NCBI GenBank assembly: GCA_964510205.1
Contig: CAZEBW010000004.1
Location: 3,638-67,637, forward strand
Source of the DNA: an uncultured Anaerolineae bacterium
Lineage (GTDB): Bacteria > Chloroflexota > Anaerolineae > VGOG01
Reading direction: 5' to 3'
DNA length: 64,000 bases
Shown here: positions 1 to 64,000 of the stretch, one piece after another
How the letters are laid out: every line of letters begins with the position of its first letter
Position numbering within the stretch: the first letter of the stretch is position 1
The notes under the pieces: model-generated
What the model saw: only the letters and a program-made list of their open reading frames with translations
Database searches by the model: none
What the model was told of the DNA's origin: nothing
Made by a program: the position numbers and the translations under genes

Positions 1-894
1 GCGGGGGAGGCCGTGGTGCCGCTGCGCACCCAACTGCCGGTGGACAGGCACGAGGGCGTGACTCTGTTCATGCCCGCCTATCTTTCGGACAGCGATGACC
101 TGGGAGTCAAGATCGTCTCTGTCTTCCCCCGCAATCTGGACAAGCGTCTTCCTACCATCTTCGCCTTGGTGATCGTGGTGGAGGCCGCTACCGGCCGGCC
201 GCTGGCGGCGATGGACGGCGCTTATCTGACCGCCCTGCGCACGGGCGCGGCTTCGGGGGCGGCTACCGACCTGTTGGCCAGGGAGGACGCCGGGGCAGCG
301 GCCATCTTCGGGGCGGGAGCGCAGGGGCGCACCCAGCTTCTGGCCGTTTGCGAGGCGCGGGACATCGAAACAGCCTGGGTGTACGACGTCAACCTCCAGG
401 CGGCGGAGAAATACGCCCAGGAAATGGCGGGAAAGGGGAGGGTTCCCGCTGATGTCCGGGTCGCCTCCTCCCCAGCGGAAGCGGTCCGCGAGGCCGATGT
501 CATCTGCGCGGCCACCACTTCCAGCACGCCCGTCTTCGCCGACGGCGACCTCAAGCCCGGCGCCCACATCAACGCCGTGGGGTCTTTCACGCCGCAGATG
601 CAGGAGGTGCCGGAGCAGACGGTCGCCAGGGCCAGGCTGGTGGTAGGCTCGCGGGAGGGATGCCTGGCCGAGACGGGCGACCTGATCATCCCCATCCAGA
701 AGGGCCTGATCACCGAACACGATATCTACGCCGAGCTGGGGGAAATCGCTGCGGGGCTCAAGCCGGGGCGCGACCATGCCGACCAGATCACGCTCTTCAA
801 GTCGGTGGGCAATGCTGTGCAGGACGTGTCGGTGGCCCGCGCGGTGCTGACGCAGGCCGAGGCGCTGGGGCTAGGTATTGAGGTGGAACTGTGA
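1..894 (+). CDS. Ornithine cyclodeaminase / mu-crystallin family protein (5' partial; reading frame is open to the window edge)
   Basis: 293-aa ORF with the OCD family NAD-binding core; frame continues to nt 1 without a stop. Read with some uncertainty. Confidence 0.6.
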   Translation, partial: AGEAVVPLRTQLPVDRHEGVTLFMPAYLSDSDDLGVKIVSVFPRNLDKRLPTIFALVIVVEAATGRPLAAMDGAYLTALRTGAASGAATDLLAREDAGAAAIFGAGAQGRTQLLAVCEARDIETAWVYDVNLQAAEKYAQEMAGKGRVPADVRVASSPAEAVREADVICAATTSSTPVFADGDLKPGAHINAVGSFTPQMQEVPEQTVARARLVVGSREGCLAETGDLIIPIQKGLITEHDIYAELGEIAAGLKPGRDHADQITLFKSVGNAVQDVSVARAVLTQAEALGLGIEVEL

Positions 895-901
895 GGCGCG
901 C

Positions 902-1711
902 TCAAGAGGCGAATTTGAGGAGCAGCGCCAGGCCGATCAGCCCCACCGCAGCGAACTCGATGACAATCCGCCGATTGAGGGCCTCCAGCAACCCCTGGCG
1001 GGCGAGGCCAGTGGTCAGGTAGAAGACGAGCAGCAGCAGGATGCCAGCGGTCAAGCTGTGCATCTGCAAGTGGCTCAAGGCCCAGAGGATTTCCCCCATG
1101 ACCAGGCCCACGATCAGCGCGTAGAGACCGCTTCGCCGCAGGCCCTGCTCGGTGCTGTGCAGCAGAGTGAGAGCCAACAGGCTGCTCCCGACCATCGCTG
1201 CCACCGACGAGAGCAGCGGGCGGTCCGCGCCCTCGTGGATGAGCGTGAAAAGAACGAGGGCCATGAGATAGGCGATGAAGTTCAGGCCCAAGTGAGTGAC
1301 GTTGTGGAACGAGGCGGTAGGATCAACGGAACGATACTCAGCGGAGATGATCAATGGAAGAACGATTCCCATCGCGGCCAGACCGCCCAGAGTGTAGATT
1401 GCATTTGGAGCCTTGGGCAGCAGAATCGCGGCCAGCAGCGTGGCCAGGCTGGGTAGGATGCAGGGAACGAAGGTGTGTTTGGACAGGGGATGGAGGCGCA
1501 TGATGGATGCGGCGCCGCTGTAGGCCAGGCCGGTCAGCAGCGCCGCCGTCAGCCAGTGCGCCAGTTCCCTGGCCGCGGAGAGTCGGATCGTCACAGGGAT
1601 GCTCAGCACGGCGAAGCCGAAAGTCCTCTGCGGCAAGACGACGAACAGCGAGAGGGCCAAACAGAGCAGTATCACACTTACCACCACGCTGAGCTTGTCG
1701 TAGTTGGGCAT
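902..1711 (-). CDS. Hypothetical polytopic integral membrane protein
   Basis: 269 aa, about 8 hydrophobic helices, no recognisable catalytic motif. Confidence 0.5.
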   Translation of the reverse strand: MPNYDKLSVVVSVILLCLALSLFVVLPQRTFGFAVLSIPVTIRLSAARELAHWLTAALLTGLAYSGAASIMRLHPLSKHTFVPCILPSLATLLAAILLPKAPNAIYTLGGLAAMGIVLPLIISAEYRSVDPTASFHNVTHLGLNFIAYLMALVLFTLIHEGADRPLLSSVAAMVGSSLLALTLLHSTEQGLRRSGLYALIVGLVMGEILWALSHLQMHSLTAGILLLLVFYLTTGLARQGLLEALNRRIVIEFAAVGLIGLALLLKFAS

Positions 1712-1761
1712 AGGCTCATTCTACAACTACCCCTCGTTTTTGTCAAACAGTTCTCTGGGGT

Positions 1762-1830
1762 CAGGGAATCAGGGAATCGGGGAATCGGGGAGCTGATTCT
1801 GATCCCTGATCACTGATTCCTGATTCCCTG
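1762..1830. repeat. Inverted arrays of 7-8 nt tandem repeats (AGGGAATC x3.5 followed by the reverse-complement GATTCCCT array) in a divergent intergenic region
   Basis: cagggaatcagggaatcggggaatcgggga / tgattcctgattccctg read directly; could form a long hairpin. Confidence 0.85.
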
Positions 1831-1839
1831 GTCACTTGA

Positions 1840-3930
<2,091 letters not shown>

Positions 3931-3964
3931 AACGGATTGGAGGAAGGAAATCCGTTCTTTTCTT
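3931..3964 (+). terminator. Rho-independent terminator after ligA
   Basis: aacggatt-ggaggaaggaa-aatccgtt hairpin followed by cttttctt. Confidence 0.5.
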
Positions 3965-3995
3965 AATCTGTTGTAGTGTTGTTGCGAGGAATGCC

Positions 3996-5183
3996 ATGCC
4001 ACAAGTCGTCCTGAAACGAGGCCGTGAAAAACCTATCCTGAATCGTCACCCCTGGATCTTCTCCGGGGCCATCCAGCGCGTCGAGGGGGAGTGTGATGAC
4101 GGGGATGTGGTGGAGGTGGCCGACCAGCGGGGGCGCTTCCTGGCGCGAGGCTACCTAAACCGCCGCTCTCAGATCGCGGTGCGTCTCCTCACCTGGGATG
4201 AGGACGAGGTCATCGGGACGGACTTCTGGCGGCGTCGGCTGGAGCGGGCCTTCGCCAGCCGGCAGGCCCTGGCCGCTGATCCCTCCACCGACGCCTACCG
4301 CCTGGTCAACGCCGAGTCCGACCTACTGCCCGGCCTGGTTCTCGATCGCTACGGCGATTACCTGGTGGCCCAGTTTCTAACGCTGGGAATCGAGCGGTGG
4401 AAGGCCGAACTGGTTGGCCTGGCGGCTGATCTGCTGCAGCCCAGGGGCGTCTACGAGCGGAGTGACGCGGAGGTGCGGGAGAAAGAGGGATTGGCTGCGG
4501 TCAGCGGCCTGCTGCACGGCGAGCAGCCGCCGGACCTGGTGGACATAATGGAGAACGGCCACCGTTTCTGGGTGGACATAAAGGCGGGGCACAAAACCGG
4601 CTTCTATCTCGACCAGCGGGAGAACCGTGCCAAGCTGACCAGGTACTGTGCGGGCAAAGCGGTGCTCAACGGCTTCGCCTACACGGGGGCTTTCGCCGTC
4701 TACGCCGCTGCGGCGGGGGCGGGGCGCATCACCAATGTGGAATCCTCGGCCGAGGCCCTGGCGCTGGCCCGGCGCAACATGGCCCTCAACGGTTTCGCCG
4801 ACCGCGACGACGGGTACATTGAGGGGGACGTTTTTCAGGTGCTGCGGGGGTATCGCGATCAGGGGCGGACCTTTGAACTGGTCATCCTCGATCCGCCGAA
4901 GTTCGCCCACTCCAAGGCCCAGGTGCAGTCAGCCTGCCGGGGCTACAAGGACATCAACTTGCTGGCCATGCAGCTCCTGGCCCCCGGCGGCGTCCTGGCC
5001 ACCTTCTCTTGCTCAGGCCGGGTGAGCGCCGATCTCTTCCAGAAGGTGCTCTTCGGGGCCAGCGTGGACGCCGCCCGCGATGTGCAGATCATCGAGAAGC
5101 TGTCCCAGTCCTCCGATCACGCCATCCTGCTCACCTTCCCTGAGTCGGAGTACCTGAAGGGGTTTGTGTGTCGGGTGTTTTGA
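3996..5183 (+). CDS. rlmI: 23S rRNA m5C1962 methyltransferase RlmI (PUA + class I SAM MTase)
   Basis: Near-collinear similarity to E. coli RlmI from N-terminus (KRGREKPILNRHPWIFSGAI) to C-terminus (EYLKGFVCRVF). Confidence 0.88.
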   Translation: MPQVVLKRGREKPILNRHPWIFSGAIQRVEGECDDGDVVEVADQRGRFLARGYLNRRSQIAVRLLTWDEDEVIGTDFWRRRLERAFASRQALAADPSTDAYRLVNAESDLLPGLVLDRYGDYLVAQFLTLGIERWKAELVGLAADLLQPRGVYERSDAEVREKEGLAAVSGLLHGEQPPDLVDIMENGHRFWVDIKAGHKTGFYLDQRENRAKLTRYCAGKAVLNGFAYTGAFAVYAAAAGAGRITNVESSAEALALARRNMALNGFADRDDGYIEGDVFQVLRGYRDQGRTFELVILDPPKFAHSKAQVQSACRGYKDINLLAMQLLAPGGVLATFSCSGRVSADLFQKVLFGASVDAARDVQIIEKLSQSSDHAILLTFPESEYLKGFVCRVF

Positions 5184-6229
5184 AATGCGGTGACCGCGCC
5201 CTGCTGTCCCACCTCACCCTCTATCTCAAACGCTACATCTAAGAACTGTTCTACCACCCAGATATTGGTCAGCAAGTGCTGGGTGATCTCGCAGGTGGTG
5301 AAAGCTGACGGGCCAGAGGCTAGGGCCAGGGGCAGAATCAACTGATCGGCCAGGTACTTGCCCAGGCAGGCGCCGCTTTGGTGGTAGGCCATGAACTCGC
5401 GGCAGGCATCCTCGGCCACTTTCTCGGCAGGCTTGCCGCGCTTTCCCAAAGAGGAGAAGCCGGCCACTGCATTCTCGTACTCCGCCGCGAGAAAGAGGAC
5501 GGTGCCTTTGCCTGGCGAGGGCGCGTCCACGATCTCTACCTGCGGCTCGAAACCGCGCTCTCGCAGATATCCCTCCGCGCGCTTCTGCTGCCTCTGTCCG
5601 ATGTGGGCGGGCAGGTTGGAGGCCGCGGAGACGCCCCACAGGCGCTTCAGTTCGCCCCGCTGGGTCAAATCCAGGCCCGAAAGTTCGCTCTCTCCTCGGC
5701 CCTGGATTGCCACCGTCATCTCCCCTCCGCCTATGGGATACCAGCCCCACTTCTCGACCTCGGCTTTAGCTTCCAGGCCCGTGCGGGCCAGGGTGGGCAG
5801 GTAGACGTGTTTGAGGTAGTGAAAAGAGGGGCTCCAGGCCACGTGGGTGCCGCCGCGTACGGTCAGGCGGGATGAGCCGGAGGCGAAGGCCAGGGGCAGC
5901 AGCAGGGTTTGGGCGACCAGACTGGTTGCGCCCGCGCTTCCGCCCTTGCGGGCCTCGGCCACGTCGAATAAATACTGCCCAGCGCGAGGCGACGACCGAG
6001 GCTTGAAAGTCAGCTCCAGGGAGCCCAGGCTGGCGCCTTCTAGCTCGGCCTGGCAGACTTGAGCTGTGGCCCGGACCCCGGTGAGGTGTTGGGCTTGCAG
6101 GCCGGGCCTGCGGCGCTGAGCGCGGACGTTCTCGATGCGTGTGGGTTGGCCCAGGATCGCGGATAGGGTCAGGGAAGTGCGCAGCACCTGCCCGCCTCCC
6201 TCGCCATAAGAGCCATTGATGACGATCAT
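5117..6229 (-). CDS. rtcA: RNA 3'-terminal phosphate cyclase RtcA
   Basis: The ORF extends to 6301, but the likely start is MIVINGSYGEGGGQVLRTSLTLS, matching the RtcA N-terminus; conserved H (RGGTHVAWSPS) region; C-terminus TNIWVVEQF. Confidence 0.8.
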   Translation of the reverse strand: MIVINGSYGEGGGQVLRTSLTLSAILGQPTRIENVRAQRRRPGLQAQHLTGVRATAQVCQAELEGASLGSLELTFKPRSSPRAGQYLFDVAEARKGGSAGATSLVAQTLLLPLAFASGSSRLTVRGGTHVAWSPSFHYLKHVYLPTLARTGLEAKAEVEKWGWYPIGGGEMTVAIQGRGESELSGLDLTQRGELKRLWGVSAASNLPAHIGQRQQKRAEGYLRERGFEPQVEIVDAPSPGKGTVLFLAAEYENAVAGFSSLGKRGKPAEKVAEDACREFMAYHQSGACLGKYLADQLILPLALASGPSAFTTCEITQHLLTNIWVVEQFLDVAFEIEGEVGQQGAVTAFQNTRHTNPFRYSDSGKVSRMA

Positions 6230-6385
6230 CGTTCCTCCTTCTTCCCTCAGTGGCAGATGCAAATACCATACCACATTGTCCCCAAAAGTCAAATGGGTCA
6301 TTTTTCGCCTGGCAAAAACGCTCAGCCATTGGCCATCTCTCCAACGTGTATTTCAATTTGGGGGCAAGACCGAGAGACAGCGTCA

Positions 6386-6475
6386 TGTGTCATTGCGAGG
6401 AGCGGAGCGACGAAGCAATCCCCTACGCACATTGGAGATTGCTTCGGGCGCACACACCGCGCCCTCGCAATGACA
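6386..6475. repeat. Palindromic repeat element, copy 1 (TGTCATTGCGAGGAGCGGAGCGACGAAGCAATC ... GATTGCTTCG ... CCTCGCAATGACA)
   Basis: 37-nt core identical to a second copy at 42157-42238; long terminal inverted repeat gtcattgcgagg / cctcgcaatgac. Confidence 0.7.
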
Positions 6476-6586
6476 TTTGCCCTAGAACTGAAACGCACAT
6501 CTCTCCAAATCGCTTTTTGCGTTGAATCCGACTATCGTGTATAATAAGGCAGTGTGTCCTTTACCACCTGAAGAGGAGGTCAATAA

Positions 6587-6739
6587 GTGATACCATTTCT
6601 GTCACGTGAAGAAGGACAGGGGCTCATTGAGTATGCCCTGATCATCGTCTTGGTAGCCATAGTCGTCACTGCCATCTTGCTGTTGCTGTGGGACAAGATA
6701 TACGTCTTGCTGAACCAGTTTATCAACTTCATTAGCTGA
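6587..6739 (+). CDS. Flp/Fap family type IVb (Tad) pilin, 50 aa; below the ORF-track length cutoff
   Basis: GTG start 8 nt after RBS aagaggagg. Translation VIPFLSREEGQGLIEYALIIVLVAIVVTAILLLLWDKIYVLLNQFINFIS carries the Flp signature G-x-x-x-EY-ALI plus a hydrophobic helix. Confidence 0.6.
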   Translation: MIPFLSREEGQGLIEYALIIVLVAIVVTAILLLLWDKIYVLLNQFINFIS

Positions 6740-6923
6740 CTCGTCGTCTTCGTGCACTCGACCTGACATTTGCCGTGTTTTTTCTTGCTTCAGTGGATCC
6801 AGATTCTGAGCAGAGCGGACCTTCGCGCCATTCGGCTGCGTGCGCTCAGGCCCGTGCTGATCCGGCCGCAATGACAGGCATGGGGGCCGCCTCTGCTGGA
6901 AATCCTGGCAGGCCAGGGGAAAC

Positions 6924-7628
6924 TTGACCGCTTTAGATTTGGTGCAGGGAATCAAAAGAGGTCTCCTGGATTTGCTGTTCCCCCCTCGCTGTGCGAGCTG
7001 TCGAGAGGTGGGGAGTTTGCTCTGTGCCAAGTGCCTCGATGAGTTCGAGTTGATTGAACCGCCCCTCTGCCCCCGCTGTGGTCGCCCCAGGTCCAACGGT
7101 CGCCTTTGCCCCCTTTGCCAACGCGGCCCGCTGCGAATAGACGGTGTTCGTGCTGTGGCCTATTTTGATGGAACCTTGCGCGATACCATTCACCGCTTCA
7201 AGTACTCAAACCTGCGGGATCTGGCCATCCCCTTGGGCAAGCTGATGGGCGACTATTGGGAGAAGAGCCCCCTTCCGGCTGACATCATTGCCCCCGTGCC
7301 CTTGCATCCAGCCCGACTGCGTGAGCGCGGCTACAATCAGGCGGCGCTCCTGGCCAGAGAGTTGGGGAAAAGCATCGGGTTGCCGGTCGTAGAGCACAGC
7401 TTGGTGCGCGTGCGGGCCACTCGCCCCCAGGTGGAGTTGGGTGCGCTGGAGCGCAAGGAGAACGTTCAGGACGCTTTTCGCTGCCCGAACGCCGAGCTGG
7501 GGGGCAAGCGAATCCTGTTGATTGACGACGTGTGCACCACCGGCGCCACGTTGGAGGCTTGCAGCATCGCCTTGCAGCAGGTCGGCGCTCGTTCCGTTTG
7601 GGCCTTCACCTTAGCCAGGGCCAGATGA
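6924..7628 (+). CDS. comF: ComF family protein (ComFC-like zinc-finger + phosphoribosyltransferase domain)
   Basis: N-terminal C4 cluster (CASC...CAKC...CPRCG...CPLC) and PRTase P-loop LIDDVCTTGATL. Confidence 0.75.
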   Translation: MTALDLVQGIKRGLLDLLFPPRCASCREVGSLLCAKCLDEFELIEPPLCPRCGRPRSNGRLCPLCQRGPLRIDGVRAVAYFDGTLRDTIHRFKYSNLRDLAIPLGKLMGDYWEKSPLPADIIAPVPLHPARLRERGYNQAALLARELGKSIGLPVVEHSLVRVRATRPQVELGALERKENVQDAFRCPNAELGGKRILLIDDVCTTGATLEACSIALQQVGARSVWAFTLARAR

Positions 7629-7742
7629 GCAGTGATCTGAAACGGCTTGCCTCATGCTGGCGGCGGATGATAAATCGCCAGTTCCAGGGCGGGCTGAGGC
7701 CGATGGTAGGACGCAAAACCGATTAAGGAAAGGAGATGTCAA

Positions 7743-8288
7743 ATGCAGTTGATCATCCAGGGTAAGAACATTGACGTGACCGATCGCTTGGAGGAGTACA
7801 TTGAGAAGAAAGTGGGCAAGCTGGACCGCTATCTGCCCACCATAAGCGAGGCGCGGGTAGAGCTGGCTGTTGAGGACACCAAGAGCGCTAAGGATCGCCA
7901 GGTAGCGCAGTTGACCGTGCGGAGCAAGGGCACATTTTTGCGGGCCGAAGAGAGAACTGCTGATATGTTCTCCTCGATTGACGTTGTTACGGACAAGATG
8001 TACCGCCAGATCGTTCGCTACAAGGGCAAACGCTATGGCCGAGGTCGCGGGCCAGGTGAGATGCCGCCAGTGGAGGACTTCGCATTTGAAGAGGAAGAAG
8101 AATCGTCTCGCATCGTCAGAACCAAGCGTTTCCAGTTGGCTCCCATGGATGCAGAAGAGGCCATCGAGCAAATGGAGCTTCTGGGCCACGACTTCTTCCT
8201 GTTCTTCAATGTTTACAACAATGCCATAAACGTCGTCTATCGGCGTAAGGATGGCAACTACGGGCTGCTTGAGCCGGAGCTGGCGTAG
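7743..8288 (+). CDS. hpf: Ribosome hibernation promoting factor, long form
   Basis: 181 aa; N-terminal MQLIIQGKNIDVTDRLEEYIEKKVGKL and a C-terminal dimerisation extension. Confidence 0.85.
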   Translation: MQLIIQGKNIDVTDRLEEYIEKKVGKLDRYLPTISEARVELAVEDTKSAKDRQVAQLTVRSKGTFLRAEERTADMFSSIDVVTDKMYRQIVRYKGKRYGRGRGPGEMPPVEDFAFEEEEESSRIVRTKRFQLAPMDAEEAIEQMELLGHDFFLFFNVYNNAINVVYRRKDGNYGLLEPELA

Positions 8289-8325
8289 AGACGAAACTGT
8301 CGGCGCTCAAAAGGAAAGTCAGCAA

Positions 8326-8787
8326 ATGAAGACCATACTTATCGTCTGCACGGGCAACATCTGCCGTTCACCTATGGCCATGGGGCTGCTGCGGGACAAG
8401 CTGCGGGAGGAGGGATTAGAGGACCAGTACGCGGTATCGTCGGCGGGCGTGTGGGGGCTGGATAGCCAACCGCCTTCCGCGTACGCCATTCAGATGATGG
8501 CGGAGCGAGGTATTGACATCAGCGATCACCGCAGCCGCGACCTCAGCTCGGCGGATGTGGAGGAGGCCGACCTCATTTTGACCATGGAGCGCGGGCAGGC
8601 CGAGGCCATCCGGGTGGAGTTCCCTCAACACGCTCACAAAGTTCATTTGCTGAGCCAGATGGCCGGGCGGCACTACGACGTCCGCGATCCCTACGGCGAC
8701 CCTTTGCCCGAATACCGCCAATGCGCCAACGAGATCGAAAGGTTGATCGGGGAGGGCTATCCGCGCATCATGCAGTTGGTGGGCTGA
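8326..8787 (+). CDS. Low molecular weight protein-tyrosine phosphatase
   Basis: CTGNICRSP P-loop at the N-terminus and DPYG motif near the C-terminus; internal start MKTIL preceded by aaaggaaag. Confidence 0.8.
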   Translation: MKTILIVCTGNICRSPMAMGLLRDKLREEGLEDQYAVSSAGVWGLDSQPPSAYAIQMMAERGIDISDHRSRDLSSADVEEADLILTMERGQAEAIRVEFPQHAHKVHLLSQMAGRHYDVRDPYGDPLPEYRQCANEIERLIGEGYPRIMQLVG

Positions 8788-8810
8788 GTGCAGCCGAAAT
8801 CCAAAAGAGT

Positions 8811-8895
8811 GTGGCTAAAATCTGTGGAAGGTAGTAGCGACTTCAGTCGCTTGGAACGACTAAAGTCGTCACTACCACAAGTTTTAGCCACACCC
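8811..8895. repeat. ~85-nt imperfect nested palindrome between convergent genes
   Basis: Outer stem gtgtggctaaaa / ttttagccacac, inner ggtagtagcgactt / aagtcgtcactacc. Confidence 0.4.
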
Positions 8896-8905
8896 AATCC
8901 AAAAA

Positions 8906-8935
8906 GGGGAGACCGCCGGCGGTCTCCCCTTTTCT
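8906..8935. terminator. Bidirectional Rho-independent terminator
   Basis: ggggagaccgccggcggtctcccc flanked by aaaaa (5') and ttttct (3'); serves the convergent + (PTP) and - (HNH) genes. Confidence 0.65.
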
Positions 8936-8950
8936 CATTCTCTTCAGTCG

Positions 8951-9466
8951 TCACCATCCCTCTATGAACTGCTGCCAGTCGGCGTTTTCTTTGACGTAAC
9001 GGCCAAAGAGGTAGGTACTCGTGGCAGCGGGTTCGTAAGGGCGCCGCAGCAACTGCATGTGGGCCTCTTGGAGCGTTCGTCCGCCCTTTCGATGGTTGCA
9101 GTCCGGGCACGCGCTCACCAGGTTCTCCCACTCGTGCTGTCCCCCATTGTGACGTGGGTTGACGTGATCCACGGTCAGGTTTTTGGTCTGTTTCCCGCAG
9201 TATTGGCAGGTGTAGTTGTCTCGCCGGAAGATCTCTTTTTTGGTGAGCTTGACCCGGGGGCGAGGCCGCTTGATCAGGCAGGCCAGCTTGATCACCGAAG
9301 GGCACTGGAAAGTGGTGGAAGGGGTGCGGATGACGCCCCGGCTGTTCTCCAGGACGTCGGCCTTGCCCACCACGACCAGGGTGATGGCCCTCTTGACGCT
9401 GCAAACATTCAGAGGTTCGTAATTTAGGTTAAGCACGAGAACAGGATAATCTAGCAAGCCTCTCAA
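8951..9466 (-). CDS. HNH endonuclease
   Basis: CQYCG...DHVNPRHNGG...WENLVSACPDCNHRKG HNH/zinc motif. Confidence 0.75.
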   Translation of the reverse strand: MRGLLDYPVLVLNLNYEPLNVCSVKRAITLVVVGKADVLENSRGVIRTPSTTFQCPSVIKLACLIKRPRPRVKLTKKEIFRRDNYTCQYCGKQTKNLTVDHVNPRHNGGQHEWENLVSACPDCNHRKGGRTLQEAHMQLLRRPYEPAATSTYLFGRYVKENADWQQFIEGW

Positions 9467-9524
9467 CGATGCCTCCTCTGGCTTTTCGATCCAGTACCGA
9501 TTATAACACGACCTGGCGATTAGG

Positions 9525-10298
9525 TCAAGCTTGCCCTTGCCACAGCCGCCTCAGGCGCAGGTACATCACCAGATTGTAATAAGCCATCAACAGGCTTAGG
9601 AGTAATCCGTGGAAGCCGTCCTTGTAGCCCTCCAGCGAGACGTAGCGCCGCTTGAACTCCCGGAGGGGCTGCAGGATGAAGTTATGCGGCTTGGGCCGGA
9701 CGCCTTGCTCAAACATGATCTTGGCTTCGTAGTCAGTGTAGCGGTTCTGCCTCTGGATGAATTGAGCCAGGGTGTCGTAGTTGTAGTGGATCAGGGGATG
9801 TTCCAGATGCCCCGCTTCGCCGTCCAGGATGACGACCTCGTGGACCTCCCGCTGGGGATCGTAGCGGGCTTGGCCCTGCCGCAGGAGGCGCAGTTGATAG
9901 TCGGGATACCAGCCGGCGTGGCGGATCACGCGGCCGAAGATGTAGTTGTGGCGCGGCGCCCACCAGCCCGACCGCGATTCGTCCTGGATGGCGCGGCGTA
10001 TCTCGGCCGCCAGCTCCGGTGTAGCGCGTTCGTCGGCGTCCACGAAAAACACCCAATCGCTGTCCACGGCATCCAGGGCGGCGTTGCGCTGCTGGGCGAA
10101 ATTCTGAAACGGGTGCTGGAGCACCGTCGCCCCCGCCTCTCGTGCCACCGCCACCGTGCCGTCCTGGCTGAACGAGTCGAAGACCACCACCTCGTCGGCC
10201 CATTTCACGCTGGCGATGCAGTCGGCGATGTTCTTCTCCTCGTCCTTGGTGAGAATGATGACACTCAGCTTCGACCGAGATTGGCTATTTGTCCTCAA
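9525..10298 (-). CDS. Glycosyltransferase family 2
   Basis: LSVIILTKDEEKNI...DSFSQDGT...FFVDADE (DxD) GT-A fold motifs. Confidence 0.8.
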   Translation of the reverse strand: MRTNSQSRSKLSVIILTKDEEKNIADCIASVKWADEVVVFDSFSQDGTVAVAREAGATVLQHPFQNFAQQRNAALDAVDSDWVFFVDADERATPELAAEIRRAIQDESRSGWWAPRHNYIFGRVIRHAGWYPDYQLRLLRQGQARYDPQREVHEVVILDGEAGHLEHPLIHYNYDTLAQFIQRQNRYTDYEAKIMFEQGVRPKPHNFILQPLREFKRRYVSLEGYKDGFHGLLLSLLMAYYNLVMYLRLRRLWQGQA

Positions 10299-10311
10299 GC
10301 AATCACTCCCT

Positions 10312-11268
10312 TTACGACATCTCCGCCACAGTCCGATACGCTGCCAGGCGTCCTTCTAGTTCCGCTTCGCTGATCTCACCGTGCTCGTGGGCGGCCATCG
10401 CTCGACGCTTCTCCGCTCGCAGTCCCAGCCGCACCATGCGGCGCACAGTCCACTGATAGAAACGGCCATAGTGCTTCTCGAACAGCAGATAGCGGCTCTT
10501 CCACAGGGCCGCAAACATCTCGCCCCGCACCTGCCGGGTGCTCCTGGCCTCGTGGTGCACCACCTCAGCCTGGGGCACGCAGTAGACGCCCCAGCCCGCT
10601 TTCTTCATCCGCAGGCACCAATCAATCTCCTCGCAGTAGATGAAAAACCGTTCGTCCAGCAGTCCCACCTCTTGGATGGCCTCCCCCCGCCCCATCAGCG
10701 CTGCTCCGAGGGGATGGTCAATAGCGAAGGGCTGCCCGCGCTCGTACAGTCGGCGGGGATAGCGGCCGTTGAGGCGGGAGTTGAGCAGGCGGTGATGGAG
10801 GGGGAAAAAGTCGAGAAAGGCCTGGGCCAGGGTGGGGAAGGCGAAGGCCGAGTGCTGCAGGCTGCCGTCGGGATAGAGCAGCTTGGCCCCGGCCACGCCG
10901 GCGCGGGGATTCTCGTCCAAAAAGCGCACCATCGTGGCCAGCGCGTCGCCCAGCACCTCCGTATCGGGATTCAGCAGCAGAACATAGCGGGGCTGCTCGT
11001 GACGCTTGACGGAGGCAAACCCCATCCCCCGCAGCGCTTGGTTGTTGGCCGCGGCAAAGCCCACGTTCGTCTCGTTGGCCATCAGCCTGGCCTGGGGGAA
11101 GCGCTCCCGCACCATCTCGATACTCCCGTCCGTGGAGGCGTTGTCCACTACCCAAACCTCGGCCGTCAGATTCGAGCGTTGCAGGCTGCCATAAACCGAG
11201 GTCAGGCAAGCTGCCAGCAGCCCCCGCACGTTCCAATTGACGATGATGATGGCCAGGTTCGAGTTCAA
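10312..11268 (-). CDS. Glycosyltransferase family 2 (paralog of the GT2 at 57604-58623)
   Basis: IIVNWNVRGLL...VVDNASTDGS...NVGFAAANN. Confidence 0.8.
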   Translation of the reverse strand: MNSNLAIIIVNWNVRGLLAACLTSVYGSLQRSNLTAEVWVVDNASTDGSIEMVRERFPQARLMANETNVGFAAANNQALRGMGFASVKRHEQPRYVLLLNPDTEVLGDALATMVRFLDENPRAGVAGAKLLYPDGSLQHSAFAFPTLAQAFLDFFPLHHRLLNSRLNGRYPRRLYERGQPFAIDHPLGAALMGRGEAIQEVGLLDERFFIYCEEIDWCLRMKKAGWGVYCVPQAEVVHHEARSTRQVRGEMFAALWKSRYLLFEKHYGRFYQWTVRRMVRLGLRAEKRRAMAAHEHGEISEAELEGRLAAYRTVAEMS

Positions 11269-11400
11269 GCCTCCCTCCTGCAGAAGCGACGTGTGCTACT
11301 GGCCTAGATTATACTCGTGGTGGGGTAAAAGGCAAGCTCTGGTTGGGGAGAAAAGAAAGAGGCCATCCCGGTGGGTGAGGGGTGGGATGGCCCGGTCAAT

Positions 11401-11430
11401 TTGACAAGATTAGAACATGTGTGCTATAAT
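11401..11430 (+). promoter_or_regulatory. Near-consensus sigma70 promoter with extended -10 (TTGACA-18-TGcTATAAT)
   Basis: ttgacaagattagaacatgtgtgctataat read directly; ~55 nt upstream of the small ORF at 11486 with RBS agaggaggga. Confidence 0.6.
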
Positions 11431-11485
11431 CAATCTCGAAAAACCGTTCTGTTACTTACGCTTCTAATGCAGAGGAGGGAGTGAA

Positions 11486-11725
11486 ATGGGTTTGGATATT
11501 TGGTTCAAGGAAGACATTAGGAACATTCTATTGGGTGTGGAGTTGGCCAATGGGCATCTGGCCAGTCGCTACAGTGATGACGAAGTGCGGGCTTATCGTG
11601 AGGGGTTTAAGGCTGCTCTGGCAGCGACGGCGGTGAGTTTTGGGATCTATCAATTCGGACCGCGGGCGGAAGCGCATCGCATTGGGAGCCAAACTGCGCT
11701 CTCCACAATTGCAGAGCAGCCTTGA
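11486..11725 (+). CDS. Small hypothetical protein (79 aa) behind a strong promoter at the left edge of the low-GC island
   Basis: ORF with good RBS; no recognisable domain. Confidence 0.4.
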   Translation: MGLDIWFKEDIRNILLGVELANGHLASRYSDDEVRAYREGFKAALAATAVSFGIYQFGPRAEAHRIGSQTALSTIAEQP

Positions 11726-11840
11726 ACCCGGCTGATTGATTCTTAACCCCGATGCCATTCTCCACTGGGACGCCAGGCATGCTTTGTGCAAGGCGTGTCT
11801 GCTGCTGGTCTCGGTAGAGCGGTTGCGATGCCCCCACTTT

Positions 11841-13340
11841 TCATGGAAGCGGTGGCAGTAGTATCCTATTGATGGTTATGCCCCACTGGTCACTTCTTCG
11901 TTCAAGCCCTTCCATTAGTTGCTGGCATGCTGTGGCCTTGTTCGGCGGATCATGTACATCCTGTTGCCTGTATCCACATAACGCCTCATTCAGGAGCACG
12001 GCCATTTCCTGCACGATTTCTTTGTCCCAAATAGTCTTCATGTCGGCTTCGGTCAGTTTTTTCTTCTTGGTCTTCTTGTGGTTATTCTCACCAGATTCTC
12101 TAAAGAAGTGAGGTGCATGAACCGCTTTTTCCTTATTGACCTGGTAGTAAACTACTGGGGCAAGCTGCAAGACCCCATCTGCTAGTGCGACTTTCTGTTT
12201 GGGGCAACGGCATCTCAGCTCCATGGTCGGGATTACAGCTTGAATTTGGCTGTACAAGGGAAGCTGAAGAATACTTTGACCTTCTTCCAGCACCCTGATT
12301 TCGCGACTGTCTCCGATCACAGCAATCCTGTCGGGTGGGACGGTGAAGGTGAACGCCCTGTATCCAACGAGCACCAGAAGGACAAGCAAGAGTGGCAAGG
12401 CCGTACCCGCGGCAGTCAAGACAACGATGTGCAGTGAACTGCGCACGGAAAGCAGTATGCTCGCCAGCAGCATCAGTAGTACAATGACCACAAAGCCTGC
12501 CAACGCGCTGACAAAGGCGAGCACAGGGCTGGACAGTATTAGGTTGATGGCATCGCGAGCGTATGTGAGCAATGTCTCGAGTTGAATAGCAAGCGATGGT
12601 GGAGATTGCTCCGCCGCTCCGTCCTTCTCCTGCTCTGACGGCCTCATGCCTTGCGGACTGGCGTCTCCAGGTGGAAGGGATTCTTCGTCAATGTCCTCTG
12701 AGTTCATGGCTAGTCGTTCCGTCGTTTGCTCAGGCATACTCTCTTCACCCTCCTCTTGTTTTTGCTTCGCCTCTTGGCCTGACGGCTCCGTTTGTACGGG
12801 ACCAGCTCTTCCACGTCGAAGCGGTCCTCCGCCGGTATCTCCTGAATCCATGGCTACTTGTTGGTCTCGCAGGATCTTCCGGTATCGTGACTCGACTGTG
12901 CGCCTTAGGCGGCGGTCCATGTCCTGCAGCAGTTCCAGGCTGCGTGAACAGGCTTGACTTGCCTTGAGCCATTTGCCTTGGGCCTCGCACACCGTGGCCA
13001 ATCCAAAGAGGGCTACTGCTTGACTATGTTTGTCACTCAGAAAGAAGCGAGTGCTCTCTTGATACTTGTTGGCTGCCTCATCCAAGTGTTCCTGAGCGTG
13101 AAAGATAGCTGCGAGGTGAATAAGGGCTACCCCTTGAGCATATGAGTCATCCAACATGTCCAATTCGAGAGATCCTCTTGCTGATCTAATGCTTTGCTCA
13201 GCTATCGATTGGGCTGCTTTGTACCGGCCAGCTCGTCGCAGTTTGTCGGCCTCCTTGTTGAGCACGGTACCGCGATTAGTTCGTTCTCTTAGTTGGCGTA
13301 TGATCTGGTTGGCTTGTCGGTGGTAAGGATCGGATGTCAT
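11841..13340 (-). CDS. TPR-like / acidic linker / transmembrane / SPFH-like domain protein
   Basis: Likely start MTSDPYHRQ (rc ATG at 13338-13340). TPR-like helices, an E/D/Q-rich linker, two hydrophobic helices, then IAVIGDSREIRVLEEGQSILQLPLYSQIQAVIPTMELR...VVYYQVN resembling the start of an SPFH/band-7 domain. Confidence 0.5.
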   Translation of the reverse strand: MTSDPYHRQANQIIRQLRERTNRGTVLNKEADKLRRAGRYKAAQSIAEQSIRSARGSLELDMLDDSYAQGVALIHLAAIFHAQEHLDEAANKYQESTRFFLSDKHSQAVALFGLATVCEAQGKWLKASQACSRSLELLQDMDRRLRRTVESRYRKILRDQQVAMDSGDTGGGPLRRGRAGPVQTEPSGQEAKQKQEEGEESMPEQTTERLAMNSEDIDEESLPPGDASPQGMRPSEQEKDGAAEQSPPSLAIQLETLLTYARDAINLILSSPVLAFVSALAGFVVIVLLMLLASILLSVRSSLHIVVLTAAGTALPLLLVLLVLVGYRAFTFTVPPDRIAVIGDSREIRVLEEGQSILQLPLYSQIQAVIPTMELRCRCPKQKVALADGVLQLAPVVYYQVNKEKAVHAPHFFRESGENNHKKTKKKKLTEADMKTIWDKEIVQEMAVLLNEALCGYRQQDVHDPPNKATACQQLMEGLERRSDQWGITINRILLPPLP

Positions 13341-13419
13341 TGAAGTCCCCCCATAGAAGGAAAGCCCACCGGGATGCAGGAGAGTTGGGCCGGATAAACT
13401 AAGGTGTTCTGCGATATCG

Positions 13420-14727
13420 CTATGGGCTGCCAGGCGGCAATGCAATCGCTGATCTTATGGATTGCAGAGTGGCCATCACGTCGGAAGGCAGAAGGATCTT
13501 GGTCGCTGGATCGGAGGCCATTTTCTCCAGAGCTTCAATGAAACGCAAGGCTATGAATTGTGGAATCGGGATGTTCTTAGTCTCCATCTGACGGAAGCCT
13601 TCGGTGATGGCTATGATCATTCTAGTTTGAGCTTGTGCTCTGGCAACCTCAATCAGGTTATATACTTCAGCCTGTGCCTCGCCTTCAGTGATGAGGACTT
13701 GCTTGCGACTCTCCGCCATGCGCGCTTCCCAGTCTACTTGCCATTTCTTTTGCATTCCTTCCCTAATTTCCGGAGGCACCTCAATATTCAGCATCTGAAA
13801 GCTTATGATAGTGCCTCCCCAGCCTTCGGCTATCTTTCGCAGGGAATCTCGGACACGCTGCTTGATGTCGCTTTGAGGGAACGTGTTGGGATCCAGTGGG
13901 TCAAAGATATCATCCAAGTAACGTTTGCCAATCTCGTCGCGAAGCAGATTCTTGGCTACTTCGATAGTGGCGATTTCCCAGTCATAGCTATCGTAGGTAG
14001 CTTTGAGGACCGCCTCTCTAGAGAATGGATAGGGCTTCTCTGGGTTCCACACCTTGGCTGGATCCTGCGCGATGCGGAATAGAACGCTATAGTGGATGGT
14101 CACCGGTATGCCATCTTTGGTTGAGGCATTATCTAGCGTTCCTCTCCTGAACCGTTTCCGTGTGACGATGACCTTCCTGATACTTTCAAAAGGCTTGGTG
14201 CGCACTGCACCGGGCCCCTCAATGCGAGTGAATTTCCCCATCCGCTCGAAGACAACGGCTTGCTCGTTGCGTATTACGATCAAATTGGCTACCTTGAAGC
14301 CGGCGAGTGCGCCTTTGGACTTCACCTCGTCCACTTGGCCATCTTCAACGATGATGTAGCTTCCCAGGAATAGCTCTCCGGTGACAAAAGAGAGTAAATA
14401 CCGAAAGCAGTCCCACTGATTGCCGCCCCGGCTGACCAGTATGAGTTGCGAGGCCAGAAACAGGAGACTGCCTGTTAAGAATAGATAGACAGCCAGCCCC
14501 AATACTGCCCCCGTCAGGCCTCTCGTGACGAAGGAGAAGGTCAGAAACACCCCACTTGCAGTGAAGAATATCGCCAGCGCCACGCCCTTGCTCTGGCCCA
14601 TCCTGACAAGACACCCAAGGGAGACCACAGCGAGCCATACTAGGCCCCATTTGGGCTCGTGAACTACAGAGACTAAAATCAGTAGTGGAAGCAGGGCTAC
14701 GGACAACACAAGCAAGATCTTCTTCAT
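13420..14727 (-). CDS. SPFH/band-7 (stomatin/HflKC-like) domain membrane protein
   Basis: N-terminal 4-5 TM helices, then NEQAVVFERMGKFTRIEGPGAVRTKPFESIRKVIVTR...TKDGIPVTIHYSVLFRI (SPFH core) and a coiled-coil tail; start MKKILLVL. Confidence 0.7.
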   Translation of the reverse strand: MKKILLVLSVALLPLLILVSVVHEPKWGLVWLAVVSLGCLVRMGQSKGVALAIFFTASGVFLTFSFVTRGLTGAVLGLAVYLFLTGSLLFLASQLILVSRGGNQWDCFRYLLSFVTGELFLGSYIIVEDGQVDEVKSKGALAGFKVANLIVIRNEQAVVFERMGKFTRIEGPGAVRTKPFESIRKVIVTRKRFRRGTLDNASTKDGIPVTIHYSVLFRIAQDPAKVWNPEKPYPFSREAVLKATYDSYDWEIATIEVAKNLLRDEIGKRYLDDIFDPLDPNTFPQSDIKQRVRDSLRKIAEGWGGTIISFQMLNIEVPPEIREGMQKKWQVDWEARMAESRKQVLITEGEAQAEVYNLIEVARAQAQTRMIIAITEGFRQMETKNIPIPQFIALRFIEALEKMASDPATKILLPSDVMATLQSIRSAIALPPGSP

Positions 14728-14903
14728 AGCACAAGCTCTCCTTGTTTCTGTCAGCACTCTTAAGGTACGTGAGACTGCCGTCCAGTGCGTTCAACACGAG
14801 CTTATCTGACGGCGCCACAGGTATCACCCAGTTTCCATAGATCGAGGCAAAACCAAAAGGCCGCGGCTCGATATCGAAAACGTTTTGCAATGAGGGTGCT
14901 CAC

Positions 14904-16418
14904 TCAGCTCTGGGCGATCAAAATGGGGGAAGCCCAAGTCAAGTCATCCTTATTACGCATTGCCAGCTCTCGCCGGGCATCCAGCAGTGCCAGTTCAGGG
15001 CTGCCGTGCTGGAGCATAGAACGATAGAACGCCAGTGCCATTTCCTTGGCGCTCACTGCCGGCACTGACCACCTGTAGCCCAAAACAGACGGCACCCCTG
15101 ATTGGATAATTCCATCAGCGATACCCAGGTAGTCATCGTCCAGCAAATCAACCGGGCTGCCGGTACGAGTGCCCTCGCAGCACGTCAGGTGAAACAAACG
15201 GGTGTCAGAATCTTCCAACAGCCATCTCAGCTCATTTCCGGTCATTGGCTTTATATTCCCTGACCGGTTGCTGTCTTCCCAGAAGAACAATCTGCTCTGT
15301 TCCGGAGACCCCTCGTGAAAGACTCCGTGACCAACATAATGCACGATGTGATGCTTACACCCACGGAGCATTTCTTGCACTGCACTGTATGTAGCTGCTT
15401 CGGTTCTGACATGAGTCAAATCCAACCAGTTCAGTGGCGACAGCAAATCCACCAACTCTTCTCCGATTTTGTCAATCAGATCAATGCGTGGCTCAGTGTT
15501 GGACACGAGCAGTAGAACACGCAGGTTCTCGCCTGAACTGGCGAGACGTCGTATGAGTTCAGCAGAGATGGGTTCACGCCTCGTCACTACGCCTCGAATT
15601 TGGCGGACCATTGGATGGAGCAGTGTAAGGTAATCACCAGCCTCATCGGAAAAGATGAACTCCAGTGGCAATCCTGCCAGATCTCGGGTGGATTCAAACA
15701 CGAGGTGCAAGTATTGGTTCATTTGCGTCCTACCGAGTGCTCGGTGATACCCGTTGAGTACCGCAGAGTGCTGTTCGAACAGCAGGCGGTATAGCTCCCG
15801 TCCCACGTCTTTGATCAGAAAGCGGCGGTCTGCTGTGCTCATCATGCGTTCGCTTCCCCAGCGTGCAAAACGTGGAGCGTCGAGGCTTAGTGGATTGACA
15901 GAGGTGTATGTGAAGCGGATGTTGCCACGGCCCCGCACAAGAAGTCGCTGCCCTGGCTCTAGCGAGATTGTAATTTCGCACTCTTGGCTCGGCTCAAAGA
16001 CCGGCAATTGCCATTTCAATGACCTACTGATCACGCTATCCATCACTTTAACCACATCTTCTATCATGGTCTTTGGGAGGTACTCGGCTACAAGTCGCCG
16101 TCCAGTTGCATCAGGTTCCAGGGCGCGCCTCATCGTGTCAGGGGTACCATAGCCGGTGATAATGACAATCGGGAGCCCAGGGAATCGTCGTTTAAGCTCA
16201 GCAGCTAGATCAAGGCCTTCTAGGTTGCCTTCATCTGTCTCGTCCAAGCGCATGTCAAGTAGGGCTGCGTCGAAATGCTCTCGGTCAGACAAATCCAGGG
16301 CTCGCGCAACACTGGCAGCCGTTTTGGTTGCGTAGCCCTCGTCAATCAAGAGTTGTGAAAGGGTCACTCGCCAGTCAAACAAATCATCTACGATAAGCAC
16401 CTGGATTTGTTTAGTCAT
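14904..16418 (-). CDS. Response-regulator receiver fused to CHAT (caspase-like) protease domain
   Basis: REC: ILIVDDL...FDAALLDMRL...ITGYG...YLPKT. CHAT: IVHYVGHGVFH (catalytic His) and LFHLTCCEGT (catalytic Cys), C-terminus ALLDARRELAMRN...WASPILIAQS. Confidence 0.75.
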   Translation of the reverse strand: MTKQIQVLIVDDLFDWRVTLSQLLIDEGYATKTAASVARALDLSDREHFDAALLDMRLDETDEGNLEGLDLAAELKRRFPGLPIVIITGYGTPDTMRRALEPDATGRRLVAEYLPKTMIEDVVKVMDSVISRSLKWQLPVFEPSQECEITISLEPGQRLLVRGRGNIRFTYTSVNPLSLDAPRFARWGSERMMSTADRRFLIKDVGRELYRLLFEQHSAVLNGYHRALGRTQMNQYLHLVFESTRDLAGLPLEFIFSDEAGDYLTLLHPMVRQIRGVVTRREPISAELIRRLASSGENLRVLLLVSNTEPRIDLIDKIGEELVDLLSPLNWLDLTHVRTEAATYSAVQEMLRGCKHHIVHYVGHGVFHEGSPEQSRLFFWEDSNRSGNIKPMTGNELRWLLEDSDTRLFHLTCCEGTRTGSPVDLLDDDYLGIADGIIQSGVPSVLGYRWSVPAVSAKEMALAFYRSMLQHGSPELALLDARRELAMRNKDDLTWASPILIAQS

Positions 16419-17205
16419 GGCTGCTATCCGTGGGAGTTTCTATGGCTTTGATCACAGGGAGTGTGATCGCTATCGTCGTGCCGTGGCCAATCTCAGTATG
16501 TTTTACACTAATCTCTCCACCAAACCTGGCAAGTATCAAATGCGCTAACCAGAGACCCAGGCCCTTGTTGGTCCCGGTTGACGGAATCGGACCCTGAAAA
16601 AGATCGGCAAGAATGAGTTGCGGTATCCCTGTTCCGTTATCTGCAATCTCTACTCGCACTGTGTTGTCCGCGTCCACGTACTGGGTATGGATGTCAATAT
16701 GTCCGGGTTTTTTGCTTGTTGCTTGGATCGAGTTTTCGAGCACCGCCCGGAAAACCTCCGCGAGCAAGTGGCTATCAGCACGCACGGGAGGGACATCCTC
16801 TGGAAAATCAAAACTCACCCGTACTGTCTTGGAAGTGTGGCTAGCAGAAAGTTCTTCCCAGACCTCATACAGCAGTGAGTTTACGTCTAAGGGCATAGGC
16901 GGCTCACTCGGCTCTCTGAGTACTTCGACGGCGGCACTTAATTCGCTCAAACTGCTAATGGTCTTTTCTATGGCTGTGACCAGGTCGAGGGCGGCTCTAT
17001 CGTTGCTATTGATGTATTCCTTAAGACGACCGACTCGAACTCCCAGCAACCCAGTCAAGTTGGAGAGCTGGTGCAGTAATGCAGCAGAAGCCATCCCCAG
17101 TGCAATGAGGCTGGCCTCCTCCCCGTGGCTACGGTTAGGATGTGCACTTTCTTGCGGTAGGGGTGGATTTGGTCTCTGACTTTCCCGGTCATTTGGTGGA
17201 CTCAT
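16411..17205 (-). CDS. Cytoplasmic sensor histidine kinase (DHp + HATPase_c, no TM or sensor domain)
   Basis: H-box AALLHQLSNLTGLL; N, G1 (ADNGTGIP) and G2 (GLGLWLAHLI) boxes. Confidence 0.75.
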   Translation of the reverse strand: MSPPNDRESQRPNPPLPQESAHPNRSHGEEASLIALGMASAALLHQLSNLTGLLGVRVGRLKEYINSNDRAALDLVTAIEKTISSLSELSAAVEVLREPSEPPMPLDVNSLLYEVWEELSASHTSKTVRVSFDFPEDVPPVRADSHLLAEVFRAVLENSIQATSKKPGHIDIHTQYVDADNTVRVEIADNGTGIPQLILADLFQGPIPSTGTNKGLGLWLAHLILARFGGEISVKHTEIGHGTTIAITLPVIKAIETPTDSSHD

Positions 17206-17241
17206 TTGTCGGATTCTCCCAAGCGCGGCGCGTCCTTCAGT

Positions 17242-18768
17242 TCACTCCTGATGAATCAAGATAGGCGACAACCAGGTTGGATCGTTTCTGTCCATAGCGG
17301 CCAGCTCGCGCCTTGCGCTCCAGAGGGCGAACTCCGGCCCCCCTTGCTCCAATAAGGACTGGTAGAAAGCCAACGCCAGCCGACGGGCTCCATCATCTGA
17401 CACAGGCCAGCGGAAGCCCAGCACCGAGGGTGCGCCGGCCTGCGCGACAGCGTCGGCCAGCCCAAGGAAATCGTCATCCAGCAAAGCAGCCTGAGCGCCG
17501 CTGGCTGTGCCATAGCAACTGCTCATGTACACCAGACGTGCTTCCGAGCGCCTGAGTAGCATCTTTAGTTCGGTTGCTTTCATCGGCATGACGCCACCTT
17601 GCTTATTCTCCTGGGCCCAGAAGTATAGGCTGCTATCTTCAGGGGACTCGGTCCTGTACGAGCCATGTCCTGCGTAATGTACAATGTCGTAACTGGGCTT
17701 CCCCAACTCTGATCTTACGCGCTCATACGTGGCGCGCTCCGTGGGGATGAGTTTAACACTGACAGGGATGCAGTCCTGGCTCTTTAAGTACTCGTACAGT
17801 GCCTGCGCCTCGGCATCTACGCCGTCTATTGGAGGCTGTGTGTTAGAGGCGATAATCAGAATTCGCAATTCCTGAGTCAGTGCCAGCAGCGAAGGGGAAA
17901 TCAGGCTGCGTTTCGGGGTAGCATTGTATAGAAAACGGGCGAGGGGGTGTTGAAGTACCAGGTACTCTGGAGGATCATCCGAGCGCATAAATTCCAATGG
18001 TAGTCTGAGAAATTCCCTGGGCGTCTCAAAAAGCATTGAAAACGACTGGCTCTTGGCGCGCGCTTCCACATAGGCTTTTTCGGCTTCAGGGTGCTCAGTA
18101 AATATGTCACGCCACAGACTGTGGCCGATCTCCCCAACCTGGAAACGCAAATTGCTCACGTCTCTTCTGGCGAGTTCTGTCCGCCTTGCATAGCGTTCGA
18201 GTGCCACACGCAACACTTTCCACGAGCGCAAGGAACAGACGTGGCGACCGCGCGCCCTGATCACCAGAGGCTGTCCGGCTGTGAGTGATAGAGATAGCTG
18301 GGTAGCATCACCTGTCTTCTCAAACCTCGGCTTGGTTGCCTCCTGGCGTGCTTTCGCGATAGTCTCCAGAACTTGTTCAGCCACATCCGGGGTTTTTTCG
18401 ATGAAGTCAACTACTCCGAGATATCGAATCGCGCGTACAATTTGCTTGGTTCTCGGGTAGCGTGTGAGCAGGATGACGCGAACCCGCGGATTGAGGGCGC
18501 GGAATGCCATCGCCAGGCTCAATCCGCTTTCGTCCTCTTCATCATCTCCGTGCAGGCGCACGTCAATGAGAGCAAAGTCGAACGGTTCTTGCGTGACAGC
18601 AACCAGGGCTTGTTCCTCGTTGGCCGCTGACCGGACGGTGTATCCTTCATCGGAAAGTCGCCCTGCTAACGTGGTACAGAAATCGGCATGGTCATCTACT
18701 ATCAGAATCTTGCACATTGCTACCCTCTTCATCAACTGTCTGATGGGACGCTCCGGGTCATCCAGCAT
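17242..18768 (-). CDS. Response-regulator receiver fused to CHAT protease domain (second copy)
   Basis: REC: KILIVDDHADF...FDFALIDVRL...LTRYP...IEKT. CHAT His IVHYAGHGSY and Cys LVYMSSCYGT; start may be the internal M (MCKILIV). Confidence 0.75.
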   Translation of the reverse strand: MLDDPERPIRQLMKRVAMCKILIVDDHADFCTTLAGRLSDEGYTVRSAANEEQALVAVTQEPFDFALIDVRLHGDDEEDESGLSLAMAFRALNPRVRVILLTRYPRTKQIVRAIRYLGVVDFIEKTPDVAEQVLETIAKARQEATKPRFEKTGDATQLSLSLTAGQPLVIRARGRHVCSLRSWKVLRVALERYARRTELARRDVSNLRFQVGEIGHSLWRDIFTEHPEAEKAYVEARAKSQSFSMLFETPREFLRLPLEFMRSDDPPEYLVLQHPLARFLYNATPKRSLISPSLLALTQELRILIIASNTQPPIDGVDAEAQALYEYLKSQDCIPVSVKLIPTERATYERVRSELGKPSYDIVHYAGHGSYRTESPEDSSLYFWAQENKQGGVMPMKATELKMLLRRSEARLVYMSSCYGTASGAQAALLDDDFLGLADAVAQAGAPSVLGFRWPVSDDGARRLALAFYQSLLEQGGPEFALWSARRELAAMDRNDPTWLSPILIHQE

Positions 18769-19639
18769 TCCCCCAATTTGCCTGTATGTAACTCGTTGTC
18801 GCCTTTACGTCCAGGCTGCGAGTCGAATTGCCAATACGCACCCAGAACTTGTGAACATCGCCCGTCGCCAGGAACACCGGCTTTGGGCTTTTTTCAATCG
18901 CAACGATGCAGACGTGTTTACCATCTATGGGTTCGAAGCGTGTGCGAATGTATGGCATATATTCTAGACCCACATAGGTCTTGACAATATCCGTCAATGC
19001 CAATTGAAACCCATCGGTATTTGGCTTGCGCAGAGTTTGTAAGTCTTTTTCAATACCTAGCACCGTGCCATCGTCAGCGACGCCAATGAGTAGGGTCCCA
19101 CCCTTGCTGTTCAACATTCCTGTGATTGCCACGGCGATCGTTTCCTGCAGGCTCTTGTTAGTTGTGTTTTTCTTGAAATCCCAGCGGATACTGGACTTGA
19201 ATTCCACGTGGTCATTTTCACCTTGGGCAATCAAATTGAGTACCGAGCGTTCAAATGCGCGGTTCACGTACTCCGGCAGTTGGTCTACTTCAGATTTTTC
19301 CAGGAAGCCAAACGCTGGTGATACTCCCTCGCGATCAGGTTGAAGGACCTCCCTCACCATCCTGACGTTTGCATAGCCGGTCAAGATAATGATGGCCACA
19401 TGGGGGTCCTTCTCTCTGATCTCGCGCATAAGCAAGATGCCATCTTGGTTGTCCTCGTCGGCCTCGTCCAAGCGCACGTCCAGAACTGCGACGTGAAAAC
19501 GCTCGGCGTCCAACATTTGCAGAGCCTCAACTCTGCTGGATGCCGAGCGTACTTCATAGCCTTCGTCTGACAAAAGGCCCGACAATGTTGCGCACACGTC
19601 GGGCAGGTCATCTACTACGAGAACGCGACCTTTGTACAT
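18758..19639 (-). CDS. Response-regulator receiver fused to an AlbA_2 (Schlafen-like) domain
   Basis: Likely start MYKGRVLVVDD. REC with VAVLDVRL; C-terminal ENDHVEFKSSIRWDFKKN...TLLIGVADDGTVLGIEKD matches the AlbA_2/Schlafen N-domain signature. Confidence 0.65.
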   Translation of the reverse strand: MYKGRVLVVDDLPDVCATLSGLLSDEGYEVRSASSRVEALQMLDAERFHVAVLDVRLDEADEDNQDGILLMREIREKDPHVAIIILTGYANVRMVREVLQPDREGVSPAFGFLEKSEVDQLPEYVNRAFERSVLNLIAQGENDHVEFKSSIRWDFKKNTTNKSLQETIAVAITGMLNSKGGTLLIGVADDGTVLGIEKDLQTLRKPNTDGFQLALTDIVKTYVGLEYMPYIRTRFEPIDGKHVCIVAIEKSPKPVFLATGDVHKFWVRIGNSTRSLDVKATTSYIQANWGNAG

Positions 19640-19665
19640 GGCACTCCTGCCGATTGCATCTTGTC

Positions 19666-20067
19666 TTATCGTGCCAACACTTCCTGTACTATCTTGACCA
19701 ACTCTTCGGTCTGGGTTTTCGGGATATAGTTCGCTACAAGTCTCCGGCCCTGCGTATCTGGCTCCATTGCCCGTCTCATGGTATCCGGCGTGCCGTAGCC
19801 TGTGATCATTACGACTTCGGTAGTGGGCCAATGTTGTTTGATCTCATCCGCCAGGTCCAGCCCCTCGGTGTTACTCTCGTCCGTCTCGTCCAGGCGCATG
19901 TCCAGTACTGCCAGATCAAAATGGCTGGTTTTGAGCAACTCCAATGCCGCAGGCGAAGACTCGGCAACCTGGACATCGTATCCCGCGTCCTCCAACAAGC
20001 CACCGAGCGTCGTGCGCCAATCTAGCAGGTCATCTACCACCAGAATCTTCTGCCGTTTGTTTGTCAT
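19666..20067 (-). CDS. Single-domain CheY-like response regulator (paralog of the REC of the 14904 REC-CHAT)
   Basis: ILVVDDL...FDLAVLDMRLDETDESNTEGLDLADEIK...ITGYGTPDTMRRAMEPD...YIPKT, almost identical to the REC of 14904-16418. Confidence 0.8.
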   Translation of the reverse strand: MTNKRQKILVVDDLLDWRTTLGGLLEDAGYDVQVAESSPAALELLKTSHFDLAVLDMRLDETDESNTEGLDLADEIKQHWPTTEVVMITGYGTPDTMRRAMEPDTQGRRLVANYIPKTQTEELVKIVQEVLAR

Positions 20068-20459
20068 TCTCTTACTCCTTCGTGCTTACCATGGCGATTA
20101 CGCGGCACCTGTGGAAACAGAATGATCTCCCTGACCTGCTCGAAGAGATCCTCGCTTCCGAAAGACTTGGCGAAGTAGCGCATGGCTCCCAACCGGTAGG
20201 CCGCAAGCGCCTCTTGGGTCGTGGGTTGTACTGTTGTTACGACCACCCGCTTATCAGAGTATTTCTCAGCGATGACTGCAAGCACGTCCAGGCGGCGGGA
20301 GCTTGCGATGACCAGGTCGAACTGATCCGCTTCGAGTTCAGCGAGTGCTGCCTTGGTGTCAGGCGCAACGACGATTTCAAACTTGTTGAGATCGCTCTTG
20401 GCGAACTCAATCCAGCGAGGTTCGTCGTCAATGATCAGAATGCGAGTTTTCATGATCAC
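20064..20459 (-). CDS. Atypical receiver-like protein (pseudo-receiver; phospho-acceptor Asp apparently replaced)
   Basis: ILIIDDEP present, but the expected D in FDLVI-A-SSRRL is Ala. Confidence 0.55.
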   Translation of the reverse strand: MIMKTRILIIDDEPRWIEFAKSDLNKFEIVVAPDTKAALAELEADQFDLVIASSRRLDVLAVIAEKYSDKRVVVTTVQPTTQEALAAYRLGAMRYFAKSFGSEDLFEQVREIILFPQVPRNRHGKHEGVRE

Positions 20460-23400
20460 ACCTCCTTTCCCGTCCCCGGCGCTGGGATCTGAACCAGCAT
20501 TGTTGTTCCAGTGGGATCGGTCTCTTCTATTATAGCATCACCGCCAATACTTTGCAACATCAGTCGGCTGAGCCAGAGACCCAGACCTGCCCCTCCGCCT
20601 GGCTCCTTGGATGGGACTGGTTTGACGAAGAGACGTTGCTGGACTTGCAGTGGGATGCCCGGTCCTGTATCCTGAACCCGCACACAGATATTACTGTCGG
20701 TCAGACGACTGGTAACTGCTAACTGGCCACCCGCCTTCATTGCTCGGTAGGCATTGTCAACCAAGTTGTAGAAGACCTCAGCGATCTGACCGATCGGGGC
20801 CCGAATCTGCGGCAGCGATTGATCCAGGTCTAGGGTATGTTCGATCGTTGATCGAATGGGATCCGTTCGCCACTGTTCTCTCACTTTACCCACCACGTCA
20901 CTCAGCACTGCGTTAATGTCCACATCCTGATCCTCGACCTCTCGCAGCGGTTCTTGAATGCGCGCGATGATATCCGACGTATAGCGGGCGTTACGTTCGA
21001 TGATGTCAAGGATCTCTGCAATCGTATCATTCGACATATCAACGCGCTTCCGCAGGCGCGTCACGTTGGGAACGATGATGTTGAAGGTATTATTGACACG
21101 ATGTTGTAAAGCTGCGATGGCCGTGCCCAGTGTGGCCAAGCGCTTGGTCGCGATGACTTCACTGCGTGCCTCCTCATATAACCGGGCATTCTCAAGGGCA
21201 ATGGCTGCCTGGTTGGCCATAGAGGAGATGACCTGCAAGTCCTGTTCATCGTAGGCCTGCTCTCTTTCCCAGTCGTAGATAGCGATCACGCCCAGAACCC
21301 TATTCTCCAGAACCATCGGGACACCTATCCAAGATTTGGCGACACGCCCGATGAACTCTTGATGTCCGGGCTGTCCATACCACGCTTTAGATTCCACTTG
21401 GGTGCGATGCAGGATTGGCTTCTTGGTAAGGATGACTTCTTCGGTCTTACCCCGCTTCTCCATATCAGCCTTGCGGGGATCGTAATGCACCTGCTCACCG
21501 TGCTCCGTTGCCAGACCGAAGCGGATCATCCCTGTTTCCTCGTCATACAGCGCGATGTACATGTCCTGTGCGCCGGTCAACTCCCTGGCCTGCTCGTAGA
21601 TTAGCTCCAGAATCTCATCTTGCTTCAGACGAATACCGGAGGTTAGTGCCTGTCCTACCTCATTCAGTGCCGCCAACGCCTGAACGCGCCGTGCGAGCTG
21701 CTGGTTGATCTCGTAGTAAAGCGTTGCATTATCCAACGCGATTGCCGCTTGGTTGGCCACAGAGGAGATGACCTGCAAGTCCTGTTCATCGTAGGCCTGC
21801 TCTCTTTCCCAGTCATAAATGGCGATCATACCCAGTACCTTCTCACCTGTGACCATGGGAACGCCCAAGTAAGAAGGCTGAACACGCCCGATGAACTCTT
21901 GATGTCCGGGCTGTCCATACCACGCTTTAGATTCCACTTGGGTGCGATGCAGGATTGGCTTCTTGGTAAGGATGACTTCTTCGGTCTTACCCCGCTTCTC
22001 CATATCAGCCTTGCGGGGATCGTAATGCACCTGCTCACCGTGCTCCGTTGCCAGACCGAAGCGGATCATCCCTGTTTCCTCGTCATACAGCGCGATGTAC
22101 ATGTCCTGTGCGCCGGTCAACTCCCTGGCCTGCTCGTAGATTAGCTCCAGAATCTCATCTTGCTTCAGACGAATACCGGAGGTTAGTGTCTGTCCCACCT
22201 CGTTCACTGCCTGTATAGCTTTATACAAGCGTGCGCTTTTAATAGCAACCGCTGCTGCCCCAGCTAGGGCCTCAACCAGACGCATGTGATCGTCTGTAAA
22301 GGCTCCGATTTGGGTACTCTCCAGATTGAGCGTTCCAATCACTCTGTCACGGTGTATCAACGGTGTTGTGAGTTCGGATTGTACTTCCTCAAACCACTCC
22401 TTGTAGTACGGATCGCTTTTGATATCGTTGCAAAGATATGTCTTTCTACTCAAGGCAACGTGTCCGTTGATGCTCGTCTCGTCTAGGGGTAGTCTCGTGA
22501 GGGTTCGCGTCGGCGTCTCATCCCTCTTGTTTCTCGCCCCAAATCGCAGTTCACGTGTCCGCTCGTCCAGCAACCAAATACTCGTATACTTGGCTGGCGT
22601 CAGCCTGGCCGCTTGCTCTGCGATTTGCTCCAGCAGATCCTCTAGGGAAGCAGTGCCAATGAGCGCGTATAGGTTCTGAAGAGCTCTGATATCATCAATT
22701 CGCTCTTGTAGGCTAGTCTGAGCCTCTTCGTACACACGGGCGTTATAGATAGCTGTCGCCGCTTGATTAGCGAACAGCTCGATAGCCCCCCGTTGCTCAG
22801 GAGTGAAGGGTTGTCGGCTCCGGTAATTGACGAACATAGCGCCCACGGTTTCGCCTGCTGCTTCGAGGGGGACGGCGGCTGACGATAGGATTCCCTCGCG
22901 CACTACAAAGCGCTTTTCCGGGCGCTCAGGGCGCTCTACGGTGAATGGGCCGGTGAGCAGGGTATCCGTCTGAGTATCGGGAGAGTAGAGGGGCTCTCCA
23001 CCCTCGACCACTTTCACAACGACATCATCCTTGAATATTTCGTCCTTGACAACTGTGGGGTCTCGGCGCTCTCCTTCCAAGATAGGTGGCATGATGTAAC
23101 GGTCATCCGCCTCAACGTACTGGTACACATCCACGAGATCGGCACCCAATACACTCCTGGCACTTCGCGCCACCTGACGCAATACCTCTCTCAACCCCTG
23201 TGCCGAAAGCTCAGCCGAGAGTATTCGTCCCCCAATCTGGTGCAGCCTCTGCAAGACTGCAGCCCGGCTGGTTGCCTGCTCAAGAAGTTGAGCATTGTGT
23301 ACAGCCACGGCGGACTGGCTGGCCACCGCCTCTAACAGCATCTGATCGTGCTCGTCAAAGCCGCTCAGCCCGTCCATATCAGCAGAGATCACCCCAATAA

Positions 23401-24193
23401 CCTCGTCTTGCAAGATTATGGGCGCCAGCACCATTGAGCGCTCGACGATGTCTGACGACAAACCGGGGACAAACTGAGGGTGCTTGACCGCATCCGGGAC
23501 GAGTTCTGATTGCTTGGTTTGGGCTACCCACCCGGCCAACCCGACCCCTTGGGCGAACTGCTGTCGTGCGATGCCTGCTGACGAGGCAGCTTCCAACGCT
23601 AGGTCACCGCTCTTATCCACTAGAAAAACGCTGATGTGCTTGCAATCCAGCACTCTTTCTGCGGCTTGCATAATGCGTGCGAAAAGATCGGCACGGCGCA
23701 ATTCGGAACTGATCAAGAGGCTCACTGCGTTCAGGGTCGCCAGATCCTGAATTCGACGCTGCGTGGCAGCCACTTGAGCGGAAGAACTCTCAATCAGCGC
23801 CTTCTCGAAATCAGTGAAATCCCTTGCCTCACGGGTATAAACGTCAAGCACACCAACGATTTTCCTTTTTACTCGTAGTGGTACCACCATAGCCGACTTC
23901 AGTCCCATAGCGGTGGTTTCTGGTTTGTACTTCCAGCGAGCATCGGTGTCAACGTCTGTCACGACGATTGCCTGTTCAGTCGCAAAAACGTCAGACGCGA
24001 CACTGGGCTCATCCAGGCGCAGAAACGCATCGCGAACGTATTCCTCTGACAACTCTGTCGCTGCAGCGATCCGGAGGGTTTCCCCCGTTTCATCGGCAAG
24101 CCAGATACAGGCCGGCAGTCCCAGAGTCTGGCTTATGGTCTCCACCACGGGTTGAAAGAACTGCTTTTTATCAAGTTCTTGAGAGGGGATCAT
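20456..24193 (-). CDS. Large cytoplasmic multi-GAF-domain sensor histidine kinase (1245 aa)
   Basis: At least 5-6 GAF-like modules, coiled coil, H-box ALQHRVNN, HATPase_c (DTGPGIP...GLGLWLSR); no TM helices. Confidence 0.8.
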   Translation of the reverse strand: MIPSQELDKKQFFQPVVETISQTLGLPACIWLADETGETLRIAAATELSEEYVRDAFLRLDEPSVASDVFATEQAIVVTDVDTDARWKYKPETTAMGLKSAMVVPLRVKRKIVGVLDVYTREARDFTDFEKALIESSSAQVAATQRRIQDLATLNAVSLLISSELRRADLFARIMQAAERVLDCKHISVFLVDKSGDLALEAASSAGIARQQFAQGVGLAGWVAQTKQSELVPDAVKHPQFVPGLSSDIVERSMVLAPIILQDEVIGVISADMDGLSGFDEHDQMLLEAVASQSAVAVHNAQLLEQATSRAAVLQRLHQIGGRILSAELSAQGLREVLRQVARSARSVLGADLVDVYQYVEADDRYIMPPILEGERRDPTVVKDEIFKDDVVVKVVEGGEPLYSPDTQTDTLLTGPFTVERPERPEKRFVVREGILSSAAVPLEAAGETVGAMFVNYRSRQPFTPEQRGAIELFANQAATAIYNARVYEEAQTSLQERIDDIRALQNLYALIGTASLEDLLEQIAEQAARLTPAKYTSIWLLDERTRELRFGARNKRDETPTRTLTRLPLDETSINGHVALSRKTYLCNDIKSDPYYKEWFEEVQSELTTPLIHRDRVIGTLNLESTQIGAFTDDHMRLVEALAGAAAVAIKSARLYKAIQAVNEVGQTLTSGIRLKQDEILELIYEQARELTGAQDMYIALYDEETGMIRFGLATEHGEQVHYDPRKADMEKRGKTEEVILTKKPILHRTQVESKAWYGQPGHQEFIGRVQPSYLGVPMVTGEKVLGMIAIYDWEREQAYDEQDLQVISSVANQAAIALDNATLYYEINQQLARRVQALAALNEVGQALTSGIRLKQDEILELIYEQARELTGAQDMYIALYDEETGMIRFGLATEHGEQVHYDPRKADMEKRGKTEEVILTKKPILHRTQVESKAWYGQPGHQEFIGRVAKSWIGVPMVLENRVLGVIAIYDWEREQAYDEQDLQVISSMANQAAIALENARLYEEARSEVIATKRLATLGTAIAALQHRVNNTFNIIVPNVTRLRKRVDMSNDTIAEILDIIERNARYTSDIIARIQEPLREVEDQDVDINAVLSDVVGKVREQWRTDPIRSTIEHTLDLDQSLPQIRAPIGQIAEVFYNLVDNAYRAMKAGGQLAVTSRLTDSNICVRVQDTGPGIPLQVQQRLFVKPVPSKEPGGGAGLGLWLSRLMLQSIGGDAIIEETDPTGTTMLVQIPAPGTGKEV
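21209..22290. repeat. 540-bp tandem duplication (2 copies) of one GAF module inside the histidine kinase gene, with a ~320-nt 100% identical core
   Basis: 21343-21662 equals 21883-22202 at nucleotide level (the + strand ORFs 21359-21604 and 21749-22144 translate identically); flanks ~75-85% identical. Confidence 0.75.
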
Positions 24194-24228
24194 GGGTCAC
24201 TCTCCTTGTCATCTGTAAATGGGCAGAT

Positions 24229-25569
24229 TCAATTATGAGGTTGGTGTCTCCAGACTTCCAATGACTCCCTATATCCCGCTTCCGAAAATGCTAACCCCTT
24301 CTCCCTCAGCATCATAGCGGTGAGAAGGTGAGGTAATCCTTTCTTCTTTTCCAGGAAGACGATTTGTGGGCCGGAAAGCGTACGCCTACCATTCTTCTTC
24401 AGGAATTGCATGAGCTGGCGACGTCCGCGCTCAACGGTCTTTAAGAAACGCTGTGCCTCGGTTGAGAAATAGGATTCCAGTTTCTCCTCGTCCTCCGGCG
24501 CCGCTCGCGAAGCGTTGCGCACTGTTTGGGAAATGCAATCTATCAGTGTGGGTAGAAACCCCCTGGTTTCGATGCCCAGAACAATCTGCCGCGTTACGAC
24601 ACCTCGAATCAATAGCTTAATGAGACGCTCTCGCCCATTCTTACCTGGAGGTGGAGCGCCATCTGCGACTAGGAAATACAGCGCCTTTAGATAATCTGCC
24701 ATCACATGTTCGCTGGCAGTGATCAACGATTCTGGCAGGTCAGGTGCGCGAACGAGACTATGTATGGTGTCTGTGATCGGTTGGTAACTACTTATCTCAA
24801 ACACTGATTGAGCATCTTGCAGGATCATTGCCACGCGCTCAGTGCCAATCACCGTTTCGAAGAAAGGCTCCGTCATCGGTTGGAGCCTTTGGGTCTTAGT
24901 GTCTATCTCGGTGCTGACAAAGAGTGAATTGGCGAATTCAACGAACCGACCGCACTGGCAAGGCGGCCGACAATCGGGGCCGCAGCCAAAGACCGCGCCT
25001 CGATCAAAGAACATCTCAGTATTGGGCCCGCATTTACGATAGCGAACTACCCCTTCAATGCCATTTCCTTGTTTCCAGAGGTTGTCCTTGACTCCCAGAC
25101 CTATGATCTGCTCTTCAGGCATCCCGATACTCCGCCAAGCTTGATGAGCCTCTACATCCTCGTCAAACGCATGCTTTGAAATCTTACCCCCGGCGAAATA
25201 AGTGACCCATATGTTGTCTGGCTTGATTCTCAGGTTTGAGGTCATGAACTCCCACATTTGCTGGATAACAGTTGCCTTGCTGAGAGCATTAAAGGAAAAA
25301 GCGGCGGGCATTTCAAACAAGCTTAGGTGCACATTGTCGGTTCCAACGGTGTCAATGTCGAAATATCTGAAGCACTTTTGCACCAGTGCATACTTATGCC
25401 CGGCACGCTTGCCCATCTGATCAAGAGCCTTTTCAAATTGCGGTAATCCAGCACTCATTACGAACGACATAGGAATAGAGGGATGCAACAGCGAGGCACT
25501 AGGCAGAACGGAGAATCCTTTGCCCTGGTAATAATCGAGGAACGTTTGGCTAATGGCTGGGGATCGCAT
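24229..25569 (-). CDS. Alanyl-tRNA synthetase catalytic-fragment paralog (AlaRS N-terminal ~441-aa-like, divergent)
   Basis: SQTFLDYYQGKGFSVLPSASLL...QFEK...VQKCFRYFDIDTVG...HLSLFEMPAAFSF...GKNGRERLIKLLIRG is collinear with the AlaRS N-terminus (FLDFF..GH..VPS..LLFTNAGM..QKCIR..D.VG..HHTFFEML.NFSFGDYFK..GNEGRGYVLRRIIRR). No editing or C-Ala domains; several canonical motif residues are changed. Confidence 0.6.
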   Translation of the reverse strand: MRSPAISQTFLDYYQGKGFSVLPSASLLHPSIPMSFVMSAGLPQFEKALDQMGKRAGHKYALVQKCFRYFDIDTVGTDNVHLSLFEMPAAFSFNALSKATVIQQMWEFMTSNLRIKPDNIWVTYFAGGKISKHAFDEDVEAHQAWRSIGMPEEQIIGLGVKDNLWKQGNGIEGVVRYRKCGPNTEMFFDRGAVFGCGPDCRPPCQCGRFVEFANSLFVSTEIDTKTQRLQPMTEPFFETVIGTERVAMILQDAQSVFEISSYQPITDTIHSLVRAPDLPESLITASEHVMADYLKALYFLVADGAPPPGKNGRERLIKLLIRGVVTRQIVLGIETRGFLPTLIDCISQTVRNASRAAPEDEEKLESYFSTEAQRFLKTVERGRRQLMQFLKKNGRRTLSGPQIVFLEKKKGLPHLLTAMMLREKGLAFSEAGYRESLEVWRHQPHN

Positions 25570-25620
25570 TTTCTAGCTCCAAATCACGCGATACACCGAA
25601 CGTTATTGTAGATGCATGAA

Positions 25621-25649
25621 TATTATATCAAACCTGTCCTTAAATGTCA
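25621..25649 (-). promoter_or_regulatory. Perfect sigma70 consensus promoter (TTGACA-17-TATAAT on the minus strand) driving the AlaRS-like / HK / REC / CHAT operon
   Basis: Reverse complement reads ttgacatttaaggacaggtttgatataat; ~45-nt leader with ggag RBS before the ATG at 25569. Confidence 0.55.
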
Positions 25650-25704
25650 AGGCATCCAAAATACTGGATAGACATACACCGTATCGTTCAAGGAGTTGGG
25701 GTAA

Positions 25705-26070
25705 TCACACATTCGGGTGATGGCACTTCTTCCCAGTCGAAAATATCTCTAGCGAAGGGGCATCATATCGAGGCCCTCCTTCGAAGTCCCTAACGAACCG
25801 GTAAAACTCGTCAATGAAGCTGACTAATTCATCAGTATGCTCACTGATCGCCTTGACATCAGGGGAGATGTTCTCCTTGAGTTCCCTCTTGAACTTTTCA
25901 TCCTTCTCCTCAAGAGCAGCCCAATCCCAAGCCCCGTCAAGGTACTTGCGAATCTCCCCTAGCACATGATCTCGTGCGAGTGTGAGATCAGATGGGCAAT
26001 CTTTTGCCTTTAATCTACGATAATCTAATTCCATTTCCCTGCAAAGGGCTGGCGCATGGTCTCTGTCCAT
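25705..26070 (-). CDS. Hypothetical protein (possible C-terminal part of a frameshifted lipoprotein)
   Basis: 121-aa ORF, no domain; low-GC. Confidence 0.3.
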   Translation of the reverse strand: MDRDHAPALCREMELDYRRLKAKDCPSDLTLARDHVLGEIRKYLDGAWDWAALEEKDEKFKRELKENISPDVKAISEHTDELVSFIDEFYRFVRDFEGGPRYDAPSLEIFSTGKKCHHPNV

Positions 26071-26249
26071 CCCCTCGAAACTCTCAACACGTGAGTCAAA
26101 TTCATTGAGCGATTGACCAGCTCACAGGCATATTCCCTTACCAATTTGACATCAGCAGGTTTTGAGGATGTCTGCTCAGGGCTGCAGGCCATGACCACCG
26201 GCATTAGAAAACAAAACAGAAGTAGCAAGACAATCTTTTTCATGAGCAC
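26025..26249 (-). CDS. Lipoprotein N-terminal fragment (signal peptide + lipobox), possibly frameshifted into the downstream ORF
   Basis: MLMKKIVLLLLFCFLMPVVMACSPEQ; overlaps 25705-26070 in another frame by 46 nt. Confidence 0.35.
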   Translation of the reverse strand: MLMKKIVLLLLFCFLMPVVMACSPEQTSSKPADVKLVREYACELVNRSMNLTHVLRVSRGWTETMRQPFAGKWN

Positions 26250-26440
26250 TCTACCTCCTCAGATGGTGTGGCAGATCGTAGTGCCGGCAGGTCAGAGCCA
26301 GAAGCTGATTGGCCCCGACATTTCATAGATTAGTTAGGGCTCTAGAAGAGTGTAATCCATTCGCCACGGTTCATTTACGGGGGTTACCTGCGTCATGCTT
26401 CCACCCCTCTACACGGCGGTTGCGCCCCCCCAAAAAACGC

Positions 26441-27730
26441 CTACTCGTTCCAAGCCCCCCCACTAGCCACATCAACCGTGATCAGCACGGGGTCAACCCG
26501 GTCCTGGACGATTTCGACGCCCTCGTGGATCAGGCCCGCCCAGACGTAGAAGGGGTTGCGCGGGGGCTTGTCCAATATCTGGATGGCGCCGGCGATGGTC
26601 ACTCTCTGGCCGGGCATGAGGTAGTGGAATACGTCGTCTCCCTTGACCACCGCCTCTAGTTCGTCGTGCTGGCCTAGGGACCAGCGGAAGGGGTAGGGAT
26701 AGGCGGGGTTCTCTTCGAAGTCTAGGCCGAAGCGCCAGGCGCCGTCCGATTGGTGCCACTCCAGGGTGCTGAAGTTCTGACGGCTGGTGTAGGTGGCGCC
26801 CGGCTCGGGGCCGGTGGTGCGAACGGGGGTGTCGCCGTAGTTCTCCACGGTGGCGGTGAAGTACAGCGTCCCGCTCAGGGGGATGGTGAGAGAGGTGAAA
26901 TCGCCCCGCAAGCCCTCGTCGGTGGCATACTCCACCACGGCGTTGATGATGTCGGCGCGGGGCACCCCGCCGTGCTGGATGGTCAGGGTGCTTCGCTCCT
27001 CCACCCGCTGGCCCAAGATGTCCTCGGCGATGGCCGTCACGGTGTAGGTGCCATCGGGCGGGGGGACGGACCCCAGATCAACGCCGCCCTCGTAGTCGTA
27101 CTCGTGCAGGCCCACCTCTCCCGGCTCGATCCGCTGCGATACTTTCTCTGGAATGAAGAACTTCTCCCCTTCGTCGTTGAGGAGATAGACGCGCACGGTG
27201 GCCGGCTTGGGGAGGAAGTAGTTGATGGTCACGTGGTCGCCAACGCCGTCGCGGTTGGGGCTGAAAACCTGGGGGGAGACGGAGAAGCCTCTCAGCTCAG
27301 GAAGGCTGGTGTCAGCGTCAACGATGGTCAGGCTGCCCTCCGCCTTCTGGGTGTGGCCGTCCTCGCCGGTGGCCTCGACGACCCAGGCGTACTGCCCATT
27401 GGGCAACATGCGCCGCTTGACCGAACCGCCGTCAGCCACGTCCACCACCCCGCCGAATAGGGTCCAGTAGGTCTCGTCCTGGGCCGAGCGTCGCTCTTCC
27501 TTTCGATGGTAGTGCCGCTCGCCGGCCTGGTCAATGAAGTAGATGGACACGCTGGCGTTGCGGGAGAGCTTGTAAAGGATGTTGGCGGCGTCGTCGTGCC
27601 CGTCGGCATTGGGCGAGATCACGTCGGGATAGAACTCCACGTCGTAGAGCAGCGGGCGGGACGAGCAGCCGGTCATGCTGAGCCCCGTCAGGATCAATGC
27701 GATCACCAGCGCGATAGACAAGTGTTTCAA
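26441..27730 (-). CDS. Secreted lipoprotein, hypothetical (Ig-like/beta-sandwich rich)
   Basis: Signal peptide + lipobox LSMTGCSS; no catalytic motif recognised. Confidence 0.55.
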   Translation of the reverse strand: MKHLSIALVIALILTGLSMTGCSSRPLLYDVEFYPDVISPNADGHDDAANILYKLSRNASVSIYFIDQAGERHYHRKEERRSAQDETYWTLFGGVVDVADGGSVKRRMLPNGQYAWVVEATGEDGHTQKAEGSLTIVDADTSLPELRGFSVSPQVFSPNRDGVGDHVTINYFLPKPATVRVYLLNDEGEKFFIPEKVSQRIEPGEVGLHEYDYEGGVDLGSVPPPDGTYTVTAIAEDILGQRVEERSTLTIQHGGVPRADIINAVVEYATDEGLRGDFTSLTIPLSGTLYFTATVENYGDTPVRTTGPEPGATYTSRQNFSTLEWHQSDGAWRFGLDFEENPAYPYPFRWSLGQHDELEAVVKGDDVFHYLMPGQRVTIAGAIQILDKPPRNPFYVWAGLIHEGVEIVQDRVDPVLITVDVASGGAWNE

Positions 27731-27880
27731 ATCAGCGGCACCTCCTTAACGTTGTGAGTTCTCCCGGAAAGTGCTCGAAGCCCCGTCCTCGGGGCGGCTT
27801 TCGTAGCGCAGCTACGCCAGCGACGCCCCCGGGGACGGGGGCTGGGAGCATCTTCAAAGACTTTCCGGGAGATCTCTTGT
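27731..27880 (-). promoter_or_regulatory. Highly structured GC-rich leader upstream of the lipoprotein gene (nested inverted repeats)
   Basis: tcccggaaagt...actttccggga outer stem; ccccgtcctcgggg, cgtagcgcagctacg and cccccggggacggggg inner hairpins. Confidence 0.3.
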
Positions 27881-27922
27881 CAGCCTGAAGTTTACCAGAT
27901 TGTGGATGAATAGTCAAGACGG

Positions 27923-27975
27923 TTCACTTTTCACGTTTTTTACGTTTCACGTTTCACGCTTCACGCATCACGTAG
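27923..27975. repeat. Heptamer tandem array TTCACGN x7, upstream of folC
   Basis: ttcacttttcacgttttttacgtttcacgtttcacgcttcacgcatcacg. Confidence 0.85.
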
Positions 27976-28123
27976 GTATCTTGCTTAAGCAGGTAGCGAT
28001 TTGTCATGCAGCTTTCTCTATCTCCTGATCTCTGGTTTTCGCATGATTTTACTTTTTCCCCCAGTTGGTATAAAATACAAGGCCGAAGTTCAAAGGCCAC
28101 CCGTTGGGATCGGATGACGAGAT

Positions 28124-29482
28124 ATGCTAACCTACCAAGACGCGCTCGACTACATCTACGGCTTCACCGATTACGAGAAGAAGATCTCCTACCTATACTC
28201 GCCGGAGCACTTCGATCTGGCGCGCGTGGAAAAGCTGTTGGCCTCGCTCGATGACCCCCACCGACGCTTTAAGTCCATTCACATCGCTGGCACCAAGGGC
28301 AAGGGTTCAGTGGCGGCGATGAGCGAATCTGTCCTGCGGGCGGCGGGCTACCGCACGGGTCTCTACACTTCGCCGCACCTGCACACTTTTCGAGAGCGGA
28401 TTCAGGTCAACGGCCAGTTGATTCCCGAGGAAGCGGTGGCTTCTCTCACCGAGCGATTGCAGCCCCTGGTGAGCCAGATCGAGGGCATCACCACCTTCGA
28501 GATCATGACTGCCCTGGGCTTTCTCTTTTTCGCCGAGCAGGGCGTGGAGCTGGCCGTTCTGGAGGTGGGCATGGGCGGCCGACTGGACGCCACCAACGTC
28601 GTGGATCCTCTGGTAGCCGTCATTACCTCCATTAGTTACGATCACACGCGTGTGCTGGGGGAGACCCTGCCCCTGATCGCACGGGAGAAGGCGGGCATTA
28701 TCAAGGACAAGGCTTTGGTGGTCAGTGCGCCCCAGGCGCCGCCGGCCATGGCCGTCATCGAAGAGGTGTGCAGGGAGCGCGATGCCGAGCTGATGGTCGT
28801 CGGCCGAGACTGGACGTGGGAGGCCGGGGAGGCCAACCTGGACGGGCAGTGGTTTGGAGTAACGAGTACCGAGGGACGAGTACCGAGGGACGAGTTCTGG
28901 ATTCCTTTGCTGGGCAGGCACCAGGTGGATAACGCCACCGTCGTCGTGGCCGCTGTGGACAAGCTGCGCCAACGAGGCGTCAACATTCCCCAGGCCAGCA
29001 TCGCCGAGGGCCTGCGGCGGGTTCGCTGGCCGGGACGGCTGGAGATTCTGGGCCGCGAACCCTGGCTGGTGGTGGACGGGGCGCACAACGGCGATTCGGC
29101 GAACAAGTTGGTGGCGGCGATCAAGGCCTTGTTTCCCTATCGGAAGCTGATTCTGGTGTTCGGCGCCCTGGCGGGCCACAGCGCGTCCGATATGCTGCGT
29201 GCCCTCTTGCCAGCGGCGGATGAGGTGATCCTCACCCAGGCCCATCGCATCAGGGCCGTGGCGACATCGGATTTGCTCCGAGAGGCGGAGGCCGTCTCCA
29301 CTTCCAAGACGAAGGCGGCAGTGGTCGCTGAAACAGTGGCCGAGTCCTTAGAACGCGCGTTGGCCCTGGCCGGCCCTGATGATCTGATTTGCGCCACCGG
29401 CTCGTTTTCCATCGTGACTGAAGTGCGCGAGGCCTGGGCCGAGAGGCAGGGCGCGGAGACGCCAGAGCGCGATGTGGGGTAG
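28124..29482 (+). CDS. folC: Bifunctional folylpolyglutamate synthase / dihydrofolate synthase
   Basis: Mur-ligase P-loop IHIAGTKGKGS, collinear with FolC; contains a 14-nt tandem duplication at ~28861-28895. Confidence 0.9.
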   Translation: MLTYQDALDYIYGFTDYEKKISYLYSPEHFDLARVEKLLASLDDPHRRFKSIHIAGTKGKGSVAAMSESVLRAAGYRTGLYTSPHLHTFRERIQVNGQLIPEEAVASLTERLQPLVSQIEGITTFEIMTALGFLFFAEQGVELAVLEVGMGGRLDATNVVDPLVAVITSISYDHTRVLGETLPLIAREKAGIIKDKALVVSAPQAPPAMAVIEEVCRERDAELMVVGRDWTWEAGEANLDGQWFGVTSTEGRVPRDEFWIPLLGRHQVDNATVVVAAVDKLRQRGVNIPQASIAEGLRRVRWPGRLEILGREPWLVVDGAHNGDSANKLVAAIKALFPYRKLILVFGALAGHSASDMLRALLPAADEVILTQAHRIRAVATSDLLREAEAVSTSKTKAAVVAETVAESLERALALAGPDDLICATGSFSIVTEVREAWAERQGAETPERDVG

Positions 29483-29502
29483 AGAGCGATAACGGAGGAG
29501 AG

Positions 29503-31119
29503 TTGATGAAAGCTATACTGTCTCCAAGTGGCAGACGTAAAACGTCAAGCGTGAAACGTGAAACGTCAAACGTAGAACGTCAAGCGTCAGGTGCCAGGGG
29601 TCAAACGTTGAGGTTCAAAGCTATCTTGGCGACCTTGCTGATAAGCTTGGGGGCGCTGATCTTGTGCCAATCCCTGAGGGTGGAAGGGTCGCCCGTCCCC
29701 GCCTCTCCTGTCCTCCAGACTGAGGAGGAGAGGACGGCGGCGAGCGACGCGCCGTATCGGGCCCGCATCGTGATCAGCACTTCCTCTGACTGGACGCGGC
29801 TCTACGTTCGAGGTGGAGAGCGCATTTTGAACGCCAAAACTGCTATCCTGCAGGGCGACGCCGCCACGACGAAAGCGGAGTGGGACGGCGACGAGCTCTA
29901 TTTGGAACAGCCTCTGGCCAATGCTCCAGCCCAGACGGTCAAAGTGCAGTACGATCTGGTGATGACGGGCCTGGACAGTGACGGCCACGTCTTCTTCGAG
30001 AGCCAGAAAGGCGATTTGGGCGTCACCACCACGGAGTTCTACAATTACAGCTCATCTTCCGCTACTCCCATCGCCTCCTGGTCCAATCTGCTGGACAAAG
30101 CGGGCGATCCTTCCAATCCCTTCTCTTTTTCCATAGCCAGTTCCCATTTCACAACGGGTGGTCCCCTGCCCCTGCGGCACGTCTCGCCCAGATTGGTTTT
30201 GGCCTTTTATTATCCCTGGTACGATCTCGATTCCTGGTCGAGCCCAGTTCTCGAGGACCATCCGCTCATGCCTGCTAGTTCCGGCGACGTGGAAGCCATC
30301 ACCAGGCACGTCACCTGGGCACAGCAGCATGGCATTCACGGCTTCATCTCGTCCTGGTGGGGTTCGGGCAACTACCGCGATGCCAATTTCGCCAAGTTGC
30401 TCTCCGTGGCGGAAGGCACCGATTTCAAAGCAACTATCTACTTCGAAACCCTGGGCGAACGTTTCAGGACCCCCCAGGACGTTGTTCATCAGTTGGAGTA
30501 CGTCCTGGATTCCTACAGCGATCACCCCAACTTCCTGCGCTATCGGGGCCAGCCGGTGATTTTTCTTTACGCTGTGGACCACGTAGCCAGAGAGCCCGGC
30601 CAACCCCCCCTTCAGTCCTGGCAAGCCATACTGGGGCAGATGCGGGCTGATGGTTACGATGCAGTGTGGCTCGGCCAGACCTTCGATCCCAGCTATCTGC
30701 AGGTGTTCGACGGCCTGCACGCCTACGGCTTCTATGCCCCAGATATGGCTGAGGTGTACGCTTCGGTTTCGGGCCAGGTGAGGAGCTATCAATTCCTGCA
30801 CGACCCGACCGCCGAGCGGAAGATCTGGGCGCCAGCGGTCATGCCGGGCTATGACGACGACCTGTTGGGCCGCCCAGGTTCCTGGTATCTGGATCGAGCC
30901 GGTGGGGACGCCTACGGCTTCACTTTCCAAGCGGCCATTCAGTCCCAGGCCGATTGGATCGTCATCACCAGCTTCAACGAGTGGTGGGAGCACACTCACA
31001 TCGAGCCCAGCGACCGCTACGGGTTCACTTATCTGGGGCTGACTAAGGAGTGGTCGGACGCTTTTCTGGCTGGAGCTCCTCAACTCACTTTCCTGCCCCT
31101 GATCACCAAGAACTGGTAG
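29503..31119 (+). CDS. Secreted putative glycoside hydrolase, GH99-like (endo-alpha-mannosidase family); true start probably TTG at 29608
   Basis: FYYPWYD...HGFISSWWG...ITSFNEWWEHTHIE resemble GH99 motifs. The first 35 codons are encoded by the heptamer array; a signal peptide MRFKAILATLLISLGALILC follows the TTG. Confidence 0.45.
   Translation: MMKAILSPSGRRKTSSVKRETSNVERQASGARGQTLRFKAILATLLISLGALILCQSLRVEGSPVPASPVLQTEEERTAASDAPYRARIVISTSSDWTRLYVRGGERILNAKTAILQGDAATTKAEWDGDELYLEQPLANAPAQTVKVQYDLVMTGLDSDGHVFFESQKGDLGVTTTEFYNYSSSSATPIASWSNLLDKAGDPSNPFSFSIASSHFTTGGPLPLRHVSPRLVLAFYYPWYDLDSWSSPVLEDHPLMPASSGDVEAITRHVTWAQQHGIHGFISSWWGSGNYRDANFAKLLSVAEGTDFKATIYFETLGERFRTPQDVVHQLEYVLDSYSDHPNFLRYRGQPVIFLYAVDHVAREPGQPPLQSWQAILGQMRADGYDAVWLGQTFDPSYLQVFDGLHAYGFYAPDMAEVYASVSGQVRSYQFLHDPTAERKIWAPAVMPGYDDDLLGRPGSWYLDRAGGDAYGFTFQAAIQSQADWIVITSFNEWWEHTHIEPSDRYGFTYLGLTKEWSDAFLAGAPQLTFLPLITKNW
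29534..29590. repeat. Heptamer tandem array CGTGAAA/CGTCAAG x7 (inverse orientation of the 27923 array), immediately after folC
   Basis: gacgtaaaacgtcaagcgtgaaacgtgaaacgtcaaacgtagaacgtcaagcgtcag; together with 27923-27975 it forms inverted repeats bracketing folC. Confidence 0.85.
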
Positions 31120-31159
31120 GTCAATCTAGACTCTACTGAAAGAAGGTGAACTGCTGGCA

Positions 31160-31208
31160 AGACCCTAAAGGTTTCCAAAACCTTTAGGGTCTCCACGCTG
31201 CTTTTTTC
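31160..31208 (+). terminator. Putative terminator after the GH gene
   Basis: agaccctaaaggttt-cca-aaacctttagggtct hairpin, T-tract ctttttt ~10 nt downstream. Confidence 0.45.
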
Positions 31209-31247
31209 GGGGGAGTCAATCTATCAAACTATTGGAGGCTTAGCTGA

Positions 31248-33704
31248 ATGTCGGATACCGATATGGACAAACTTCTTGAGGAGGGAGGCTTCTTGGCCGT
31301 CAGTGGCCGGCGAGCCGAAGGAGTCCTTCAGAATGCTTGGGAGGAGGTGCGTGAAGCAACCAACGAAATCGCTGAATATCCCTTGCTTCCCCTGCGCGAT
31401 ACGGTGGTTTTCCCGCACATGGTCACCCCGCTCTTTGTGGGCCGCGATCGCTCGCTGAAGGCTGTGGAGGCGGCGATGGCTACCGATGGCATCATCGTCG
31501 TGGCGGCCCAGAAGGATGCCGAAATCGAAGAGCCAGGCTGTGATGACATCTACGCCGTCGGCACCGAGATGACTATCGCCCGCATGTGGCACCTGCCCGA
31601 CGGCACGACCAACATCTGGGGGAAGGGCACGCGAAGGGTCGAGATCCTCAATTGCGTGCACGTTGACCCCTACATCAAAGTGAGAGTCAGGAACATAGTG
31701 GAACCCAGCGAGGAGGATCTGTCCACTCAGGCCCTGATGCGCGCCGTGCTGGCTCTGTTCGAAAAGTGTGTGCAACTGGACCGCAATCTGCCCGAAGACG
31801 CTTACGTGATCGCCCTGAACATTGACGAGCCGGGGTGGTTGGCAGACCTGGTTGCTTCTGCCCTGAACATAGATATCGAAAAACGCCAGGAAGTGCTGGA
31901 GACCATTCAGCCGCTCAGCCGCCTGCAGCGATTGAGCATCCTTCTGGCCCAGGAGCTGGACGTCCTGGAGCTGGAGGACCGCATCCACGCTCAGGTCCAG
32001 GAAGAGGTGGACAAGTCTCAGCGCGAGTATTTCCTGCGCCAGCAAATGAAGGCCATCCAGACCGAGTTGGGCGAGATTGATGGCCAGTTCCAAGAGGTCA
32101 ACGAGCTGAAGGAGAAGATCGCCGCCATCGGGATGCCGCAGGAGGTGCGCGAGAAGGCGGAGAAGGAGCTTGGCCGTCTCTCTTCCATGCCCGTCGCCTC
32201 TCCTGAGGTGAGCGTCATTCGCACCTACCTCGATTGGTTGATCGAATTACCGTGGAGCGAGGACACCAACAATAACATGGACATCGCGGCTGCAGCCCAG
32301 GTGTTGGAAGAAAGCCACTATGGCCTGGACAAAGCCAAGGAGCGCATTTTGGAATACATGGCCGTCCGCAAGCTGGCCGGCGAGAAAATGCGCAGCCCGA
32401 TCTTGTGCTTCGTGGGGCCGCCGGGAACGGGCAAGACCTCCCTCGGCAAAGCCATCGCTCAGGCGTTGGGAAGGAAGTTCGTGCGGGTCAGCCTGGGCGG
32501 CGTCCGAGATGAGGCGGAGATACGGGGGCACCGGCGCACTTACGTGGGCTCTATGCCGGGCCGCGTCATCCAGACCATGCGCCGCGCCGGAACCCTCAAC
32601 CCCCTCTTCATGCTGGACGAGATAGACAAAATGGGCGTTGACTTTCGGGGCGATCCCTCGGCCGCCCTGCTGGAGGTGTTAGACCCTGAGCAGAACCACG
32701 CTTTCTCCGATCACTACCTGGACGTGAACTATGACCTGTCAAAAGTGATGTTCATCACCACGGCCAATATCCTCGACCCCGTCCCGCCTGCCCTGCGTGA
32801 CCGTATGGAGGTCATCGAGTTCCCCGGCTACATCGAGGAGGAGAAGCTGGAGATCGCCAGGCGATTTCTCTGCCCCCGGCAGTTGACGGAAAATGGCTTG
32901 GACGATACGGAGCTCCACTTTTCAGATGAAGCATTGCGTCACATCATCCGCGAGTATACTTACGAAGCTGGGGTGCGCAATCTGGAGCGAGAGATCGCCA
33001 ATGTGTGTCGCAAAGTAGCCCGGCGAGTGGCTGATGGCGGGCCGCCCGCCCAGCGCGTCACCATCCAGTCGCTGCCCAAATATCTAGGCCCGCCGCAGTT
33101 TACCTACGGCCTGGCTGAGGAAGAAGACGAGATCGGGGTGGCTATGGGCATCGCCTGGACGGAGGCTGGCGGAGACATCATGCCCGTGGAAGTGAGCCTG
33201 ATGGAGGGCAAGGGGAATCTCATGCTGACTGGCCAGTTGGGCGAGGTGATGCAGGAGTCGGGCCAGGCGGCGCTTTCCTATGCCCGTTCTCACGCCGAGG
33301 CGTTGGGCATCCAGGGGCAGGACTTCGATAAGCTGGACATCCACATCCACGTGCCAGAAGGGGCCATCCCCAAGGACGGGCCTTCGGCGGGAATCACCAT
33401 GTCCACGGCCCTCATCTCGGCCTTAGCCCACCGTCCCGTCCGCCACGATGTGGGCATGACGGGCGAGATCACCCTGCGGGGGCGGGTGCTGCCCGTGGGC
33501 GGCATCAAGGAGAAGGTGCTGGCCGCCCACCGCGCCGGGCTGAAAACCGTCATCCTGCCCAAGAGAAACGAAAAGGACATGGTCGAAATTCCTAACAAGG
33601 TCAAACGGGACCTGGAGTTCATCTTCGTGGAGCGAATGGATGAGGTGCTGGCCGCGGCTCTGCTGCCGGCAGACAAGAAGCGCAAGAAGAGGTCCCTACA
33701 CTGA
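31248..33704 (+). CDS. lon: ATP-dependent Lon protease
   Basis: LON N-domain, AAA+ Walker [10 protein letters not shown], protease domain with catalytic S ([11 protein letters not shown]) and K. Confidence 0.95.
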
Positions 33705-33781
33705 GAGGCGCGCAATCGAGCGTGATCCTGCCTGGGTGAAGGGGCAGCGGCTGGCACGGGCGATTTACGAAAGGCGGAACA

Positions 33782-34810
33782 ATGATATCGGTCATTAGAA
33801 AAGCAGTTCTCCTGGGCGTGGTACTGGGCCTGCTGAGCCTTGCTGGCTGCGACTTCGGCGACCTGTTGGCAGGGAGAGGGACGCCGACGCCGAACATACC
33901 TGATCTCAGTGAGCTGGTCCCCGATGACTGGACCATCGAGAAAAGAGTGGAAGTAGACGTTGACGGGGACAGCGAGGTCGAGTGGCTCGTCATCTACCGC
34001 TACGACAAATCTCCCAGAGGCTTCGGCGGCCCTCTGGGGGGCGTGATTTATGACCGCCAGCCCGACAGGTCGCCCGAGAATCTGGCCACGCCGGAGCCGT
34101 ACCGGCCGTCCATTCTGGTGGCTTACCACCTCTTGCCGGGGAAGGGCGGAAAGGGCTATTTGGGGGAAAACCTGGGCGGCGAGGATACGCCCTGGCCTAG
34201 AGTGGCGCAATATGATGCCAACGGGGATGGCCGCGAGGAACTGGTGATCCTGGGCTACTCCTTTCCCGGTTTCCCCACTAGCCTGGCCATCTTCCGTTGG
34301 GTGGATAGGCAGAGAGGCTATGAGACTCTGATCCGCACAGAGGGCGAGGGCGCAGACGTGCTGTGGGGCGATGCCGGGGTCGAGCTGAAACCCGCCTTTG
34401 GCGAGGGGCCTATAGGAACGGTCATCGTGAGAAGCAGGCTGCATCACCCCTACTGGTATCTGCGTAGTCAGATTGGCCGCCGAATCGTTTACGAGTGGGA
34501 TGATGCCCAGACGAAGCTGGTGAAGAAATCCGAAAACATTGATTTCGTCTTTGGTCGCCCTCGGGGCGCCGAGCAGTCCAAGCAGAAGCAGTACCCCGTG
34601 GCCTATCCCGAGGCTGCCGTGCTGGCGTACTACGAAGATGGGCGCATAGAGGACATCGTTGCTGTGCAGGAAAACGAGGACGGGGAGGCTAAGGTGAACG
34701 TGCGACTGACGGTTGATGGCCAGCTTGTGGAGGATGTCTGTAGCCTCACCAGGAAATCCACCGGAAAGGTGAAGGACGTGACAAAGTGGGAGGTGAGTTG
34801 TCCGGAATGA
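33782..34810 (+). CDS. Hypothetical lipoprotein
   Basis: Signal peptide + lipobox LSLAGC. Confidence 0.5.
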
Positions 34811-34815
34811 TGTCT

Positions 34816-34890
34816 GTGATTCGTAGGTTCGTAGATTCGTAAATTCGTGGGTTCGTAGATTCGTAAGTTCGTAGATTCGTGTTACCGACT
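34816..34890. repeat. Tandem array of 8-mers RTTCGTRR x8
   Basis: gattcgtaggttcgtagattcgtaaattcgtgggttcgtagattcgtaagttcgtagattcgtg. Confidence 0.9.
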
Positions 34891-34902
34891 GGAGGAGGCT
34901 GA

Positions 34903-36216
<1,314 letters not shown>

Positions 36217-36225
36217 TGATTTGAC

Positions 36226-36254
36226 ATCAGGCCCGATTAACGGTACAATAGAAG
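36226..36254 (+). promoter_or_regulatory. Candidate sigma70 promoter (TTGACA-17-TACAAT)
   Basis: ttgacatcaggcccgattaacggtacaat upstream of 36345. Confidence 0.4.
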
Positions 36255-36344
36255 GTGATGTTATATTCTCTTGCTTGGGCTCGGTCTGAGACCTTCGCCC
36301 AACGGAGGATGTCGGTTCTGGGCTGTCCAAGTTAGGAGGATCAC

Positions 36345-36695
36345 ATGCGAGCTACTTTACCCAAAATACCCCAGAGTGTGGAGCGAACCCTCGGCCCAGA
36401 GGCGACGGGTGACTTGAGCCAGTGGTTCGAGATTGTTCTGGTTGAACACGCCGTGCGTCGTGACGAGTATCGTGAGGTGCTTTCACGTCTGGACATCCTA
36501 GAGCACGACGTCGCCGATGTGAAGGACGGAATCACCGACCTGCACCGCACAATGGATGATCGCTTCGATCGGATGAACGAGCGCTTCGATGAAATGTACA
36601 GGCACATCAGCACCATGACCCGCTGGACGGTGGGGACGCTGGCTCTGTTGGGCACCATCATGACCATCCTGATGGCTATCGCTCAGTTCACCTGA
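36345..36695 (+). CDS. Hypothetical coiled-coil protein with C-terminal transmembrane anchor
   Basis: 116 aa; C-terminal WTVGTLALLGTIMTILMAIAQF. Confidence 0.45.
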   Translation: MRATLPKIPQSVERTLGPEATGDLSQWFEIVLVEHAVRRDEYREVLSRLDILEHDVADVKDGITDLHRTMDDRFDRMNERFDEMYRHISTMTRWTVGTLALLGTIMTILMAIAQFT

Positions 36696-36737
36696 TTACA
36701 ACTAGCTTCTTGCATAAACGGCAGGGATTTCATCCAG

Positions 36738-36776
36738 AAAAGCCACCAGAGGTCTTACCTCTGGTGGCTTTTTGTC
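36738..36776 (+). terminator. Rho-independent terminator
   Basis: aaagccaccagagg-tctta-cctctggtggcttt + ttgt. Confidence 0.65.
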
Positions 36777-36784
36777 TTGGAGAG

Positions 36785-36864
36785 CCCACCCTCCCCTAGC
36801 CCCTCCCTGTGAGGGAGGGGAACATCATGCTCCTCCCCCTCGGAGGGGGAGGCTGGGTGGGGGA
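36785..36864. repeat. GC-rich nested palindromes (C-tract / G-tract hairpins)
   Basis: cccaccctcccc...cccctccctgtgagggagggg...ccccctcggaggggg...ggctgggtggggg. Confidence 0.45.
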
Positions 36865-36905
36865 GCTTCAGTAGATCACAGTCGCTCGCGGTGGATTGCC
36901 AAATC
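36865..36905 (-). other. Conserved ~40-nt motif, copy 1 (second copy at 57547-57586), in the 3' region of a minus-strand glycan gene
   Basis: gcttcagtagatcacagtcgctcgcggtggattgccaaatc vs gcttcagtagatcgcggtcgctcccgttgaattgccaaacc (~33/40 identical). Confidence 0.4.
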
Positions 36906-36973
36906 CACCGCCAAACCGCTGGATCTGGCGATCCAGCGGGAGCAAATTGTGATGTACTGAGCTTCGATGATTT

Positions 36974-38437
36974 CTAGACAGACTCTTCCAGCTCCGGACG
37001 AGCCTCTTCTGTCAGCCTGGCGGCAGCCACCGCCAAACCGATGTACAGCCAGAACAGGGCCACGGCGTGGGGGAAGCTGAAGAGGTAATGGTCGAGGATG
37101 CCGCCTATCAGTCCCCCCACCACGGCTGTTTGAAGACCCAACAGGATGGCCTCCAAACGCGGATCGTGCTCCATGTTTTTCCAACTGCGCCAGGTATACC
37201 TGAAGAAGATGGCCATGATGACCAAGAACACGCCCAGCCCCACCAGGCCCATCTCCTCGGCGATGAGCAGGTAGAGGCTGGATACGCCCAGGTAGATGTC
37301 TATATCGGGCGTGCCGATGAAGCCTACGCCGATCCAGGGGTAGCGGCTGATGAGGATGAAGGCGTCTTTGTACTCCCCCAGACGCATTTGGCTGGCCAGG
37401 TCTTGAAACTGCACTCCCTCGGTGAAGTGTATGACGTATTCTCGCGTCTGCGGCAGGAGCAGGACGAGCAGGCCCGCAGCAGCCAGCACGGGCAACAGGC
37501 GGCGATACTTGATCACGGCCAGCAGGACCAGGGCGCAGCCGAGGCCGGCCATTGAGCCTCGCGAGAAGGTCAGAATCAGACAGAGGCCCATCGCCGCCAA
37601 CATGGGTGCGGCCAATGTGCGCTTCAGGAGCGGGCGCCGCGTGAAAAGCTGGGGGACGGTCAGCGACGCCACCAGGATCAACAGGCCGCCCAAAATGTTG
37701 GGGTCCACGGAGGTGCCGATGGCCCGCATGGGCAGCGAGGGGTCGTCGCGGATGAAGCGCAGCACCCCCCAGCCGGCCGGGTAGTTGAAGACGCGCAGGG
37801 CGGAGAGGAGGCGGACGGTGAGGGCGCGGGGCAGGAGATAGAGCACCACGCCAATCAGGGCTTCCCCGAAGCCGGCCAAGATGATGACCAGCACCAACTG
37901 CTCCAGCTCCTTGCGGGTGCGCACGCAGTTGACCGTTACGAAAAACAGGGCGATGCCCATGATGATCTCGGCGAAGCGGCGCACGGCGTTGGGCGTGGGA
38001 CTGGCGTGGGCCAGGCCGGCCACGAAGGAGACGAAGGCCAGGAACAGGAAAATGACGATGGGCAGGGCCAAAGGGGAGGTCACGAACTCCTGCTGCTGGC
38101 CGGTGACCAGGTGGGCCAGCCAGACGGCGAACAGCACCGCCAGCACCAGGTTCGGAAAAGTGGGGGTGAAGCCGATCTTGATGGGCAGGGCGCCGAAGGG
38201 CAGCAGGCAGACGATGCCGATGAGGGCCATGAAGCCGAATTGAGTGCTCTGCAACATCATCAGTCCGCTGACAAGCGCCATCACCAGGGCCGCCGTGATC
38301 AGCGGGCCGGGATAGGCGATCAGCCATCCCCCGATGATTCCCAGCGCCAGGCAGAGGGCTATCACCGCCAGGGCCACCACCCAGCGCTTGTCGGATACGA
38401 AAATGGATTGTAGGCGGTTGTAGGTGGAGTTTTGCAT
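36974..38437 (-). CDS. O-antigen ligase / O-antigen polymerase family membrane protein
   Basis: 487 aa, ~11 TM helices with a large periplasmic loop typical of the Wzy_C family. Confidence 0.55.
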   Translation of the reverse strand: MQNSTYNRLQSIFVSDKRWVVALAVIALCLALGIIGGWLIAYPGPLITAALVMALVSGLMMLQSTQFGFMALIGIVCLLPFGALPIKIGFTPTFPNLVLAVLFAVWLAHLVTGQQQEFVTSPLALPIVIFLFLAFVSFVAGLAHASPTPNAVRRFAEIIMGIALFFVTVNCVRTRKELEQLVLVIILAGFGEALIGVVLYLLPRALTVRLLSALRVFNYPAGWGVLRFIRDDPSLPMRAIGTSVDPNILGGLLILVASLTVPQLFTRRPLLKRTLAAPMLAAMGLCLILTFSRGSMAGLGCALVLLAVIKYRRLLPVLAAAGLLVLLLPQTREYVIHFTEGVQFQDLASQMRLGEYKDAFILISRYPWIGVGFIGTPDIDIYLGVSSLYLLIAEEMGLVGLGVFLVIMAIFFRYTWRSWKNMEHDPRLEAILLGLQTAVVGGLIGGILDHYLFSFPHAVALFWLYIGLAVAAARLTEEARPELEESV

Positions 38438-38448
38438 AAAGACCTCCG

Positions 38449-38580
38449 GGGTTCGTAGATTCGTAAATTCGTAAATTCGTAAATTCGTAGATTCGTAGAT
38501 TCGTGGGTTCGTGGATTTGATCCCGAATTTATGAGTCCCGAGTCTACGAATCTACCAGTTTCACGTTTCACGTTTTACGG
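38449..38580. repeat. Composite repeat block: TTCGTAR x9 direct, inverted partial copy, then TTTCACG x3
   Basis: gttcgtagattcgtaaattcgtaaattcgtaaattcgtagattcgtagattcgtgggttcgtgg ... tctacgaatctac ... tttcacgtttcacgttttacg. Confidence 0.9.
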
Positions 38581-38800
38581 TAATGGTGACAGGCAGTAGG
38601 ATTCTGTTGTCCTTTATCTCTCCATCATCTCCCAAGATTGGCAATCGTTGCTCTGTCGCCAGTTCGTACATTCCGACCTCCAGCCAATGTGGTCCCGCTG
38701 GAGTGTCCTCTCGGACAGTCAGGATGTACTCGTCTTCGATGACCTCGCCGACGTCCCAGACGGAAGTGGGATAATCGCCCTCCAAAGGCTGGCTGTCCAT
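38561..38800 (-). pseudogene. Orphan 79-aa ORF homologous to the C-terminal repeat domain of the adjacent GT-C proteins (likely gene remnant)
   Basis: WLEVGMYELATEQRLPILGDDGEIKDNRILLPVTITV parallels EVGLYLAETGNRLDLLDQDGRLMGNRILLSKVRIV at the C-termini of the paralogs. Confidence 0.4.
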
Positions 38801-38814
38801 CTGCCCCCAGATGT

Positions 38815-38888
38815 GCGCCGCGACGTCATGTGATGAAGCCGCCGCGACGTCATATGATGAAGCGGCCTCGACGTCATATGATTAAGCG
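38815..38888. repeat. 24-nt tandem repeat x3 (GCCGCGACGTCATRTGATGAAGCS) with internal GACGTC / CATATG palindromes
   Basis: Read directly between the remnant ORF and the GT-C gene. Confidence 0.8.
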
Positions 38889-40990
38889 GCCTCGTCAATC
38901 AGGTGGGTGAAGATGGTGTAATCGGTGTCCATCTCTGCCTCAGCTCGCCAGTAGAGGGTCAGGTGGATCTCCTCGTCTGGCCTAAGCTCGACTTTGTCCA
39001 CTTTGTATCCGATCAGAGTGACCTTGTTATCCAGGTTGAAATCCAACGGGTTATCAATCGCTACCTCCCGACGTTCTCGCGGGAGCATCTTCAACTGACC
39101 GATGACGACGCTTGGGGGATCAAGTTTTGAACCAGTGGTGGGGTCGTAGTGCCCCACCTCAACTCGCACGAGGCTGGGCGCTTGGGCGTCCTCGCTGATG
39201 GGCAGCCGATAGGCGTCGGCGATGATCCCCCCTGGGGCCCACAAGCTGGTGGGATACGAACCCCAACCGGGATAGGTGTCCTCAGATCCCACTAGTTCGC
39301 CCCCGCGCCCCAGCAGGTGGATAAACAGGTAGTAGTCCTTCTCCTCCATCTCCGCCAGCCCCTGCCAGTAGAAAGTGACGCCCAGCGTCTCGCCCGGCCT
39401 GACCGTCTCTCTATCTAGTTTGAAACCGAGCAGTCGGATTTTCTCTCCAAAATCGTGGACCACCCCTGGCGGGACCTCGCTGGGGGAGACGATGGGCGGC
39501 CTGGCGTAGGCAGGGTGGATGTAGACAAATGGACAGAGGGCGGCGAAGGCGAACATGGCCAGACCTATCACCGTCACCAGGATGTTAACGTATCTCCCAG
39601 ATACCAGTTGGCTCAGGCCCAGCATCAGCAGGACGGATATGGCGGAGATGGCGGGAAATAGCAGCCGTCCCTGGCTGGCGGGCGTCGTCCACGTCCAGCG
39701 AACTAGTCCCGCGAAGACGATGCCCAGCCAGAGGATGAGGACAAAGAAACCAGGTTTTTCCCGTTTCACAGTACTTCCCTGGGCGTTTGGAGTGTTCGTA
39801 AACTGGTGTGTTTTGGGTCCAAAGGATGCGAAAAACCTGGTTTCTGACAACCAACGCCGTCTCACAAACCAAATCCCCAAGCCCACCAGGGCCAGCAAGC
39901 TTACCACGTCCAGGATGGCGTAGGCGGCGGGCGCAACCAAGATGCTGAACCAGCCAAACAGCGCCCAGAAAGACATGCGCAGGCCCCGAAACTCGCCCCA
40001 CAGTTCTGACAGATTCGATGGCCCACTATCTCGGCCCACCACGGCCAGCATGGCGTTGAGGCCGGTCGGGTCCCCGTAAAGCTGCCAATTCCTGACGTAC
40101 CACCAGCCAGCCACCGCCAGCACTACGGCAAGGACGATCAGCCCCCCGATCAACGGCCTCGCCGACCGGCGGCGGTAGGCTTGCACGACGAGGACGACGG
40201 CGGTCAAGATCAACAGGCCCAGGCCGCTGAGCTTGGAGAGGCAGGCCAAACCTAGGACGAGGCCCAACAACACGTAATACGCAATACGCAATACGAACAG
40301 GCGGCGTGTTGCGTACTGCGTATTGCGTATTTCGTATTGCGTATTGCGTACCAACAGAAGCAGCGTCAGTGACGATAGGAAGACCACTAGATTGTCGTTG
40401 TTGATGGAGCTGCTGATGAACAAGAACTGCGGGATGAAGGCGTTGATGGCTGCGGCGCCGAGGGCGAGGTGTTCGCGGTCAGGGAAGACCTCCAGAGCGA
40501 GTCTATGCGTCAAGAACACGGTGCCTGCCCCCAGGAGCACCGACAGCAGGCGGACGAGGTGCACCGCCAAAGCTGTGCCCTGAAAGGGGAAACTCTCCCG
40601 CCGGGTATGGACGATCACGTTCTTGTTGCCTGCATCCAGCGGCGTGCCGACGTTGCGCTGGGGATTGTACCAGAGTAGGTCCTCCGCCTCGCTGGTATCG
40701 CTCCAGAAAGTGGTCAGTGCGCCGATCAGGTAATACAGAGGCGGCTGGCTGCCCTCCTGCTCCCACAATCCCGGCTCTTCGGGGTTCTGCACCGGCAGTC
40801 CCTTCCCATCAGCAAGATGCTTGATGAAGAAGTAGTGGTAGATCTCATCGGGCGCCTCGAAGATGGGCGTGACCAGGCTGTAGGTGATGCCCAGGGCGAT
40901 GAACGTGGTTAGAATTAGGGTTATGGCCCAGTGTTGTCTCATAGTGCAAAGTCCTACGTCCCACGTCCTACGTCTCACGTCCGAAGTCAT
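38882..40990 (-). CDS. PMT/ArnT-like GT-C glycosyltransferase (GT39/GT83-like), paralog 1, with 2 C-terminal beta-domain repeats
   Basis: ~12 TM N-terminal domain with loop-1 motif FEAPDEIYHY; C-terminal repeats ...LTLYWQ...DYxxFxHL...; N-terminus and an internal site encoded by heptamer arrays. Confidence 0.6.
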   Translation of the reverse strand: MTSDVRRRTWDVGLCTMRQHWAITLILTTFIALGITYSLVTPIFEAPDEIYHYFFIKHLADGKGLPVQNPEEPGLWEQEGSQPPLYYLIGALTTFWSDTSEAEDLLWYNPQRNVGTPLDAGNKNVIVHTRRESFPFQGTALAVHLVRLLSVLLGAGTVFLTHRLALEVFPDREHLALGAAAINAFIPQFLFISSSINNDNLVVFLSSLTLLLLVRNTQYEIRNTQYATRRLFVLRIAYYVLLGLVLGLACLSKLSGLGLLILTAVVLVVQAYRRRSARPLIGGLIVLAVVLAVAGWWYVRNWQLYGDPTGLNAMLAVVGRDSGPSNLSELWGEFRGLRMSFWALFGWFSILVAPAAYAILDVVSLLALVGLGIWFVRRRWLSETRFFASFGPKTHQFTNTPNAQGSTVKREKPGFFVLILWLGIVFAGLVRWTWTTPASQGRLLFPAISAISVLLMLGLSQLVSGRYVNILVTVIGLAMFAFAALCPFVYIHPAYARPPIVSPSEVPPGVVHDFGEKIRLLGFKLDRETVRPGETLGVTFYWQGLAEMEEKDYYLFIHLLGRGGELVGSEDTYPGWGSYPTSLWAPGGIIADAYRLPISEDAQAPSLVRVEVGHYDPTTGSKLDPPSVVIGQLKMLPRERREVAIDNPLDFNLDNKVTLIGYKVDKVELRPDEEIHLTLYWRAEAEMDTDYTIFTHLIDEAA
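40268..40347. repeat. In-frame inverted heptamer arrays (CAATACG x3 / CGTATTG x5) inside a GT-C CDS
   Basis: taatacgcaatacgcaatacgaacaggcggcgtgttgcgtactgcgtattgcgtatttcgtattgcgtattgcgta; encodes RNTQYEIRNTQYATRR. Confidence 0.85.
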
Positions 40991-41035
40991 TGACTTAGGA
41001 CCTCGGACTTAGGACCTAGGACTATTCTCACTTTG
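40921..41035. repeat. Inverted heptamer arrays (GTCCYAC x4 / GGACYTAG x4) spanning a GT-C stop/start junction
   Basis: gtcctacgtcccacgtcctacgtctcacgtccgaagtcattgacttaggacctcggacttaggacctaggac. Confidence 0.85.
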
Positions 41036-43332
41036 CTCAACAGGATTCGGTTGCCCATCAGCCGGCCGTCCTGGTCGAGGAGGTCTAAGCGATTCCCGGT
41101 CTCAGCCAGGTAGAGCCCCACCTCGATCTCGTAGACGTCGGGAGGGGCGTCGGGGGCGATGTCTAGCTCGTATTGGTCCACGACGATTTGCCCCCTGGCC
41201 CAGGCGGAAGTGGAAGGCTGCGGCTGGCGGTCCGCTCCTGCCCAGATCTGATCTCCCTCTCTCAGCAGGTGGACGAAGACGGTGTAGGCGTCCCTCATCT
41301 CGGCCAGGCTCTGCCAGTACAGAGTAAGGTGGATGGCTTCGCCCGGCTCGGCCTTTCTGCGGTCCATCTCGTAGCCCACCAGGGCGATCTGGCCCCCAAA
41401 GTTGAAATGCACCGGATTGGGCAGCCCGGTTTCGGACCTGGGCAAGACCCCGATTTTCCCGAAGCGCACGTTATCTCCCGCAAGTTCTCCATTGGCCCCG
41501 TACACGGGTAGGCGTTCGCCCGTCGCAGCGTCGTAAGGCCCCACCTCCAGTTGGGCCGAACTGGGGGCGTAGGTCGTCTCTGGCAGCGTCAGGGTGTAGG
41601 CGTCCGCGATGGCGTCGCCGGCCTGCCACAGCGTGGTAGGGAAGCTGCCCAGTCCGGGGAAGGTGTTCCTCTGGGCTATGACGAGATCGTTTTCGTCCAG
41701 CAGGTGAACGAAGACGGCGTAGTCCCGGTTCATCTCGGCCAGGGATTGCCAGTACAGGGTGACGGTTAGCGAATCGCCGGGTTGCAGGTTGTAGGTTGTA
41801 GGTTGCAGGTTGTAGCCCAGCAGCTTCATCACTCCGCCGAAGTTCATATCCAGGCGATTTGGGATGGCCTCGATCTGTTCGGGAGAGAGCAGGGGCGGCC
41901 TGGCGTAGGCTGGGGCGATGTAGGCCACGGGACAGATGCAGGCGAACACGAACATCGCTCCGGCCAGCAGGGCTGTGGCCTTGCCTCGCCAGCGGGTGGG
42001 AATGAGTTGTAACCATCCCAGCAGGGGCAGGATGGCGAGGGACGCAGTGGCTGGGAAGAGGTGCCGCCCAGAGGGTGCAAAGACCCACTGCAGCCAGCGC
42101 AGCAGGGCGGCGAAGACCAGTAAGCTCCACAGCAGGAGCAGGGCTAAGCCCTGCCATGTGTCATTGCGAGGAGCGGAGCGACGAAGCAATCTCCTCCTTG
42201 CGGCTTGGGGATTGCTTCGCTTCGCTCGCAATGACACATCCGTGAGTTTGGTCCCGTTTCTAACGACTAGAACTAACAGCCCCAGGGCGCCCAGGCGCAC
42301 CACAATTCGCAGGACGGTGTAGATCCAAGGGTGGACGTGGACATTGCCCCAGCCGAAGGCGGCCCAAAAGGACAGCTCCATCTGAGAGAACTCGTGGATC
42401 AACTCGCCGAGGGTGAGCTGCGGCCGGCCGGGGCCCACGATGGCTTGGTGGATCTGCACCCCCAGCGGGTCGCCGTGCAATCGCCAATTCAAAGTATACC
42501 ACCATCCGGCTACGATGGCAACAACAGCAAAGACGATCAGGCATGCCTTGAGAAAGGCCCACCCAGAGCCTCTGCGCCAGGCGGCCATGGCGATGGCCAC
42601 GACCGCAGCAGGCAGCAGGGCCAGCGCGCTCGCTTTGGTGATGAGGGCCAATCCCACGGTCAGCCCCAGCCAGACCAGACGGCGGGTGGAGAGGCCCCTT
42701 CTCCTCAGGCGGACCATGAGCCACAGGGCCAGGGTGCACAGGGCCGACACTGCGCTGTCGTTGCTCACTGCACTTGATATAAAGATGAACTGCGGATTGA
42801 AGGCCACCAGGCCCGCTGCACCAGCGGCGAAAGAACGTTGCCGGGGGAACAACTCCAGCGCAATCAGATAGGTGGCCAAGACGGTGGTTGCTCCCCAGAG
42901 CACCGACACCAGGCGGGCCATACGAACGGCCAACACCGCGCCGCGATAGGGGAAGCGTTCCTCGTTGGTGTGAAGCACTCGGTTTTTGTTGTCGTTGACC
43001 GTGCCAGGCGCGCTGTAGCCCCAGAAAGGATTGAGCCACGCCAGGTTCTGCCAATCGTCGTCTTCGATCCAGAACGTAGCCAAAGCCGCCGTGACATAAT
43101 ACAGTGGGGGCTGGGTGGCCTCCTGTCTCATCAGAGGCTGCGTTTGCGCCAGGCTCTGCACCGGCAGACCTTTCCCGTCGCCCAGCCATTTGACGTAAGG
43201 GTAATGCCACAACTCGTCGGGCTTCTCGAAGAGGGGCGTGGCTGCGTTGTAGGCGATGCCCAGGGCGAAAAACGCGGTTAGGATTAGGATGATGGCCCAA
43301 TGTTGTTTGATGGTCCGAGGTCCCCTATCCAT
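40987..43332 (-). CDS. PMT/ArnT-like GT-C glycosyltransferase, paralog 2, with 3 C-terminal repeats
   Basis: FEKPDELWHYPY loop motif; contains in-frame GGTTGTA repeats (TYNLQPTTYNLQP) and the palindromic element (SLRAKRSNPQAARRRLLRRSAPRNDT). Confidence 0.6.
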   Translation of the reverse strand: MDRGPRTIKQHWAIILILTAFFALGIAYNAATPLFEKPDELWHYPYVKWLGDGKGLPVQSLAQTQPLMRQEATQPPLYYVTAALATFWIEDDDWQNLAWLNPFWGYSAPGTVNDNKNRVLHTNEERFPYRGAVLAVRMARLVSVLWGATTVLATYLIALELFPRQRSFAAGAAGLVAFNPQFIFISSAVSNDSAVSALCTLALWLMVRLRRRGLSTRRLVWLGLTVGLALITKASALALLPAAVVAIAMAAWRRGSGWAFLKACLIVFAVVAIVAGWWYTLNWRLHGDPLGVQIHQAIVGPGRPQLTLGELIHEFSQMELSFWAAFGWGNVHVHPWIYTVLRIVVRLGALGLLVLVVRNGTKLTDVSLRAKRSNPQAARRRLLRRSAPRNDTWQGLALLLLWSLLVFAALLRWLQWVFAPSGRHLFPATASLAILPLLGWLQLIPTRWRGKATALLAGAMFVFACICPVAYIAPAYARPPLLSPEQIEAIPNRLDMNFGGVMKLLGYNLQPTTYNLQPGDSLTVTLYWQSLAEMNRDYAVFVHLLDENDLVIAQRNTFPGLGSFPTTLWQAGDAIADAYTLTLPETTYAPSSAQLEVGPYDAATGERLPVYGANGELAGDNVRFGKIGVLPRSETGLPNPVHFNFGGQIALVGYEMDRRKAEPGEAIHLTLYWQSLAEMRDAYTVFVHLLREGDQIWAGADRQPQPSTSAWARGQIVVDQYELDIAPDAPPDVYEIEVGLYLAETGNRLDLLDQDGRLMGNRILLSKVRIVLGPKSEVLSQ
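42157..42238. repeat. Palindromic repeat element, copy 2, inserted in frame inside a GT-C CDS
   Basis: atgtgtcattgcgaggagcggagcgacgaagcaatc...gattgcttcgcttcgctcgcaatgacacat. Confidence 0.75.
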
Positions 43333-43583
43333 AGTCCATAGTCCTAGGTCCGATGGAAGGCGGCCTCGGACCTAGCGCGATTTCACAAAACAGGCATTGA
43401 TTCTTGAGACAGCGTCCGCCAGGGGCTCCGCTGCGCTCAAGCCCCTGGCTCAGTCTACAAAGCCCCCGCTGGGGCTGGGGTCGTCAGGCCGCAGGCCTTT
43501 GTACCTGAGCCCGGCGGCTTCAGCCCCGGGCGGAGTGGCGGCGGAGTCAACCTTTGTTGTGTGATGCAGTGCTAGGCTTGGAT

Positions 43584-45926
43584 TTATTTGACTCGTACTT
43601 TGCTCAACAGCACGCGGTCGTCCAGCAGCCGCCCGCCCTCCCCCACGATTCTCAGGCGGTCGCCTGTCTCCGCCAGGTAGAAGCCTATCTCGACGTCGTA
43701 CACGTCGGCGGGAGTGTCGGCATAGATGGTAAGTTCGTATTCGTCCACTATCGTCTGGCCGGGCTGCCAAGTCGAAGTGGGGGACTTGCCGTCCAGGGGC
43801 CAGCTATCCTCTTGGGCCCAGATGCGGTTCTCTTCTCCCAAAACGTGGGTGAACACGGAGTAGTCTTCTTTCATGTCAGCCAGCCCCTGCCAGTAGAGGG
43901 TCAGGTGGATGGTCTCGCCGGGCGCGGCCGTCCGTCGGTCCATATCGTATCCGACGAGGGCGATCTTGTTTGCGAAGTTGAAGTGGACGGGGTTGGGCGC
44001 CTCTGCTTCAGCTCGGGGCAGGATCTCGAATTGGTGGAAGCGGACGTTGTCGCCCAGGGCCTCTCCATTGGGAGCGTAGGCCGACAGCCGCTCCCCGGTG
44101 TCGAAGTTGTAGAGTCCCACGGCCAGTTGGGCTTGGTTGGGGGCGAAGGCCGTCTCTGGCAGGATGAGGACGTAGCGGTTGGCGATGGCCTCTCCTGGCG
44201 ACCAGAGGCTGGTGGGATAGAGGCCCTGTCCGGGGTACATGTCTCGTTGGGCGACGATGAGCTCGGTTTGGTCGAGCAGGTGGACGAAGGTGCTGTAGTT
44301 CTCGTTCATTTCGGCCAGGGCTTGCCAGTAGAGGGTGACCTCCAGTGAATCGCCAGGTTTCAGGTGACTGGGTATTGGGTATTGGGTATTGGGTATTGCG
44401 TAGCCTAGCAGCTTGATCACTTCGCCGAAGGAGACGTCGAGGCGGTTGGGGATGGCCGCGATCTCTGCTGGTGAGAGGGGTTGGGGTTTGGCGTAGGCGG
44501 GGGCGATGTAGCGGAAGGGGGTGGCGGCGGCGATGATGAACATCAGGCTGCCCAGCAGGCAGGCCAGCGTTTTGGTGTAAGCGAAGCGGCGGTTTTTGTA
44601 AGCGAAGCGACGGCGTCGGGGCACGAACTGGCTCAGGCCCAAGAAGAGCAGGATGGAGAGGGCCGAGATAGCTGAAAAGACCAGTCGCCCTTGAGAGGAC
44701 CAGGTCAGCAGCGCCCAGCGGATCAGGGATATGAACACGATGGCCGGCCAGGCCAGCAGCAGCGCTACTTTGATCCAGGCCTCTGGCCGTGGTTTGTCTC
44801 CAATCAATTTGCGAATCAGGAAGGCGATCACCCCCAGGGCGGCTGCTATGGCCATGAGATTCAGCAGGTCGTAGACCCAGGCATCCATGGGCACGTTCAC
44901 CCCGCCGAACAGGCCCCAGTACGACATGGCGAAGCCCTCACGCTCCCCCCACAATTGACGGAGGGTGGCGGGCGGGTGGCGCCGGCCCAGAATGTCCAGG
45001 AACACGTTTAGCCCCAGGGGGTCGCCGTAGAGCTTCCAATTCCTGACAAACCACCAGCCTGACAGGAGTGCAGCCAGACCCACCACGATGAGGCCGCCTT
45101 GCAGGAGAGTTCGCCAGGAGCGTTGACGGTAAGCAGCGTAGGCGACGGTCAGGCCCGCCAGCGCCAGGAGACCGATGGCGCTCTCTTTGGTCAGGATGGC
45201 CAATCCTATGACCAGCCCCAGCCATGCCCAATCGCGGTTTGCGGTTTGCGGTTTGCGATTTGCGATTTGTGGTTTGCGATTTGTGATTTTGACCATCATC
45301 AGCAGGGCCAGGCTGCACAAGGGCACCACCAAGTTGTCGTTGTTGATCGCGCCGCTGACGAACAGGAACATGGGAGTGAAGGCGTTGACGGCGGCTGCGC
45401 CCAGGGCCAAGTCCTCGCGGCCGGGGAAGATCTCCAGAGCGAGCAGGTAAGTCAGCAGCACCGTGGCCGCTCCCATCAACACCGAGAGGAAGCGTATGAG
45501 GTGCACGGCCAGGGCCGTCCCATGCCAGGGGAAGGCCTCTTGTTCGGAGTGTATGACCAAATTGGTGTTGCCGTCGGCGGTCAGCACGCCGTTATCCACG
45601 TGGGGGTTGGGCCATAACAGGGGCGGCTGGCCGTGGTAGGCGTCGTCGGTGTCAATCCAGAAAGTGGCCAGGGCGCCCAGGGCGTAGTACAGGGGCGGCT
45701 GGCTCCCCTCCTGCCGCCAGGGCTGATCAATGCCGGGATCCTGCACGGGTAGACCGTGGCCGTCCGCCAGGTGCTTGACGAAGGGGTAGTGCCACAACTC
45801 GTCGGAGGCCTCGAAGATGGGTGTGACTACGCTGTAGGCAACGCCCAGGGCGATAAACGTGGCCAGGATGAGGGCGATGGCTAAAGGTTGTAGGTTGTAG
45901 GTTCTAGATTTTAGGGTTGCGTTCAT
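43584..45926 (-). CDS. PMT/ArnT-like GT-C glycosyltransferase, paralog 3
   Basis: FEASDELWHYPF motif; in-frame heptamer insertions at 44361-44400 (GGTATTG; AIPNTQYPIPS), 44575-44610 and 45225-45290 (GCGRTTT; KITNRKPQIANRKPQTANRD). Confidence 0.6.
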   Translation of the reverse strand: MNATLKSRTYNLQPLAIALILATFIALGVAYSVVTPIFEASDELWHYPFVKHLADGHGLPVQDPGIDQPWRQEGSQPPLYYALGALATFWIDTDDAYHGQPPLLWPNPHVDNGVLTADGNTNLVIHSEQEAFPWHGTALAVHLIRFLSVLMGAATVLLTYLLALEIFPGREDLALGAAAVNAFTPMFLFVSGAINNDNLVVPLCSLALLMMVKITNRKPQIANRKPQTANRDWAWLGLVIGLAILTKESAIGLLALAGLTVAYAAYRQRSWRTLLQGGLIVVGLAALLSGWWFVRNWKLYGDPLGLNVFLDILGRRHPPATLRQLWGEREGFAMSYWGLFGGVNVPMDAWVYDLLNLMAIAAALGVIAFLIRKLIGDKPRPEAWIKVALLLAWPAIVFISLIRWALLTWSSQGRLVFSAISALSILLFLGLSQFVPRRRRFAYKNRRFAYTKTLACLLGSLMFIIAAATPFRYIAPAYAKPQPLSPAEIAAIPNRLDVSFGEVIKLLGYAIPNTQYPIPSHLKPGDSLEVTLYWQALAEMNENYSTFVHLLDQTELIVAQRDMYPGQGLYPTSLWSPGEAIANRYVLILPETAFAPNQAQLAVGLYNFDTGERLSAYAPNGEALGDNVRFHQFEILPRAEAEAPNPVHFNFANKIALVGYDMDRRTAAPGETIHLTLYWQGLADMKEDYSVFTHVLGEENRIWAQEDSWPLDGKSPTSTWQPGQTIVDEYELTIYADTPADVYDVEIGFYLAETGDRLRIVGEGGRLLDDRVLLSKVRVK

Positions 45927-48900
45927 TGCACTTGCACCTTGCTCAACAGAATGCGGTCGCCGGGCAAAGGTTCGCCCTGTTCATCGAAAGCGGGAAGTCG
46001 CTGCATGGTCTCCAAATCGTACATCCCCACTTCGATCTGGTACTCGCCGGCCGGTGCGGCCGCGTCCACGATGATCTCGTATTCGTCTACCACGACCTCG
46101 CCGGGAAGCCAGCTCGTCGTCGGATGCGCGCCCCTCATGGGAAGGTTATCTTTTTGCCCCCAGGTGCGATTCTGGGCGTCTACGAGGTGGGTGAAGACGG
46201 TGTAGCTGGTCTCCATTTCTTGCTGTAAGCGAAGCGGCGCTTGCCAGTAGAGGGTGAGGTGCAGCGTGCCGCCTGGCTTCACGGTGGTCTTGTCGAGATC
46301 GTAGCCGAGGAAGGCCACCTTGTCAGCCAGGTTCGCTCGCAAGGGATGTTGGATGTCGGTGGGCGCGGTGAAAAGCCGCTCAGGGGCGATTACCGACAAT
46401 GTCGCCAGAGGTTGGAAGTCGGAAGTTGGAGATTGGAGGTTGGAAGGTTGAATTTTGAAGTTTAAGCTTTGCTCGCCCGTTGGAGCAGCGGCATCAACCG
46501 CCAGGTCGTATTGGCCGCGAATGACCTCGCCTTCCTTCCAGCGGCTGGTGGGGTATTCTTCGTTGGCCAATGGGAACTCTCCCCTGGCCCAAACGTTTCC
46601 CGTGCTGTCTTGCATCTGTAGATGAAGGCGGTAGTCGCTTTCCATCGAGCGCAGCGCCCGCCAGAAGAGCGCGGCTCGCATTGTCTCCCCCGCCCGCGCT
46701 TCGGTGGACGACAGGTCGTAGCCCAGGAGTTCCACCTGGCCGTCGAAGTCGTGACGCAGGGGGTGGGGGATGGCCAGCTCCTCGATGGTCGGCGGCACGC
46801 TGGGGCTGGCTACGGCGACTGTCCCCAAGGCGTACTCCGTACCCGCTGGCGCGTTCCTTTCGTCCAAGATGCGCAGGCTTTGCAGCGTGTCCACATCATA
46901 AACGACCAGCTCCACTTGATAGCGGCCCGGCGGGATGCCAGGCAGCAGGGAGAGGGTATGATGCCTCTCCACGATCCCGCCCACCTCCCAGGCATAGGTC
47001 GCCAGGCCGTCTTCGTTCTCCAGCCATTCGTCTGTTTGGCTCCAAAGGCGCCCCTGTTCGTCCACCAGGCGGAGGGAGAGGGCGTAGCCCTCCTGCATCT
47101 GCGCCTGGGTCTCCCACCGAAGGGCGACCCCCAACTGCTTTCTGTACTCGATGATGTCCCCGGTGAAGCCGTGGCCCGTCAGCCGCAAGCGGTTGCCGAA
47201 ATTGACGTTAGCCTGGACCTGGATGGGGCTCAAATCCAGGTCCAGAGGAGAGGTGAGGAGATAGCGAGAGACGGTGGTATGGGGAAGGGCCTCTCGGCCG
47301 ATGAGCAGGGCATGGGTATTCAGTTGGTAACTGATCCAATTGCCCATATCGCTTTCTGGGTAGGCCACGTACCATAGCTGTCGGGGCGCGGCGGACTCTG
47401 TTAGCTTGTCGGTCATGTCGGTCCAGCCCTGGCTATCGGAGACGACGTAGTAGGTCAGCGGCCCTTGATAATGCTTGACGAAGGGCGAGTCGGCGTCGAG
47501 CAGCACGACGTCGTCCGGCTGAGCCTGGCTCTCCAAATAGGCGATCAGCTCTTGGTAGTAAGTGTTGGGATAGATCCAGGCGTAGTCCACGCCGCGAATC
47601 TTGACCACGTGCTCTGGCTGCTGTTGACCGTGGAGAGCCGCTGTGACGGGCGAGTCTTGCTGCACATCGCTGACGTAGAGCACGGCGTAATCGGCGGTAG
47701 CTGTGTTGTGCTCCGTCAGTGCTTCCGTCTGGCCCTTGAACAGGGGGGCGAACCCTGGGATGTCCCAGGTGGCAACGCGAAGGTCTGTTGCATTCTCCTT
47801 TTGATTCAAATATCTGGCCGCCAGATCCATGCCCTCGCCCCAGCCCGCGGGCAGGATTTGGATGGCTCTGGATGTGCCGCCCAGCAGGGGGTTGGCGTAG
47901 GCCAGATAGTAGGGATGGTAGGGCAAGGCGAGAGCAGCCTGGAGGAGCACCACTAAGCTCAGAGCCAGCTCGATCCCCCATCTCCAATGCCTGGATAGGA
48001 AGGCTTCGATGAAATAGACCCACCCAACAGCGGCCAGGATGTCAAGGGCCAGAAAGGCGGGCAATAGATACCGCTCGAACTTCTTGGCCCCCACGGCCAG
48101 AGTGATCGTGACCAGGGAAACGTAGACGAGCAGGGCGAGTACCTCGAACCACTTCGAACCTCTTTTCTTTACGATGGCCCAAAATGCTGCTGCCAGTAGG
48201 CCCAGCCAGACGAGGGGCGTCGTCCTGAAGAGCAGGCTGAAGGGATAGAACCAGGGGCCTGGGTCGGAGACGGACTGACCGAGGAAGAAGTTGACGGGGT
48301 GAGGGGTGGCGGCGAAGCGGTGGGCGAGTCCGAAGGTGCCGCGCAGGGTCTCGACGGGAGAGACCCACATAGCTGGCCAAAGGGCCACAAAAGCGATAAC
48401 CGCTACCATGCACCACACCGAGAGGGACCGTAGCGAACTGAAAATCGGCTTGGCCCACGCCTGCCCTGAGCCTTGTCCTGAGGCCGCTTCGCCTACAGTC
48501 GAAGCGTGTCGCCGGAGGATTGCCGACTTCGTGAGACCCTCGAAGCTGAGCAAAAGGGCGGCGAAGGGTAGCAGAGCGAAGGCGGTGGCCTTGGTCAGAA
48601 AGGCCAGGCCGGCTAGGCACCCTGAGAGGCCGAGGTAAACAAGGGAGCGATTATGCCTCAGGTAGACGAGAAGGCTCAGGACGGACAGGATCATCAGGTT
48701 GGCCGCCGCCCCGTCGGTGTGGAAGACTCGCGAATGGGCCAGGTGGAAGGGGTCGAAGCAAATCAAGAGCGCGGCCAGGAGGGCCACCCTCCCCCCGAAG
48801 AGTTTCCTGGTCAGGAGGTATACCCCCACCGCGCTCGCTGCGCCGAGGAGAACGAGTGGGAGCTTGGCTGCCACCAGGAAGAGGGCCAGGCGGCGCAGGG

Positions 48901-49234
48901 CAGCTACGTTGTACAAATCAAGCGTGGCTAGCTGTTGCAGCCAGTTCCACTCGGCCGCCCCTTGCCCCAGCAGGAGCTGGCCGGCTGCCCCCAAAGCCCC
49001 GGCCCACATGATGGTCACCCCAGGCGCCCCCACCTGGAAGGTATCGGCGAAGCGCCCGCTCTCTATGGCAGAGAGGAAGCGGAGCGAGCGGTAGACCCAC
49101 ATTGGCTCGTCCCAGGTGATGAAGGTGTTGAGGGCCAGGATGCGGGGCAGCAAGGCCAAAACGAAAAGGCCCAGGCAGATGAGCGTTTGTCGCTTCTTGT
49201 TACGAAATCGCATTCGCCGCTGGCTCATTTTCAA
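45923..49234 (-). CDS. PMT/ArnT-like GT-C glycosyltransferase, paralog 4 (1103 aa, 3-4 C-terminal repeats)
   Basis: TWDEPMWVYRS loop motif, 12+ TM; C-terminal repeat domains; in-frame GGTTGGA-family array at 46420-46465. Confidence 0.55.
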   Translation of the reverse strand: MKMSQRRMRFRNKKRQTLICLGLFVLALLPRILALNTFITWDEPMWVYRSLRFLSAIESGRFADTFQVGAPGVTIMWAGALGAAGQLLLGQGAAEWNWLQQLATLDLYNVAALRRLALFLVAAKLPLVLLGAASAVGVYLLTRKLFGGRVALLAALLICFDPFHLAHSRVFHTDGAAANLMILSVLSLLVYLRHNRSLVYLGLSGCLAGLAFLTKATAFALLPFAALLLSFEGLTKSAILRRHASTVGEAASGQGSGQAWAKPIFSSLRSLSVWCMVAVIAFVALWPAMWVSPVETLRGTFGLAHRFAATPHPVNFFLGQSVSDPGPWFYPFSLLFRTTPLVWLGLLAAAFWAIVKKRGSKWFEVLALLVYVSLVTITLAVGAKKFERYLLPAFLALDILAAVGWVYFIEAFLSRHWRWGIELALSLVVLLQAALALPYHPYYLAYANPLLGGTSRAIQILPAGWGEGMDLAARYLNQKENATDLRVATWDIPGFAPLFKGQTEALTEHNTATADYAVLYVSDVQQDSPVTAALHGQQQPEHVVKIRGVDYAWIYPNTYYQELIAYLESQAQPDDVVLLDADSPFVKHYQGPLTYYVVSDSQGWTDMTDKLTESAAPRQLWYVAYPESDMGNWISYQLNTHALLIGREALPHTTVSRYLLTSPLDLDLSPIQVQANVNFGNRLRLTGHGFTGDIIEYRKQLGVALRWETQAQMQEGYALSLRLVDEQGRLWSQTDEWLENEDGLATYAWEVGGIVERHHTLSLLPGIPPGRYQVELVVYDVDTLQSLRILDERNAPAGTEYALGTVAVASPSVPPTIEELAIPHPLRHDFDGQVELLGYDLSSTEARAGETMRAALFWRALRSMESDYRLHLQMQDSTGNVWARGEFPLANEEYPTSRWKEGEVIRGQYDLAVDAAAPTGEQSLNFKIQPSNLQSPTSDFQPLATLSVIAPERLFTAPTDIQHPLRANLADKVAFLGYDLDKTTVKPGGTLHLTLYWQAPLRLQQEMETSYTVFTHLVDAQNRTWGQKDNLPMRGAHPTTSWLPGEVVVDEYEIIVDAAAPAGEYQIEVGMYDLETMQRLPAFDEQGEPLPGDRILLSKVQVQ

Positions 49235-49276
49235 CTCCGAGGTAATGCGTTTCTCCCGCTATTCTTGTGCCTGCTC

Positions 49277-50302
49277 TCAATCTGGCTCTGCGGTGAGGGC
49301 TGAGCTCTCAACGGCAGCCTCGTGCGAAGCGCCTGCCCGCTCAATCAACTCAAATCCTTCCCGCGAGAGATAGAAGTAGCCCAAGGCCAGGGGGAGTATG
49401 TGAGTGGCCCGAAAAAGGAGGGCGAAGGCTAGTGCATCGCTCCTGTCGGCGGAGAAGACCGCGAGTATGCCGGCGAAAACGAATTCCAGAGTACCCACTT
49501 TGCCAGGCAGAGCCGGGACGAGGCTTGCCAAGTTGAAGATGACCAGCAGAAGGACATAGATGTATCCGGACAGGGATATGCCTAACGAGGCGCCGGTCAG
49601 AAGAAAGGTGATCAGCATAAGAGACCAAGCCGAAAACGATAGAAGGACTGAGAGCGCCATCCCTCTTCCCTCTTTCAAAATCAACATCCCTTTGCTGAAG
49701 GAGGCCAACAGGTTCTTGGCTTTGGAGGCCAGAGAGGGAGAGATTTTGGCCAACCCCGTGGTCAGCAGATGGGTGATGTCTTCCCCTCGGTGATACCAGC
49801 TCGCCAGGAGAAGGAGGCCGACGGCAAATAGAAGGCCGGCCAGACCACCCACGTACATGATCCAGTCGGGCAGCGGGAAAAGACGGAGGAGCACCAGCAG
49901 GCCAAAGAGTAGAATCAGCACATCGAGCATCCTCTCCACGACGATGGTCGCCAGAACCGTGCTGGTCCGCAGGCTTTCCCCTCTTGCCAGCGCGAAAGCG
50001 CGCAACAACTCGCCCGATTGGACGGGTAGAAAGTAGTTGCCGAAATAACCAATCAAAATCCTGGGCAGCAGAATGCGGACCCTCAAATCCTTAACCGGCC
50101 TGAGAAGATACTTCCAACGGGCGGCTCGCAAGCCGAAAGCCCCCAGGCGAAGCAAATTGGCCAGAACCAGATAGGAGTAGTCAGCTCCTCGCAGGGCCAA
50201 CGCGAGCTTTCCCGCCTCGATATTTCTCACGACCAGGAACAATAGGAGAAGGCTGATTCCAGTTCCGATCAGCAGCCGATATCTTTTCACCGTCAACCCC
50301 AA
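49277..50302 (-). CDS. Flippase-like domain protein (UPF0104 / lysylphosphatidylglycerol-synthase TM-region family)
   Basis: 341 aa, 8 TM, N-terminal KRYRLLIGTGISLLLLFLVV. Confidence 0.55.
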   Translation of the reverse strand: MGLTVKRYRLLIGTGISLLLLFLVVRNIEAGKLALALRGADYSYLVLANLLRLGAFGLRAARWKYLLRPVKDLRVRILLPRILIGYFGNYFLPVQSGELLRAFALARGESLRTSTVLATIVVERMLDVLILLFGLLVLLRLFPLPDWIMYVGGLAGLLFAVGLLLLASWYHRGEDITHLLTTGLAKISPSLASKAKNLLASFSKGMLILKEGRGMALSVLLSFSAWSLMLITFLLTGASLGISLSGYIYVLLLVIFNLASLVPALPGKVGTLEFVFAGILAVFSADRSDALAFALLFRATHILPLALGYFYLSREGFELIERAGASHEAAVESSALTAEPD

Positions 50303-51981
50303 TACCCCAGCCCTTTGAGCCTCTCCTCGATCAACGCGCTATCTTCCTGGGAATAGGCGCCAGCCTGGCCTCCCCGTTCCTCAGGGGCCTCGGTGTAGAG
50401 CACAGGATTGGAGACAAGAAAATCTTCCTGGAGGGCTTCTTTTAGCACTTTCCCATCCATGTCCACAGGCACGGGCAGACCCAGCAGATGTAGGATGGTG
50501 GGAGCGACGTCTATGATCTGCGCTCCCGTGATGGTCTCGTTCTCTCTGATGCCGTCACCCATCAGGGCAATCAAGCCGTTCATCCTATGGTCGCCGGAAT
50601 TGCCGAAGACATCCTCGATGATATGACGGGACGCAAACTCCAATATGCCCAGTGGCTTATATCTCATGTCCCTAGCTATAAAGGAGATATCGGGGGCTTT
50701 GTCAACGTATGGGCCATTGTAGAACTCTTCTTTGGTCAAGATCTCGCCGATAATCTTCTCACCAGTCTGAGGATCTCTAAACTGGCGCAAATCATGTACG
50801 ATTTTATCCCGAAGCTCCTCGTATTCGCGGCCAGGCTCGACAATGCCCTGGGGCTCCCTACCTTTGAGATTGATGAAGATCTGACCGTAGTTGCCTCTGG
50901 AATAGGCCCTTGTTGTGGACCAGTCCACCGACGACATGGAGAGGAACATGGCTTTCAGCAGACGAATCAGTTTGTGGCGTTGAACCAACCCGCCGGAAAG
51001 CCTCAATTTGGCCAGACCGAGCTCCATAGCCAGCCTGTATAGGAGACCGGGGGTGAACCCTCTGCTGAAAAGGGCGTACTTGGCCTTGGTGATGAAATCC
51101 TGTTTCAACCTTAAATAGCCTGACTCCATCAGCCAGATGTTGAAGTTGACGAATTTGTGAATAGGCCCAAAGCCATGATCAGACATTAAGATCACCACGG
51201 TCTCGTCGCCCGCGCTCTGAATCAACTGTTGCAGGCCGGCATCCACCTCCTTGAGAAAGGACATGATCCGACCCTCGAATTTCGCCGCCTCACTGTGGTT
51301 GTGCTTGGGATGGGTGGGATCGAAGATGTGCCACAGTTCGTGTTGGAGCCGATCCATGCCCGAGAAATGCACCATGAAGAAATCCCAATCGTAGTGCTCG
51401 AGAAGGTAGCGGCTCGTGTTAAGCCTGTACTCGAAAACCTGAAAGAGTTCCTCGATGACATGGCCGACTCGCCCTGGGCTGTAGACCTCGGTGTGCAGCA
51501 GGCGGTACTTTCCAAACTTCCTCTCCAGCTCGGGTATCAAAGTCTTGGGGTAGGAAAAGCGCCTATCTCCGGGCGGCGTCAGCATGCCGCTTATGAGGAA
51601 ACCATTGACCTGGCGCGGTGGATAGGTGACCGGCACATTGACCGTTCCTACCTTCTTACCCGCCTCGCTCACCAGGTCCCAGATCGCCTGACCGCTGCAC
51701 ATGTCGGCGCTGACGGGCTCTCGATCGAAGCTCTCTCCGTGGCGAAGGAGGAATTCGAAAACCCCATGTTTGCCGGGGTTTTTGCCCGTCATGAAGGACG
51801 CCCAGGCGGCTGCCGTCACGGGGGGAAAGACGGTGTGCAATTCACCTGCTGCCCCATTCTCAAGCATCTTTCTCAGAACAGGGAGGTGGCCCTCCTTAAT
51901 CAAGGGGTTGAGCAAATCCAAAGTCGCCCCATCGAGGCCGATGACCAAGACCCTGCGATGATTCACGTTCTCCTCTTTCAA
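50293..51981 (-). CDS. Alkaline-phosphatase superfamily protein (type I phosphodiesterase / nucleotide pyrophosphatase family)
   Basis: VLVIGLDGATLDLL...TVFPPVTAAAWASFMTGKNPGKHG (metal-binding / Thr nucleophile region). Confidence 0.7.
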   Translation of the reverse strand: MKEENVNHRRVLVIGLDGATLDLLNPLIKEGHLPVLRKMLENGAAGELHTVFPPVTAAAWASFMTGKNPGKHGVFEFLLRHGESFDREPVSADMCSGQAIWDLVSEAGKKVGTVNVPVTYPPRQVNGFLISGMLTPPGDRRFSYPKTLIPELERKFGKYRLLHTEVYSPGRVGHVIEELFQVFEYRLNTSRYLLEHYDWDFFMVHFSGMDRLQHELWHIFDPTHPKHNHSEAAKFEGRIMSFLKEVDAGLQQLIQSAGDETVVILMSDHGFGPIHKFVNFNIWLMESGYLRLKQDFITKAKYALFSRGFTPGLLYRLAMELGLAKLRLSGGLVQRHKLIRLLKAMFLSMSSVDWSTTRAYSRGNYGQIFINLKGREPQGIVEPGREYEELRDKIVHDLRQFRDPQTGEKIIGEILTKEEFYNGPYVDKAPDISFIARDMRYKPLGILEFASRHIIEDVFGNSGDHRMNGLIALMGDGIRENETITGAQIIDVAPTILHLLGLPVPVDMDGKVLKEALQEDFLVSNPVLYTEAPEERGGQAGAYSQEDSALIEERLKGLGYWG

Positions 51982-51995
51982 ATCAGATCAATCTC

Positions 51996-53678
51996 CTAAG
52001 CTATGTAGCCCAGTCCCTTCAGCCGCTCCAGGATCAGCTCCCTGTCCTCTCCGACGTAGTCCTGGCTGCTCTCCGCTTTTTCCAAAGAGGGCTCGCCATA
52101 AGTTACCCGATGGGATTTCAGGAATCCGGGAGTAAAAGCCTTCTGCAAAACCTTGCCTTCCAGGTCGGAGGGTAGAGGTAGCCCCATAGCGTAAAGGATG
52201 GTGGGAGCGAGGTCAATGATCTGAGCCTCGTCTAAGCTCTCGCCGGCTTTGACACCTCCGCCGTGTAGGATCAATATACCATCCATACTGTGATGGCCCG
52301 TCTGTCCATAGCTGGGCTCGATGACGCGATTTGAACCGAAATCCGCATGGCCGAAGGAAACGTACTTGGAGCGCTCAGTATGCAGAACCAGATCGGGCAT
52401 CCTGTCCAGGCTTTTCCCCTGGAATATCTCCTCTTTTCTATAAGCCCTTTTGATCACCTTCTCGCCGCTTTGAGGATCGCGCAAGCTCTGCGCTTCGCCG
52501 ATTAACCTGTCTCGCAGCCTCTCGTACTCCCGCCCCGGCTCGACAATTCCCTGCGGGTACTTTTCCTTGAGATTGATGTAGACCTGCCCGAAGTTGCCCA
52601 CGGCGAAGGCCCTGGTCTTCGACCAGTTGACATCGGAGAAGGAGAGGAAGAGCTTTTTCAGGAGGCCGAGGGATTTCCCCCGTTTCACGTTTGCCCGCAG
52701 GCCGCTTAGGCCCAAATACGTCGCTAGCTTCAGGATATTCATGGGGGTGAATCCCGCCTGGAACATAGCATACTTGGCCAGGCTGAGCGGATCTTTCTTC
52801 AGGCTCAGCAAGCCCAATTGGCGCAGCCAGTTGTTGACGTGGAAGAAACGATGGAAGGGACCGAATCCGTGATCCGACATCACCACAACGATGGTATCCT
52901 CGTCCGCTTGAGCCAGAATCCGACCCAGGTGGCGGTCAATCTCCCGATAGAAGCTCAGGATGGACTCCCTGTGCAGATCTGCCTGGATGGGATCGTATAG
53001 AGGGTGCTTTTCGTCGAGGAGATGCCAGAGCTCATGTTGCAGCAAATCCACCGATTCGAAGACAGAGACGAAGAAATCCCACTCCCTGTTCTCCAGCAGG
53101 TAAAGCACAGCCTCGACTCTTTGGGCCTCGAACGCTTTCACATCCTCAACGAAACGTTCAATGTTACCAGATCGGTTGCCCTCAGGCGGGGAGAGCGGGA
53201 AATCCCCCACCTTTCGCCGCAGCTCTTCCCTGAGCGAAGGGGGATAGGTGTAATCGCTATCGGGACCAGGGGCCATAAAAGAGCTGACGATGAAGCCGTT
53301 CACCGCCTCGGGGGGATAGGTGACGGGAAAGCTCACTAGCCCCACCTTGCAGCCAGCATCGCTGATGAGATTCCACAGCGTCCTTGAGGTTCTGAAGGTG
53401 GCGTTGGCGACAGATACCTGATAGCTGCCAGGGCGGGGAAAGACGAAATCCACCAACCCGTGTTGTCCAGGGTTCTTGCCCGTGGCGAAGGATGTCCAGG
53501 CCGAGGCCGAGACGGGAGGGATGGTGGTGGTCAGGGCTCCGACCGTCCCTTCGCTCATCAACCTTTGCAGGGTAGGCAATTTGCCGTCCCTGGCCCAAGG
53601 CCGGAGCAGGTCGAAAGTGGCGCCGTCCAGTCCTATTACCAACACTCTTCTGTTCTCCGCGGCGTTCTCAGCAAACAT
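51996..53678 (-). CDS. Alkaline-phosphatase superfamily protein (paralog of the preceding gene)
   Basis: VLVIGLDGATFDLL...TTTIPPVSASAWTSFATGKNPGQHG. Confidence 0.7.
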   Translation of the reverse strand: MFAENAAENRRVLVIGLDGATFDLLRPWARDGKLPTLQRLMSEGTVGALTTTIPPVSASAWTSFATGKNPGQHGLVDFVFPRPGSYQVSVANATFRTSRTLWNLISDAGCKVGLVSFPVTYPPEAVNGFIVSSFMAPGPDSDYTYPPSLREELRRKVGDFPLSPPEGNRSGNIERFVEDVKAFEAQRVEAVLYLLENREWDFFVSVFESVDLLQHELWHLLDEKHPLYDPIQADLHRESILSFYREIDRHLGRILAQADEDTIVVVMSDHGFGPFHRFFHVNNWLRQLGLLSLKKDPLSLAKYAMFQAGFTPMNILKLATYLGLSGLRANVKRGKSLGLLKKLFLSFSDVNWSKTRAFAVGNFGQVYINLKEKYPQGIVEPGREYERLRDRLIGEAQSLRDPQSGEKVIKRAYRKEEIFQGKSLDRMPDLVLHTERSKYVSFGHADFGSNRVIEPSYGQTGHHSMDGILILHGGGVKAGESLDEAQIIDLAPTILYAMGLPLPSDLEGKVLQKAFTPGFLKSHRVTYGEPSLEKAESSQDYVGEDRELILERLKGLGYIA

Positions 53679-53848
53679 ATCTTACCTCAGTGGACGGATT
53701 ATAGACGAAAGCGTGGGTAAAGTCAATGCAGGCCAAACAGCATTTTCCCCCTCGTTGTAGAGGGGGATGACGATAGATCCGTCTGCTTTCACCTCTGCGA
53801 CCCTCCCGCAGACTCTGAGCCTGCGGGAGGGTGTTATTGGCTGTCGGT

Positions 53849-56074
53849 CTATGGCCCGAAGTTCTTGAGCACCAGCGGCAAATAGACGTGGTAGGCGGAT
53901 GTCGGCGTTGTCGTGGATGTGGCAGTGCTGGTTGCGGTAGGCGTAGGTGTGCGGGTGGCCGTTGGTGTGTTGGTCAGCGTTGGAGTCAGCGTGTTTGTAG
54001 GCGTTGGTGTGTTAGTCGGTGTTGAGCTTGGCGTGGCGGTAGAGGTTGATGTAGAGGTGGGCGTCGGCGTAGGCTCGTCTGTGATGCGCAAGATGAGGAG
54101 GCCACCTGCGTTATCGGCCACGTAGACGTAGTCCCCGGCCACCTGAACGCCTCTGGCATCGCCGGGCGTGTCAAAGGCCCCAACTTCGATGGGATTTTCC
54201 TTGTCAGCCACGGAGACGATCCGCAGGCCAGCGCTTCCATAGGCCACGTAGGCGAGGTTTCCTACGACCTGAACGTCGAAGGCCCAGCCACGGATGTCAA
54301 ATGAGCCGACCTCGGTGGGATGGGCCTTGTCGGCCACCGAGATGATCCGCAGACCGCCCCCCCGATCGGCGACGTAGGCATAACTGCCAGCCACGTGCAC
54401 ACCGCTTGCCCGGTCGGGTGTATCGCAGAAGCCTTCCTCTGTAGGATTGGCCTTGTCGGCAATGGAGATGACGCGCAGCCCGCTTTCTCCGTCGGCGACG
54501 TAAGCGTGGTTGCCGACCACGTGCACGCCGCTTGCCTGGTCGGGTGTATCGCAGAAGCCTTCCTCTGTGGGATTGGCCTCATCGGCAACGGAGATGATGC
54601 GCAGCCCGCTTTCTCCATCGGCGACGTAGGCATAAGCCGCTGTCGCTTCCGAGGCCGCTGCCGCTTCGCCCACTACATGAACGCCTTTGGCGTCATCGGG
54701 CGTCTCGGCGAAGCTGACTTCGGTGGGGTTTGCTTTGTCCGAAACGGAGATGACGCGCAGCCCAGCCACGCCATCGGCGACGTAGGCGTAAGCCGCTGCC
54801 GCTTCCGAGGCCGCTGTCGCTTCCGAGGCCGCTTCTGCTTCCGAGTCACCCACCACGTAAACGCCCTTAGCCGAACCAGTGGTATTCCAGAAGCCTTCTT
54901 CTGTAGGATTGGCCTTGTCGGCCACCGAGATGACTCTAAGTCCCTCGTCCCACTCAGCGACGTAGGCATAGTTCACTTCCGAGGCCGCTTCCACATAAAC
55001 ATCCCTTGCCTCGCCAGCGGTGTCGAAGAAGCCTTCCTCTGTCGGACTGGCCTTGTCGGCCACGGAGATGACTCGGAGGCCGCCTGTCTCATCGGCGACG
55101 TAAGCGCGGTTGTCAGCTACGTGAACGTCGAACGCTCGGTCGGGTGTGTCACAGGAACCGACTTCAGTGGGATTCTCCTTGTCGGCCACCGAGATGACCC
55201 GCAGCCCGCCGTAGTTGTGGGCGATGTAGGCATGGTCGCCCACAACGTGGACCTTCCTGGCATAGCCAGATAGGTCCAGATGGCCAGTCTCAGAAGGATT
55301 CTGCTTGTGGGCGACTGAGATCACCCGCAGACCTCTATCCCAATTGGTGACGTAGGCGTGGGCCGCTCCCGCTTCCGAGTCGTCCATGACGTGAACGCCA
55401 TTGGCCGAGCCTGGCATATCGAAGAAGCCGACCTCGGTGGGGTTGGCCTTGTCGGCGACGGAGATGATCCGAAGCCCTCCGGTTCCAGCAGCGACGTAGG
55501 CGTAGGCTCCCAAAACGTGGACGTCTTCTGCCGAGTCGGGCGTGTAGAGGGAGCCTACCTCGGTTGGATTCGCCTTGTCAGCAACGGAAATGATCCGCAG
55601 CCCGCTCCACTCGTCGGCCAGGTAGGCGTACTCGCCAACGACATGAACGCTGTGGGCACGGTCCAAATCTAGGTGACCTACCTCAGTGGGGTTGCCTTTG
55701 TCGGCAAGCGAGATGATCCTTAGGCCCCCGTCCCCAGCGGCGATATAAGCGTAGGCCGTTTCCACTTCCGAGTCCCCTTCCACGTGGATGTCCCTCACGA
55801 TGCCGGGGAGCGCTTCAGTGCGTCCCATCTCGGTGGGGTTGGCCGGATCGGAGACATCCACGATGACCAGCTTCAGCCCGTTGCCGACATAAGCGTACTG
55901 TCCGGCGACGTGAACGGCGTGAGTCGCTCCCCTAATCTGGCCCACTAACTCCAGCGCCAAACCGTTCTGGGCGCCCTGGGGCGGAAGGGCCAGCCCCGAA
56001 AGGGAAGTGCCCGCCAGGATAAGTGCGAGGCTGATGACGACCGGGGCAATCTTCCAGAGATGTTCTTTGTTCAT
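53849..56074 (-). CDS. Secreted LVIVD-repeat beta-propeller protein with Thr/Pro-rich C-terminal linker and short hydrophobic tail
   Basis: Signal peptide MNKEHLWKIAPVVISLALILAG; ~14 repeats of YAYVAD..GLRVISVADKANPTE (LVIVD motif at LKLVIVDVSDPANPTEMG); PT-rich segment; ends AYHVYLPLVLKNFGP. Confidence 0.7.
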   Translation of the reverse strand: MNKEHLWKIAPVVISLALILAGTSLSGLALPPQGAQNGLALELVGQIRGATHAVHVAGQYAYVGNGLKLVIVDVSDPANPTEMGRTEALPGIVRDIHVEGDSEVETAYAYIAAGDGGLRIISLADKGNPTEVGHLDLDRAHSVHVVGEYAYLADEWSGLRIISVADKANPTEVGSLYTPDSAEDVHVLGAYAYVAAGTGGLRIISVADKANPTEVGFFDMPGSANGVHVMDDSEAGAAHAYVTNWDRGLRVISVAHKQNPSETGHLDLSGYARKVHVVGDHAYIAHNYGGLRVISVADKENPTEVGSCDTPDRAFDVHVADNRAYVADETGGLRVISVADKASPTEEGFFDTAGEARDVYVEAASEVNYAYVAEWDEGLRVISVADKANPTEEGFWNTTGSAKGVYVVGDSEAEAASEATAASEAAAAYAYVADGVAGLRVISVSDKANPTEVSFAETPDDAKGVHVVGEAAAASEATAAYAYVADGESGLRIISVADEANPTEEGFCDTPDQASGVHVVGNHAYVADGESGLRVISIADKANPTEEGFCDTPDRASGVHVAGSYAYVADRGGGLRIISVADKAHPTEVGSFDIRGWAFDVQVVGNLAYVAYGSAGLRIVSVADKENPIEVGAFDTPGDARGVQVAGDYVYVADNAGGLLILRITDEPTPTPTSTSTSTATPSSTPTNTPTPTNTLTPTLTNTPTATRTPTPTATSTATSTTTPTSAYHVYLPLVLKNFGP

Positions 56075-56099
56075 CTTTCCTTCCATTCGCTTCTCTTGC

Positions 56100-57305
56100 T
56101 CAGGTGATCTGATCTTGCAGAACTCTCTCGTAAAGCGCACCTGTTTTCTCAGCGATCTTCTCCCAGGTGAAGCTCTGGGCTAGTCTGGCCGCCCCCTCGC
56201 CCAGGCGCCGCCGCAGCTCGGCGTTCGACGCCAGTCTGGCAATGGCCTCGGCCAGCGCGACCGGGGCGTCGGGGGGGACGAGGAGGATGTTCTCTCCATG
56301 CACAAGCTCAGGCACGTCCGCTCGTGGGCGGGTGCTGACGGTGGGCAGGCCATGGGCCAGGGCGGCCATGAAGCTCCCCCGCCGGAACGAGGCCCCGTCC
56401 CGGTAGGGCAGCACGCAGATGTCGGAGGCCAGCAAGTTGGCTGAGACCTCGGCCTGGGGAGTGTAGCCCGTCCAAAACACGCTATCCGTCAGGCCCAGCT
56501 CCGCGATCAAACCTTCGACCCTCTTCAGATAGGCCAGGTTGGTGGGATCGCTGGAGCCTACTTTGCCCCCTACCATCATCAGTTGGAGGTTGGAGGTTGA
56601 TTGCATCAGCCTAGCCAGGGCACGTATCAGGGTTTCGGCTCCTTTGCTCTTGTTGAGGAAGCCGAAGTAGGAGAGCAGGATGTCATCCGGTCCCACGCCC
56701 CAACGGGCTCGCCAGGCCTCGCGGTCGTAGTCCGCCGGCGGTGCGGGGCTGATGTTGGAGCCGATGGGGATCAGCGATAGGGAGCGGATGGACGAATAAT
56801 CGGACAGCCTGGCGAAATCCTCGGCGTTGGTGGCGATGACGGCGTCGCTCCAGCGGGCCAGGGCCAGGTTCACCCACCAGCGCAGGGGGCCGGCTTTGGG
56901 GAAGAGGTAGGGCACCTTTAGATCGTGGAAGGTGACTACGGTCAACGGATGGTCTTTGGAAGAACGGGACGCGAGGCGCAGCGGCAGGAGATTGATGGCC
57001 GGGTGCATGTCGTAGGCGGCTGTCTGGTATTGGATGTTGACGATGTCGGAGCGGGTCTCGTTCAGTAGCTCGATGATGCGTCGCCAGGAGCCCCAATCCC
57101 ATTTCTCGATGATAGGGAAAAGGGACAAGTGACCAGTGACAAGGGGCAGCCCTGATCCCTTGTCCCTAGTCCCTAGTCCCTTGACCGAGGTGATAACGCT
57201 GACCTCAACTCCCAGCTCGGCCAGCGCCTTACCCAGCTCGTTGGTGAAATCTCCCACACCGCCTTGCATGGGTGGGAACTCGCCGCTGATTAGACACACT
57301 TTCAT
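56100..57305 (-). CDS. Glycosyltransferase family 4
   Basis: MKVCLISGEFPPMQGGVGDF... GT-B fold with E-x7-E region; in-frame heptamer insertions at 56575-56600 and 57140-57180. Confidence 0.8.
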   Translation of the reverse strand: MKVCLISGEFPPMQGGVGDFTNELGKALAELGVEVSVITSVKGLGTRDKGSGLPLVTGHLSLFPIIEKWDWGSWRRIIELLNETRSDIVNIQYQTAAYDMHPAINLLPLRLASRSSKDHPLTVVTFHDLKVPYLFPKAGPLRWWVNLALARWSDAVIATNAEDFARLSDYSSIRSLSLIPIGSNISPAPPADYDREAWRARWGVGPDDILLSYFGFLNKSKGAETLIRALARLMQSTSNLQLMMVGGKVGSSDPTNLAYLKRVEGLIAELGLTDSVFWTGYTPQAEVSANLLASDICVLPYRDGASFRRGSFMAALAHGLPTVSTRPRADVPELVHGENILLVPPDAPVALAEAIARLASNAELRRRLGEGAARLAQSFTWEKIAEKTGALYERVLQDQIT

Positions 57306-57546
57306 GCTTCGGTCCTGCTTTCGAGAACACGGATGTACAGGGTAGTCCCCCTCTTGGGTGTTGTTGATTGGCCCTCGGTCTGAAGACCTCGGCTGATACA
57401 GGAAATCCGTTGAAACGGATTCAGAACAAATGCGATTTATCGCATTTTATGTCTCAGCCGGGCAATTCATTGCTCGGCAAGGCCAGCAACACTCTACGGG
57501 GGGACTACCGAGTACAGGATTTACGGATTTTGCCTCAAGCTGGGTA

Positions 57547-57586
57547 GCTTCAGTAGATCGCGGTCGCTCCCGTTGAATTGCCAAAC
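57547..57586 (-). other. Conserved ~40-nt motif, copy 2 (see 36865-36905), followed by two perfect hairpins
   Basis: gcttcagtagatcgcggtcgctcccgttgaattgccaaacc; nearby aatccgttgaaacggatt and aaatgcgatttatcgcattt hairpins at ~57400-57460. Confidence 0.4.
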
Positions 57587-57603
57587 CGACTGAGCTTGAT
57601 CCG

Positions 57604-58623
57604 TTAATCCTGCGAATCCGCCGTTATCCTCCCTAACACTTGCCAATACGACTTAATCCGCGCTGCTCGCAGCGGTCGCTTGTGCCCCACCAGCCACTTG
57701 AGGGCTTCTACGATCAGTTGATAGAAATAGGTGACTAGGATAAACAACCGCAACGCCTCTGCTTGCCACGGGCCGTGATGCTTGCGGAAATAGCGGATTT
57801 TGCTGCGCTGGAATTGGATGTGCTGGAAGGATTTGACCTGCTCGCTCGATTGCCCCCCGTGGTGGACCACTTTGGCCGTGGACAGGTAGATTATCTTCCA
57901 GCCTCGCTCCTGGGCTCGACGGCACCAATCCAATTCCTCAGAGTACATGAAGAAGCCTTCGTCTAGTGGCCCCACCTGTTCGATGGCCTCGCGGCGGGCC
58001 AGCAAGCAGGCTCCAGTGACCCAGTCCACCTCTTGCACCTCGTCGTCCGGGCGGTCTGCGATGTAGTAGCGTCCGGCGACGCGGTTGTGGGGGAACCACT
58101 GCTGCATGATCGTGCTTTCCAGGAAAGCGGTGGTCAGGGTCGGGAAGCGGCGGCGCGAGGACTGGATGCTGCCGTCGGGGTTCAGGAGCTGCGGCCCCAG
58201 CGCGCCCACTTGAGGATGCTCGTCCATGTACTCGACCATCGTCGCCAGCGCGTCGCCGACCACTTCCGTGTCCGGGTTCAGCAGCAGGACGTATCGCCCC
58301 CGGCTGACGGCGATGCCCTGGTTGTTGCCCACGGTGAAGCCCACGTTCTCGCGGTTGGCGATGAGCCGCACCTGGGGGAACTCCTTTTCAACCATCGCTG
58401 CGCTGCCATCTGAGGAAGCGTTGTCTACTACGATGACCTCGAGCCGGAAGTTGGAAGGTGGAAGGTGGAAGATGGAATCGAGACAACGCTTCAGGAGGTC
58501 TCGTACATTCCAGTTCACGATCACAATGGACAGATCCATTCTAACCTTCGACCTCCAATCTCCAACCTCTAACCTCCAACCTCCATTTGCTAAGACGGCG
58601 GCTTCTAGGCCGCCGCGTCTCAA
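57604..58623 (-). CDS. Glycosyltransferase family 2 (true start probably MDLSIVIVNWN near 58539)
   Basis: IVNWNVRDLL...VVDNASSDGS; the annotated N-terminal extension is encoded by GGTTGGA-type heptamers. Confidence 0.75.
   Translation of the reverse strand: MRRGGLEAAVLANGGWRLEVGDWRSKVRMDLSIVIVNWNVRDLLKRCLDSIFHLPPSNFRLEVIVVDNASSDGSAAMVEKEFPQVRLIANRENVGFTVGNNQGIAVSRGRYVLLLNPDTEVVGDALATMVEYMDEHPQVGALGPQLLNPDGSIQSSRRRFPTLTTAFLESTIMQQWFPHNRVAGRYYIADRPDDEVQEVDWVTGACLLARREAIEQVGPLDEGFFMYSEELDWCRRAQERGWKIIYLSTAKVVHHGGQSSEQVKSFQHIQFQRSKIRYFRKHHGPWQAEALRLFILVTYFYQLIVEALKWLVGHKRPLRAARIKSYWQVLGRITADSQD
58440..58600. repeat. Inverted GGTTGGA/GGAAGGT heptamer arrays flanking the GT2 start codon (one array in frame inside the CDS)
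   Basis: gaagttggaaggtggaaggtggaagatgg (58443-58472) vs cctccaatctccaacctctaacctccaacctcc (58548-58590). Confidence 0.8.
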
Positions 58624-58706
58624 ACATCTATCCCCAAGTTACCAATTCAGGACTCTCACCCCTCACCGCAAGACAGATGGCCGCCACCTCTCATTGCCTC
58701 GTTGCC

Positions 58707-59684
58707 TCATTCTCGCCGCTCTACCACAAAATTGGCTAGGTCGAGCATGGCCTGGCGGTATTCGTTGGGGGGCAGGAGCGTGAGGGCCTCGCGGCTCTTG
58801 GCGGCGAAACGCTTGGCTTCGGCCGTGGAAGACTCAATCGCTCCCGATTCCTTGATCGCTTTCAGCGCTTGCGCCTCATCGCCTCCCCGATCTCGCCCGT
58901 TCAGCACGCTGGTCACTGTCTCGTCCTCTGGATGGGCCTCCAGGAAATAGAGAGTGGGCAGGGTGAGGATGCCCTGGCGCAGGTCGCTGCCGACAGGCTT
59001 TCCCAGCACATCCTCGTTGCCTGCGAAGTCGAGGATGTCGTCCACGATTTGAAAGGCCATTCCCAAGTTGTAGCCATAATCGCGCAGGGCTTGTATTTCT
59101 GGCTCCGGTGCGCCGCTCAGGACGCCCCCCGCCTCCGTTGAGGCGGCGAAGAGAGAGGCGGTCTTGCTGTAAATGCGTTGGTAGTAGTATTCCCTAGCGG
59201 TAGCCGTTGTTCGCTCCCCCTCTTTGCTGTCAAAGATCTGATTCAACTCGCCGCTGCAGATCGTCATCAGGGTTTGGGCGAAGATGGAGACCACGCGCAC
59301 GCTCTCGGTCTCGGCGGCAAACGCCGCTGATCTGGCGAAGAGGTAATCACCGGTCAGCACCGTCGCTGCGCTGTTCCACATGGTATTCAGGGTGGGGTTG
59401 CCGCGGCGTAGAAAAGCGTTGTCTATCAAATCGTCGTGGACGAGAGTGGCTGTGTGCAGCGTCTCCACGGCTGCGGCCAGGGAAGTGACCTTTTCGGCGT
59501 CGGCGGGATAGAACTTGCTCGATAGGAGAACCAGAGCAGGGCGCATCCGCTTGCCGCCGCCGCTCAGCAGATAGTCCAGTATGGTCCTCATTTGTTCGTA
59601 TTCGATGCGGTAGACTTCGCGCATCTTGCGCTCTACACGCTCCAGGTCCTGGCGGATGATTTTGAAGATGGGGATGACCTTCAA
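58707..59684 (-). CDS. Polyprenyl diphosphate synthase (trans-isoprenyl diphosphate synthase family)
   Basis: First and second Asp-rich motifs LVHDDLIDNA and FQIVDDILDF. Confidence 0.85.
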   Translation of the reverse strand: MKVIPIFKIIRQDLERVERKMREVYRIEYEQMRTILDYLLSGGGKRMRPALVLLSSKFYPADAEKVTSLAAAVETLHTATLVHDDLIDNAFLRRGNPTLNTMWNSAATVLTGDYLFARSAAFAAETESVRVVSIFAQTLMTICSGELNQIFDSKEGERTTATAREYYYQRIYSKTASLFAASTEAGGVLSGAPEPEIQALRDYGYNLGMAFQIVDDILDFAGNEDVLGKPVGSDLRQGILTLPTLYFLEAHPEDETVTSVLNGRDRGGDEAQALKAIKESGAIESSTAEAKRFAAKSREALTLLPPNEYRQAMLDLANFVVERRE

Positions 59685-59700
59685 GGCTGTTTCCTTTCGT

Positions 59701-60489
59701 TCAGAGATCTAATGCAAATAGTGCTCGCGCATTGTCCGAGGTAATTCGCGCCACTTCTTCTACCGACATCTCCTTTAGGCGGGCGATGGCCTGAGCCACC
59801 AGCTTTACGTAAGCAGGCTCGTTGCGTTTCCCTCGATGGGGATGGGGCGTCAGGTAGGGACAATCGGTCTCCACCAGCAGCTTTTCCAGGGGCAGTTGAC
59901 GGACCAAGTCCCGCAGGCGTCGGGCATTGTCAAAAGTCACGGGGCCGGCGACGGAGATATAGAAACCCAGTTCGATGGCCTCTTGCGCCATAGCCAAATC
60001 GCCGGAGAAGCAGTGCAGAACCCCCGCTGGCTGATGGCTGCTCTTGGCCCAACGGCGCAGAGTGGCCATAATCTCTTCGTGGGCTTCGCGATCGTGGATG
60101 ATAACCGGTTTCCCCACTTCGCTCGCCAGGGCCAACTGCTGTTGGAATGCCCGGCGCTGCTGATCTCGGGGCGAGAGATCGCGATAGAAGTCCAGCCCGA
60201 TTTCGCCGATGGCGACCACTTTGGGATGGAGCGCCAAGGCCCCCAGCTCTTCCAGCATTCTCCTCGTCACGGTCTTGGCGTCGTGAGGGTGCACACCTAC
60301 CGCTGCGTAGACCTGGGGGTAAGCCTCGGCCAGGGCCACCGCCGCCTGGCTGGAAGCCAAGTCGGCTCCGACATTGACGATAGTCCTCACCCCAGCGGCC
60401 TGGGCTCGCTCGATGACTCGCTTCCGATCGTCGTCGAATTGGGGGAAGTCGAGATGGGTGTGGGTATCAACCAGCAGCGTGTCTGGCAT
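59701..60489 (-). CDS. tatD: TatD family metal-dependent hydrolase/DNase
   Basis: MPDTLLVDTHTHLDF...; conserved His/Glu/Asp positions. Confidence 0.85.
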   Translation of the reverse strand: MPDTLLVDTHTHLDFPQFDDDRKRVIERAQAAGVRTIVNVGADLASSQAAVALAEAYPQVYAAVGVHPHDAKTVTRRMLEELGALALHPKVVAIGEIGLDFYRDLSPRDQQRRAFQQQLALASEVGKPVIIHDREAHEEIMATLRRWAKSSHQPAGVLHCFSGDLAMAQEAIELGFYISVAGPVTFDNARRLRDLVRQLPLEKLLVETDCPYLTPHPHRGKRNEPAYVKLVAQAIARLKEMSVEEVARITSDNARALFALDL

Positions 60490-60907
60490 CTCGTCGTTTC
60501 CTGGGCTGAATGAAAGTGGTCTCGTGCTCCTCGAAGATCACCCGGAAGGTCTCAAGGAAGTCCTGCCTGCCCAGCAAAGGGGGGATGTCATCCCTGTCCA
60601 GGAAGCCAAGCGGGATATGCCTCTCCCAGCGACCAAGCTTGACCGTCACATCACGGCATAGATAAATTGTCTCGCTGCCGCCAATGCCGTGGGTACCGTG
60701 TTCTATGCAATCCACATTGACATCTATCCCCAGTAGAGGAGCATACCGTTTGGGCATAATGGTGTAATCGGCTCCGGTATCAACTATCATGCTGACGGAT
60801 ACCCAATTGTCCTGCTCTTTCGTCTGGACCAGAACGTCAGCAACAGGGCGATACACGACGCCGAAGAGATCGGAGGGCACGGCTTTGTGACGGAATTTTA
60901 GAGCCAT
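60467..60907 (-). CDS. Retropepsin-like (clan AA) aspartic peptidase domain protein
   Basis: VSMIVDTGADYTIM (D-T-G-A active-site motif). Confidence 0.55.
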   Translation of the reverse strand: MALKFRHKAVPSDLFGVVYRPVADVLVQTKEQDNWVSVSMIVDTGADYTIMPKRYAPLLGIDVNVDCIEHGTHGIGGSETIYLCRDVTVKLGRWERHIPLGFLDRDDIPPLLGRQDFLETFRVIFEEHETTFIQPRKRRDARHAAG

Positions 60908-61125
60908 AGGATGTATAGCTCCTCTTTCGTGACATAGGTTAGCAGAGGGATTCTACCTGGATGTTTCTTCCTGACCTCTTCCAACAGTCGTACCCCCTGT
61001 TCTTCGTCCTCAATTTCGTGTATCTCCTCGCCGATCACGAGGACATGCTTTCCCCTGAACTCTTCTTCTCTTGCCTGAAGGGTTTGATGTTCCAGTGAGA
61101 AATCGGTTTGCATTTCCATTATCAA
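60898..61125 (-). CDS. Small acidic hypothetical protein
   Basis: 75 aa, overlaps the start of the aspartic peptidase gene by 10 nt. Confidence 0.3.
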   Translation of the reverse strand: MIMEMQTDFSLEHQTLQAREEEFRGKHVLVIGEEIHEIEDEEQGVRLLEEVRKKHPGRIPLLTYVTKEELYILWL

Positions 61126-61135
61126 TCCTCCCTCA

Positions 61136-62560
61136 TTAAGGTTCCAGCCCCGCCAGCCTCATCCCCTCCTCCAGGAGGGGCCTCACCTTGTCCTGGTGCG
61201 TTGTCTCGCAGTAGATGCGGAGCAGGCCGGGCTCGGTGCCGGAGAAGCGCATCAAAAGCCAACCGCCGTCCTCCAGGCTGAACTTGTAGCCATCGGTGGT
61301 GTTAAGGTCTGTCACCTCGAGGCCAGCCACGGACTCCGGCCTAGCCTCATCCACGCGCCGCTGCACAGTTTCTCGCTCTTCACGCGGGAAGTAGTGGTCA
61401 ATGCGGTCGTAGTAGTAGCGAGCGCCGACGACTTCGTACAGGTGGTCCAGGAGCTGGGAGGGGGTCTTGCCCGTTTGCACCATGAAATCGAGGAAGTAGA
61501 GATTGGCCAGGATGCCGTCCCGGTCGGGGACGTTGCCCCGAAAGGCGTAGCCTCCACTCTCCTCCCCGCCGATCATGGCCTCCACCTCCAGCATCTTGGG
61601 GGCCACGTACTTGAAGCCTACCCCGGTCTGGTATACCGGCACGTCGTAGATCTGCCCCAGCTTCTCCAGAACCGAGGTGGTGGAGAGGGTTTTCACAATC
61701 GGACCCCGCCAGCCTCGCACTTCCAGCAGGTACAGCGCCAACAGGCCGTAGACCTGCAACTGGTTGACGAAGCGGCCATGCTCGTCGCCTATGCCGATGC
61801 GGTCGGCGTCGCCGTCGTTGATGATGGCCACGTCGGCTCCTAGCTCCACTACCGTGGCCAGGCACGGGTCCACGTTGGGGGGGATGGGCTCGGGTCGAAC
61901 CATGTCGGGGAAGAGGGGATTGCGCAGGTTGTGGATCTCGATGATCTCTGTGCTGCCGCCCCCCAGGATGCGCGGGAACCAGCCGATGCCGTTGCCCCAC
62001 ATGGGATCCGCGACGATGGTCAGGCCAGCGGCTTTGATAGGCTCGACGTCAATCAGGTCTCGCAGGTGGGCCAGATAGGCCGGCGCCGGGTCGAAGCGCT
62101 CCACTAGGCCCTGATCCTCGGCCTCGTCCAACGCCAGGCGTTTCACCTCCTCAATGGGCGGGATGTGAGCCTCGATCTCTTTTAGCCCATCGGGAGCGAT
62201 GGCGCCCCCGTGCTCGTCCCGCACCTTGAAGCCGTTGTCGGTGGGCGGATTGTGGCTGGCGGTGATGTTGACCGCTCCCGCCGCCCCCAGCGCCACCACG
62301 CTGTGGCCGATGACCGGGGTGGGGGTGGCCCCCTCGGTGAGGTGGACGCGGATGTCGTGGGCGGCCATCACCTCGGCCACGGCAGCGGCGAAGTGCTCCG
62401 AGGCGAAGCGGCGGTCGTGGCCCACTACCACGCCCTTTTCGGAGCCGCCATTGTCGAGCAGATAGCGGGCGAAACCTTGGGCGCAGCGCCGCACATTGTC
62501 GAAAGTGTAATCCTCGGCGATTTGAGCACGCCATCCGTCGGTGCCAAATTTGATCTTCAT
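61136..62560 (-). CDS. Phosphoglucomutase/phosphomannomutase family protein
   Basis: KFGTDGWR at the N-terminus, active-site [13 protein letters not shown], metal-binding DGDADR. Confidence 0.85.
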
Positions 62561-62964
62561 TCGTCTTCTAATCCTTTCCTCACCATCGCCAGGACCTCGG
62601 AGGCCAGGCTGATAGCTTCTGCGGCATCCTGTTCGTCGTAGACTTCAGCTGGCACCCCGCCTGGCAAGGCATTGGGGTAGCGAGTGGGAATGTAGAAACG
62701 GTCCAGTTTGCCTGCCGATCCAGCGAGGTCAGCGAAGCTCTTCTCGTACTCTCTGCAGCGACGGCTGAGCTCAGCCACCGAGTGCCCCACTACCACCCGC
62801 TCTCCTTGAGCGAACAGGAAGGCTTTAAGGGCCTTCTCTGCTGCTTGCTGGGCGCTGAAGCAGGCTATCGAGTAGTATTCCCCGTCCGCATTGTGTTCAG
62901 CAGCTCGGAGGTCGTATTCGGCTTGCTTCAGCCAGCGCTCTGCTTCACCCTTAGGGTCTTTCAT
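62557..62964 (-). CDS. HEPN domain protein (toxin component of a HEPN/MNT pair)
   Basis: 135 aa all-alpha, C-terminal FYIPTRYPN motif typical of PF05168-type HEPN; 4-nt overlap with the upstream MNT gene. Confidence 0.6.
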
Positions 62965-63292
62965 AGATGACGACTCCTTCTTTCAGTACCATTTCGATAA
63001 AGGGATTTCTCCGCTCTTGCATCTCGGCGAACTCTTGAGGGGTGTAGACCAATACGTCCATAGCGAAAGTGGGTTTGACGAGTTCATACACCCTTCCCAG
63101 TCTGTCCAGAAAGCGCTCCTGGGTCTCTTTGATGATCACCAAGTCGAGGTCGCTGTATTCATCCTCATCTCCGCGGGCCCAGGAGCCGAAAAGGATCACC
63201 TGCTGGGGGTCGTATGCTTCTAGCGAGGCAATGACGTGAGAGATTCCCTCTCGTCTTGAAACGGTTTCCATGTTATCAAAGATCTTTCTCAT
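62951..63292 (-). CDS. Minimal nucleotidyltransferase (MNT) antitoxin
   Basis: ILFGSWARGDEDEYSDLDLVII (G-S-x9-D-x-D). Confidence 0.75.
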   Translation of the reverse strand: MRKIFDNMETVSRREGISHVIASLEAYDPQQVILFGSWARGDEDEYSDLDLVIIKETQERFLDRLGRVYELVKPTFAMDVLVYTPQEFAEMQERRNPFIEMVLKEGVVIYERP

Positions 63293-63552
63293 TGCTCTTT
63301 CCCGTAAAGGTAGCGATCGTGCTCTACAGCAGCGTTTGGCAGTCGGCCAGGTTGGGCATCACGTCCCAGGGAGCGAAAAACCTCCCAACCCCTTGGTGAT
63401 TCTTTTCGCTTAGCTTCATCCGGCACGGGCAAAATGCGAATCTCCCCTGGCCGCACTACTACCTGCAAACGGGTGCCCAATCCAGCATTGCGAATCCAGT
63501 GTTCGTCAATCCAGATCCCCTGTTGAACCTCTAGCATCTTTTGATTAGGCAT
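63289..63552 (-). CDS. Small hypothetical protein, possibly AbrB/MazE-like
   Basis: 87 aa; RLQVVVRPGEIRILPV beta-strand pattern; weak. Confidence 0.3.
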   Translation of the reverse strand: MPNQKMLEVQQGIWIDEHWIRNAGLGTRLQVVVRPGEIRILPVPDEAKRKESPRGWEVFRSLGRDAQPGRLPNAAVEHDRYLYGKEQ

Positions 63553-63569
63553 AGTTTTGTTCTCCTCTC

Positions 63570-64000
63570 CTATCTCAGATAGTTTTCCTTCTTCAGCGCT
63601 TCCAGATCGGCATCCACCATGATCTGGATCAGCTCCTCAAAAGTGACGGCAGGCTCCCAGCCCAGCTTGGTGTGGGCCTTGTTGGCATCAGCCACCAGAC
63701 AGTCCACGTCGGCAGGGCGAAGGAATCTGGGATCGACCACCACATGGTCTTGCCAGCCCAGATCGAGGTAGCTGAAGGCCACCTCGCAGAGATATCGCAC
63801 TGAGTGAGTTTGCCCGGTACCCACCACGTAGTCGTCCGGCTCGTCCTGCTGGAGCATGAGCCACATGGCTTTGACATAGTCTCCGGCGTAGCCCCAATCT
63901 CGTTGGGCCTCTAAGTTGCCCATCCTCAGTTCATTGTCCAGGCCCAGTTTGATGCGGGCTGCGCCGTAGGTCACTTTATGGGTTGAGAACTCCAGGCCTC
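63570..64000 (-). CDS. gmd: GDP-mannose 4,6-dehydratase, C-terminal part (gene continues beyond the window end)
   Basis: [38 protein letters not shown] matches the Gmd C-terminus. Confidence 0.8.

Follow-up and report, generated by a model that had tools for sequence, protein, structure and literature searches.

Two palindromes of an uncultured Anaerolineae bacterium are head-to-head dimers of a tagged hairpin class found beside genes of one Ssn nuclease sub-clade

Introduction

The repeats of the CGTC REP super-family carry the tag CGTC, or one of its variants TGTC and CCTC, in front of a stem that starts with AT and is followed by a CCA-like tail, and they occur mainly as head-to-head (HH) dimers with the tags on the outside (PMC3733652). 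Heterodimers are common in the CGTC families, and most copies are intergenic; some dimers are located in frame within genes, where they encode 20-30 amino acids (PMC3733652). Examples of such intragenic dimers are the Rickettsia conorii insert SFLRKQES...LLDSRFRGND in RC0249 and the CGTC-3 dimers of R. palustris, which are found in PBP1C, Pol I and DnaE2 (PMC3733652). The families CGTC-1 to CGTC-4 include dRS3 of Neisseria as well as RPE-4 and RPE-6 of R. conorii (PMC3733652). CGTC repeats were described in five phyla, from which the Chloroflexi are absent; no dedicated transposase or other enzyme was found for them, and it was pointed out that members with a bulged stem may have escaped detection (PMC3733652).

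More recently, Ssn proteins, which are small single-domain GIY-YIG nucleases (cd10448), have been described to bind and cut such hairpins (Chenal 2025, PMC11893778). The hairpins studied were the NTS of Neisseria, CGTCATTCCCGCGMAVGCGGGAATCYRG, and, more broadly, Ssn-related motifs (SRM) (PMC11893778). Ssn proteins cut only single-stranded DNA and only one strand, with the cut falling on the 5' side of the tag at a distance of a few nucleotides, and the ssn genes are flanked by their own motifs (PMC11893778). Cleavage is governed by three bases (GTC) located 5' of the palindrome, binding is governed by the C directly 3' of it, and the NTS loop is not needed and tolerates extension (PMC11893778). 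In N. meningitidis, SsnA reduces transformation by DNA that bears the NTS (PMC11893778).

Two palindromic repeats in the window

The window, i.e., the whole stretch of 64,000 nucleotides from an uncultured Anaerolineae bacterium that was analysed here, contains two imperfect palindromes, both of which have the ends TGTCATTGCGAG ... CTCGCAATGACA. They share the exact 33-nt string TGTCATTGCGAGGAGCGGAGCGACGAAGCAATC, which is located at 6388-6420 and 42159-42191, both times on the plus strand, and whose expectation by chance was 0 in 100 shuffles. Together with the CATG in front of it, the exact identity of both sites extends over 37 nt (6384-6420 and 42155-42191), the length that the original prediction, made from the letters of the window, had given for a shared core. 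An 85-nt element present twice had also been predicted; two palindromes are indeed found, but they measure 88 and 78 nt from outer tag to outer tag (Table 1) and are not one sequence repeated, as they have in common only the left unit and, in the right arm, the outer 12 nt, whereas the spacer and the inner right unit differ. Folding of either strand of both copies results in a long hairpin of -47 to -55 kcal/mol (z-scores between -6 and -7.7 compared to dinucleotide shuffles), as had been suspected. The window contains four exact TGTCATTGCGAG arms, which are paired as two dimers. No further copies were detected within the 64 kb, where the arm has no more near-matches than expected by chance. 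A stretch at 6865-6876 that was suspected to be a degenerate copy turned out to be a chance match.

A short tagged hairpin unit, present twice in head-to-head arrangement, makes up each palindrome, and both window copies are heterodimers: copy 1 combines the long form of the unit with a GGGCGC...GCGCCC unit, and copy 2 the long with the short form.

Table 1. Coordinates of the window features and of ssn loci with units of the window hairpin class.
Feature	Location	Coordinates	Strand	Description
Copy 1, HH dimer	window	6388..6475	.	TGTC tags outermost, 88 nt; spacer between divergent rtcA and flp-like gene
Copy 1 unit A, long form	window	6388..6423	+	TGTC-ATTGC-GA-[G-GA-GC-GGA-GC-GA-C]-GAA-GCAAT-C + CC tail
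Copy 1 unit B	window	6435..6475	-	TGTC-ATTGC-GA-[GGGCGC-GGTGTGT-GCGCCC hairpin]-GAA-GCAAT-C + tail
Copy 2, HH dimer	window	42159..42236	.	within GT-C CDS, 78 nt; minus-strand reading (D)VSLRAKRSNPQAARRRLLRRSAPRND(T)
Copy 2 unit A, long form	window	42159..42194	+	33 nt same as copy 1 unit A
Copy 2 unit B, short form	window	42208..42236	-	TGTC-ATTGC-GA-[GC-GAA-GC]-GAA-GCAAT-C
rtcA, RNA 3'-phosphate cyclase	window	5117..6301	-	Pfam RTC E=3e-79
50-aa Flp/Fap-pilin-like ORF	window	6587..6739	+	Flp_Fap E=9e-4, below gathering score
Copy 2 host gene, 781-aa GT-C-type glycosyltransferase	window	40987..43332	-	Pfam PMT_2, DUF2142, PMT
Dimer	L322	382-507
ssn	L322	523-812
Dimer	L322	817-903
Dimer	L328	1384-1468
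ssn	L328	1486-1776
Dimer	L328	1781-1863
ssn	L151, Stellaceae MAG			ssn 6005-6296 from ATG to stop (stop-to-stop ORF 5946-6296), 97 aa; 33-mer 9 nt before ssn ATG; dimer after stop codon
ssn	L226			within cluster of at least 12 units
ssn	L330, R. palustris CP076678 (95-aa protein, 1146551-1146838)			flanked by window hairpin class
ssn	L331, cyanobacterium Hydrocoleum sp. CS-953			flanked by window hairpin class
ssn	L332, low-GC metagenomic contig			flanked by window hairpin class

Architecture of the repeat unit

The unit consists of (C/T)GTC, ATTGC, GA, X, GAA, GCAAT and C, in which X is a freely variable small hairpin; units of this hairpin class are referred to as GTCATTGCGA units. A lower stem of 5 bp is followed by the GA/GAA internal loop, an upper stem of 2-7 bp and a loop of 3-7 nt. 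X has the short form GC-GNA-GC or the long form G-GA-GC-GNA-GC-GA-C, and it is also found as many unrelated perfect stems (e.g., TCCCGA-TAAA-TCGGGA and GGCTGAC-TTC-GTCAGCC). Perfect terminal stems of 3 bp or more were found in 34% of 151 distinct variants of X, but in 1.5% of shuffles, and for stems of at least 4 bp the values are 26% and 0.3%. GNA triloops predominate, and the mismatches within the stems of X were G.A in 38 cases and C.T in none, which indicates that the motif has a strand. A covariation test on GTCAT-NNN-GA..GAA-NNN-AT returned loci that belong almost solely to the TGC/GCA class, leaving almost nothing to co-vary in the lower stem.

The tag and the trailing base are well conserved. 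When only ATTGCGA..GAAGCAAT was used as an anchor, GTC was located upstream in 406 of 415 units and C downstream in 412, although most of these units had been chosen by a pattern that already holds GTC and C. In 383 of 404 units (95%; 238 loci listed), GTC is preceded by T or C, and the tails that follow GCAAT in these 404 units are most often CTC (184), CCA (79) and CCC (66), with CCC and CTC in the window copies. Using the loose pattern GTCATTGCGAG-N3-18-GAAGCAATC, more than 120 matching contigs, a lower bound, were found in IMG/VR. Among the matches listed, an inverted partner is present within 260 nt for 72 of 181 arms, and 109 are unpaired; the basic unit is therefore one arm.

Genomic context and the intragenic copy

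The gene neighbourhood of copy 1 is the predicted one, between rtcA and a Flp pilin gene, with the Flp_Fap match of the latter being below threshold. The true start of rtcA is likely the ATG at approximately 6229, which has a GGAGG ahead of it. Among the surveyed genomic dimers, 21 are located between convergent genes and none between divergent genes according to crude gene calls, and with respect to these, the divergent spacer of copy 1 is an unusual place.

Copy 2 is located in the middle one of three tandem paralogues, the outer two of which are found at 38882-40990 and 43584-45926. As predicted, it is in frame within the minus-strand GT-C ORF, which matches PMT_2, DUF2142 and PMT: the element is translated as DVSLRAKRSNPQAARRRLLRRSAPRNDT, and the insert reads SLRAKRSNPQAARRRLLRRSAPRNDT. 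Reading of the sequence by eye revealed that two of the three frames per strand of the element are free of stop codons, while the third is closed by the TGA of AATGAC. The small ORFs of the ORF track at 6216-6473, 6250-6525, 6257-6544 and 41936-42322 all pass through the elements, which bears out their attribution to the repeat. For genome annotation, this means that such hairpins yield spurious small ORFs (with peptides such as CHCEERSDEAI, SLRGAERRSNL and LLRFARNDT) and place 25-residue inserts into real proteins in many phyla; knowledge of the unit allows both to be flagged.

In an alignment of the three paralogues, two hydrophobic segments enclose the variable stretch that holds the insert; one of the other two paralogues is gapped at this site and the other has an unrelated filler, and neither contains the insert. 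A database search identified an identical protein on an NCBI contig of 92,483 nt as well as approximately 34 orthologues of the GT-C protein with 68-81% identity, the named ones of which belong to Anaerolineae, Anaerolineales or Chloroflexi. The ortholog comparison proposed with the original prediction revealed an empty site, RNRAKL-ERPTRLGLALL, in 13 of the 34 orthologues, while 11 orthologues, which are among the matches closest to the window protein (P0002-P0013), possess the element at the same place, and one of them, P0009, carries a second copy. The remaining 10 orthologues contain other, unrelated inserts at the same position, which characterizes the loop as a hot spot. Since 13 orthologues and both paralogues lack the insert, the intragenic copy is a derived insertion of 25 codons in a variable loop.

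At the DNA level, the empty site reads AAACTG-GAACGACCCACCCGGCTA-GGCTTAGC and the filled site AAACTC-ACGGATG[element]CATGGCAG-GGCTTAGC, so that the window gene is longer by a net 75 nt (25 codons) and P0002 by a net 72 nt. Comparison of filled and empty DNA revealed no direct duplication at the GT-C insertion site; the compared orthologous sites are approximately 20% divergent, and their flanks do not align cleanly. Three bases beside the tags co-vary among the orthologues (ATG/CAT versus ACG/CGT), every insert-bearing GT-C gene is intact, and the sequence of the intragenic copy has changed along with that of the gene around it. The predicted tolerance of the element inside coding sequence is supported by the unbroken gene, the in-frame insert and the empty sites. 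An AlphaFold (AF2) model of the host protein, which is of low confidence with a mean pLDDT of 62, places the insert at approximately residues 364-392 between predicted helices 335-369 and 391-421, with segments of sub-50 pLDDT at 360-374 and 379-392, and weakly suggests that the insert may sit in a loop. Copy 2 probably entered this short, variable and positively charged loop in the ancestor of a sub-clade of Anaerolineae, and it probably survives there owing to the two open frames that the element has on each strand.

It could be argued that the intragenic copy is ancestral coding sequence, which resembles copy 1 by chance or convergence, as the peptide is kept in around 11 orthologues. The zero chance expectation of the exact 37-nt match, the empty sites in 13 orthologues and both paralogues, and the presence of the same DNA in non-coding contexts of many phyla leave this idea with practically no probability. 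That only these two copies exist and that the intragenic one is ancestral had been named as the outcome that would count against the original prediction; the element is instead dispersed beyond the genome, and orthologous sites are empty.

Dimer boundaries and the MITE model

The 104 HH dimers that were analysed have a median length of 83 nt, and their conservation ends one base outside of GTC on the left and GAC on the right. Left flanking bases are T or C and right ones A or G, and palindromy is random beyond them. No target-site duplication was found in the 104 dimers: flank repeats of 2-8 nt at offsets of 0-4 were not above permutation controls. A classical MITE, that is, a deletion derivative of an IS with a DDE transposase that is moved via its terminal inverted repeats, therefore does not fit. 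The element is small, palindromic and multi-copy like a MITE, and a dimer of the Vulcanimicrobiota ER2 is even located inside a larger MITE with its own inverted repeats and 6-bp duplications; these duplications, however, are those of the outer element and not of the dimer. Besides the lack of duplications at any offset or length, to which the GT-C site is no exception, the 109 partnerless arms among the 181 IMG/VR matches listed speak against this model, and no transposase family is enriched beside the copies. In 1.9 Mb of flanking sequence, no IS with ends matching TGTCATTGCGAG was found. The MITE model is thus regarded as highly improbable, and of the MITE/REP-like hairpin that had been predicted, the REP-like part stands, as the element is a dispersed HH dimer of a tagged REP unit, while the MITE part is not supported in view of the missing duplications and the frequent single units.

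Distribution of the repeat

The exact 33-mer is present in at least 118 contigs of species-representative genomes, with approximately 20 phyla among the matches listed; taxonomy was read from the record titles, and nearly all genome matches are MAGs. The listed matches include Anaerolineae, Dehalococcoidia and Chloroflexia; Alpha-, Beta-, Gamma- and Delta-proteobacteria; Bdellovibrionota, Campylobacterota, Verrucomicrobiota, Planctomycetota (with an anammox MAG among them) and Omnitrophota; Nitrospinota, Nitrospiraceae, Rhodothermales (Bacteroidota are also listed), Ignavibacteriota and KSB1; as well as Vulcanimicrobiota, Binatia, Rifleibacteriota, Zhuqueibacterota, Saccharibacteria, Patescibacteria and Clostridia. 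Methylosinus trichosporium OB3b carries a CGTC dimer with a CCA tail between convergent genes of its plasmid pOB3b1, and the CGTC tag is also found in the copies of R. palustris and L322. Looser matches are present in phage contigs as well as in plasmids of cultured Methylosinus, and units were also detected in prophage records of Helicobacter canis.

With nearly all genome matches being MAGs, the identity across phyla might reflect an assembly or binning artefact, i.e., a contaminant that was stitched into MAGs. Every copy of the 33-mer has its own unique flanks, though, copies are found on complete replicons of cultured strains (the M. trichosporium OB3b plasmid and R. palustris CP076678) and in megabase-long contigs, and the intragenic copy diverged together with its host gene in the orthologues, so that an artefact can be given virtually no credence. 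An identical 33-mer over approximately 20 phyla suggests that a trans-acting protein strongly constrains the sequence, that horizontal spread is ongoing, or that both apply.

The main role of the unit could also lie at the RNA level, where it might act as a 3'-end stabiliser, a terminator or an intergenic signal for processing or translation, its spread being secondary. The inner hairpin co-varies, the dimers favour convergent over divergent spacers (21 versus 0), single units between co-directional genes are in sense orientation in 42 and in antisense orientation in 21 cases (all crude gene calls), phage-contig units are located 5-30 nt upstream of ribosome-binding sites, and many REPs are argued to act as RNA (Di Nocera 2013, PMC3733652). 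The window copies do not fit this pattern, as one is located in a divergent promoter spacer and the other inside a CDS; moreover, a T-run after the hairpin is absent, no Rfam family matches, all six units of one locus (L015) are antisense to genes, and the RNA form is not bound by SsnA of Neisseria (PMC11893778). A primarily RNA-level role is therefore considered unlikely. An RNA-level role could coexist with a role at the DNA level.

Association with the REKQIKAGSR clade of Ssn nucleases

Scanning of metagenome contigs with four Ssn proteins resulted in 80 ssn loci, two of which, L322 and L328, have dimers of the window class on both sides of the gene (Table 1). In the last dimer of L328, the right unit matches the core of the window 33-mer exactly, and the proteins of both loci match the Pfam GIY-YIG domain with E ~1e-15. 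An HMM built from 69 Ssn proteins was additionally run on the window and on 118 loci that had been picked solely for the 33-mer, and it recovered ssn genes that were false negatives of a hand-made GIY-YIG regular expression. In this way, ssn was found beside units in two of the 118 loci, L151 and L226. All-versus-all clustering of the ORFs of at least 90 amino acids around 238 copies yielded only phage structural and housekeeping families; the small ssn genes were missed because only two loci carried one.

The Ssn proteins of L322, L328, L151 and L226 all contain the sequence REKQIKAGSR. The other 67 Ssn proteins possess a K.W.R.WK-type motif in place of KAGSR, and the hairpins that flank their genes have stems such as ATTCC, ATCCC, ATGCC, ATGGC and ATACC, but never ATTGC-GA. 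A profile search with the four REKQIKAGSR proteins revealed thousands of relatives, three of which were chosen for taxonomic spread (L330, L331 and L332), and the ssn genes of all three are flanked by the window hairpin class. Taken together, ssn is flanked by this class in 7 of 7 REKQIKAGSR-type loci examined versus 0 of 67 others; the hairpin class specifically co-occurs with one Ssn sub-clade. The flanking of ssn by the repeats applies at the level of the family only, and the 69-protein HMM detected no ssn gene in the 64-kb window. Among the named KAGSR-type Ssn matches, which are a minority of the matches, none is from Chloroflexota, and two scans of viral contigs for a unit together with a GIY-YIG motif gave 0 matches. 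An ssn gene flanked by its own repeats was also found in the records of Rhizobium, Shinella, Azospirillum and N. gonorrhoeae that were checked here.

These results also bear on the idea that the palindromes are REPINs, i.e., REP doublets that are mobilised by RAYT, a REP-associated tyrosine (Y1/HUH) transposase. The build is the same, two inverted short tagged hairpins that form a hairpin of approximately 80 nt without target duplication. Nevertheless, the tag is (C/T)GTC and not GTAG, ten RAYT/TIRYT phmmer queries (E<1e-3) found no RAYT among 11,709 ORFs around 238 copies and in the window, and no RAYT flanked by CGTC repeats was found by Di Nocera 2013 (PMC3733652). The gene that is really flanked by the window class is a GIY-YIG gene, and mobilisation by RAYT appears very unlikely.

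Proposed mechanism and significance

The palindromes are best read as HH dimers of a hairpin of the CGTC-tagged REP or Ssn-related type, the class that flanks ssn genes of the REKQIKAGSR type, with the window copies being passive and copy 2 having been inserted into its gene; a probability of roughly 0.75 is assigned to this reading as a whole. The two window copies themselves are most likely passive, dispersed members of the family. An Ssn protein of the REKQIKAGSR clade would bind the lower stem, the tag and the trailing C on single-stranded DNA and would nick 5' of the tag, and the window copies would be recognized in the same manner. The Ssn activity, or the recombination or repair that ensues, could then drive both the spread and the sequence constraint of the repeat.

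A bolder and rather doubtful extension is that the hairpin class and its Ssn form an active selfish system that crosses phyla, possibly with phages as carriers, in which the GIY-YIG ssDNase would itself mobilise the repeat in a transposition-like manner, by way of single-stranded DNA hairpins and without target duplication. If this were true, constraint by the enzyme would explain the identical 33-mer from Chloroflexota to Patescibacteria, and the question of 2013, what spreads the CGTC-type REPs, would be answered. Irrespective of the mechanism, repeats of the CGTC/SRM type are extended to Chloroflexota, to many other phyla and to phage contigs, and a previously unmatched hairpin class is now tied to a specific Ssn sub-clade. 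Ssn proteins are sought as site-specific cutters of single-stranded DNA, and the putative pair would provide a new recognition sequence with a replaceable upper hairpin.

Comparison with known systems

The kind of repeat is already known: it is that of the CGTC REP or Ssn-related motif, and in-frame palindromes are known from Rickettsia. Rfam gave 0 window matches at the gathering threshold, the best sub-threshold ones being miRNA or CRISPR-DR models with E >=0.5, and a search of full-text literature with DNA strings of the window family and of sister families returned only unrelated primer matches.

Like the members of the CGTC super-family, all four window units carry the tag TGTC, the ATTGC...GCAAT stem starts with A-T in every unit, and both copies are HH heterodimers with a short spacer. 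The peptide SFLRKQES...LLDSRFRGND of Rickettsia resembles SLRAKRSN...LLRRSAPRND of the window, and CGTC-3 of R. palustris and the window class have GTCATTGC...GCAATCCA in common. In contrast to the published stems, which are uninterrupted with 8-9 bp and loops of 4-5 nt, the stem of the window class is interrupted.

With the SRM and the NTS, the window class shares the HGTC tag 5' of a hairpin that starts with A-T, the invariant C after the palindrome, the orientation, the hundreds of copies and the location of repeats on one or both sides of a single-domain GIY-YIG gene of approximately 95 amino acids; its free upper hairpin fits the dispensable, extendable loop. It differs in the ATTGC/GCAAT stem, which is broken by the GA/GAA internal loop and a second, variable hairpin, in its associated Ssn proteins, which form their own group with REKQIKAGSR instead of the K.W.R.WK-type motif, and in its host range, which takes in Chloroflexota and many phyla outside the proteobacteria. 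The published SRM string, HGTCWYN(0-2)YYVSBRHN(0-5)WNVSBRGN(0-2)RNCYNB, matches the NTS but none of the three types of window units, and the class was therefore probably not counted in Chenal 2025.

The REPIN/RAYT systems (Bertels and Rainey 2011; Nunvar 2010; Ton-Hoang 2012) also consist of inverted doublets of tagged REPs that form a hairpin of approximately 80-100 nt, lack target duplications and have a cognate single-copy gene flanked by the repeats. Their tag is GTAG and their enzyme a Y1 HUH transposase, whereas the window class has (C/T)GTC and a GIY-YIG gene; furthermore, their sequences are mostly vertically inherited and lineage-specific, in contrast to the identical 33-mer over approximately 20 phyla among the matches listed here.

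A last parallel concerns the intragenic copy, which shares with the Rickettsia palindromes the appearance of a selfish palindrome that is located in frame, leaves the gene intact and lengthens the protein by a short peptide where a surface or loop region tolerates it. For Rickettsia, Ogata et al. reportedly described in 2000 that protein genes contain palindromic elements as in-frame insertions. The window element belongs to another sequence family and another host phylum, and its GT-C site is a hot spot that has also received unrelated repeat insertions. What is new compared to all of these systems is a hairpin class with an interrupted stem, which lies outside the published consensus and has its own Ssn sub-clade, and the presence of this class in Chloroflexota and many other phyla, with an identical 33-mer across them.

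Repeats within the GT-C paralogues and elsewhere in the window

The GT-C (PMT_2/DUF2142) genes of the window are three tandem paralogues, which share 45-51% identity and of which the first and second overlap by 4 nt. All three contain tandem heptamer arrays, which are built from CAATACG/GCGTATT, GGTTGTA, TGGGTAT, GCGATTT or AGGTTGT and are read in frame, encoding for instance the peptides RNTQYEIRNTQY, TYNLQPTTYNLQP and NRKPQIANRKPQTANR. Ten orthologues of the second paralogue (40987-43332), which hosts one of the two palindromes, carry other, unrelated inserts in the same inter-helix loop (columns 643-772 of the orthologue alignment), among them SRSQSLAADLAIRRSPTGSPDPAGANCDVLKLE and the heptamer-coded NLPIYRSTNLPIYQSTN. 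This makes the loop a hot spot of insertion for several types of repeats.

Tandem arrays with 7- and 8-nt units are also numerous within or close to intergenic regions of the window. Several of these arrays have a distant inverted counterpart, as is the case for 27938-27973 (paired with 29535-29570) and for 46408-46453 (paired with 58538-58583). The window also contains a 300-nt direct repeat with 100% identity between its copies, which are spaced 540 nt apart; both are immediately preceded by a 149-nt repeat that is 79% identical (families D8 and D16). A 126-nt (42-codon) periodic repeat with approximately 12-13 copies of 60-90% identity probably encodes a repeat-domain protein. The published degenerate string of the Ssn-related motif (SRM; Chenal 2025, PMC11893778) has a single match in the window, CGTCTTTCCCCCCGTGACGGCAGCCGCCTGG; this sequence does not look hairpin-like and probably matches by chance.

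Repeats in the window and loci outside it that carry the hairpin unit or its dimer
Feature	Position in the window or locus	Source
GT-C paralogues	38882-45926
Heptamer arrays within the GT-C paralogues	40268-40350, 41780-41815, 44369-44402, 45234-45289, 45885-45915
Other 7- and 8-nt tandem arrays	27919-27973, 29535-29589, 34818-34880, 38452-38517, 46411-46446, 58446-58585
300-nt direct repeat	21342-21641, 21882-22181
126-nt periodic repeat	54140-55860 (minus strand)
SRM string match	51802-51832 (-)
Single units in phage-like contigs	L003, L006, L036, L091, L107, L015, L046, L020	IMG/VR
Dimer within a larger repeated element	L135, L160, L171, L179, L181, L211	Vulcanimicrobiota MAG ER2

Genomic contexts of the hairpin unit

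In the ER2 genome, the dimer forms the core of a larger element, which has inverted ends of its own (CAGGAGTTACGCA ... TGCGTAAGTCCTG) and shows 6-bp duplications of its target, for instance GTTAAA, TTATTA and TCGTAT; thus, a hairpin of the present class can hitch-hike inside a true MITE. Two other loci carry sister palindromes adjoining the present class, one with the ends TGTCATTCTGAG ... CTCGTCAGAATGACA (L058, 5706-5800) and one starting with GTCATCCTGAG (L080), which suggests that related tagged families exist whose stems have changed in a compensating manner. In the phage-like contigs, a ribosome-binding site is located 5-30 nt downstream of intergenic single units, which occur in either orientation; all six units of L015 are antisense to the genes, and in L046 and L020 the units are arrayed in tandem with a periodicity of 33 and 43 nt.

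A single ssn gene, which encodes a small GIY-YIG ssDNA nuclease, is crowded on both sides by 12 or more units at a locus of an uncultured low-GC MAG (L226, 4284-5282). These units belong to several sub-types, and the exact 33-mer common to both palindromes of the window is among them. The cluster is reminiscent of the mosaics that other REP families form (BIME or NIME).

What the first reader, a model, noticed from the sequence alone, without database searches (positions are those of the whole stretch)
6587..6739. Unannotated 50-aa Flp-family pilin gene below the ORF-track cutoff
A GTG-initiated ORF with a strong RBS encodes the Flp/Fap prepilin signature (G-x-x-x-E-Y-A-L-I followed by a hydrophobic helix). 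Small pilin genes are routinely missed; no tad/cpa genes are in this window, so the assembly locus must be elsewhere.
Basis: partly seen in the sequence, partly recalled or inferred. Interest (0 to 1): 0.5.

Follow-up and report, generated by a model that had tools for sequence, protein, structure and literature searches.

The report
Stand-alone Flp (Tad) pilin gene
This is a real, conserved 50-residue Flp-type pilin gene of an Anaerolineae bacterium, already present in public protein sets; it appears to be what is left of a pilus-assembly (tad) locus that close relatives still carry at this spot, in front of comF.

Summary
The ORF at 6587-6739 (+) is real: GTG start, GAGGAGG seven bases upstream, TGA stop. 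Its own Pfam Flp_Fap score is below the curated cutoff (19.4 vs 32.2 bits, E 9e-4). Family-level evidence is strong. There are 95 close homologues, nearly all 50 aa, several named Flp pilin. A family profile matches solved Caulobacter Tad pilins and tad-linked Chloroflexota Flp pilins (hhalign 99.1%). The processing site G10/QGLI-E15-Y16 is invariant. dN/dS is about 0.15, and promoter, ribosome-binding site and GTG are conserved. The exact protein is already in the NCBI-derived collection, so it is not unannotated.

The window has no tad genes or prepilin peptidase. More distant Anaerolineae have flp-cpaB-tadZ-tadA-tadB-tadC-comF-hpf. A nearer relative keeps cpaB-tadC directly before comF-hpf-LMWPc-GT2-GT2 and has its flp on another contig. 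The window's flp|comF junction therefore looks like a tad locus whose assembly genes were lost or moved.

Whether this genome has a tad locus elsewhere could not be tested. This is an ordinary member of a known family, with one small evolutionary point and a speculative link between Tad pili and DNA uptake.

The parts
6517..6522 (+). -35-like hexamer TTGCGT, 17 nt upstream of the -10 hexamer
   Evidence: Read. It lies in the block TTTTTGCGyTGAAyCCGACTATnGTGTATAAT, which is nearly invariant in 13 orthologous loci. The tool's promoter scan did not report it, because only 3 of 6 bases match TTGACA.
6538..6545 (+). Extended -10 element TGTATAAT (predicted promoter of flp)
   Evidence: GTGTATAAT is invariant in all 13 aligned orthologous loci, while synonymous sites of the gene itself are near saturation. 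Promoter function is inferred, not shown.
6573..6579 (+). Shine-Dalgarno sequence GAGGAGG, 7 nt before the GTG
   Evidence: AGGAGGT is invariant in all orthologues.
6587..6739 (+). flp: 50-codon Flp/Fap-family prepilin gene (GTG start, TGA stop)
6587..6616 (+). Predicted leader peptide MIPFLSREEG (residues 1-10), cleaved after G10
   Evidence: The profile alignment to mature Caulobacter pilins places I14-E15-Y16 on mature residues 4-6. E8 and G10 are invariant, and L5, R7 and E9 are at least 90% conserved, in 40 sequences. Cleavage itself is inferred.
6617..6736 (+). Predicted mature pilin, 40 aa, about 4.56 kDa, with Glu at mature position 5 and Tyr at 6
   Evidence: AlphaFold2 gives pLDDT 90.4 with helices 7-33 and 35-49.
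6740..6923 (+). flp-comF spacer: the place where relatives carry cpaB-tadZ-tadA-tadB-tadC
   Evidence: No terminator found. No recognisable tad remnants. Relatives with tad genes at this position.
6924..7628 (+). comF-family gene (double zinc ribbon + phosphoribosyltransferase). The public call starts at 6972 (218 aa). It is the constant downstream neighbour of flp.
   Evidence: Synteny.
7743..8288 (+). hpf (ribosome hibernation factor), part of the conserved comF-hpf-LMWPc block used as the synteny anchor

Best explanation
The ORF is a functional Flp-type (Tad, type IVc) prepilin gene.

Shown:
- It is a conserved protein-coding gene under strong purifying selection.
- It has a conserved extended -10 promoter-like box, a conserved Shine-Dalgarno sequence and a conserved GTG start.
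- It is homologous to Flp pilins that head verified tad loci in other Chloroflexota, and to the structurally solved Caulobacter Tad pilin.
- In related Anaerolineae the position just upstream of comF-hpf is occupied by a tad cluster.

Inferred:
- The 50-aa precursor inserts into the membrane.
- An aspartic prepilin peptidase of the TadV/CpaA type removes the 10-residue leader after Gly10.
- This gives a 40-residue, roughly 4.6-kDa, single-helix pilin with Glu5 and Tyr6.
- A CpaF/TadA ATPase with a TadB/TadC platform, encoded outside this window, polymerises it into a thin Tad pilus.
- Its orphan position between rtcA and comF is historical. The ancestral order was flp-cpaB-tadZ-tadA-tadB-tadC-comF-hpf, and in this lineage the five assembly genes were deleted from, or moved out of, that locus, leaving flp directly in front of comF.
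For: Gene reality:
- ORF, Shine-Dalgarno sequence and start codon.
- 95 homologues, nearly all exactly 50 aa.
- Mean dN 0.11, dS 0.71, ratio 0.155. For codons 2-34, pN is 0.039 against pS 0.336.
- Promoter box, AGGAGGT and GTG are invariant across orthologues.

Family:
- Pfam Flp_Fap is the top hit, and 40 of 40 relatives hit it.
- Profile against solved Tad pilins 8u2b/8u1k: E 6.6e-5, in register with the mature N-terminus.
- hhalign against tad-linked Chloroflexota Flp: prob 99.1%, E 1.4e-18 over 49 columns.
- E8, G10, Q11, G12, E15 and Y16 are invariant. The leader is removed on maturation, yet it is almost identical to that of the tad-linked pilins (LSREEGQG vs LPREEGQG). This argues for continued recognition by a peptidase.
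- Predicted single helix, pLDDT 90.

Locus history:
- Every orthologue lies directly upstream of comF-hpf-LMWPc.
- L059 is Pfam-verified as Flp, RcpC/CpaB, REC+ParA, T2SSE, T2SSF, T2SSF, ComF, HPF in that order. L029 and L057 have the same order.
- L113 (ComF 62% identical) has cpaB-tadZ-tadA-tadB-tadC-comF-hpf-LMWPc-x-GT2-GT2, matching the window's downstream order.
- L111 has tadB-tadC-comF-hpf.

Precedent for unlinked pilin and machinery:
- MAG W31_52 has the tad cluster on contig DAOULT010000156 without any flp, and an flp on contig DAOULT010000093 with no tad gene within 10 kb.
- 28 of 35 Chloroflexota flp loci with at least 8 kb on both sides have no tad gene nearby.
- PMC4877987 reports the conserved pilA-cpaB-cpaE-cpaF-tadB-tadC cluster of Anaerolineales, and also clusters lacking the preceding pilA.
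Against: - This protein's own Pfam score (19.4 bits) is below the gathering cutoff (32.2), and the match covers only model positions 1-27 of 46. NCBIfam gives no hit.
- The C-terminal 16 residues (WDKIYVLLNQFINFIS) differ from tad-linked relatives. There is no Gly-Pro after the hydrophobic core. The tail has four aromatic residues and one Ser/Thr/Gly, against one aromatic and 4-9 Ser/Thr/Gly in relatives.
- No Tad ATPase, platform protein, CpaB, TadE/F pseudopilin or A24 peptidase is found in 64 kb.
- None was found within 10 kb of any orthologue.
- A search for CpaF homologues on contigs with the same lengths as the orphan-flp contigs found none among the best 120.
- A related locus (L115, ComF 70% identical) has neither flp nor tad genes in front of comF, so loss of the whole system does occur in this group.
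Confidence: 0.7

Rival explanations
1. Retained relic with a changed role. After the assembly genes were lost from the locus (and possibly from the genome), the Flp-like protein persisted as a small single-pass membrane protein that is no longer polymerised into a pilus. It might, for example, modulate another membrane complex.
For: - No tad genes lie in the window or near any orthologue.
- The C-terminal half has diverged in composition and lost the Gly-Pro of tad-linked relatives.
- The Pfam match is limited to the N-terminal 27 model positions and is below the cutoff.
- L115 shows that the tad system can disappear from this position altogether.
- Purifying selection shows that the protein has a function, not which one.
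Against: - The cleaved leader and the G/XXXXEY site are the most conserved part of the protein, and are near-identical to those of tad-linked pilins. That is hard to explain without a prepilin peptidase and assembly.
- C-terminal divergence with higher dN is normal for the exposed part of pilins (pN 0.206 against 0.039).
- Unlinked flp and tad loci co-exist in a related genome.
Confidence: 0.15
2. Competence-pilus subunit. The adjacency to comF is functional rather than only historical. Flp is transcribed with comF, and the Tad pilus of these Anaerolineae serves DNA uptake, as the Flp pilus does in Micrococcus luteus.
For: - flp, comF, hpf and LMWPc are on the same strand, with no detectable terminator after flp.
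- flp stays next to comF even when the upstream neighbour changes (L109).
- In relatives comF starts 0-56 nt after tadC (L111 0, L029 11, L059 14, L113 56), which looks operonic.
- Flp pili are required for transformation in M. luteus (PMC4322843).
Against: - There is no experimental or expression data.
- comF-hpf is a block of its own that also occurs without flp or tad (L115).
- The flp-comF spacer varies from about 80 to more than 500 nt and is poorly conserved, so comF may have its own promoter.
- Other tad-linked loci (L051, L038, L076) have no comF hit in the stored flanks.
- No paper in the searched library mentions both ComFC and Tad pili.
Confidence: 0.13
3. Chance ORF or mis-call. 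The real feature would be on the opposite strand, such as the 164-aa ORF at 6602..7096 (-), or the region would be non-coding.
For: - Many ORFs of this size occur by chance at 58.6% G+C.
- A gene caller applied to identical DNA (Logan contig L110) called the antisense 117-aa ORF and not flp.
Against: - Codon-position pattern of substitutions is 21/13/40, and dN/dS is 0.155 in the + frame.
- The ORF length is exactly conserved at 50 aa in nearly all of 95 homologues.
- Shine-Dalgarno sequence and GTG are conserved.
- Homology to verified pilins.
Confidence: 0.02

Closest known systems
Flp/Fap pilins of Tad (type IVc) pili: Aggregatibacter actinomycetemcomitans Flp1 and Caulobacter crescentus PilA (PDB 8U1K; also 8U2B)
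   Same: - Small size: 50 aa precursor, 40 aa mature, against 45 aa mature in the solved chains.
- G/XXXXEY processing site with Glu5 and Tyr6 of the mature protein, followed by a hydrophobic helix.
- The family profile aligns in register with the solved pilins.
- Pfam PF04964 is the best hit.
   Different: - Below Pfam's gathering score.
- Very short leader: 10 residues.
- The C-terminal tail is aromatic-rich rather than Ala/Ser/Thr/Gly-rich.
- Not inside a tad locus.
- The host is Anaerolineae (phylum Chloroflexota), not a proteobacterium. No secretin (RcpA) gene appeared in the related tad loci whose genes were listed.
Flp ('pilA') genes heading the pilA-cpaB-cpaE-cpaF-tadB-tadC cluster of Anaerolineales (PMC4877987); here L059, L029, L057, L028, L030, L038, L051
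   Same: - Same phylum.
- Leader and core are nearly identical (xLPREEGQGLVEYALILVLVAIVVIA against FLSREEGQGLIEYALIIVLVAIVVTA).
- Same length class (49-55 aa).
- hhalign prob 99.1%.
- Same position relative to comF-hpf in L059, L029 and L057.
   Different: - The five assembly genes between flp and comF are absent.
- The tail lacks the LLGPxIxxxFS motif.
- Upstream of flp is rtcA, not a LuxR-type two-component pair.
Micrococcus luteus Flp (Mlut_18170), major subunit of the competence-related Flp pilus (PMC4322843)
   Same: - Flp prepilin of a Gram-positive bacterium with a G/XXXXEY site.
- Mature mass is about 4.4 kDa there and about 4.56 kDa predicted here.
- The prepilin peptidase is encoded away from the tad genes.
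- There is a link to DNA uptake: experimental there, only gene adjacency to comF here.
   Different: - The M. luteus flp lies inside the tad-2 cluster.
- Its precursor is 77 aa.
- Its function was shown by knockouts. Nothing is shown experimentally here.
TadE/TadF pseudopilins (minor pilins of Tad systems)
   Same: N-terminal prepilin-like motif and hydrophobic helix. Examples lie beside flp in L030, L038 and L076.
   Different: They are about 140-175 aa and carry G/XXXXEF, with a globular C-terminal domain. The window protein is 50 aa with EY, so it is a major-pilin type, not a pseudopilin.

Membership tests
Flp/Fap prepilins (Pfam PF04964; definition as quoted in PMC4322843) | Small precursor of about 50-80 aa | tested here: met
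   50 aa. Nearly all of the 95 homologues are 50 aa.
Flp/Fap prepilins (Pfam PF04964; definition as quoted in PMC4322843) | [quoted passage not shown] | tested here: met
   G10/QGLI-E15-Y16, then A17-L34. G10, E15 and Y16 are invariant in 40 sequences. This is the only such motif in six frames of the window.
Flp/Fap prepilins (Pfam PF04964; definition as quoted in PMC4322843) | Score at or above Pfam's curated gathering cutoff for PF04964 (32.2 bits) | tested here: not met
   19.4 bits, E 9e-4, model positions 1-27 of 46 only. It is still the top family. All 40 relatives hit it at E <= 0.01. The tad-linked relative L059 Flp scores 32.4 bits.
Flp/Fap prepilins (Pfam PF04964; definition as quoted in PMC4322843) | Sequence homology to pilins shown to form Tad pili | tested here: met
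   The family profile against PDB 8u2b and 8u1k gives E 6.6e-5, in register with the mature N-terminus. hhalign to Flp genes of Pfam-verified tad loci gives prob 99.1%, E 1.4e-18.
Flp/Fap prepilins (Pfam PF04964; definition as quoted in PMC4322843) | Single extended alpha-helical fold | tested here: inconclusive
   The AlphaFold2 model has pLDDT 90.4, with helices 7-33 and 35-49. Foldseek against the PDB returned no match for this 50-residue helix, so the fold could not be compared formally.
Flp/Fap prepilins (Pfam PF04964; definition as quoted in PMC4322843) | Gene located within a tad locus ('almost always', PMC4322843) | tested here: not met
   There are no tad genes in 64 kb or within 10 kb of orthologues. 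The homologous position in relatives is a tad locus. In this sample of Chloroflexota, 28 of 35 flp loci are unlinked, so the criterion is weak for this phylum.
Flp/Fap prepilins (Pfam PF04964; definition as quoted in PMC4322843) | Cleavage by a TadV/CpaA-type prepilin peptidase and assembly into a filament by TadA/TadB/TadC | not testable with these tools
   This needs the full genome and biochemistry. Only conservation of the leader and cleavage site speaks for it.
TadE/TadF pseudopilins (Pfam PF07811) | About 150-aa protein with a G/XXXXE[FS] motif and a C-terminal domain | tested here: not met
   50 aa with an EY motif and no TadE hit. Compare the TadE-like ORFs of L030, L038 and L076.
Archaeal class III signal-peptide pilins (Pfam PF04021) | Significant match to the class III signal-peptide model | tested here: not met
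   E 2.3, 8.7 bits against a cutoff of 23.7.

The most novel reading that the evidence does not exclude
In Anaerolineae the Tad pilus is a DNA-uptake (competence) pilus whose genes form one operon with comF (flp-cpaB-tadZABC-comF-hpf). In the window's lineage the pilin gene alone has stayed under that regulation in front of comF, while the machinery moved elsewhere. That would extend Flp-dependent natural transformation, so far shown in Micrococcus luteus, to Chloroflexota. It would also explain why flp remains glued to comF across all orthologues.
Probability: 0.13. Interest if true: 0.5.

Novelty: already known. Interest (0 to 1): 0.15.

Why it matters
It matters little on its own. The gene is an ordinary Flp-family pilin, the identical protein is already in public data, and 90%-identical orthologues carry the name 'Flp family type IVb pilin'.

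Three modest points are useful:
1. It is a worked example of a short pilin gene that curated HMM cutoffs miss (19.4 vs 32.2 bits). One gene caller replaced it with an antisense ORF.
2. Among related Anaerolineae the region in front of comF-hpf exists in four states: flp+tad, tad only, flp only, and neither. This documents how pilin and assembly genes become unlinked. It also warns against inferring presence or absence of pili from a single locus in MAGs.
3. The tight tadC-comF junction in several families is a testable hint that Tad pili and DNA uptake are connected in this phylum.

Tried and rejected
- NCBIfam scan of the protein: no family.
- Rfam on the whole window at gathering thresholds: nothing, so there is no known RNA element around the gene.
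- Foldseek of the AlphaFold2 model against the PDB: zero matches. A 50-residue helix is too small for this method.
- Terminator between flp and comF: none. The consensus scan found nothing on the + strand. The spacer folds no better than shuffles (z = +1.18). RNAalifold over 11 orthologous 3' regions gave no consensus pair. A semi-conserved T-run about 40 nt after the stop is not preceded by a convincing stem.
- Remnants of tad genes in the flp-comF spacers of the window and six orthologues: a relaxed tblastn (E <= 10) gave only noise.
- Exact look-up of the window protein among gene positions: not on record. The source contig could therefore not be walked. The Logan contig with identical DNA is only 2.4 kb.
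- Locating a tad cluster on the same contigs as orphan flp genes: I searched CpaF homologues and compared contig lengths (92,483; 150,664; 115,686; 43,350 and others). There was no match among the best 120, all of which are 80-92% identical to the query. This is uninformative, not negative.
- Second Flp or TadE-like gene in the window: none in six frames.
- The REC-domain proteins at 14904-19831 as possible TadZ: rejected. They are REC+CHAT and REC+Schlafen/AlbA_2, without a ParA/MinD ATPase domain.

Full report
**1. The observation**

The ORF is exactly where stated: 6587..6739 on the + strand, GTG start, 50 codons, TGA stop. The product is MIPFLSREEGQGLIEYALIIVLVAIVVTAILLLLWDKIYVLLNQFINFIS. 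A TAA sits immediately before the GTG, so this is the only possible start. GAGGAGG lies at 6573-6579, seven bases upstream.

The true spacing is G10-QGLI-E15-Y16, which is the canonical Flp processing site G/XXXXEY as defined in PMC4322843. It is followed by the hydrophobic run A17-L34.

ORFs of this size are common by chance in this 58.6% G+C sequence, so the ORF alone proves nothing. The motif plus hydrophobic run, however, occurs only once in all six frames of the window.

**2. Is it a gene?**

Yes.
- A search of 5.8 billion proteins found 95 homologues at E <= 0.01. Nearly all are exactly 50 aa and 70-94% identical. They come from Anaerolineae/Chloroflexota MAGs and metagenomes.
- Across 15 orthologous DNA sequences, mean dN is 0.11 and mean dS is 0.71 (ratio 0.155). 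For codons 2-34, pN is 0.039 against pS 0.336. Variable columns fall 21/13/40 on codon positions 1/2/3.
- The GTG and AGGAGGT are present in every orthologue.
- An upstream block, TTTTTGCGyTGAAyCCGACTATnGTGTATAAT, is almost invariant, although synonymous sites in the gene are near saturation.
- In the window this block reads as TTGCGT (6517-6522), a 17-nt spacer, and the extended -10 TGTATAAT (6538-6545). The tool's promoter scan missed it because the -35 matches only 3 of 6 bases. Promoter activity is inferred.

The antisense ORFs (6580..6732 and 6602..7096) are by-products of the sequence. One gene caller nevertheless preferred such an antisense ORF on identical DNA (L110).

**3. Is it unannotated?**

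Not in public data. The identical 50-aa protein (P0001) is in the NCBI part of the collection, from one 92,483-bp contig. Orthologues are named 'Flp family type IVb pilin' (MGA9348748.1), 'pilus assembly protein' or 'pilus assembly protein Flp/PilA'.

**4. Family assignment**

- Pfam: Flp_Fap (PF04964) is the best hit, but at 19.4 bits (E 9e-4). That is below the 32.2-bit gathering score, and the match covers model positions 1-27 of 46 only.
- NCBIfam gives nothing.
- All 40 aligned relatives hit PF04964 (best E 1.4e-7).
- A profile of the family matches the solved Tad pilins 8u2b and 8u1k (Caulobacter PilA) at E 6.6e-5. I14-E15-Y16 falls on mature residues 4-6, which places cleavage between G10 and Q11.
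- E8, G10, Q11, G12, E15 and Y16 are invariant in 40 sequences.
- I extracted Flp genes that lie beside tad genes in other Chloroflexota. A profile-profile comparison of the orphan family with them gives probability 99.1%, E 1.4e-18, over 49 columns.
- AlphaFold2 predicts an almost continuous helix (pLDDT 90.4; helices 7-33 and 35-49). Foldseek cannot place so small a model.
- The mature product would be 40 aa, 4.56 kDa, with GRAVY 1.8. The processed M. luteus Flp is 4.4 kDa.

The one clear difference from tad-linked relatives is the tail. The window has WDKIYVLLNQFINFIS, with four aromatic residues and one Ser/Thr/Gly. Relatives have GPxIxxxFSxIxSGLxG, with one aromatic residue and 4-9 Ser/Thr/Gly. 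That divergence explains the truncated Pfam match. This part also evolves faster (pN 0.206), as is usual for the exposed part of pilins.

**5. Surroundings in the window**

Pfam on 40 ORFs gives the following map:
- ornithine cyclodeaminase, ligA, an RlmI-like methyltransferase, rtcA (-)
- flp, comF (double zinc ribbon + PRTase), hpf, LMW phosphatase
- two GT2 glycosyltransferases, TPR and Band-7 proteins
- a REC-CHAT / REC-Schlafen / GAF-kinase cluster
- an AlaRS-like protein, folC-like, GH99-like, lon, eno
- an O-antigen-ligase-like protein, four PMT_2-type membrane glycosyltransferases, two phosphodiesterases, and others

No T2SSE, T2SSF, RcpC, TadE or A24 peptidase is present. tblastn with CpaB, TadZ, TadA, TadB and TadC from two verified loci finds nothing in the window at E <= 1e-2, apart from generic receiver-domain similarity at 16104-16421. 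'No tad genes in this window' is therefore confirmed.

**6. Why is the gene here?**

Every orthologue examined lies directly upstream of comF-hpf-LMWPc, usually followed by HNH-GT2-GT2 (L001, L005-L008, L085, L103-L109). The upstream neighbour is usually rtcA but is FemAB in L109. The stable linkage is therefore to comF.

Related Anaerolineae show four states in front of comF:

| State | Gene order upstream of comF | Loci |
|---|---|---|
| A | flp, RcpC/CpaB, REC+ParA (TadZ/CpaE), T2SSE (TadA/CpaF), T2SSF, T2SSF (L029 has no cpaB hit) | L059 (Pfam-verified), L029, L057 |
| B | the tad genes but no flp | L113/L114 (ComF 62% identical; no Flp motif in 20.7 kb); L111/L112 (ComF 64%), where the contig starts just upstream of tadB, so only tadB-tadC are seen and the presence of flp cannot be judged |
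| C | flp only | the window and all its orthologues |
| D | neither (GT2 and a methyltransferase) | L115 (ComF 70%) |

- In state A, L059 comF begins 14 nt after tadC and is followed by hpf.
- In state B, L113 reads cpaB-tadZ-tadA-tadB-tadC-comF-hpf-LMWPc-x-GT2-GT2. This is the same downstream order as the window. In L111 comF starts at the base after tadC.

The simplest history is an ancestral flp-tad-comF-hpf locus from which the window lineage lost or exported cpaB through tadC. No tad remnants survive in the spacer. The direction of change is inferred, because no rooted tree was made.

**7. Is there an assembly system elsewhere?**

This could not be tested for this genome. The source contig is not in the positional index. 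A CpaF search combined with contig-length matching was uninformative.

Indirect support:
- The leader peptide is discarded on maturation, yet it and the cleavage site are the most conserved part of the protein and match those of tad-linked pilins.
- In MAG W31_52 the tad-comF cluster (contig DAOULT010000156) and an flp gene 66% identical to the window's (contig DAOULT010000093, in an unrelated neighbourhood) are unlinked within one assembly.
- 28 of 35 Chloroflexota flp loci with at least 8 kb on both sides have no tad gene nearby.
- PMC4877987 describes the conserved Anaerolineales pilA-cpaB-cpaE-cpaF-tadB-tadC cluster and notes clusters that lack the preceding pilA.

**8. Mechanism, with status of each step**

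- Shown: it is a conserved, selected coding gene with a conserved promoter-like box and ribosome-binding site, and it is homologous to Tad pilins.
- Inferred: transcription from the TGTATAAT promoter; membrane insertion; cleavage after G10 by an A24 peptidase; polymerisation by a CpaF/TadB/TadC machine encoded elsewhere.
- Possible: read-through into comF-hpf, since no terminator was found.

Rivals are a relic with a changed role (0.15), a competence-pilus subunit co-regulated with comF (0.13; precedent in M. luteus, PMC4322843; no paper in the library pairs ComFC with Tad pili), and a chance ORF (refuted).

**9. Verdict**

This is an ordinary member of the Flp/Fap family, already present and, in its orthologues, already named in public databases. 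'Unannotated' is not, and the location of the tad machinery remains open.

The added value is the comparative explanation of its orphan position, and a weak but testable lead on a connection between tad genes and comF. Interest 0.15.

Noticed in passing
window 6386-6476 and 42159-42245: A nested palindromic element of about 85-95 nt occurs twice, with a core of 30/30 identical bases. The outer arms are TGTCATTGCGAGG/CCTCGCAATGACA and the inner arms CGAAGCAATCCCC/GGAGATTGCTTCG. Copy 1 sits between the rtcA and flp promoters, is absent from all orthologous loci, and is flanked by the 11-nt direct repeat CATCTCTCCAA (6334, 6498). Copy 2 lies in frame inside the 781-aa PMT_2-type glycosyltransferase ORF 40987..43332 (-). 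There it encodes ...SLRAKRSNPQAARRRLLRRSAPRND... in a loop that its two paralogues lack or fill differently. It looks like a small mobile palindromic (MITE/REP-like) element that tolerates in-frame insertion.
   Followed up: partly
L059 7663-9350; L029 14179-15878; L111 1172-2815; L113 9012-10669: In several Anaerolineae families comF begins 0-56 nt after tadC, so the tad cluster and comF-hpf look like one operon. CpaF and ComF homologues also share contig lengths 68,957 and 16,862, which suggests more cases. No paper in the library mentions both ComFC and Tad pili.
   Followed up: partly
L002, L008, L103-L105, L107, L108 (downstream of rtcA, i.e. upstream of flp in locus coordinates; e.g. L103 3613-8699): In most orthologous loci rtcA is followed by a 1073-aa RAMP-domain protein, a roughly 292-aa protein without a Pfam hit, and a weak Cas6-like gene. 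This is a fused type III-like CRISPR effector module next to an RNA cyclase. The window has an RlmI-like methyltransferase and ligA there instead.
   Followed up: no
window 14904-24193 (- strand): A cluster of signalling proteins with unusual outputs: two receiver+CHAT-protease proteins (504 and 508 aa), a receiver+Schlafen/AlbA_2 protein (357 aa), a stand-alone HATPase_c protein (264 aa), and a 1245-aa histidine kinase with six GAF domains. Orthologous loci carry TIR/CHAT/EAD8 and nSTAND1/TCAD9 proteins at about the same place, which suggests a variable defence or conflict-system island.
   Followed up: no
L110 150-503 (= window about 6602-6955, - strand): On a Logan contig with DNA encoding an identical Flp, the gene caller annotated a 117-aa antisense ORF and not the 50-aa flp. 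This is a concrete case of a short pilin gene displaced by a spurious longer ORF.
   Followed up: yes
L009-L088 (GTDB Chloroflexota loci): Flp-like genes are mostly unlinked to tad genes in this phylum (28 of 35 loci with at least 8 kb flanks). They often occur as 2-4 tandem copies (for example L049, L052, L061, L063, L088). Several have a receiver-domain gene roughly 1.5-3.5 kb upstream.
   Followed up: partly
window 24229-25569 (- strand): A 446-aa protein matches only the catalytic core of class II alanyl-tRNA synthetase (PF01411 positions 2-426 of 552). The C-terminal editing and C-Ala parts of a full-length AlaRS are missing. It may be a truncated AlaRS paralogue.
   Followed up: no
window 38882-49234 (- strand): Four consecutive large membrane proteins (702, 781, 780 and 1103 aa). 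The first three are 45-51% identical paralogues. Pfam was run on the 702- and 1103-aa proteins, and both match PMT_2 (dolichyl-phosphate-mannose-type glycosyltransferases). They are flanked by an O-antigen-ligase-like gene (upstream of the 702-aa gene) and a lysyl-PG-synthase-TM-like gene followed by two phosphodiesterases (beyond the 1103-aa gene). L111 has similar PMT_2 genes after hpf.
   Followed up: no

Follow-up and report, generated by a model that had tools for sequence, protein, structure and literature searches.

Results

The window, a stretch of 64,000 nucleotides from an Anaerolineae bacterium, contains a hypervariable site, flanked by a conserved lipoprotein gene on one side and by a glycosyltransferase operon on the other. 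This site is occupied by an AT-richer island of 15 kb with a long minus-strand operon (Table 1), the conserved core of which is a truncated AlaRS paralogue and a cytoplasmic kinase with six GAF domains and a coupled pseudo-receiver. An earlier note on this DNA had described a CHAT/histidine kinase operon here; the CHAT proteases and kinases are present, but the first gene, which encodes the AlaRS-like protein, had been overlooked.

Table 1. Features of the island and its flanking genes, in window coordinates.
Feature	Position	Strand	Evidence
GT2 left flank (family-2 glycosyltransferase, host gene, GC3 0.82)	10312..11268	-	Pfam Glycos_transf_2
Island-edge intergenic DNA, GC 0.51	11269..11485	.	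Promoter scan; no homology to L012
Promoter-like site, 10/12, facing GT2 genes	11335-11308	-	Promoter scan
Perfect TTGACA-18-TGnTATAAT promoter	11401-11430	+	Promoter scan
Small gene, 79 aa, with RBS, convergent with operon, GC3 0.55	11486-11725	+	~55-aa-domain uncharacterised family
TPR, membrane segment and divergent SPFH-like protein	11841..13445	-	Pfam TPR_12; longest ORF 534 aa
SPFH/Band 7 membrane protein	13420..14757	-	Pfam Band_7 8.9e-18; weak HflK match
Receiver-CHAT protease 2, phospho-Asp present, candidate catalytic motifs YVGHG, LTCCEG	14904..16418	-	Pfam Response_reg + CHAT
Short second histidine kinase, H-box + HATPase_c, without sensor domain	16411..17205	-	Pfam HATPase_c; AtoS/NtrB-like matches
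Receiver-CHAT protease 1, motifs YAGHG, MSSCYG	17242..18768	-	Pfam Response_reg + CHAT 1.5e-33
Receiver-Schlafen/AlbA_2 protein, probable start MYKGRV, 293 aa	18758..19639	-	Pfam Response_reg + SLFN_AlbA_2 2.8e-18
Stand-alone receiver, phospho-Asp intact	19666..20067	-	Pfam; CheY alignment
Pseudo-receiver, conserved	20064..20459	-	Start overlaps kinase stop codon
Cytoplasmic histidine kinase, 1245 aa	20456..24193	-	Pfam 6x GAF + HATPase_c; NtrB/AtoS-type core
In-frame 540-bp tandem duplication within kinase gene (one GAF unit)	21186..22265	-	300 nt 100% identical
AlaRS-like protein, 446 aa, first operon gene	24229..25569	-	Pfam tRNA-synt_2c 5e-70; alaS model; PDB alignments
Perfect TTGACA-17-TGnTATAAT promoter, 52 nt upstream of AlaRS-like gene	25622..25650	-	Promoter scan, sequence
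Split lipoprotein gene: signal-peptide/lipobox ORF (72 aa) + 121-aa ORF, different frames	25705..26243	-	
Right flank, conserved lipoprotein (host gene, GC3 0.87)	26441..27730	-	Homology to relatives ends 26447

The GC content is 0.530 within positions 11300-26440 and 0.604 in the remaining window, where equal-sized 15.1-kb chunks range from 0.589 to 0.617. Inside the block, 1-kb windows have a GC content of 0.47-0.57, which bears out the earlier estimate of roughly 48-55%; the estimate of 63-66% for the flanks fits the two adjoining genes, at 0.639 and 0.643, but overstates the whole window. The remainder of the 64-kb window served as the host baseline for these composition tests. The codon-usage and k-mer analyses proposed in the earlier note were carried out, as was its comparison with related genomes. 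Within the 64-kb window, both composition and codon usage deviate as in a genomic island, the mean GC3 being 0.581 for the 11 island genes (0.52-0.66) as compared with 0.759 for the 34 others (0.61-0.87; Mann-Whitney p = 1.6e-6). GC1 is 0.600 in island genes and 0.635 in the others, GC2 0.398 and 0.420; the shift is mainly synonymous and lies almost wholly at third codon positions. Tetranucleotide usage of the block correlates with the rest at 0.80 (host chunks, at least 0.885, mean 0.904), but its dinucleotide signature, at 41, is no outlier to host chunks (mean 34, maximum 45).

The edges of the block are sharp and fall within a few bases of homology breakpoints to close relatives, at 11263 and 26447. 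The low-GC stretch described in the earlier note is real. In four relatives (L010-L013) the flanks are 82-83.5% identical at the nucleotide level, homology ends at window position 26447 and restarts at 11263 (with blastn, the left-flank match to L012 stops there at 82.6%), and a PhnD-like/ABC/permease operon and a restriction-modification pair stand in place of the island. The relatives carry an ABC transporter at this site, in some cases together with a restriction-modification pair. The island is also absent from the orthologous site in L014, L015 and L083, where other states of the site have other genes between or beside the shared flanks. In L016, the module is present at the neighboring junction of the same locus, beside the ABC transporter, with host-type ABC genes (GC3 0.82-0.84) joined directly to it. 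Since relatives have other genes there and L016 has the module beside the transporter, the site is a variable hotspot, and the island belongs to the flexible genome.

A classical integrase-borne genomic or defence island likewise has deviant composition, is absent from relatives, occupies a hotspot common with a restriction-modification system and has strong promoters of its own. It differs in having an integrase, transposase, tRNA target or direct repeats: the island ORFs contain no integrase or transposase domain, there are no tRNA genes anywhere in the window, and a search for direct or inverted att-like repeats at the island ends found none, the long repeats all being internal (the GAF duplication and receiver paralogues). 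Plasmid and phage collections held only canonical alaS at 27-31% identity and no vehicle for the module.

The earlier note had placed an extended -10 promoter at the island start and a consensus promoter near its end, and each is a perfect 12/12 match with an upstream TG; about 0.004 such perfect matches would be expected in 16 kb, as computed from base composition. The note had also described a strong outward promoter as bounding the block, but the two perfect sites are convergent and fire into it. The putative operon promoter is likely the minus-strand site (25650-25622), and homology with L016 and L017 begins at this site. The small ORF that had been assigned to 11401-11725 is a real gene of lesser extent, the claimed span including the promoter. 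Its protein family has 248 cluster representatives; the protein has no Pfam, NCBIfam or PHROG match, and the gene was not found adjoining the module in other loci. The split lipoprotein gene is private to the island of this genome. Exact look-up of the GT2 flank protein gave no match, presumably owing to a different start-codon call.

AlaRS is regarded as among the synthetases least prone to paralogy (PMC5388404). The AlaRS-like protein has the aminoacylation and tRNA-recognition domains only, covering model positions 2-417 of 847 without the editing and C-Ala domains, and does not reach the alaS equivalog cut-offs (TIGR00344, 224 bits vs 457; NF002436, 191 vs 529). All members of its family are ~445 aa, and the family comprises at least 120 clusters of truncated proteins across at least four phyla. 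Although just 27-31% identical to real alaS genes, the protein is collinear throughout with the N-terminal 441-residue fragment of canonical AlaRS (PDB 3hxu, 1riq, 9jdn; E 1e-42 to 1e-49), and the G237A chains 3hxz/3hy0 are among its PDB alignments; the predicted fold is already fixed by identity to these solved fragments. The family keeps R69, N212, W170 and the motif-3 Glu-Arg in common with canonical AlaRS. In contrast, D235E, G237V, V214L and M43L are invariant, the motif-2 loop residues 70-73 (AGGK) are deleted and a four-Cys cluster is added. E238, V240 and L216 of the AlaRS-like protein thus occupy positions D235, G237 and V214, which, with the motif-2 loop, reportedly have a role in the alanine pocket of AlaRS (work ascribed to Guo and colleagues, 2009). 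The defence, NCBI and phage family libraries have no dedicated model for this protein, the kinase, the small ORF or the lipoprotein.

The GAF kinase gene adjoins the AlaRS-like gene, on either side, in 36 of 40 loci, and in one locus (L046) the two are fused as a single ORF. Two further assemblies break at 22159, inside the GAF-unit duplication. Both kinases of the operon have an H-box and HATPase_c domain, and four receivers have the phospho-accepting Asp (aligned to CheY D57), the components of a two-component phosphorelay. The fifth is the pseudo-receiver, in which, as in 8/8 aligned homologues (seven of them 59-77% identical), the phospho-Asp segment is deleted. The stand-alone receiver is a possible phosphate buffer or relay. 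The second kinase is found as the same gene at the same position in L023.

Three receiver-fused proteins are candidate effectors. Each CHAT domain (PF12770, 1.5e-33 and 4.4e-27) has a His/Cys dyad, assigned by eye from the GHG and SC/CC motifs in the translations, and protease 1 has weak matches to CHAT models of defence systems. Homologues of the receiver-AlbA_2 protein, of 296-300 aa, occur in L006 and L008; bacterial AlbA_2 domains occur in transcription regulators too. The effector slot varies by lineage, holding caspase C14 in Phormidium and Spirulina, CHAT-REC in Saprospiraceae, a ThsB-like REC-TIR in an Anaerolineaceae MAG and REC-CHAT with REC-AlbA_2 in Chloroflexota; an EAD7-CHAT variant is present in L006.

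Of the SPFH pair described in the earlier note, one member is a clear Band_7 protein (65 bits vs a cut-off of 23.6; start 14727 and 435 aa in the L085 gene call). The partner is a TPR-membrane protein (start 13340 and 499 aa in the independent assembly L085), the C-terminus of which matches Band_7 below the cut-off (18 bits, E 0.003) and which is collinear with its SPFH neighbor at E 0.012. SPFH/TPR genes accompany the module in just 6/40 loci, a frequency that weighs against a settled place in the mechanism.

Discussion

With moderate confidence, we read the block as a flexible-genome island of standing AT-richness that carries what we infer to be a Detocs-like two-component suicide or defence operon. 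That a set of kinase, buffer receiver and receiver-effector can act in abortive infection is known from Detocs (bioRxiv 10.1101/2023.01.24.525353). Detocs (DtcA kinase, DtcB buffer receiver, DtcC receiver-effector) has the same wiring in one operon: the sensor kinase is cytoplasmic, at least one receiver stands alone, and other receivers are joined to exchangeable effectors, which in the present operon are predicted to kill the cell. The sensor of Detocs is a TPR kinase, whereas here a multi-GAF kinase is paired, and once fused, with an AlaRS-like protein. Detocs effectors are mainly PNP ATP nucleosidases, in contrast to CHAT, caspase, TIR and AlbA_2 here, and the extra pseudo-receiver, second kinase and SPFH/TPR genes go beyond Detocs. 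The PADLOC matches listed for the kinases and receivers include no kinase or receiver model of a named defence system, and thus no Dtc-named one; those listed are weak receiver-domain hits to SduA and PDC candidates, and the release may lack Detocs profiles.

We hypothesize that the AlaRS-like protein, its ATP-binding motifs kept and its alanine pocket remodelled, would report a tRNA, amino-acid or nucleotide cue or, alternatively, make an adenylate-type signal, either of which would be read by the GAF kinase. Phosphate would then pass from the kinase to the free receiver, which may serve as a buffer, and to the receiver-fused effectors, namely the two CHAT caspase-like proteases and the Schlafen/AlbA_2 protein, with the SPFH proteins as membrane scaffolds. 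The predicted result would be cell suicide, growth arrest or filament-level defence. In GCN2, a synthetase-like domain binds uncharged tRNA and regulates the kinase, and the same logic of a catalytically altered aminoacyl-tRNA synthetase homologue coupled to a protein kinase is seen here, genetically in 36 of 40 loci and by fusion in L046. GCN2 differs in its synthetase (HisRS vs AlaRS), kinase (Ser/Thr vs His) and outputs, and tRNA binding by the AlaRS paralogue is putative.

The operon family is conserved and apparently new to description. The CHAT/caspase and TIR conflict systems of multicellular bacteria use STAND, vWA or other NTPase sensors (Kaur et al. 2020, PMC7159879); no histidine kinases are among the vWA-associated effectors catalogued in that paper, and AlaRS is not mentioned. 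Those systems have the same effector repertoire, preference for filamentous or multicellular hosts and patchy distribution as this module. A full-text literature search covering few subscription journals found no account of an AlaRS-like/GAF-kinase/receiver-effector module. We tentatively suggest, as a possibility and not as our expectation, that the AlaRS-like protein and multi-GAF kinase are the sensor core of a new family of two-component systems for immunity or programmed death, which spans phyla and occurs mostly in filamentous bacteria. If so, the AlaRS paralogue would respond to disturbed tRNA or amino-acid status, as a bacterial counterpart of the GCN2 principle, or make an adenylate or dinucleotide signal for the GAF array, and this core would set off caspase-like, TIR or Schlafen-type effectors fused to receivers.

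We find it somewhat unlikely that the operon serves filamentous bacteria as an ordinary phosphorelay in physiology or development, and not in conflict or suicide; amino-acid or tRNA-charging status might in that case lead to regulated proteolysis, membrane-microdomain organization or filament fragmentation. Many named host lineages of the module are filamentous; some CHAT proteases, HetF for example, have developmental functions in cyanobacteria, and the family-library search gave a weak HetF match here; SPFH proteins usually partner housekeeping proteases; and none of the known defence-system models matches the sensor proteins. However, the swapping of TIR, caspase, CHAT and Schlafen-type effectors while the sensor core stays the same is typical of immune systems, as are the patchy distribution, the AT-rich accessory status and a hotspot that has a restriction-modification system in a relative.

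The module clearly moves horizontally, since its occurrence spans Chloroflexota, Cyanobacteria, Bacteroidota and Gammaproteobacteria. Horizontal acquisition of the whole module, as proposed in the earlier note, is borne out in part, by an accessory block that is absent from the relatives' orthologous site and by a module found across phyla; the difference from the relatives may reflect gain here or loss there. We think it unlikely that the module is ancestral at this locus, inherited vertically and lost in relatives, with low GC3 reflecting weak expression and relaxed codon selection. Such descent would fit the divergence of the module between the window and L016/L017 (84% nt, dS 0.55), which is like that of the flanks between the window and L012/L083 (83-84% nt, dS 0.6-0.75), and the stability of GC3 between lineages. 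Yet deletion in L012 is improbable because the permease stop there overlaps the GT2 start (10481-10484), a tight junction that would be hard to recreate, and at least four different site states, the patchy cross-phylum distribution and different module neighborhoods in L003, L006 and L008 also stand against it.

Less probable again is recent acquisition from a donor of ~53% GC, the composition being the donor's signature before amelioration. The sharp GC3 step at both edges, the deviant tetranucleotide usage and the absence of the island from L010-L015 fit this account, which resembles the earlier argument from GC contrast; the dinucleotide signature does not. Against it, the module is AT-richer than its neighbors in 25 of 26 other species from several phyla (mean GC3 difference -0.18, Wilcoxon p = 4e-7); flank GC3 in these hosts spans 0.28 to 0.77, and that of the module in part follows the host's (slope 0.60). 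Three lineages at dS 0.34-0.56 all have a module GC3 of 0.55; L017 and, at the same locus, L016 carry the module at dS ~0.55, and the AlaRS-like gene of L016 (dS 0.55 from the window) still has a GC3 of 0.55 beside flanks of 0.82-0.84. Because of this widespread AT-shift and the constancy of GC3 across the three lineages, low GC is no donor fingerprint, and the contrast cannot be taken to show that the module came recently from a low-GC donor. An AT-shift is also seen in other accessory genes, a HEPN/MNT pair and the restriction-modification pair in L012. In our main reading, AT-richness is a standing property of the module, and of accessory and conflict genes generally, and not what is left of a single recent transfer.

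Parallel amelioration could also yield the same GC3 in three relatives. A recent transfer between lineages had been considered from the module dS of 0.55 (window to L016) as compared with an ABC-gene dS of 1.0-1.26 (L016 to L012). We withdrew it because L083 invalidates the ABC-gene yardstick: it shows these genes to be two divergent allele types, itself having the 605-aa-permease type and a lipoprotein as near the window's as that of L012.

An assembly or binning chimera with a low-GC block from another organism, conceivable for a metagenome-assembled contig when contigs of relatives often end near the module, is highly improbable because separately assembled contigs span both junctions at 100% identity (L085 over 11128-16037, L001 over 27849-22159), and L016 joins host-type ABC genes to the module.

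For genome scanning, the GC dip is right to mark accessory DNA, yet the reasoning behind it fails: as the module is AT-shifted in its hosts, the contrast is useless for dating a transfer or inferring a donor. Despite the rarity of AlaRS paralogy, a truncated AlaRS-like family is genetically tied to a GAF kinase and death-type effectors. Should the proposed wiring hold, phosphorelay immunity of the Detocs kind would be broadened to caspase, TIR and Schlafen outputs, and the operon would provide a testable bacterial case of a synthetase-like sensor controlling a kinase.

Composition of the island

An earlier note had described the stretch at ~11.3–26.4 kb as AT-richer than its surroundings, and quantification confirms this. 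The sliding GC profile forms a plateau of 0.47–0.57 between genes of 0.64; GC is 0.530 in segment 11300–26440 and 0.604 in the other 48.9 kb of the window, where the lowest 15.1-kb chunk does not fall below 0.589. Mean GC3 is 0.581 (0.52–0.66) for 11 island genes against 0.759 (0.61–0.87) for 34 other genes (Mann-Whitney p = 1.6e-6). The differences at GC1 and GC2 are only 0.035 and 0.02, and the deficit is located at synonymous sites. NNA and NNT codons replace NNC and NNG in almost all families, with the shares of GCC, CCC and ATC going from 0.55, 0.51 and 0.75 in the rest to 0.31, 0.24 and 0.51 in the island. Tetranucleotide usage of the island correlates with the rest at 0.80, compared with at least 0.885 (mean 0.904) for host chunks; its dinucleotide signature is no outlier relative to the same chunks.

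Gene content and edge promoters

Every large gene of the island is on the minus strand, and the genes are closely packed. Both flanks are ordinary host genes: two family-2 glycosyltransferases (GT2), an HNH protein and a low-molecular-weight phosphatase on the left, and a conserved lipoprotein, a Mur-ligase/FolC-like protein, a GH99-like protein and Lon on the right.

Genes of the island, with the operon in transcription order
Feature	Position	Strand	Place
AlaRS-like protein, 446 aa	24229-25569	-	first in operon
Six-GAF histidine kinase	20456-24193	-	second
Receiver without phospho-Asp	20064-20459	-	third
Normal stand-alone receiver	19666-20067	-	fourth
Receiver-Schlafen/AlbA_2	18758-19639	-	fifth
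Receiver-CHAT 1	17242-18768	-	sixth
Short second kinase	16411-17205	-	seventh
Receiver-CHAT 2	14904-16418	-	eighth
SPFH protein	13420-14757	-	ninth
TPR-membrane protein, weak SPFH-like C-terminus	11841-13445	-	last
Small gene, 79 aa	11486-11725	+	downstream of consensus promoter
Lipoprotein gene, apparently frameshift-split	25705-26243	-	upstream of operon promoter

Two promoter-like sites, each a perfect 12/12 match with an extended -10 TG, lie at 11401-11430 (+) and 25650-25622 (-), where base composition predicts ~0.004 such sites per 16 kb by chance. The consensus promoters noted at the island's edges exist as sequence matches, but both point into the island; the note had described an outward promoter. 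The right-hand site is 52 nt upstream of the operon's first gene, and the left-hand site is predicted to drive the 79-aa gene, which is convergent with the operon end. This small ORF belongs to a real, unannotated family with a ~55-residue domain (248 cluster representatives), whose members include some 260-aa proteins with four tandem domain copies; the family has no linkage to the module in other loci. The split lipoprotein gene has an apparent frameshift near 26105-26125, so that its signal-peptide/lipobox ORF (72 aa) and a further ORF of 121 aa are in different frames. Two other assemblies carry this sequence unchanged, and no homologue was found in the related loci searched.

The locus is a hotspot in close relatives

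Contigs of close relatives were reached through homologues of the right-flank lipoprotein. Four of them (L010-L013), with flanks 82–83.5% identical to the window at the nucleotide level, carry Lon, GH99, Mur ligase and lipoprotein, followed by a PhnD-like binding protein, an ABC ATPase, an N6/N4 methylase with an XcyI-type endonuclease, a permease, and then GT2, GT2, HNH and phosphatase. In blastn comparisons with the window, homology stops at 26447 and restarts at 11263, breakpoints that coincide exactly with the compositional edges. An assembly chimera is excluded, since separately assembled contigs reproduce the left (L085) and right (L001) junctions at 100% identity.

In L012, the stop codon of the permease overlaps the start of GT2, a junction that looks ancestral. 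Because GT2 is translationally coupled to the permease there, the insertion may have given it a new promoter; a 10/12 promoter-like site (TTGCCT-16-TATAAT, 11308-11335, -) is situated 40 nt ahead of the start of GT2, in DNA at the island's edge. The methyltransferase and restriction endonuclease of L012 (6727-9058) are inserted inside the ABC-transporter operon that takes the island's position there, so the locus gathers defence-type cargo. Among other relatives, L015 has the transporter and lacks the restriction-modification pair, L014 has small unrelated genes at the site, and in L083 the transporter gives way to unrelated AT-rich DNA (15553-15939, after a 605-aa permease, to the contig end). 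In L016 the order is ABC ATPase, permease, AlaRS-like gene and GAF kinase; the AlaRS-like protein is 81% identical to that of the window (84% at the nucleotide level across the gene), and homology to L012 stops at the permease stop. L016 therefore carries the same module at the neighbouring junction of the same locus, and the window has lost the transporter. At the lipoprotein/GT2 locus, a hotspot, at least five states can be told apart.

The permeases of L083 and L016 are of the same 605-aa allele type, and that of L016 is 75–78% identical to the L012/L015 type, indicating two divergent transporter alleles within the clade. Relative dS does not separate gain of the island in this lineage from its loss in the relatives, since L083 shows that the ABC operon comes in these two types. 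A search for marks of mobility turned up neither a tRNA gene nor an integrase nor terminal repeats, and the plasmid and phage collections searched contained no member of the AlaRS-like family.

Low GC is a trait of the module family

The AlaRS-like homologues form a tight family, nearly all of the best 120 matches being ~445 aa long. In diverged genomes they are surrounded by the same module, and GC3 is again below that of the flanks. Of 64 loci identified in species-representative genomes, 26 had enough flank for comparison, and in 25 of the 26 GC3 was lower in the genes that follow the AlaRS-like gene than in the flanking genes (mean difference -0.18, Wilcoxon p = 4e-7). This shift spans hosts with flank GC3 from 0.28 to 0.77 (regression slope 0.60). 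Pairwise dS among the window, L016 and L017, all of one clade, is 0.34–0.56 for the AlaRS-like gene, whose GC3 is 0.549–0.554 in all three, beside host genes at 0.82–0.87. Accessory genes are also AT-shifted, as in the L012 restriction-modification pair (GC3 0.50–0.57). Elsewhere in the window lie a HEPN/MNT toxin-antitoxin-type pair (62557-63292, -; GC3 0.61–0.63) and a retropepsin-like aspartyl protease gene (60467-60907, -; 0.61), both below their neighbours.

Low GC is a general mark of mobile and defence genes as part of the flexible genome. Given a module that is AT-shifted across hosts, a GC3 that holds steady in the clade and other accessory genes that behave alike, the dip marks flexible-genome DNA and identifies neither a donor nor a recent date. 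The GC contrast had been read as a sign of horizontal acquisition; sharp breakpoints and other genes in relatives bear out an accessory, horizontally variable island, but the contrast itself is a family trait and not a transfer scar.

An AlaRS-like protein with an altered alanine site

The AlaRS-like protein aligns end to end with crystallised N-terminal fragments of alanyl-tRNA synthetase (E. coli 1-441, A. aeolicus and others) and so has the aminoacylation and tRNA-recognition domains only. It reaches about half of the alaS model cut-off and is only 27–31% identical to real alaS genes. By E. coli chain numbering, taken from alignment to PDB chains, the family retains R69, W170, N212 and the motif-3 Glu-Arg, lacks residues 70-73 (AGGK), and has four extra invariant cysteines and the invariant substitutions M43L, V214L, D235E and G237V. 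D235 and G237 line the alanine site. G237A crystal forms were among the structure matches, and the role of these residues was reportedly described by Guo and colleagues in 2009. As all four substitutions are to larger side chains, normal alanine activation seems unlikely, and ATP binding may persist.

A conserved core with variable effectors

A GAF-kinase homologue lies immediately downstream of the full-length AlaRS-like gene in 34 of 40 loci, and on one side or the other in 36. In L046, a contig of an Anaerolinea sp. MAG that ends before where a kinase domain would lie, the AlaRS-like domain and four or five GAF domains share a single uninterrupted ORF of at least 1300 aa (9989-13888), a type of fusion that points to direct functional coupling. 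GAF-kinase length ranges from 553 to 2065 aa across loci, so the GAF array grows and shrinks quickly. In the window's kinase gene, one GAF unit is duplicated in tandem and in frame (540 bp, 21186-22265; 300 nt 100% identical), and two other assemblies stop within this duplication, at 22159.

The pseudo-receiver, translationally coupled to the kinase, has its phospho-acceptor segment deleted, as do all eight homologues aligned, seven of them 59–77% identical to the window copy. It is among the best-conserved parts of the module. The other four receivers of the island keep the Asp.

Receivers follow the core, and receiver-fused effectors occupy the final position(s), their type varying by lineage: REC-CHAT and REC-AlbA_2 in Chloroflexota (the window, L006, L008, L023 and others), Peptidase_C14 caspases in Phormidium and Spirulina (L040-L042), CHAT-REC in Saprospiraceae (L050, L053), a ThsB-like REC-TIR (2.9e-19) in an Anaerolineaceae MAG (L032), and a weak TIR, below the Pfam cut-off, in a Pseudomonadota MAG (L060). 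Thiofilum and Thiolinea have unrecognised proteins of 470–500 aa at this slot, after the GAF kinase (L066 14344-15840, L069 14191-15594), with no Pfam or PADLOC match, which may be an unrecognised effector type. L023 keeps the window's gene order up to and including the second kinase and the second CHAT. In some Chloroflexota (6/40 loci), the module comes with SPFH pairs and a TPR protein.

A candidate two-component death or defence system

The conserved operon places sensor-type proteins upstream and phospho-acceptor-fused effectors downstream. We hypothesize that the AlaRS-like protein provides the input to the GAF kinase, either by sensing tRNA or amino acids or by making an adenylate-type ligand that the GAF domains bind. 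The kinase would then pass phosphate to the effector receivers, with the free receiver soaking up leak, as proposed for DtcB, and the pseudo-receiver tuning the kinase. Activated CHAT proteases and the Schlafen/AlbA_2 protein would kill the cell or arrest it, with SPFH membrane scaffolds as a possible site of action.

The closest analogue with experimental characterisation is Detocs, a defensive two-component system (bioRxiv 10.1101/2023.01.24.525353). In its effector repertoire and its bias to filamentous lineages, the module recalls the conflict systems catalogued in multicellular bacteria (Kaur et al. 2020, PMC7159879), a study with no mention of AlaRS or kinase-driven versions. No description of an AlaRS-like/GAF-kinase/receiver-effector module was found in the full-text literature searched. 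A non-conflict, developmental role for the operon is a serious rival to a role in death or defence. We favour the latter, and the interest of the island lies in its cargo, which appears to be a novel variation on death or defence systems with two-component wiring, one that has a synthetase-like partner for its sensor.
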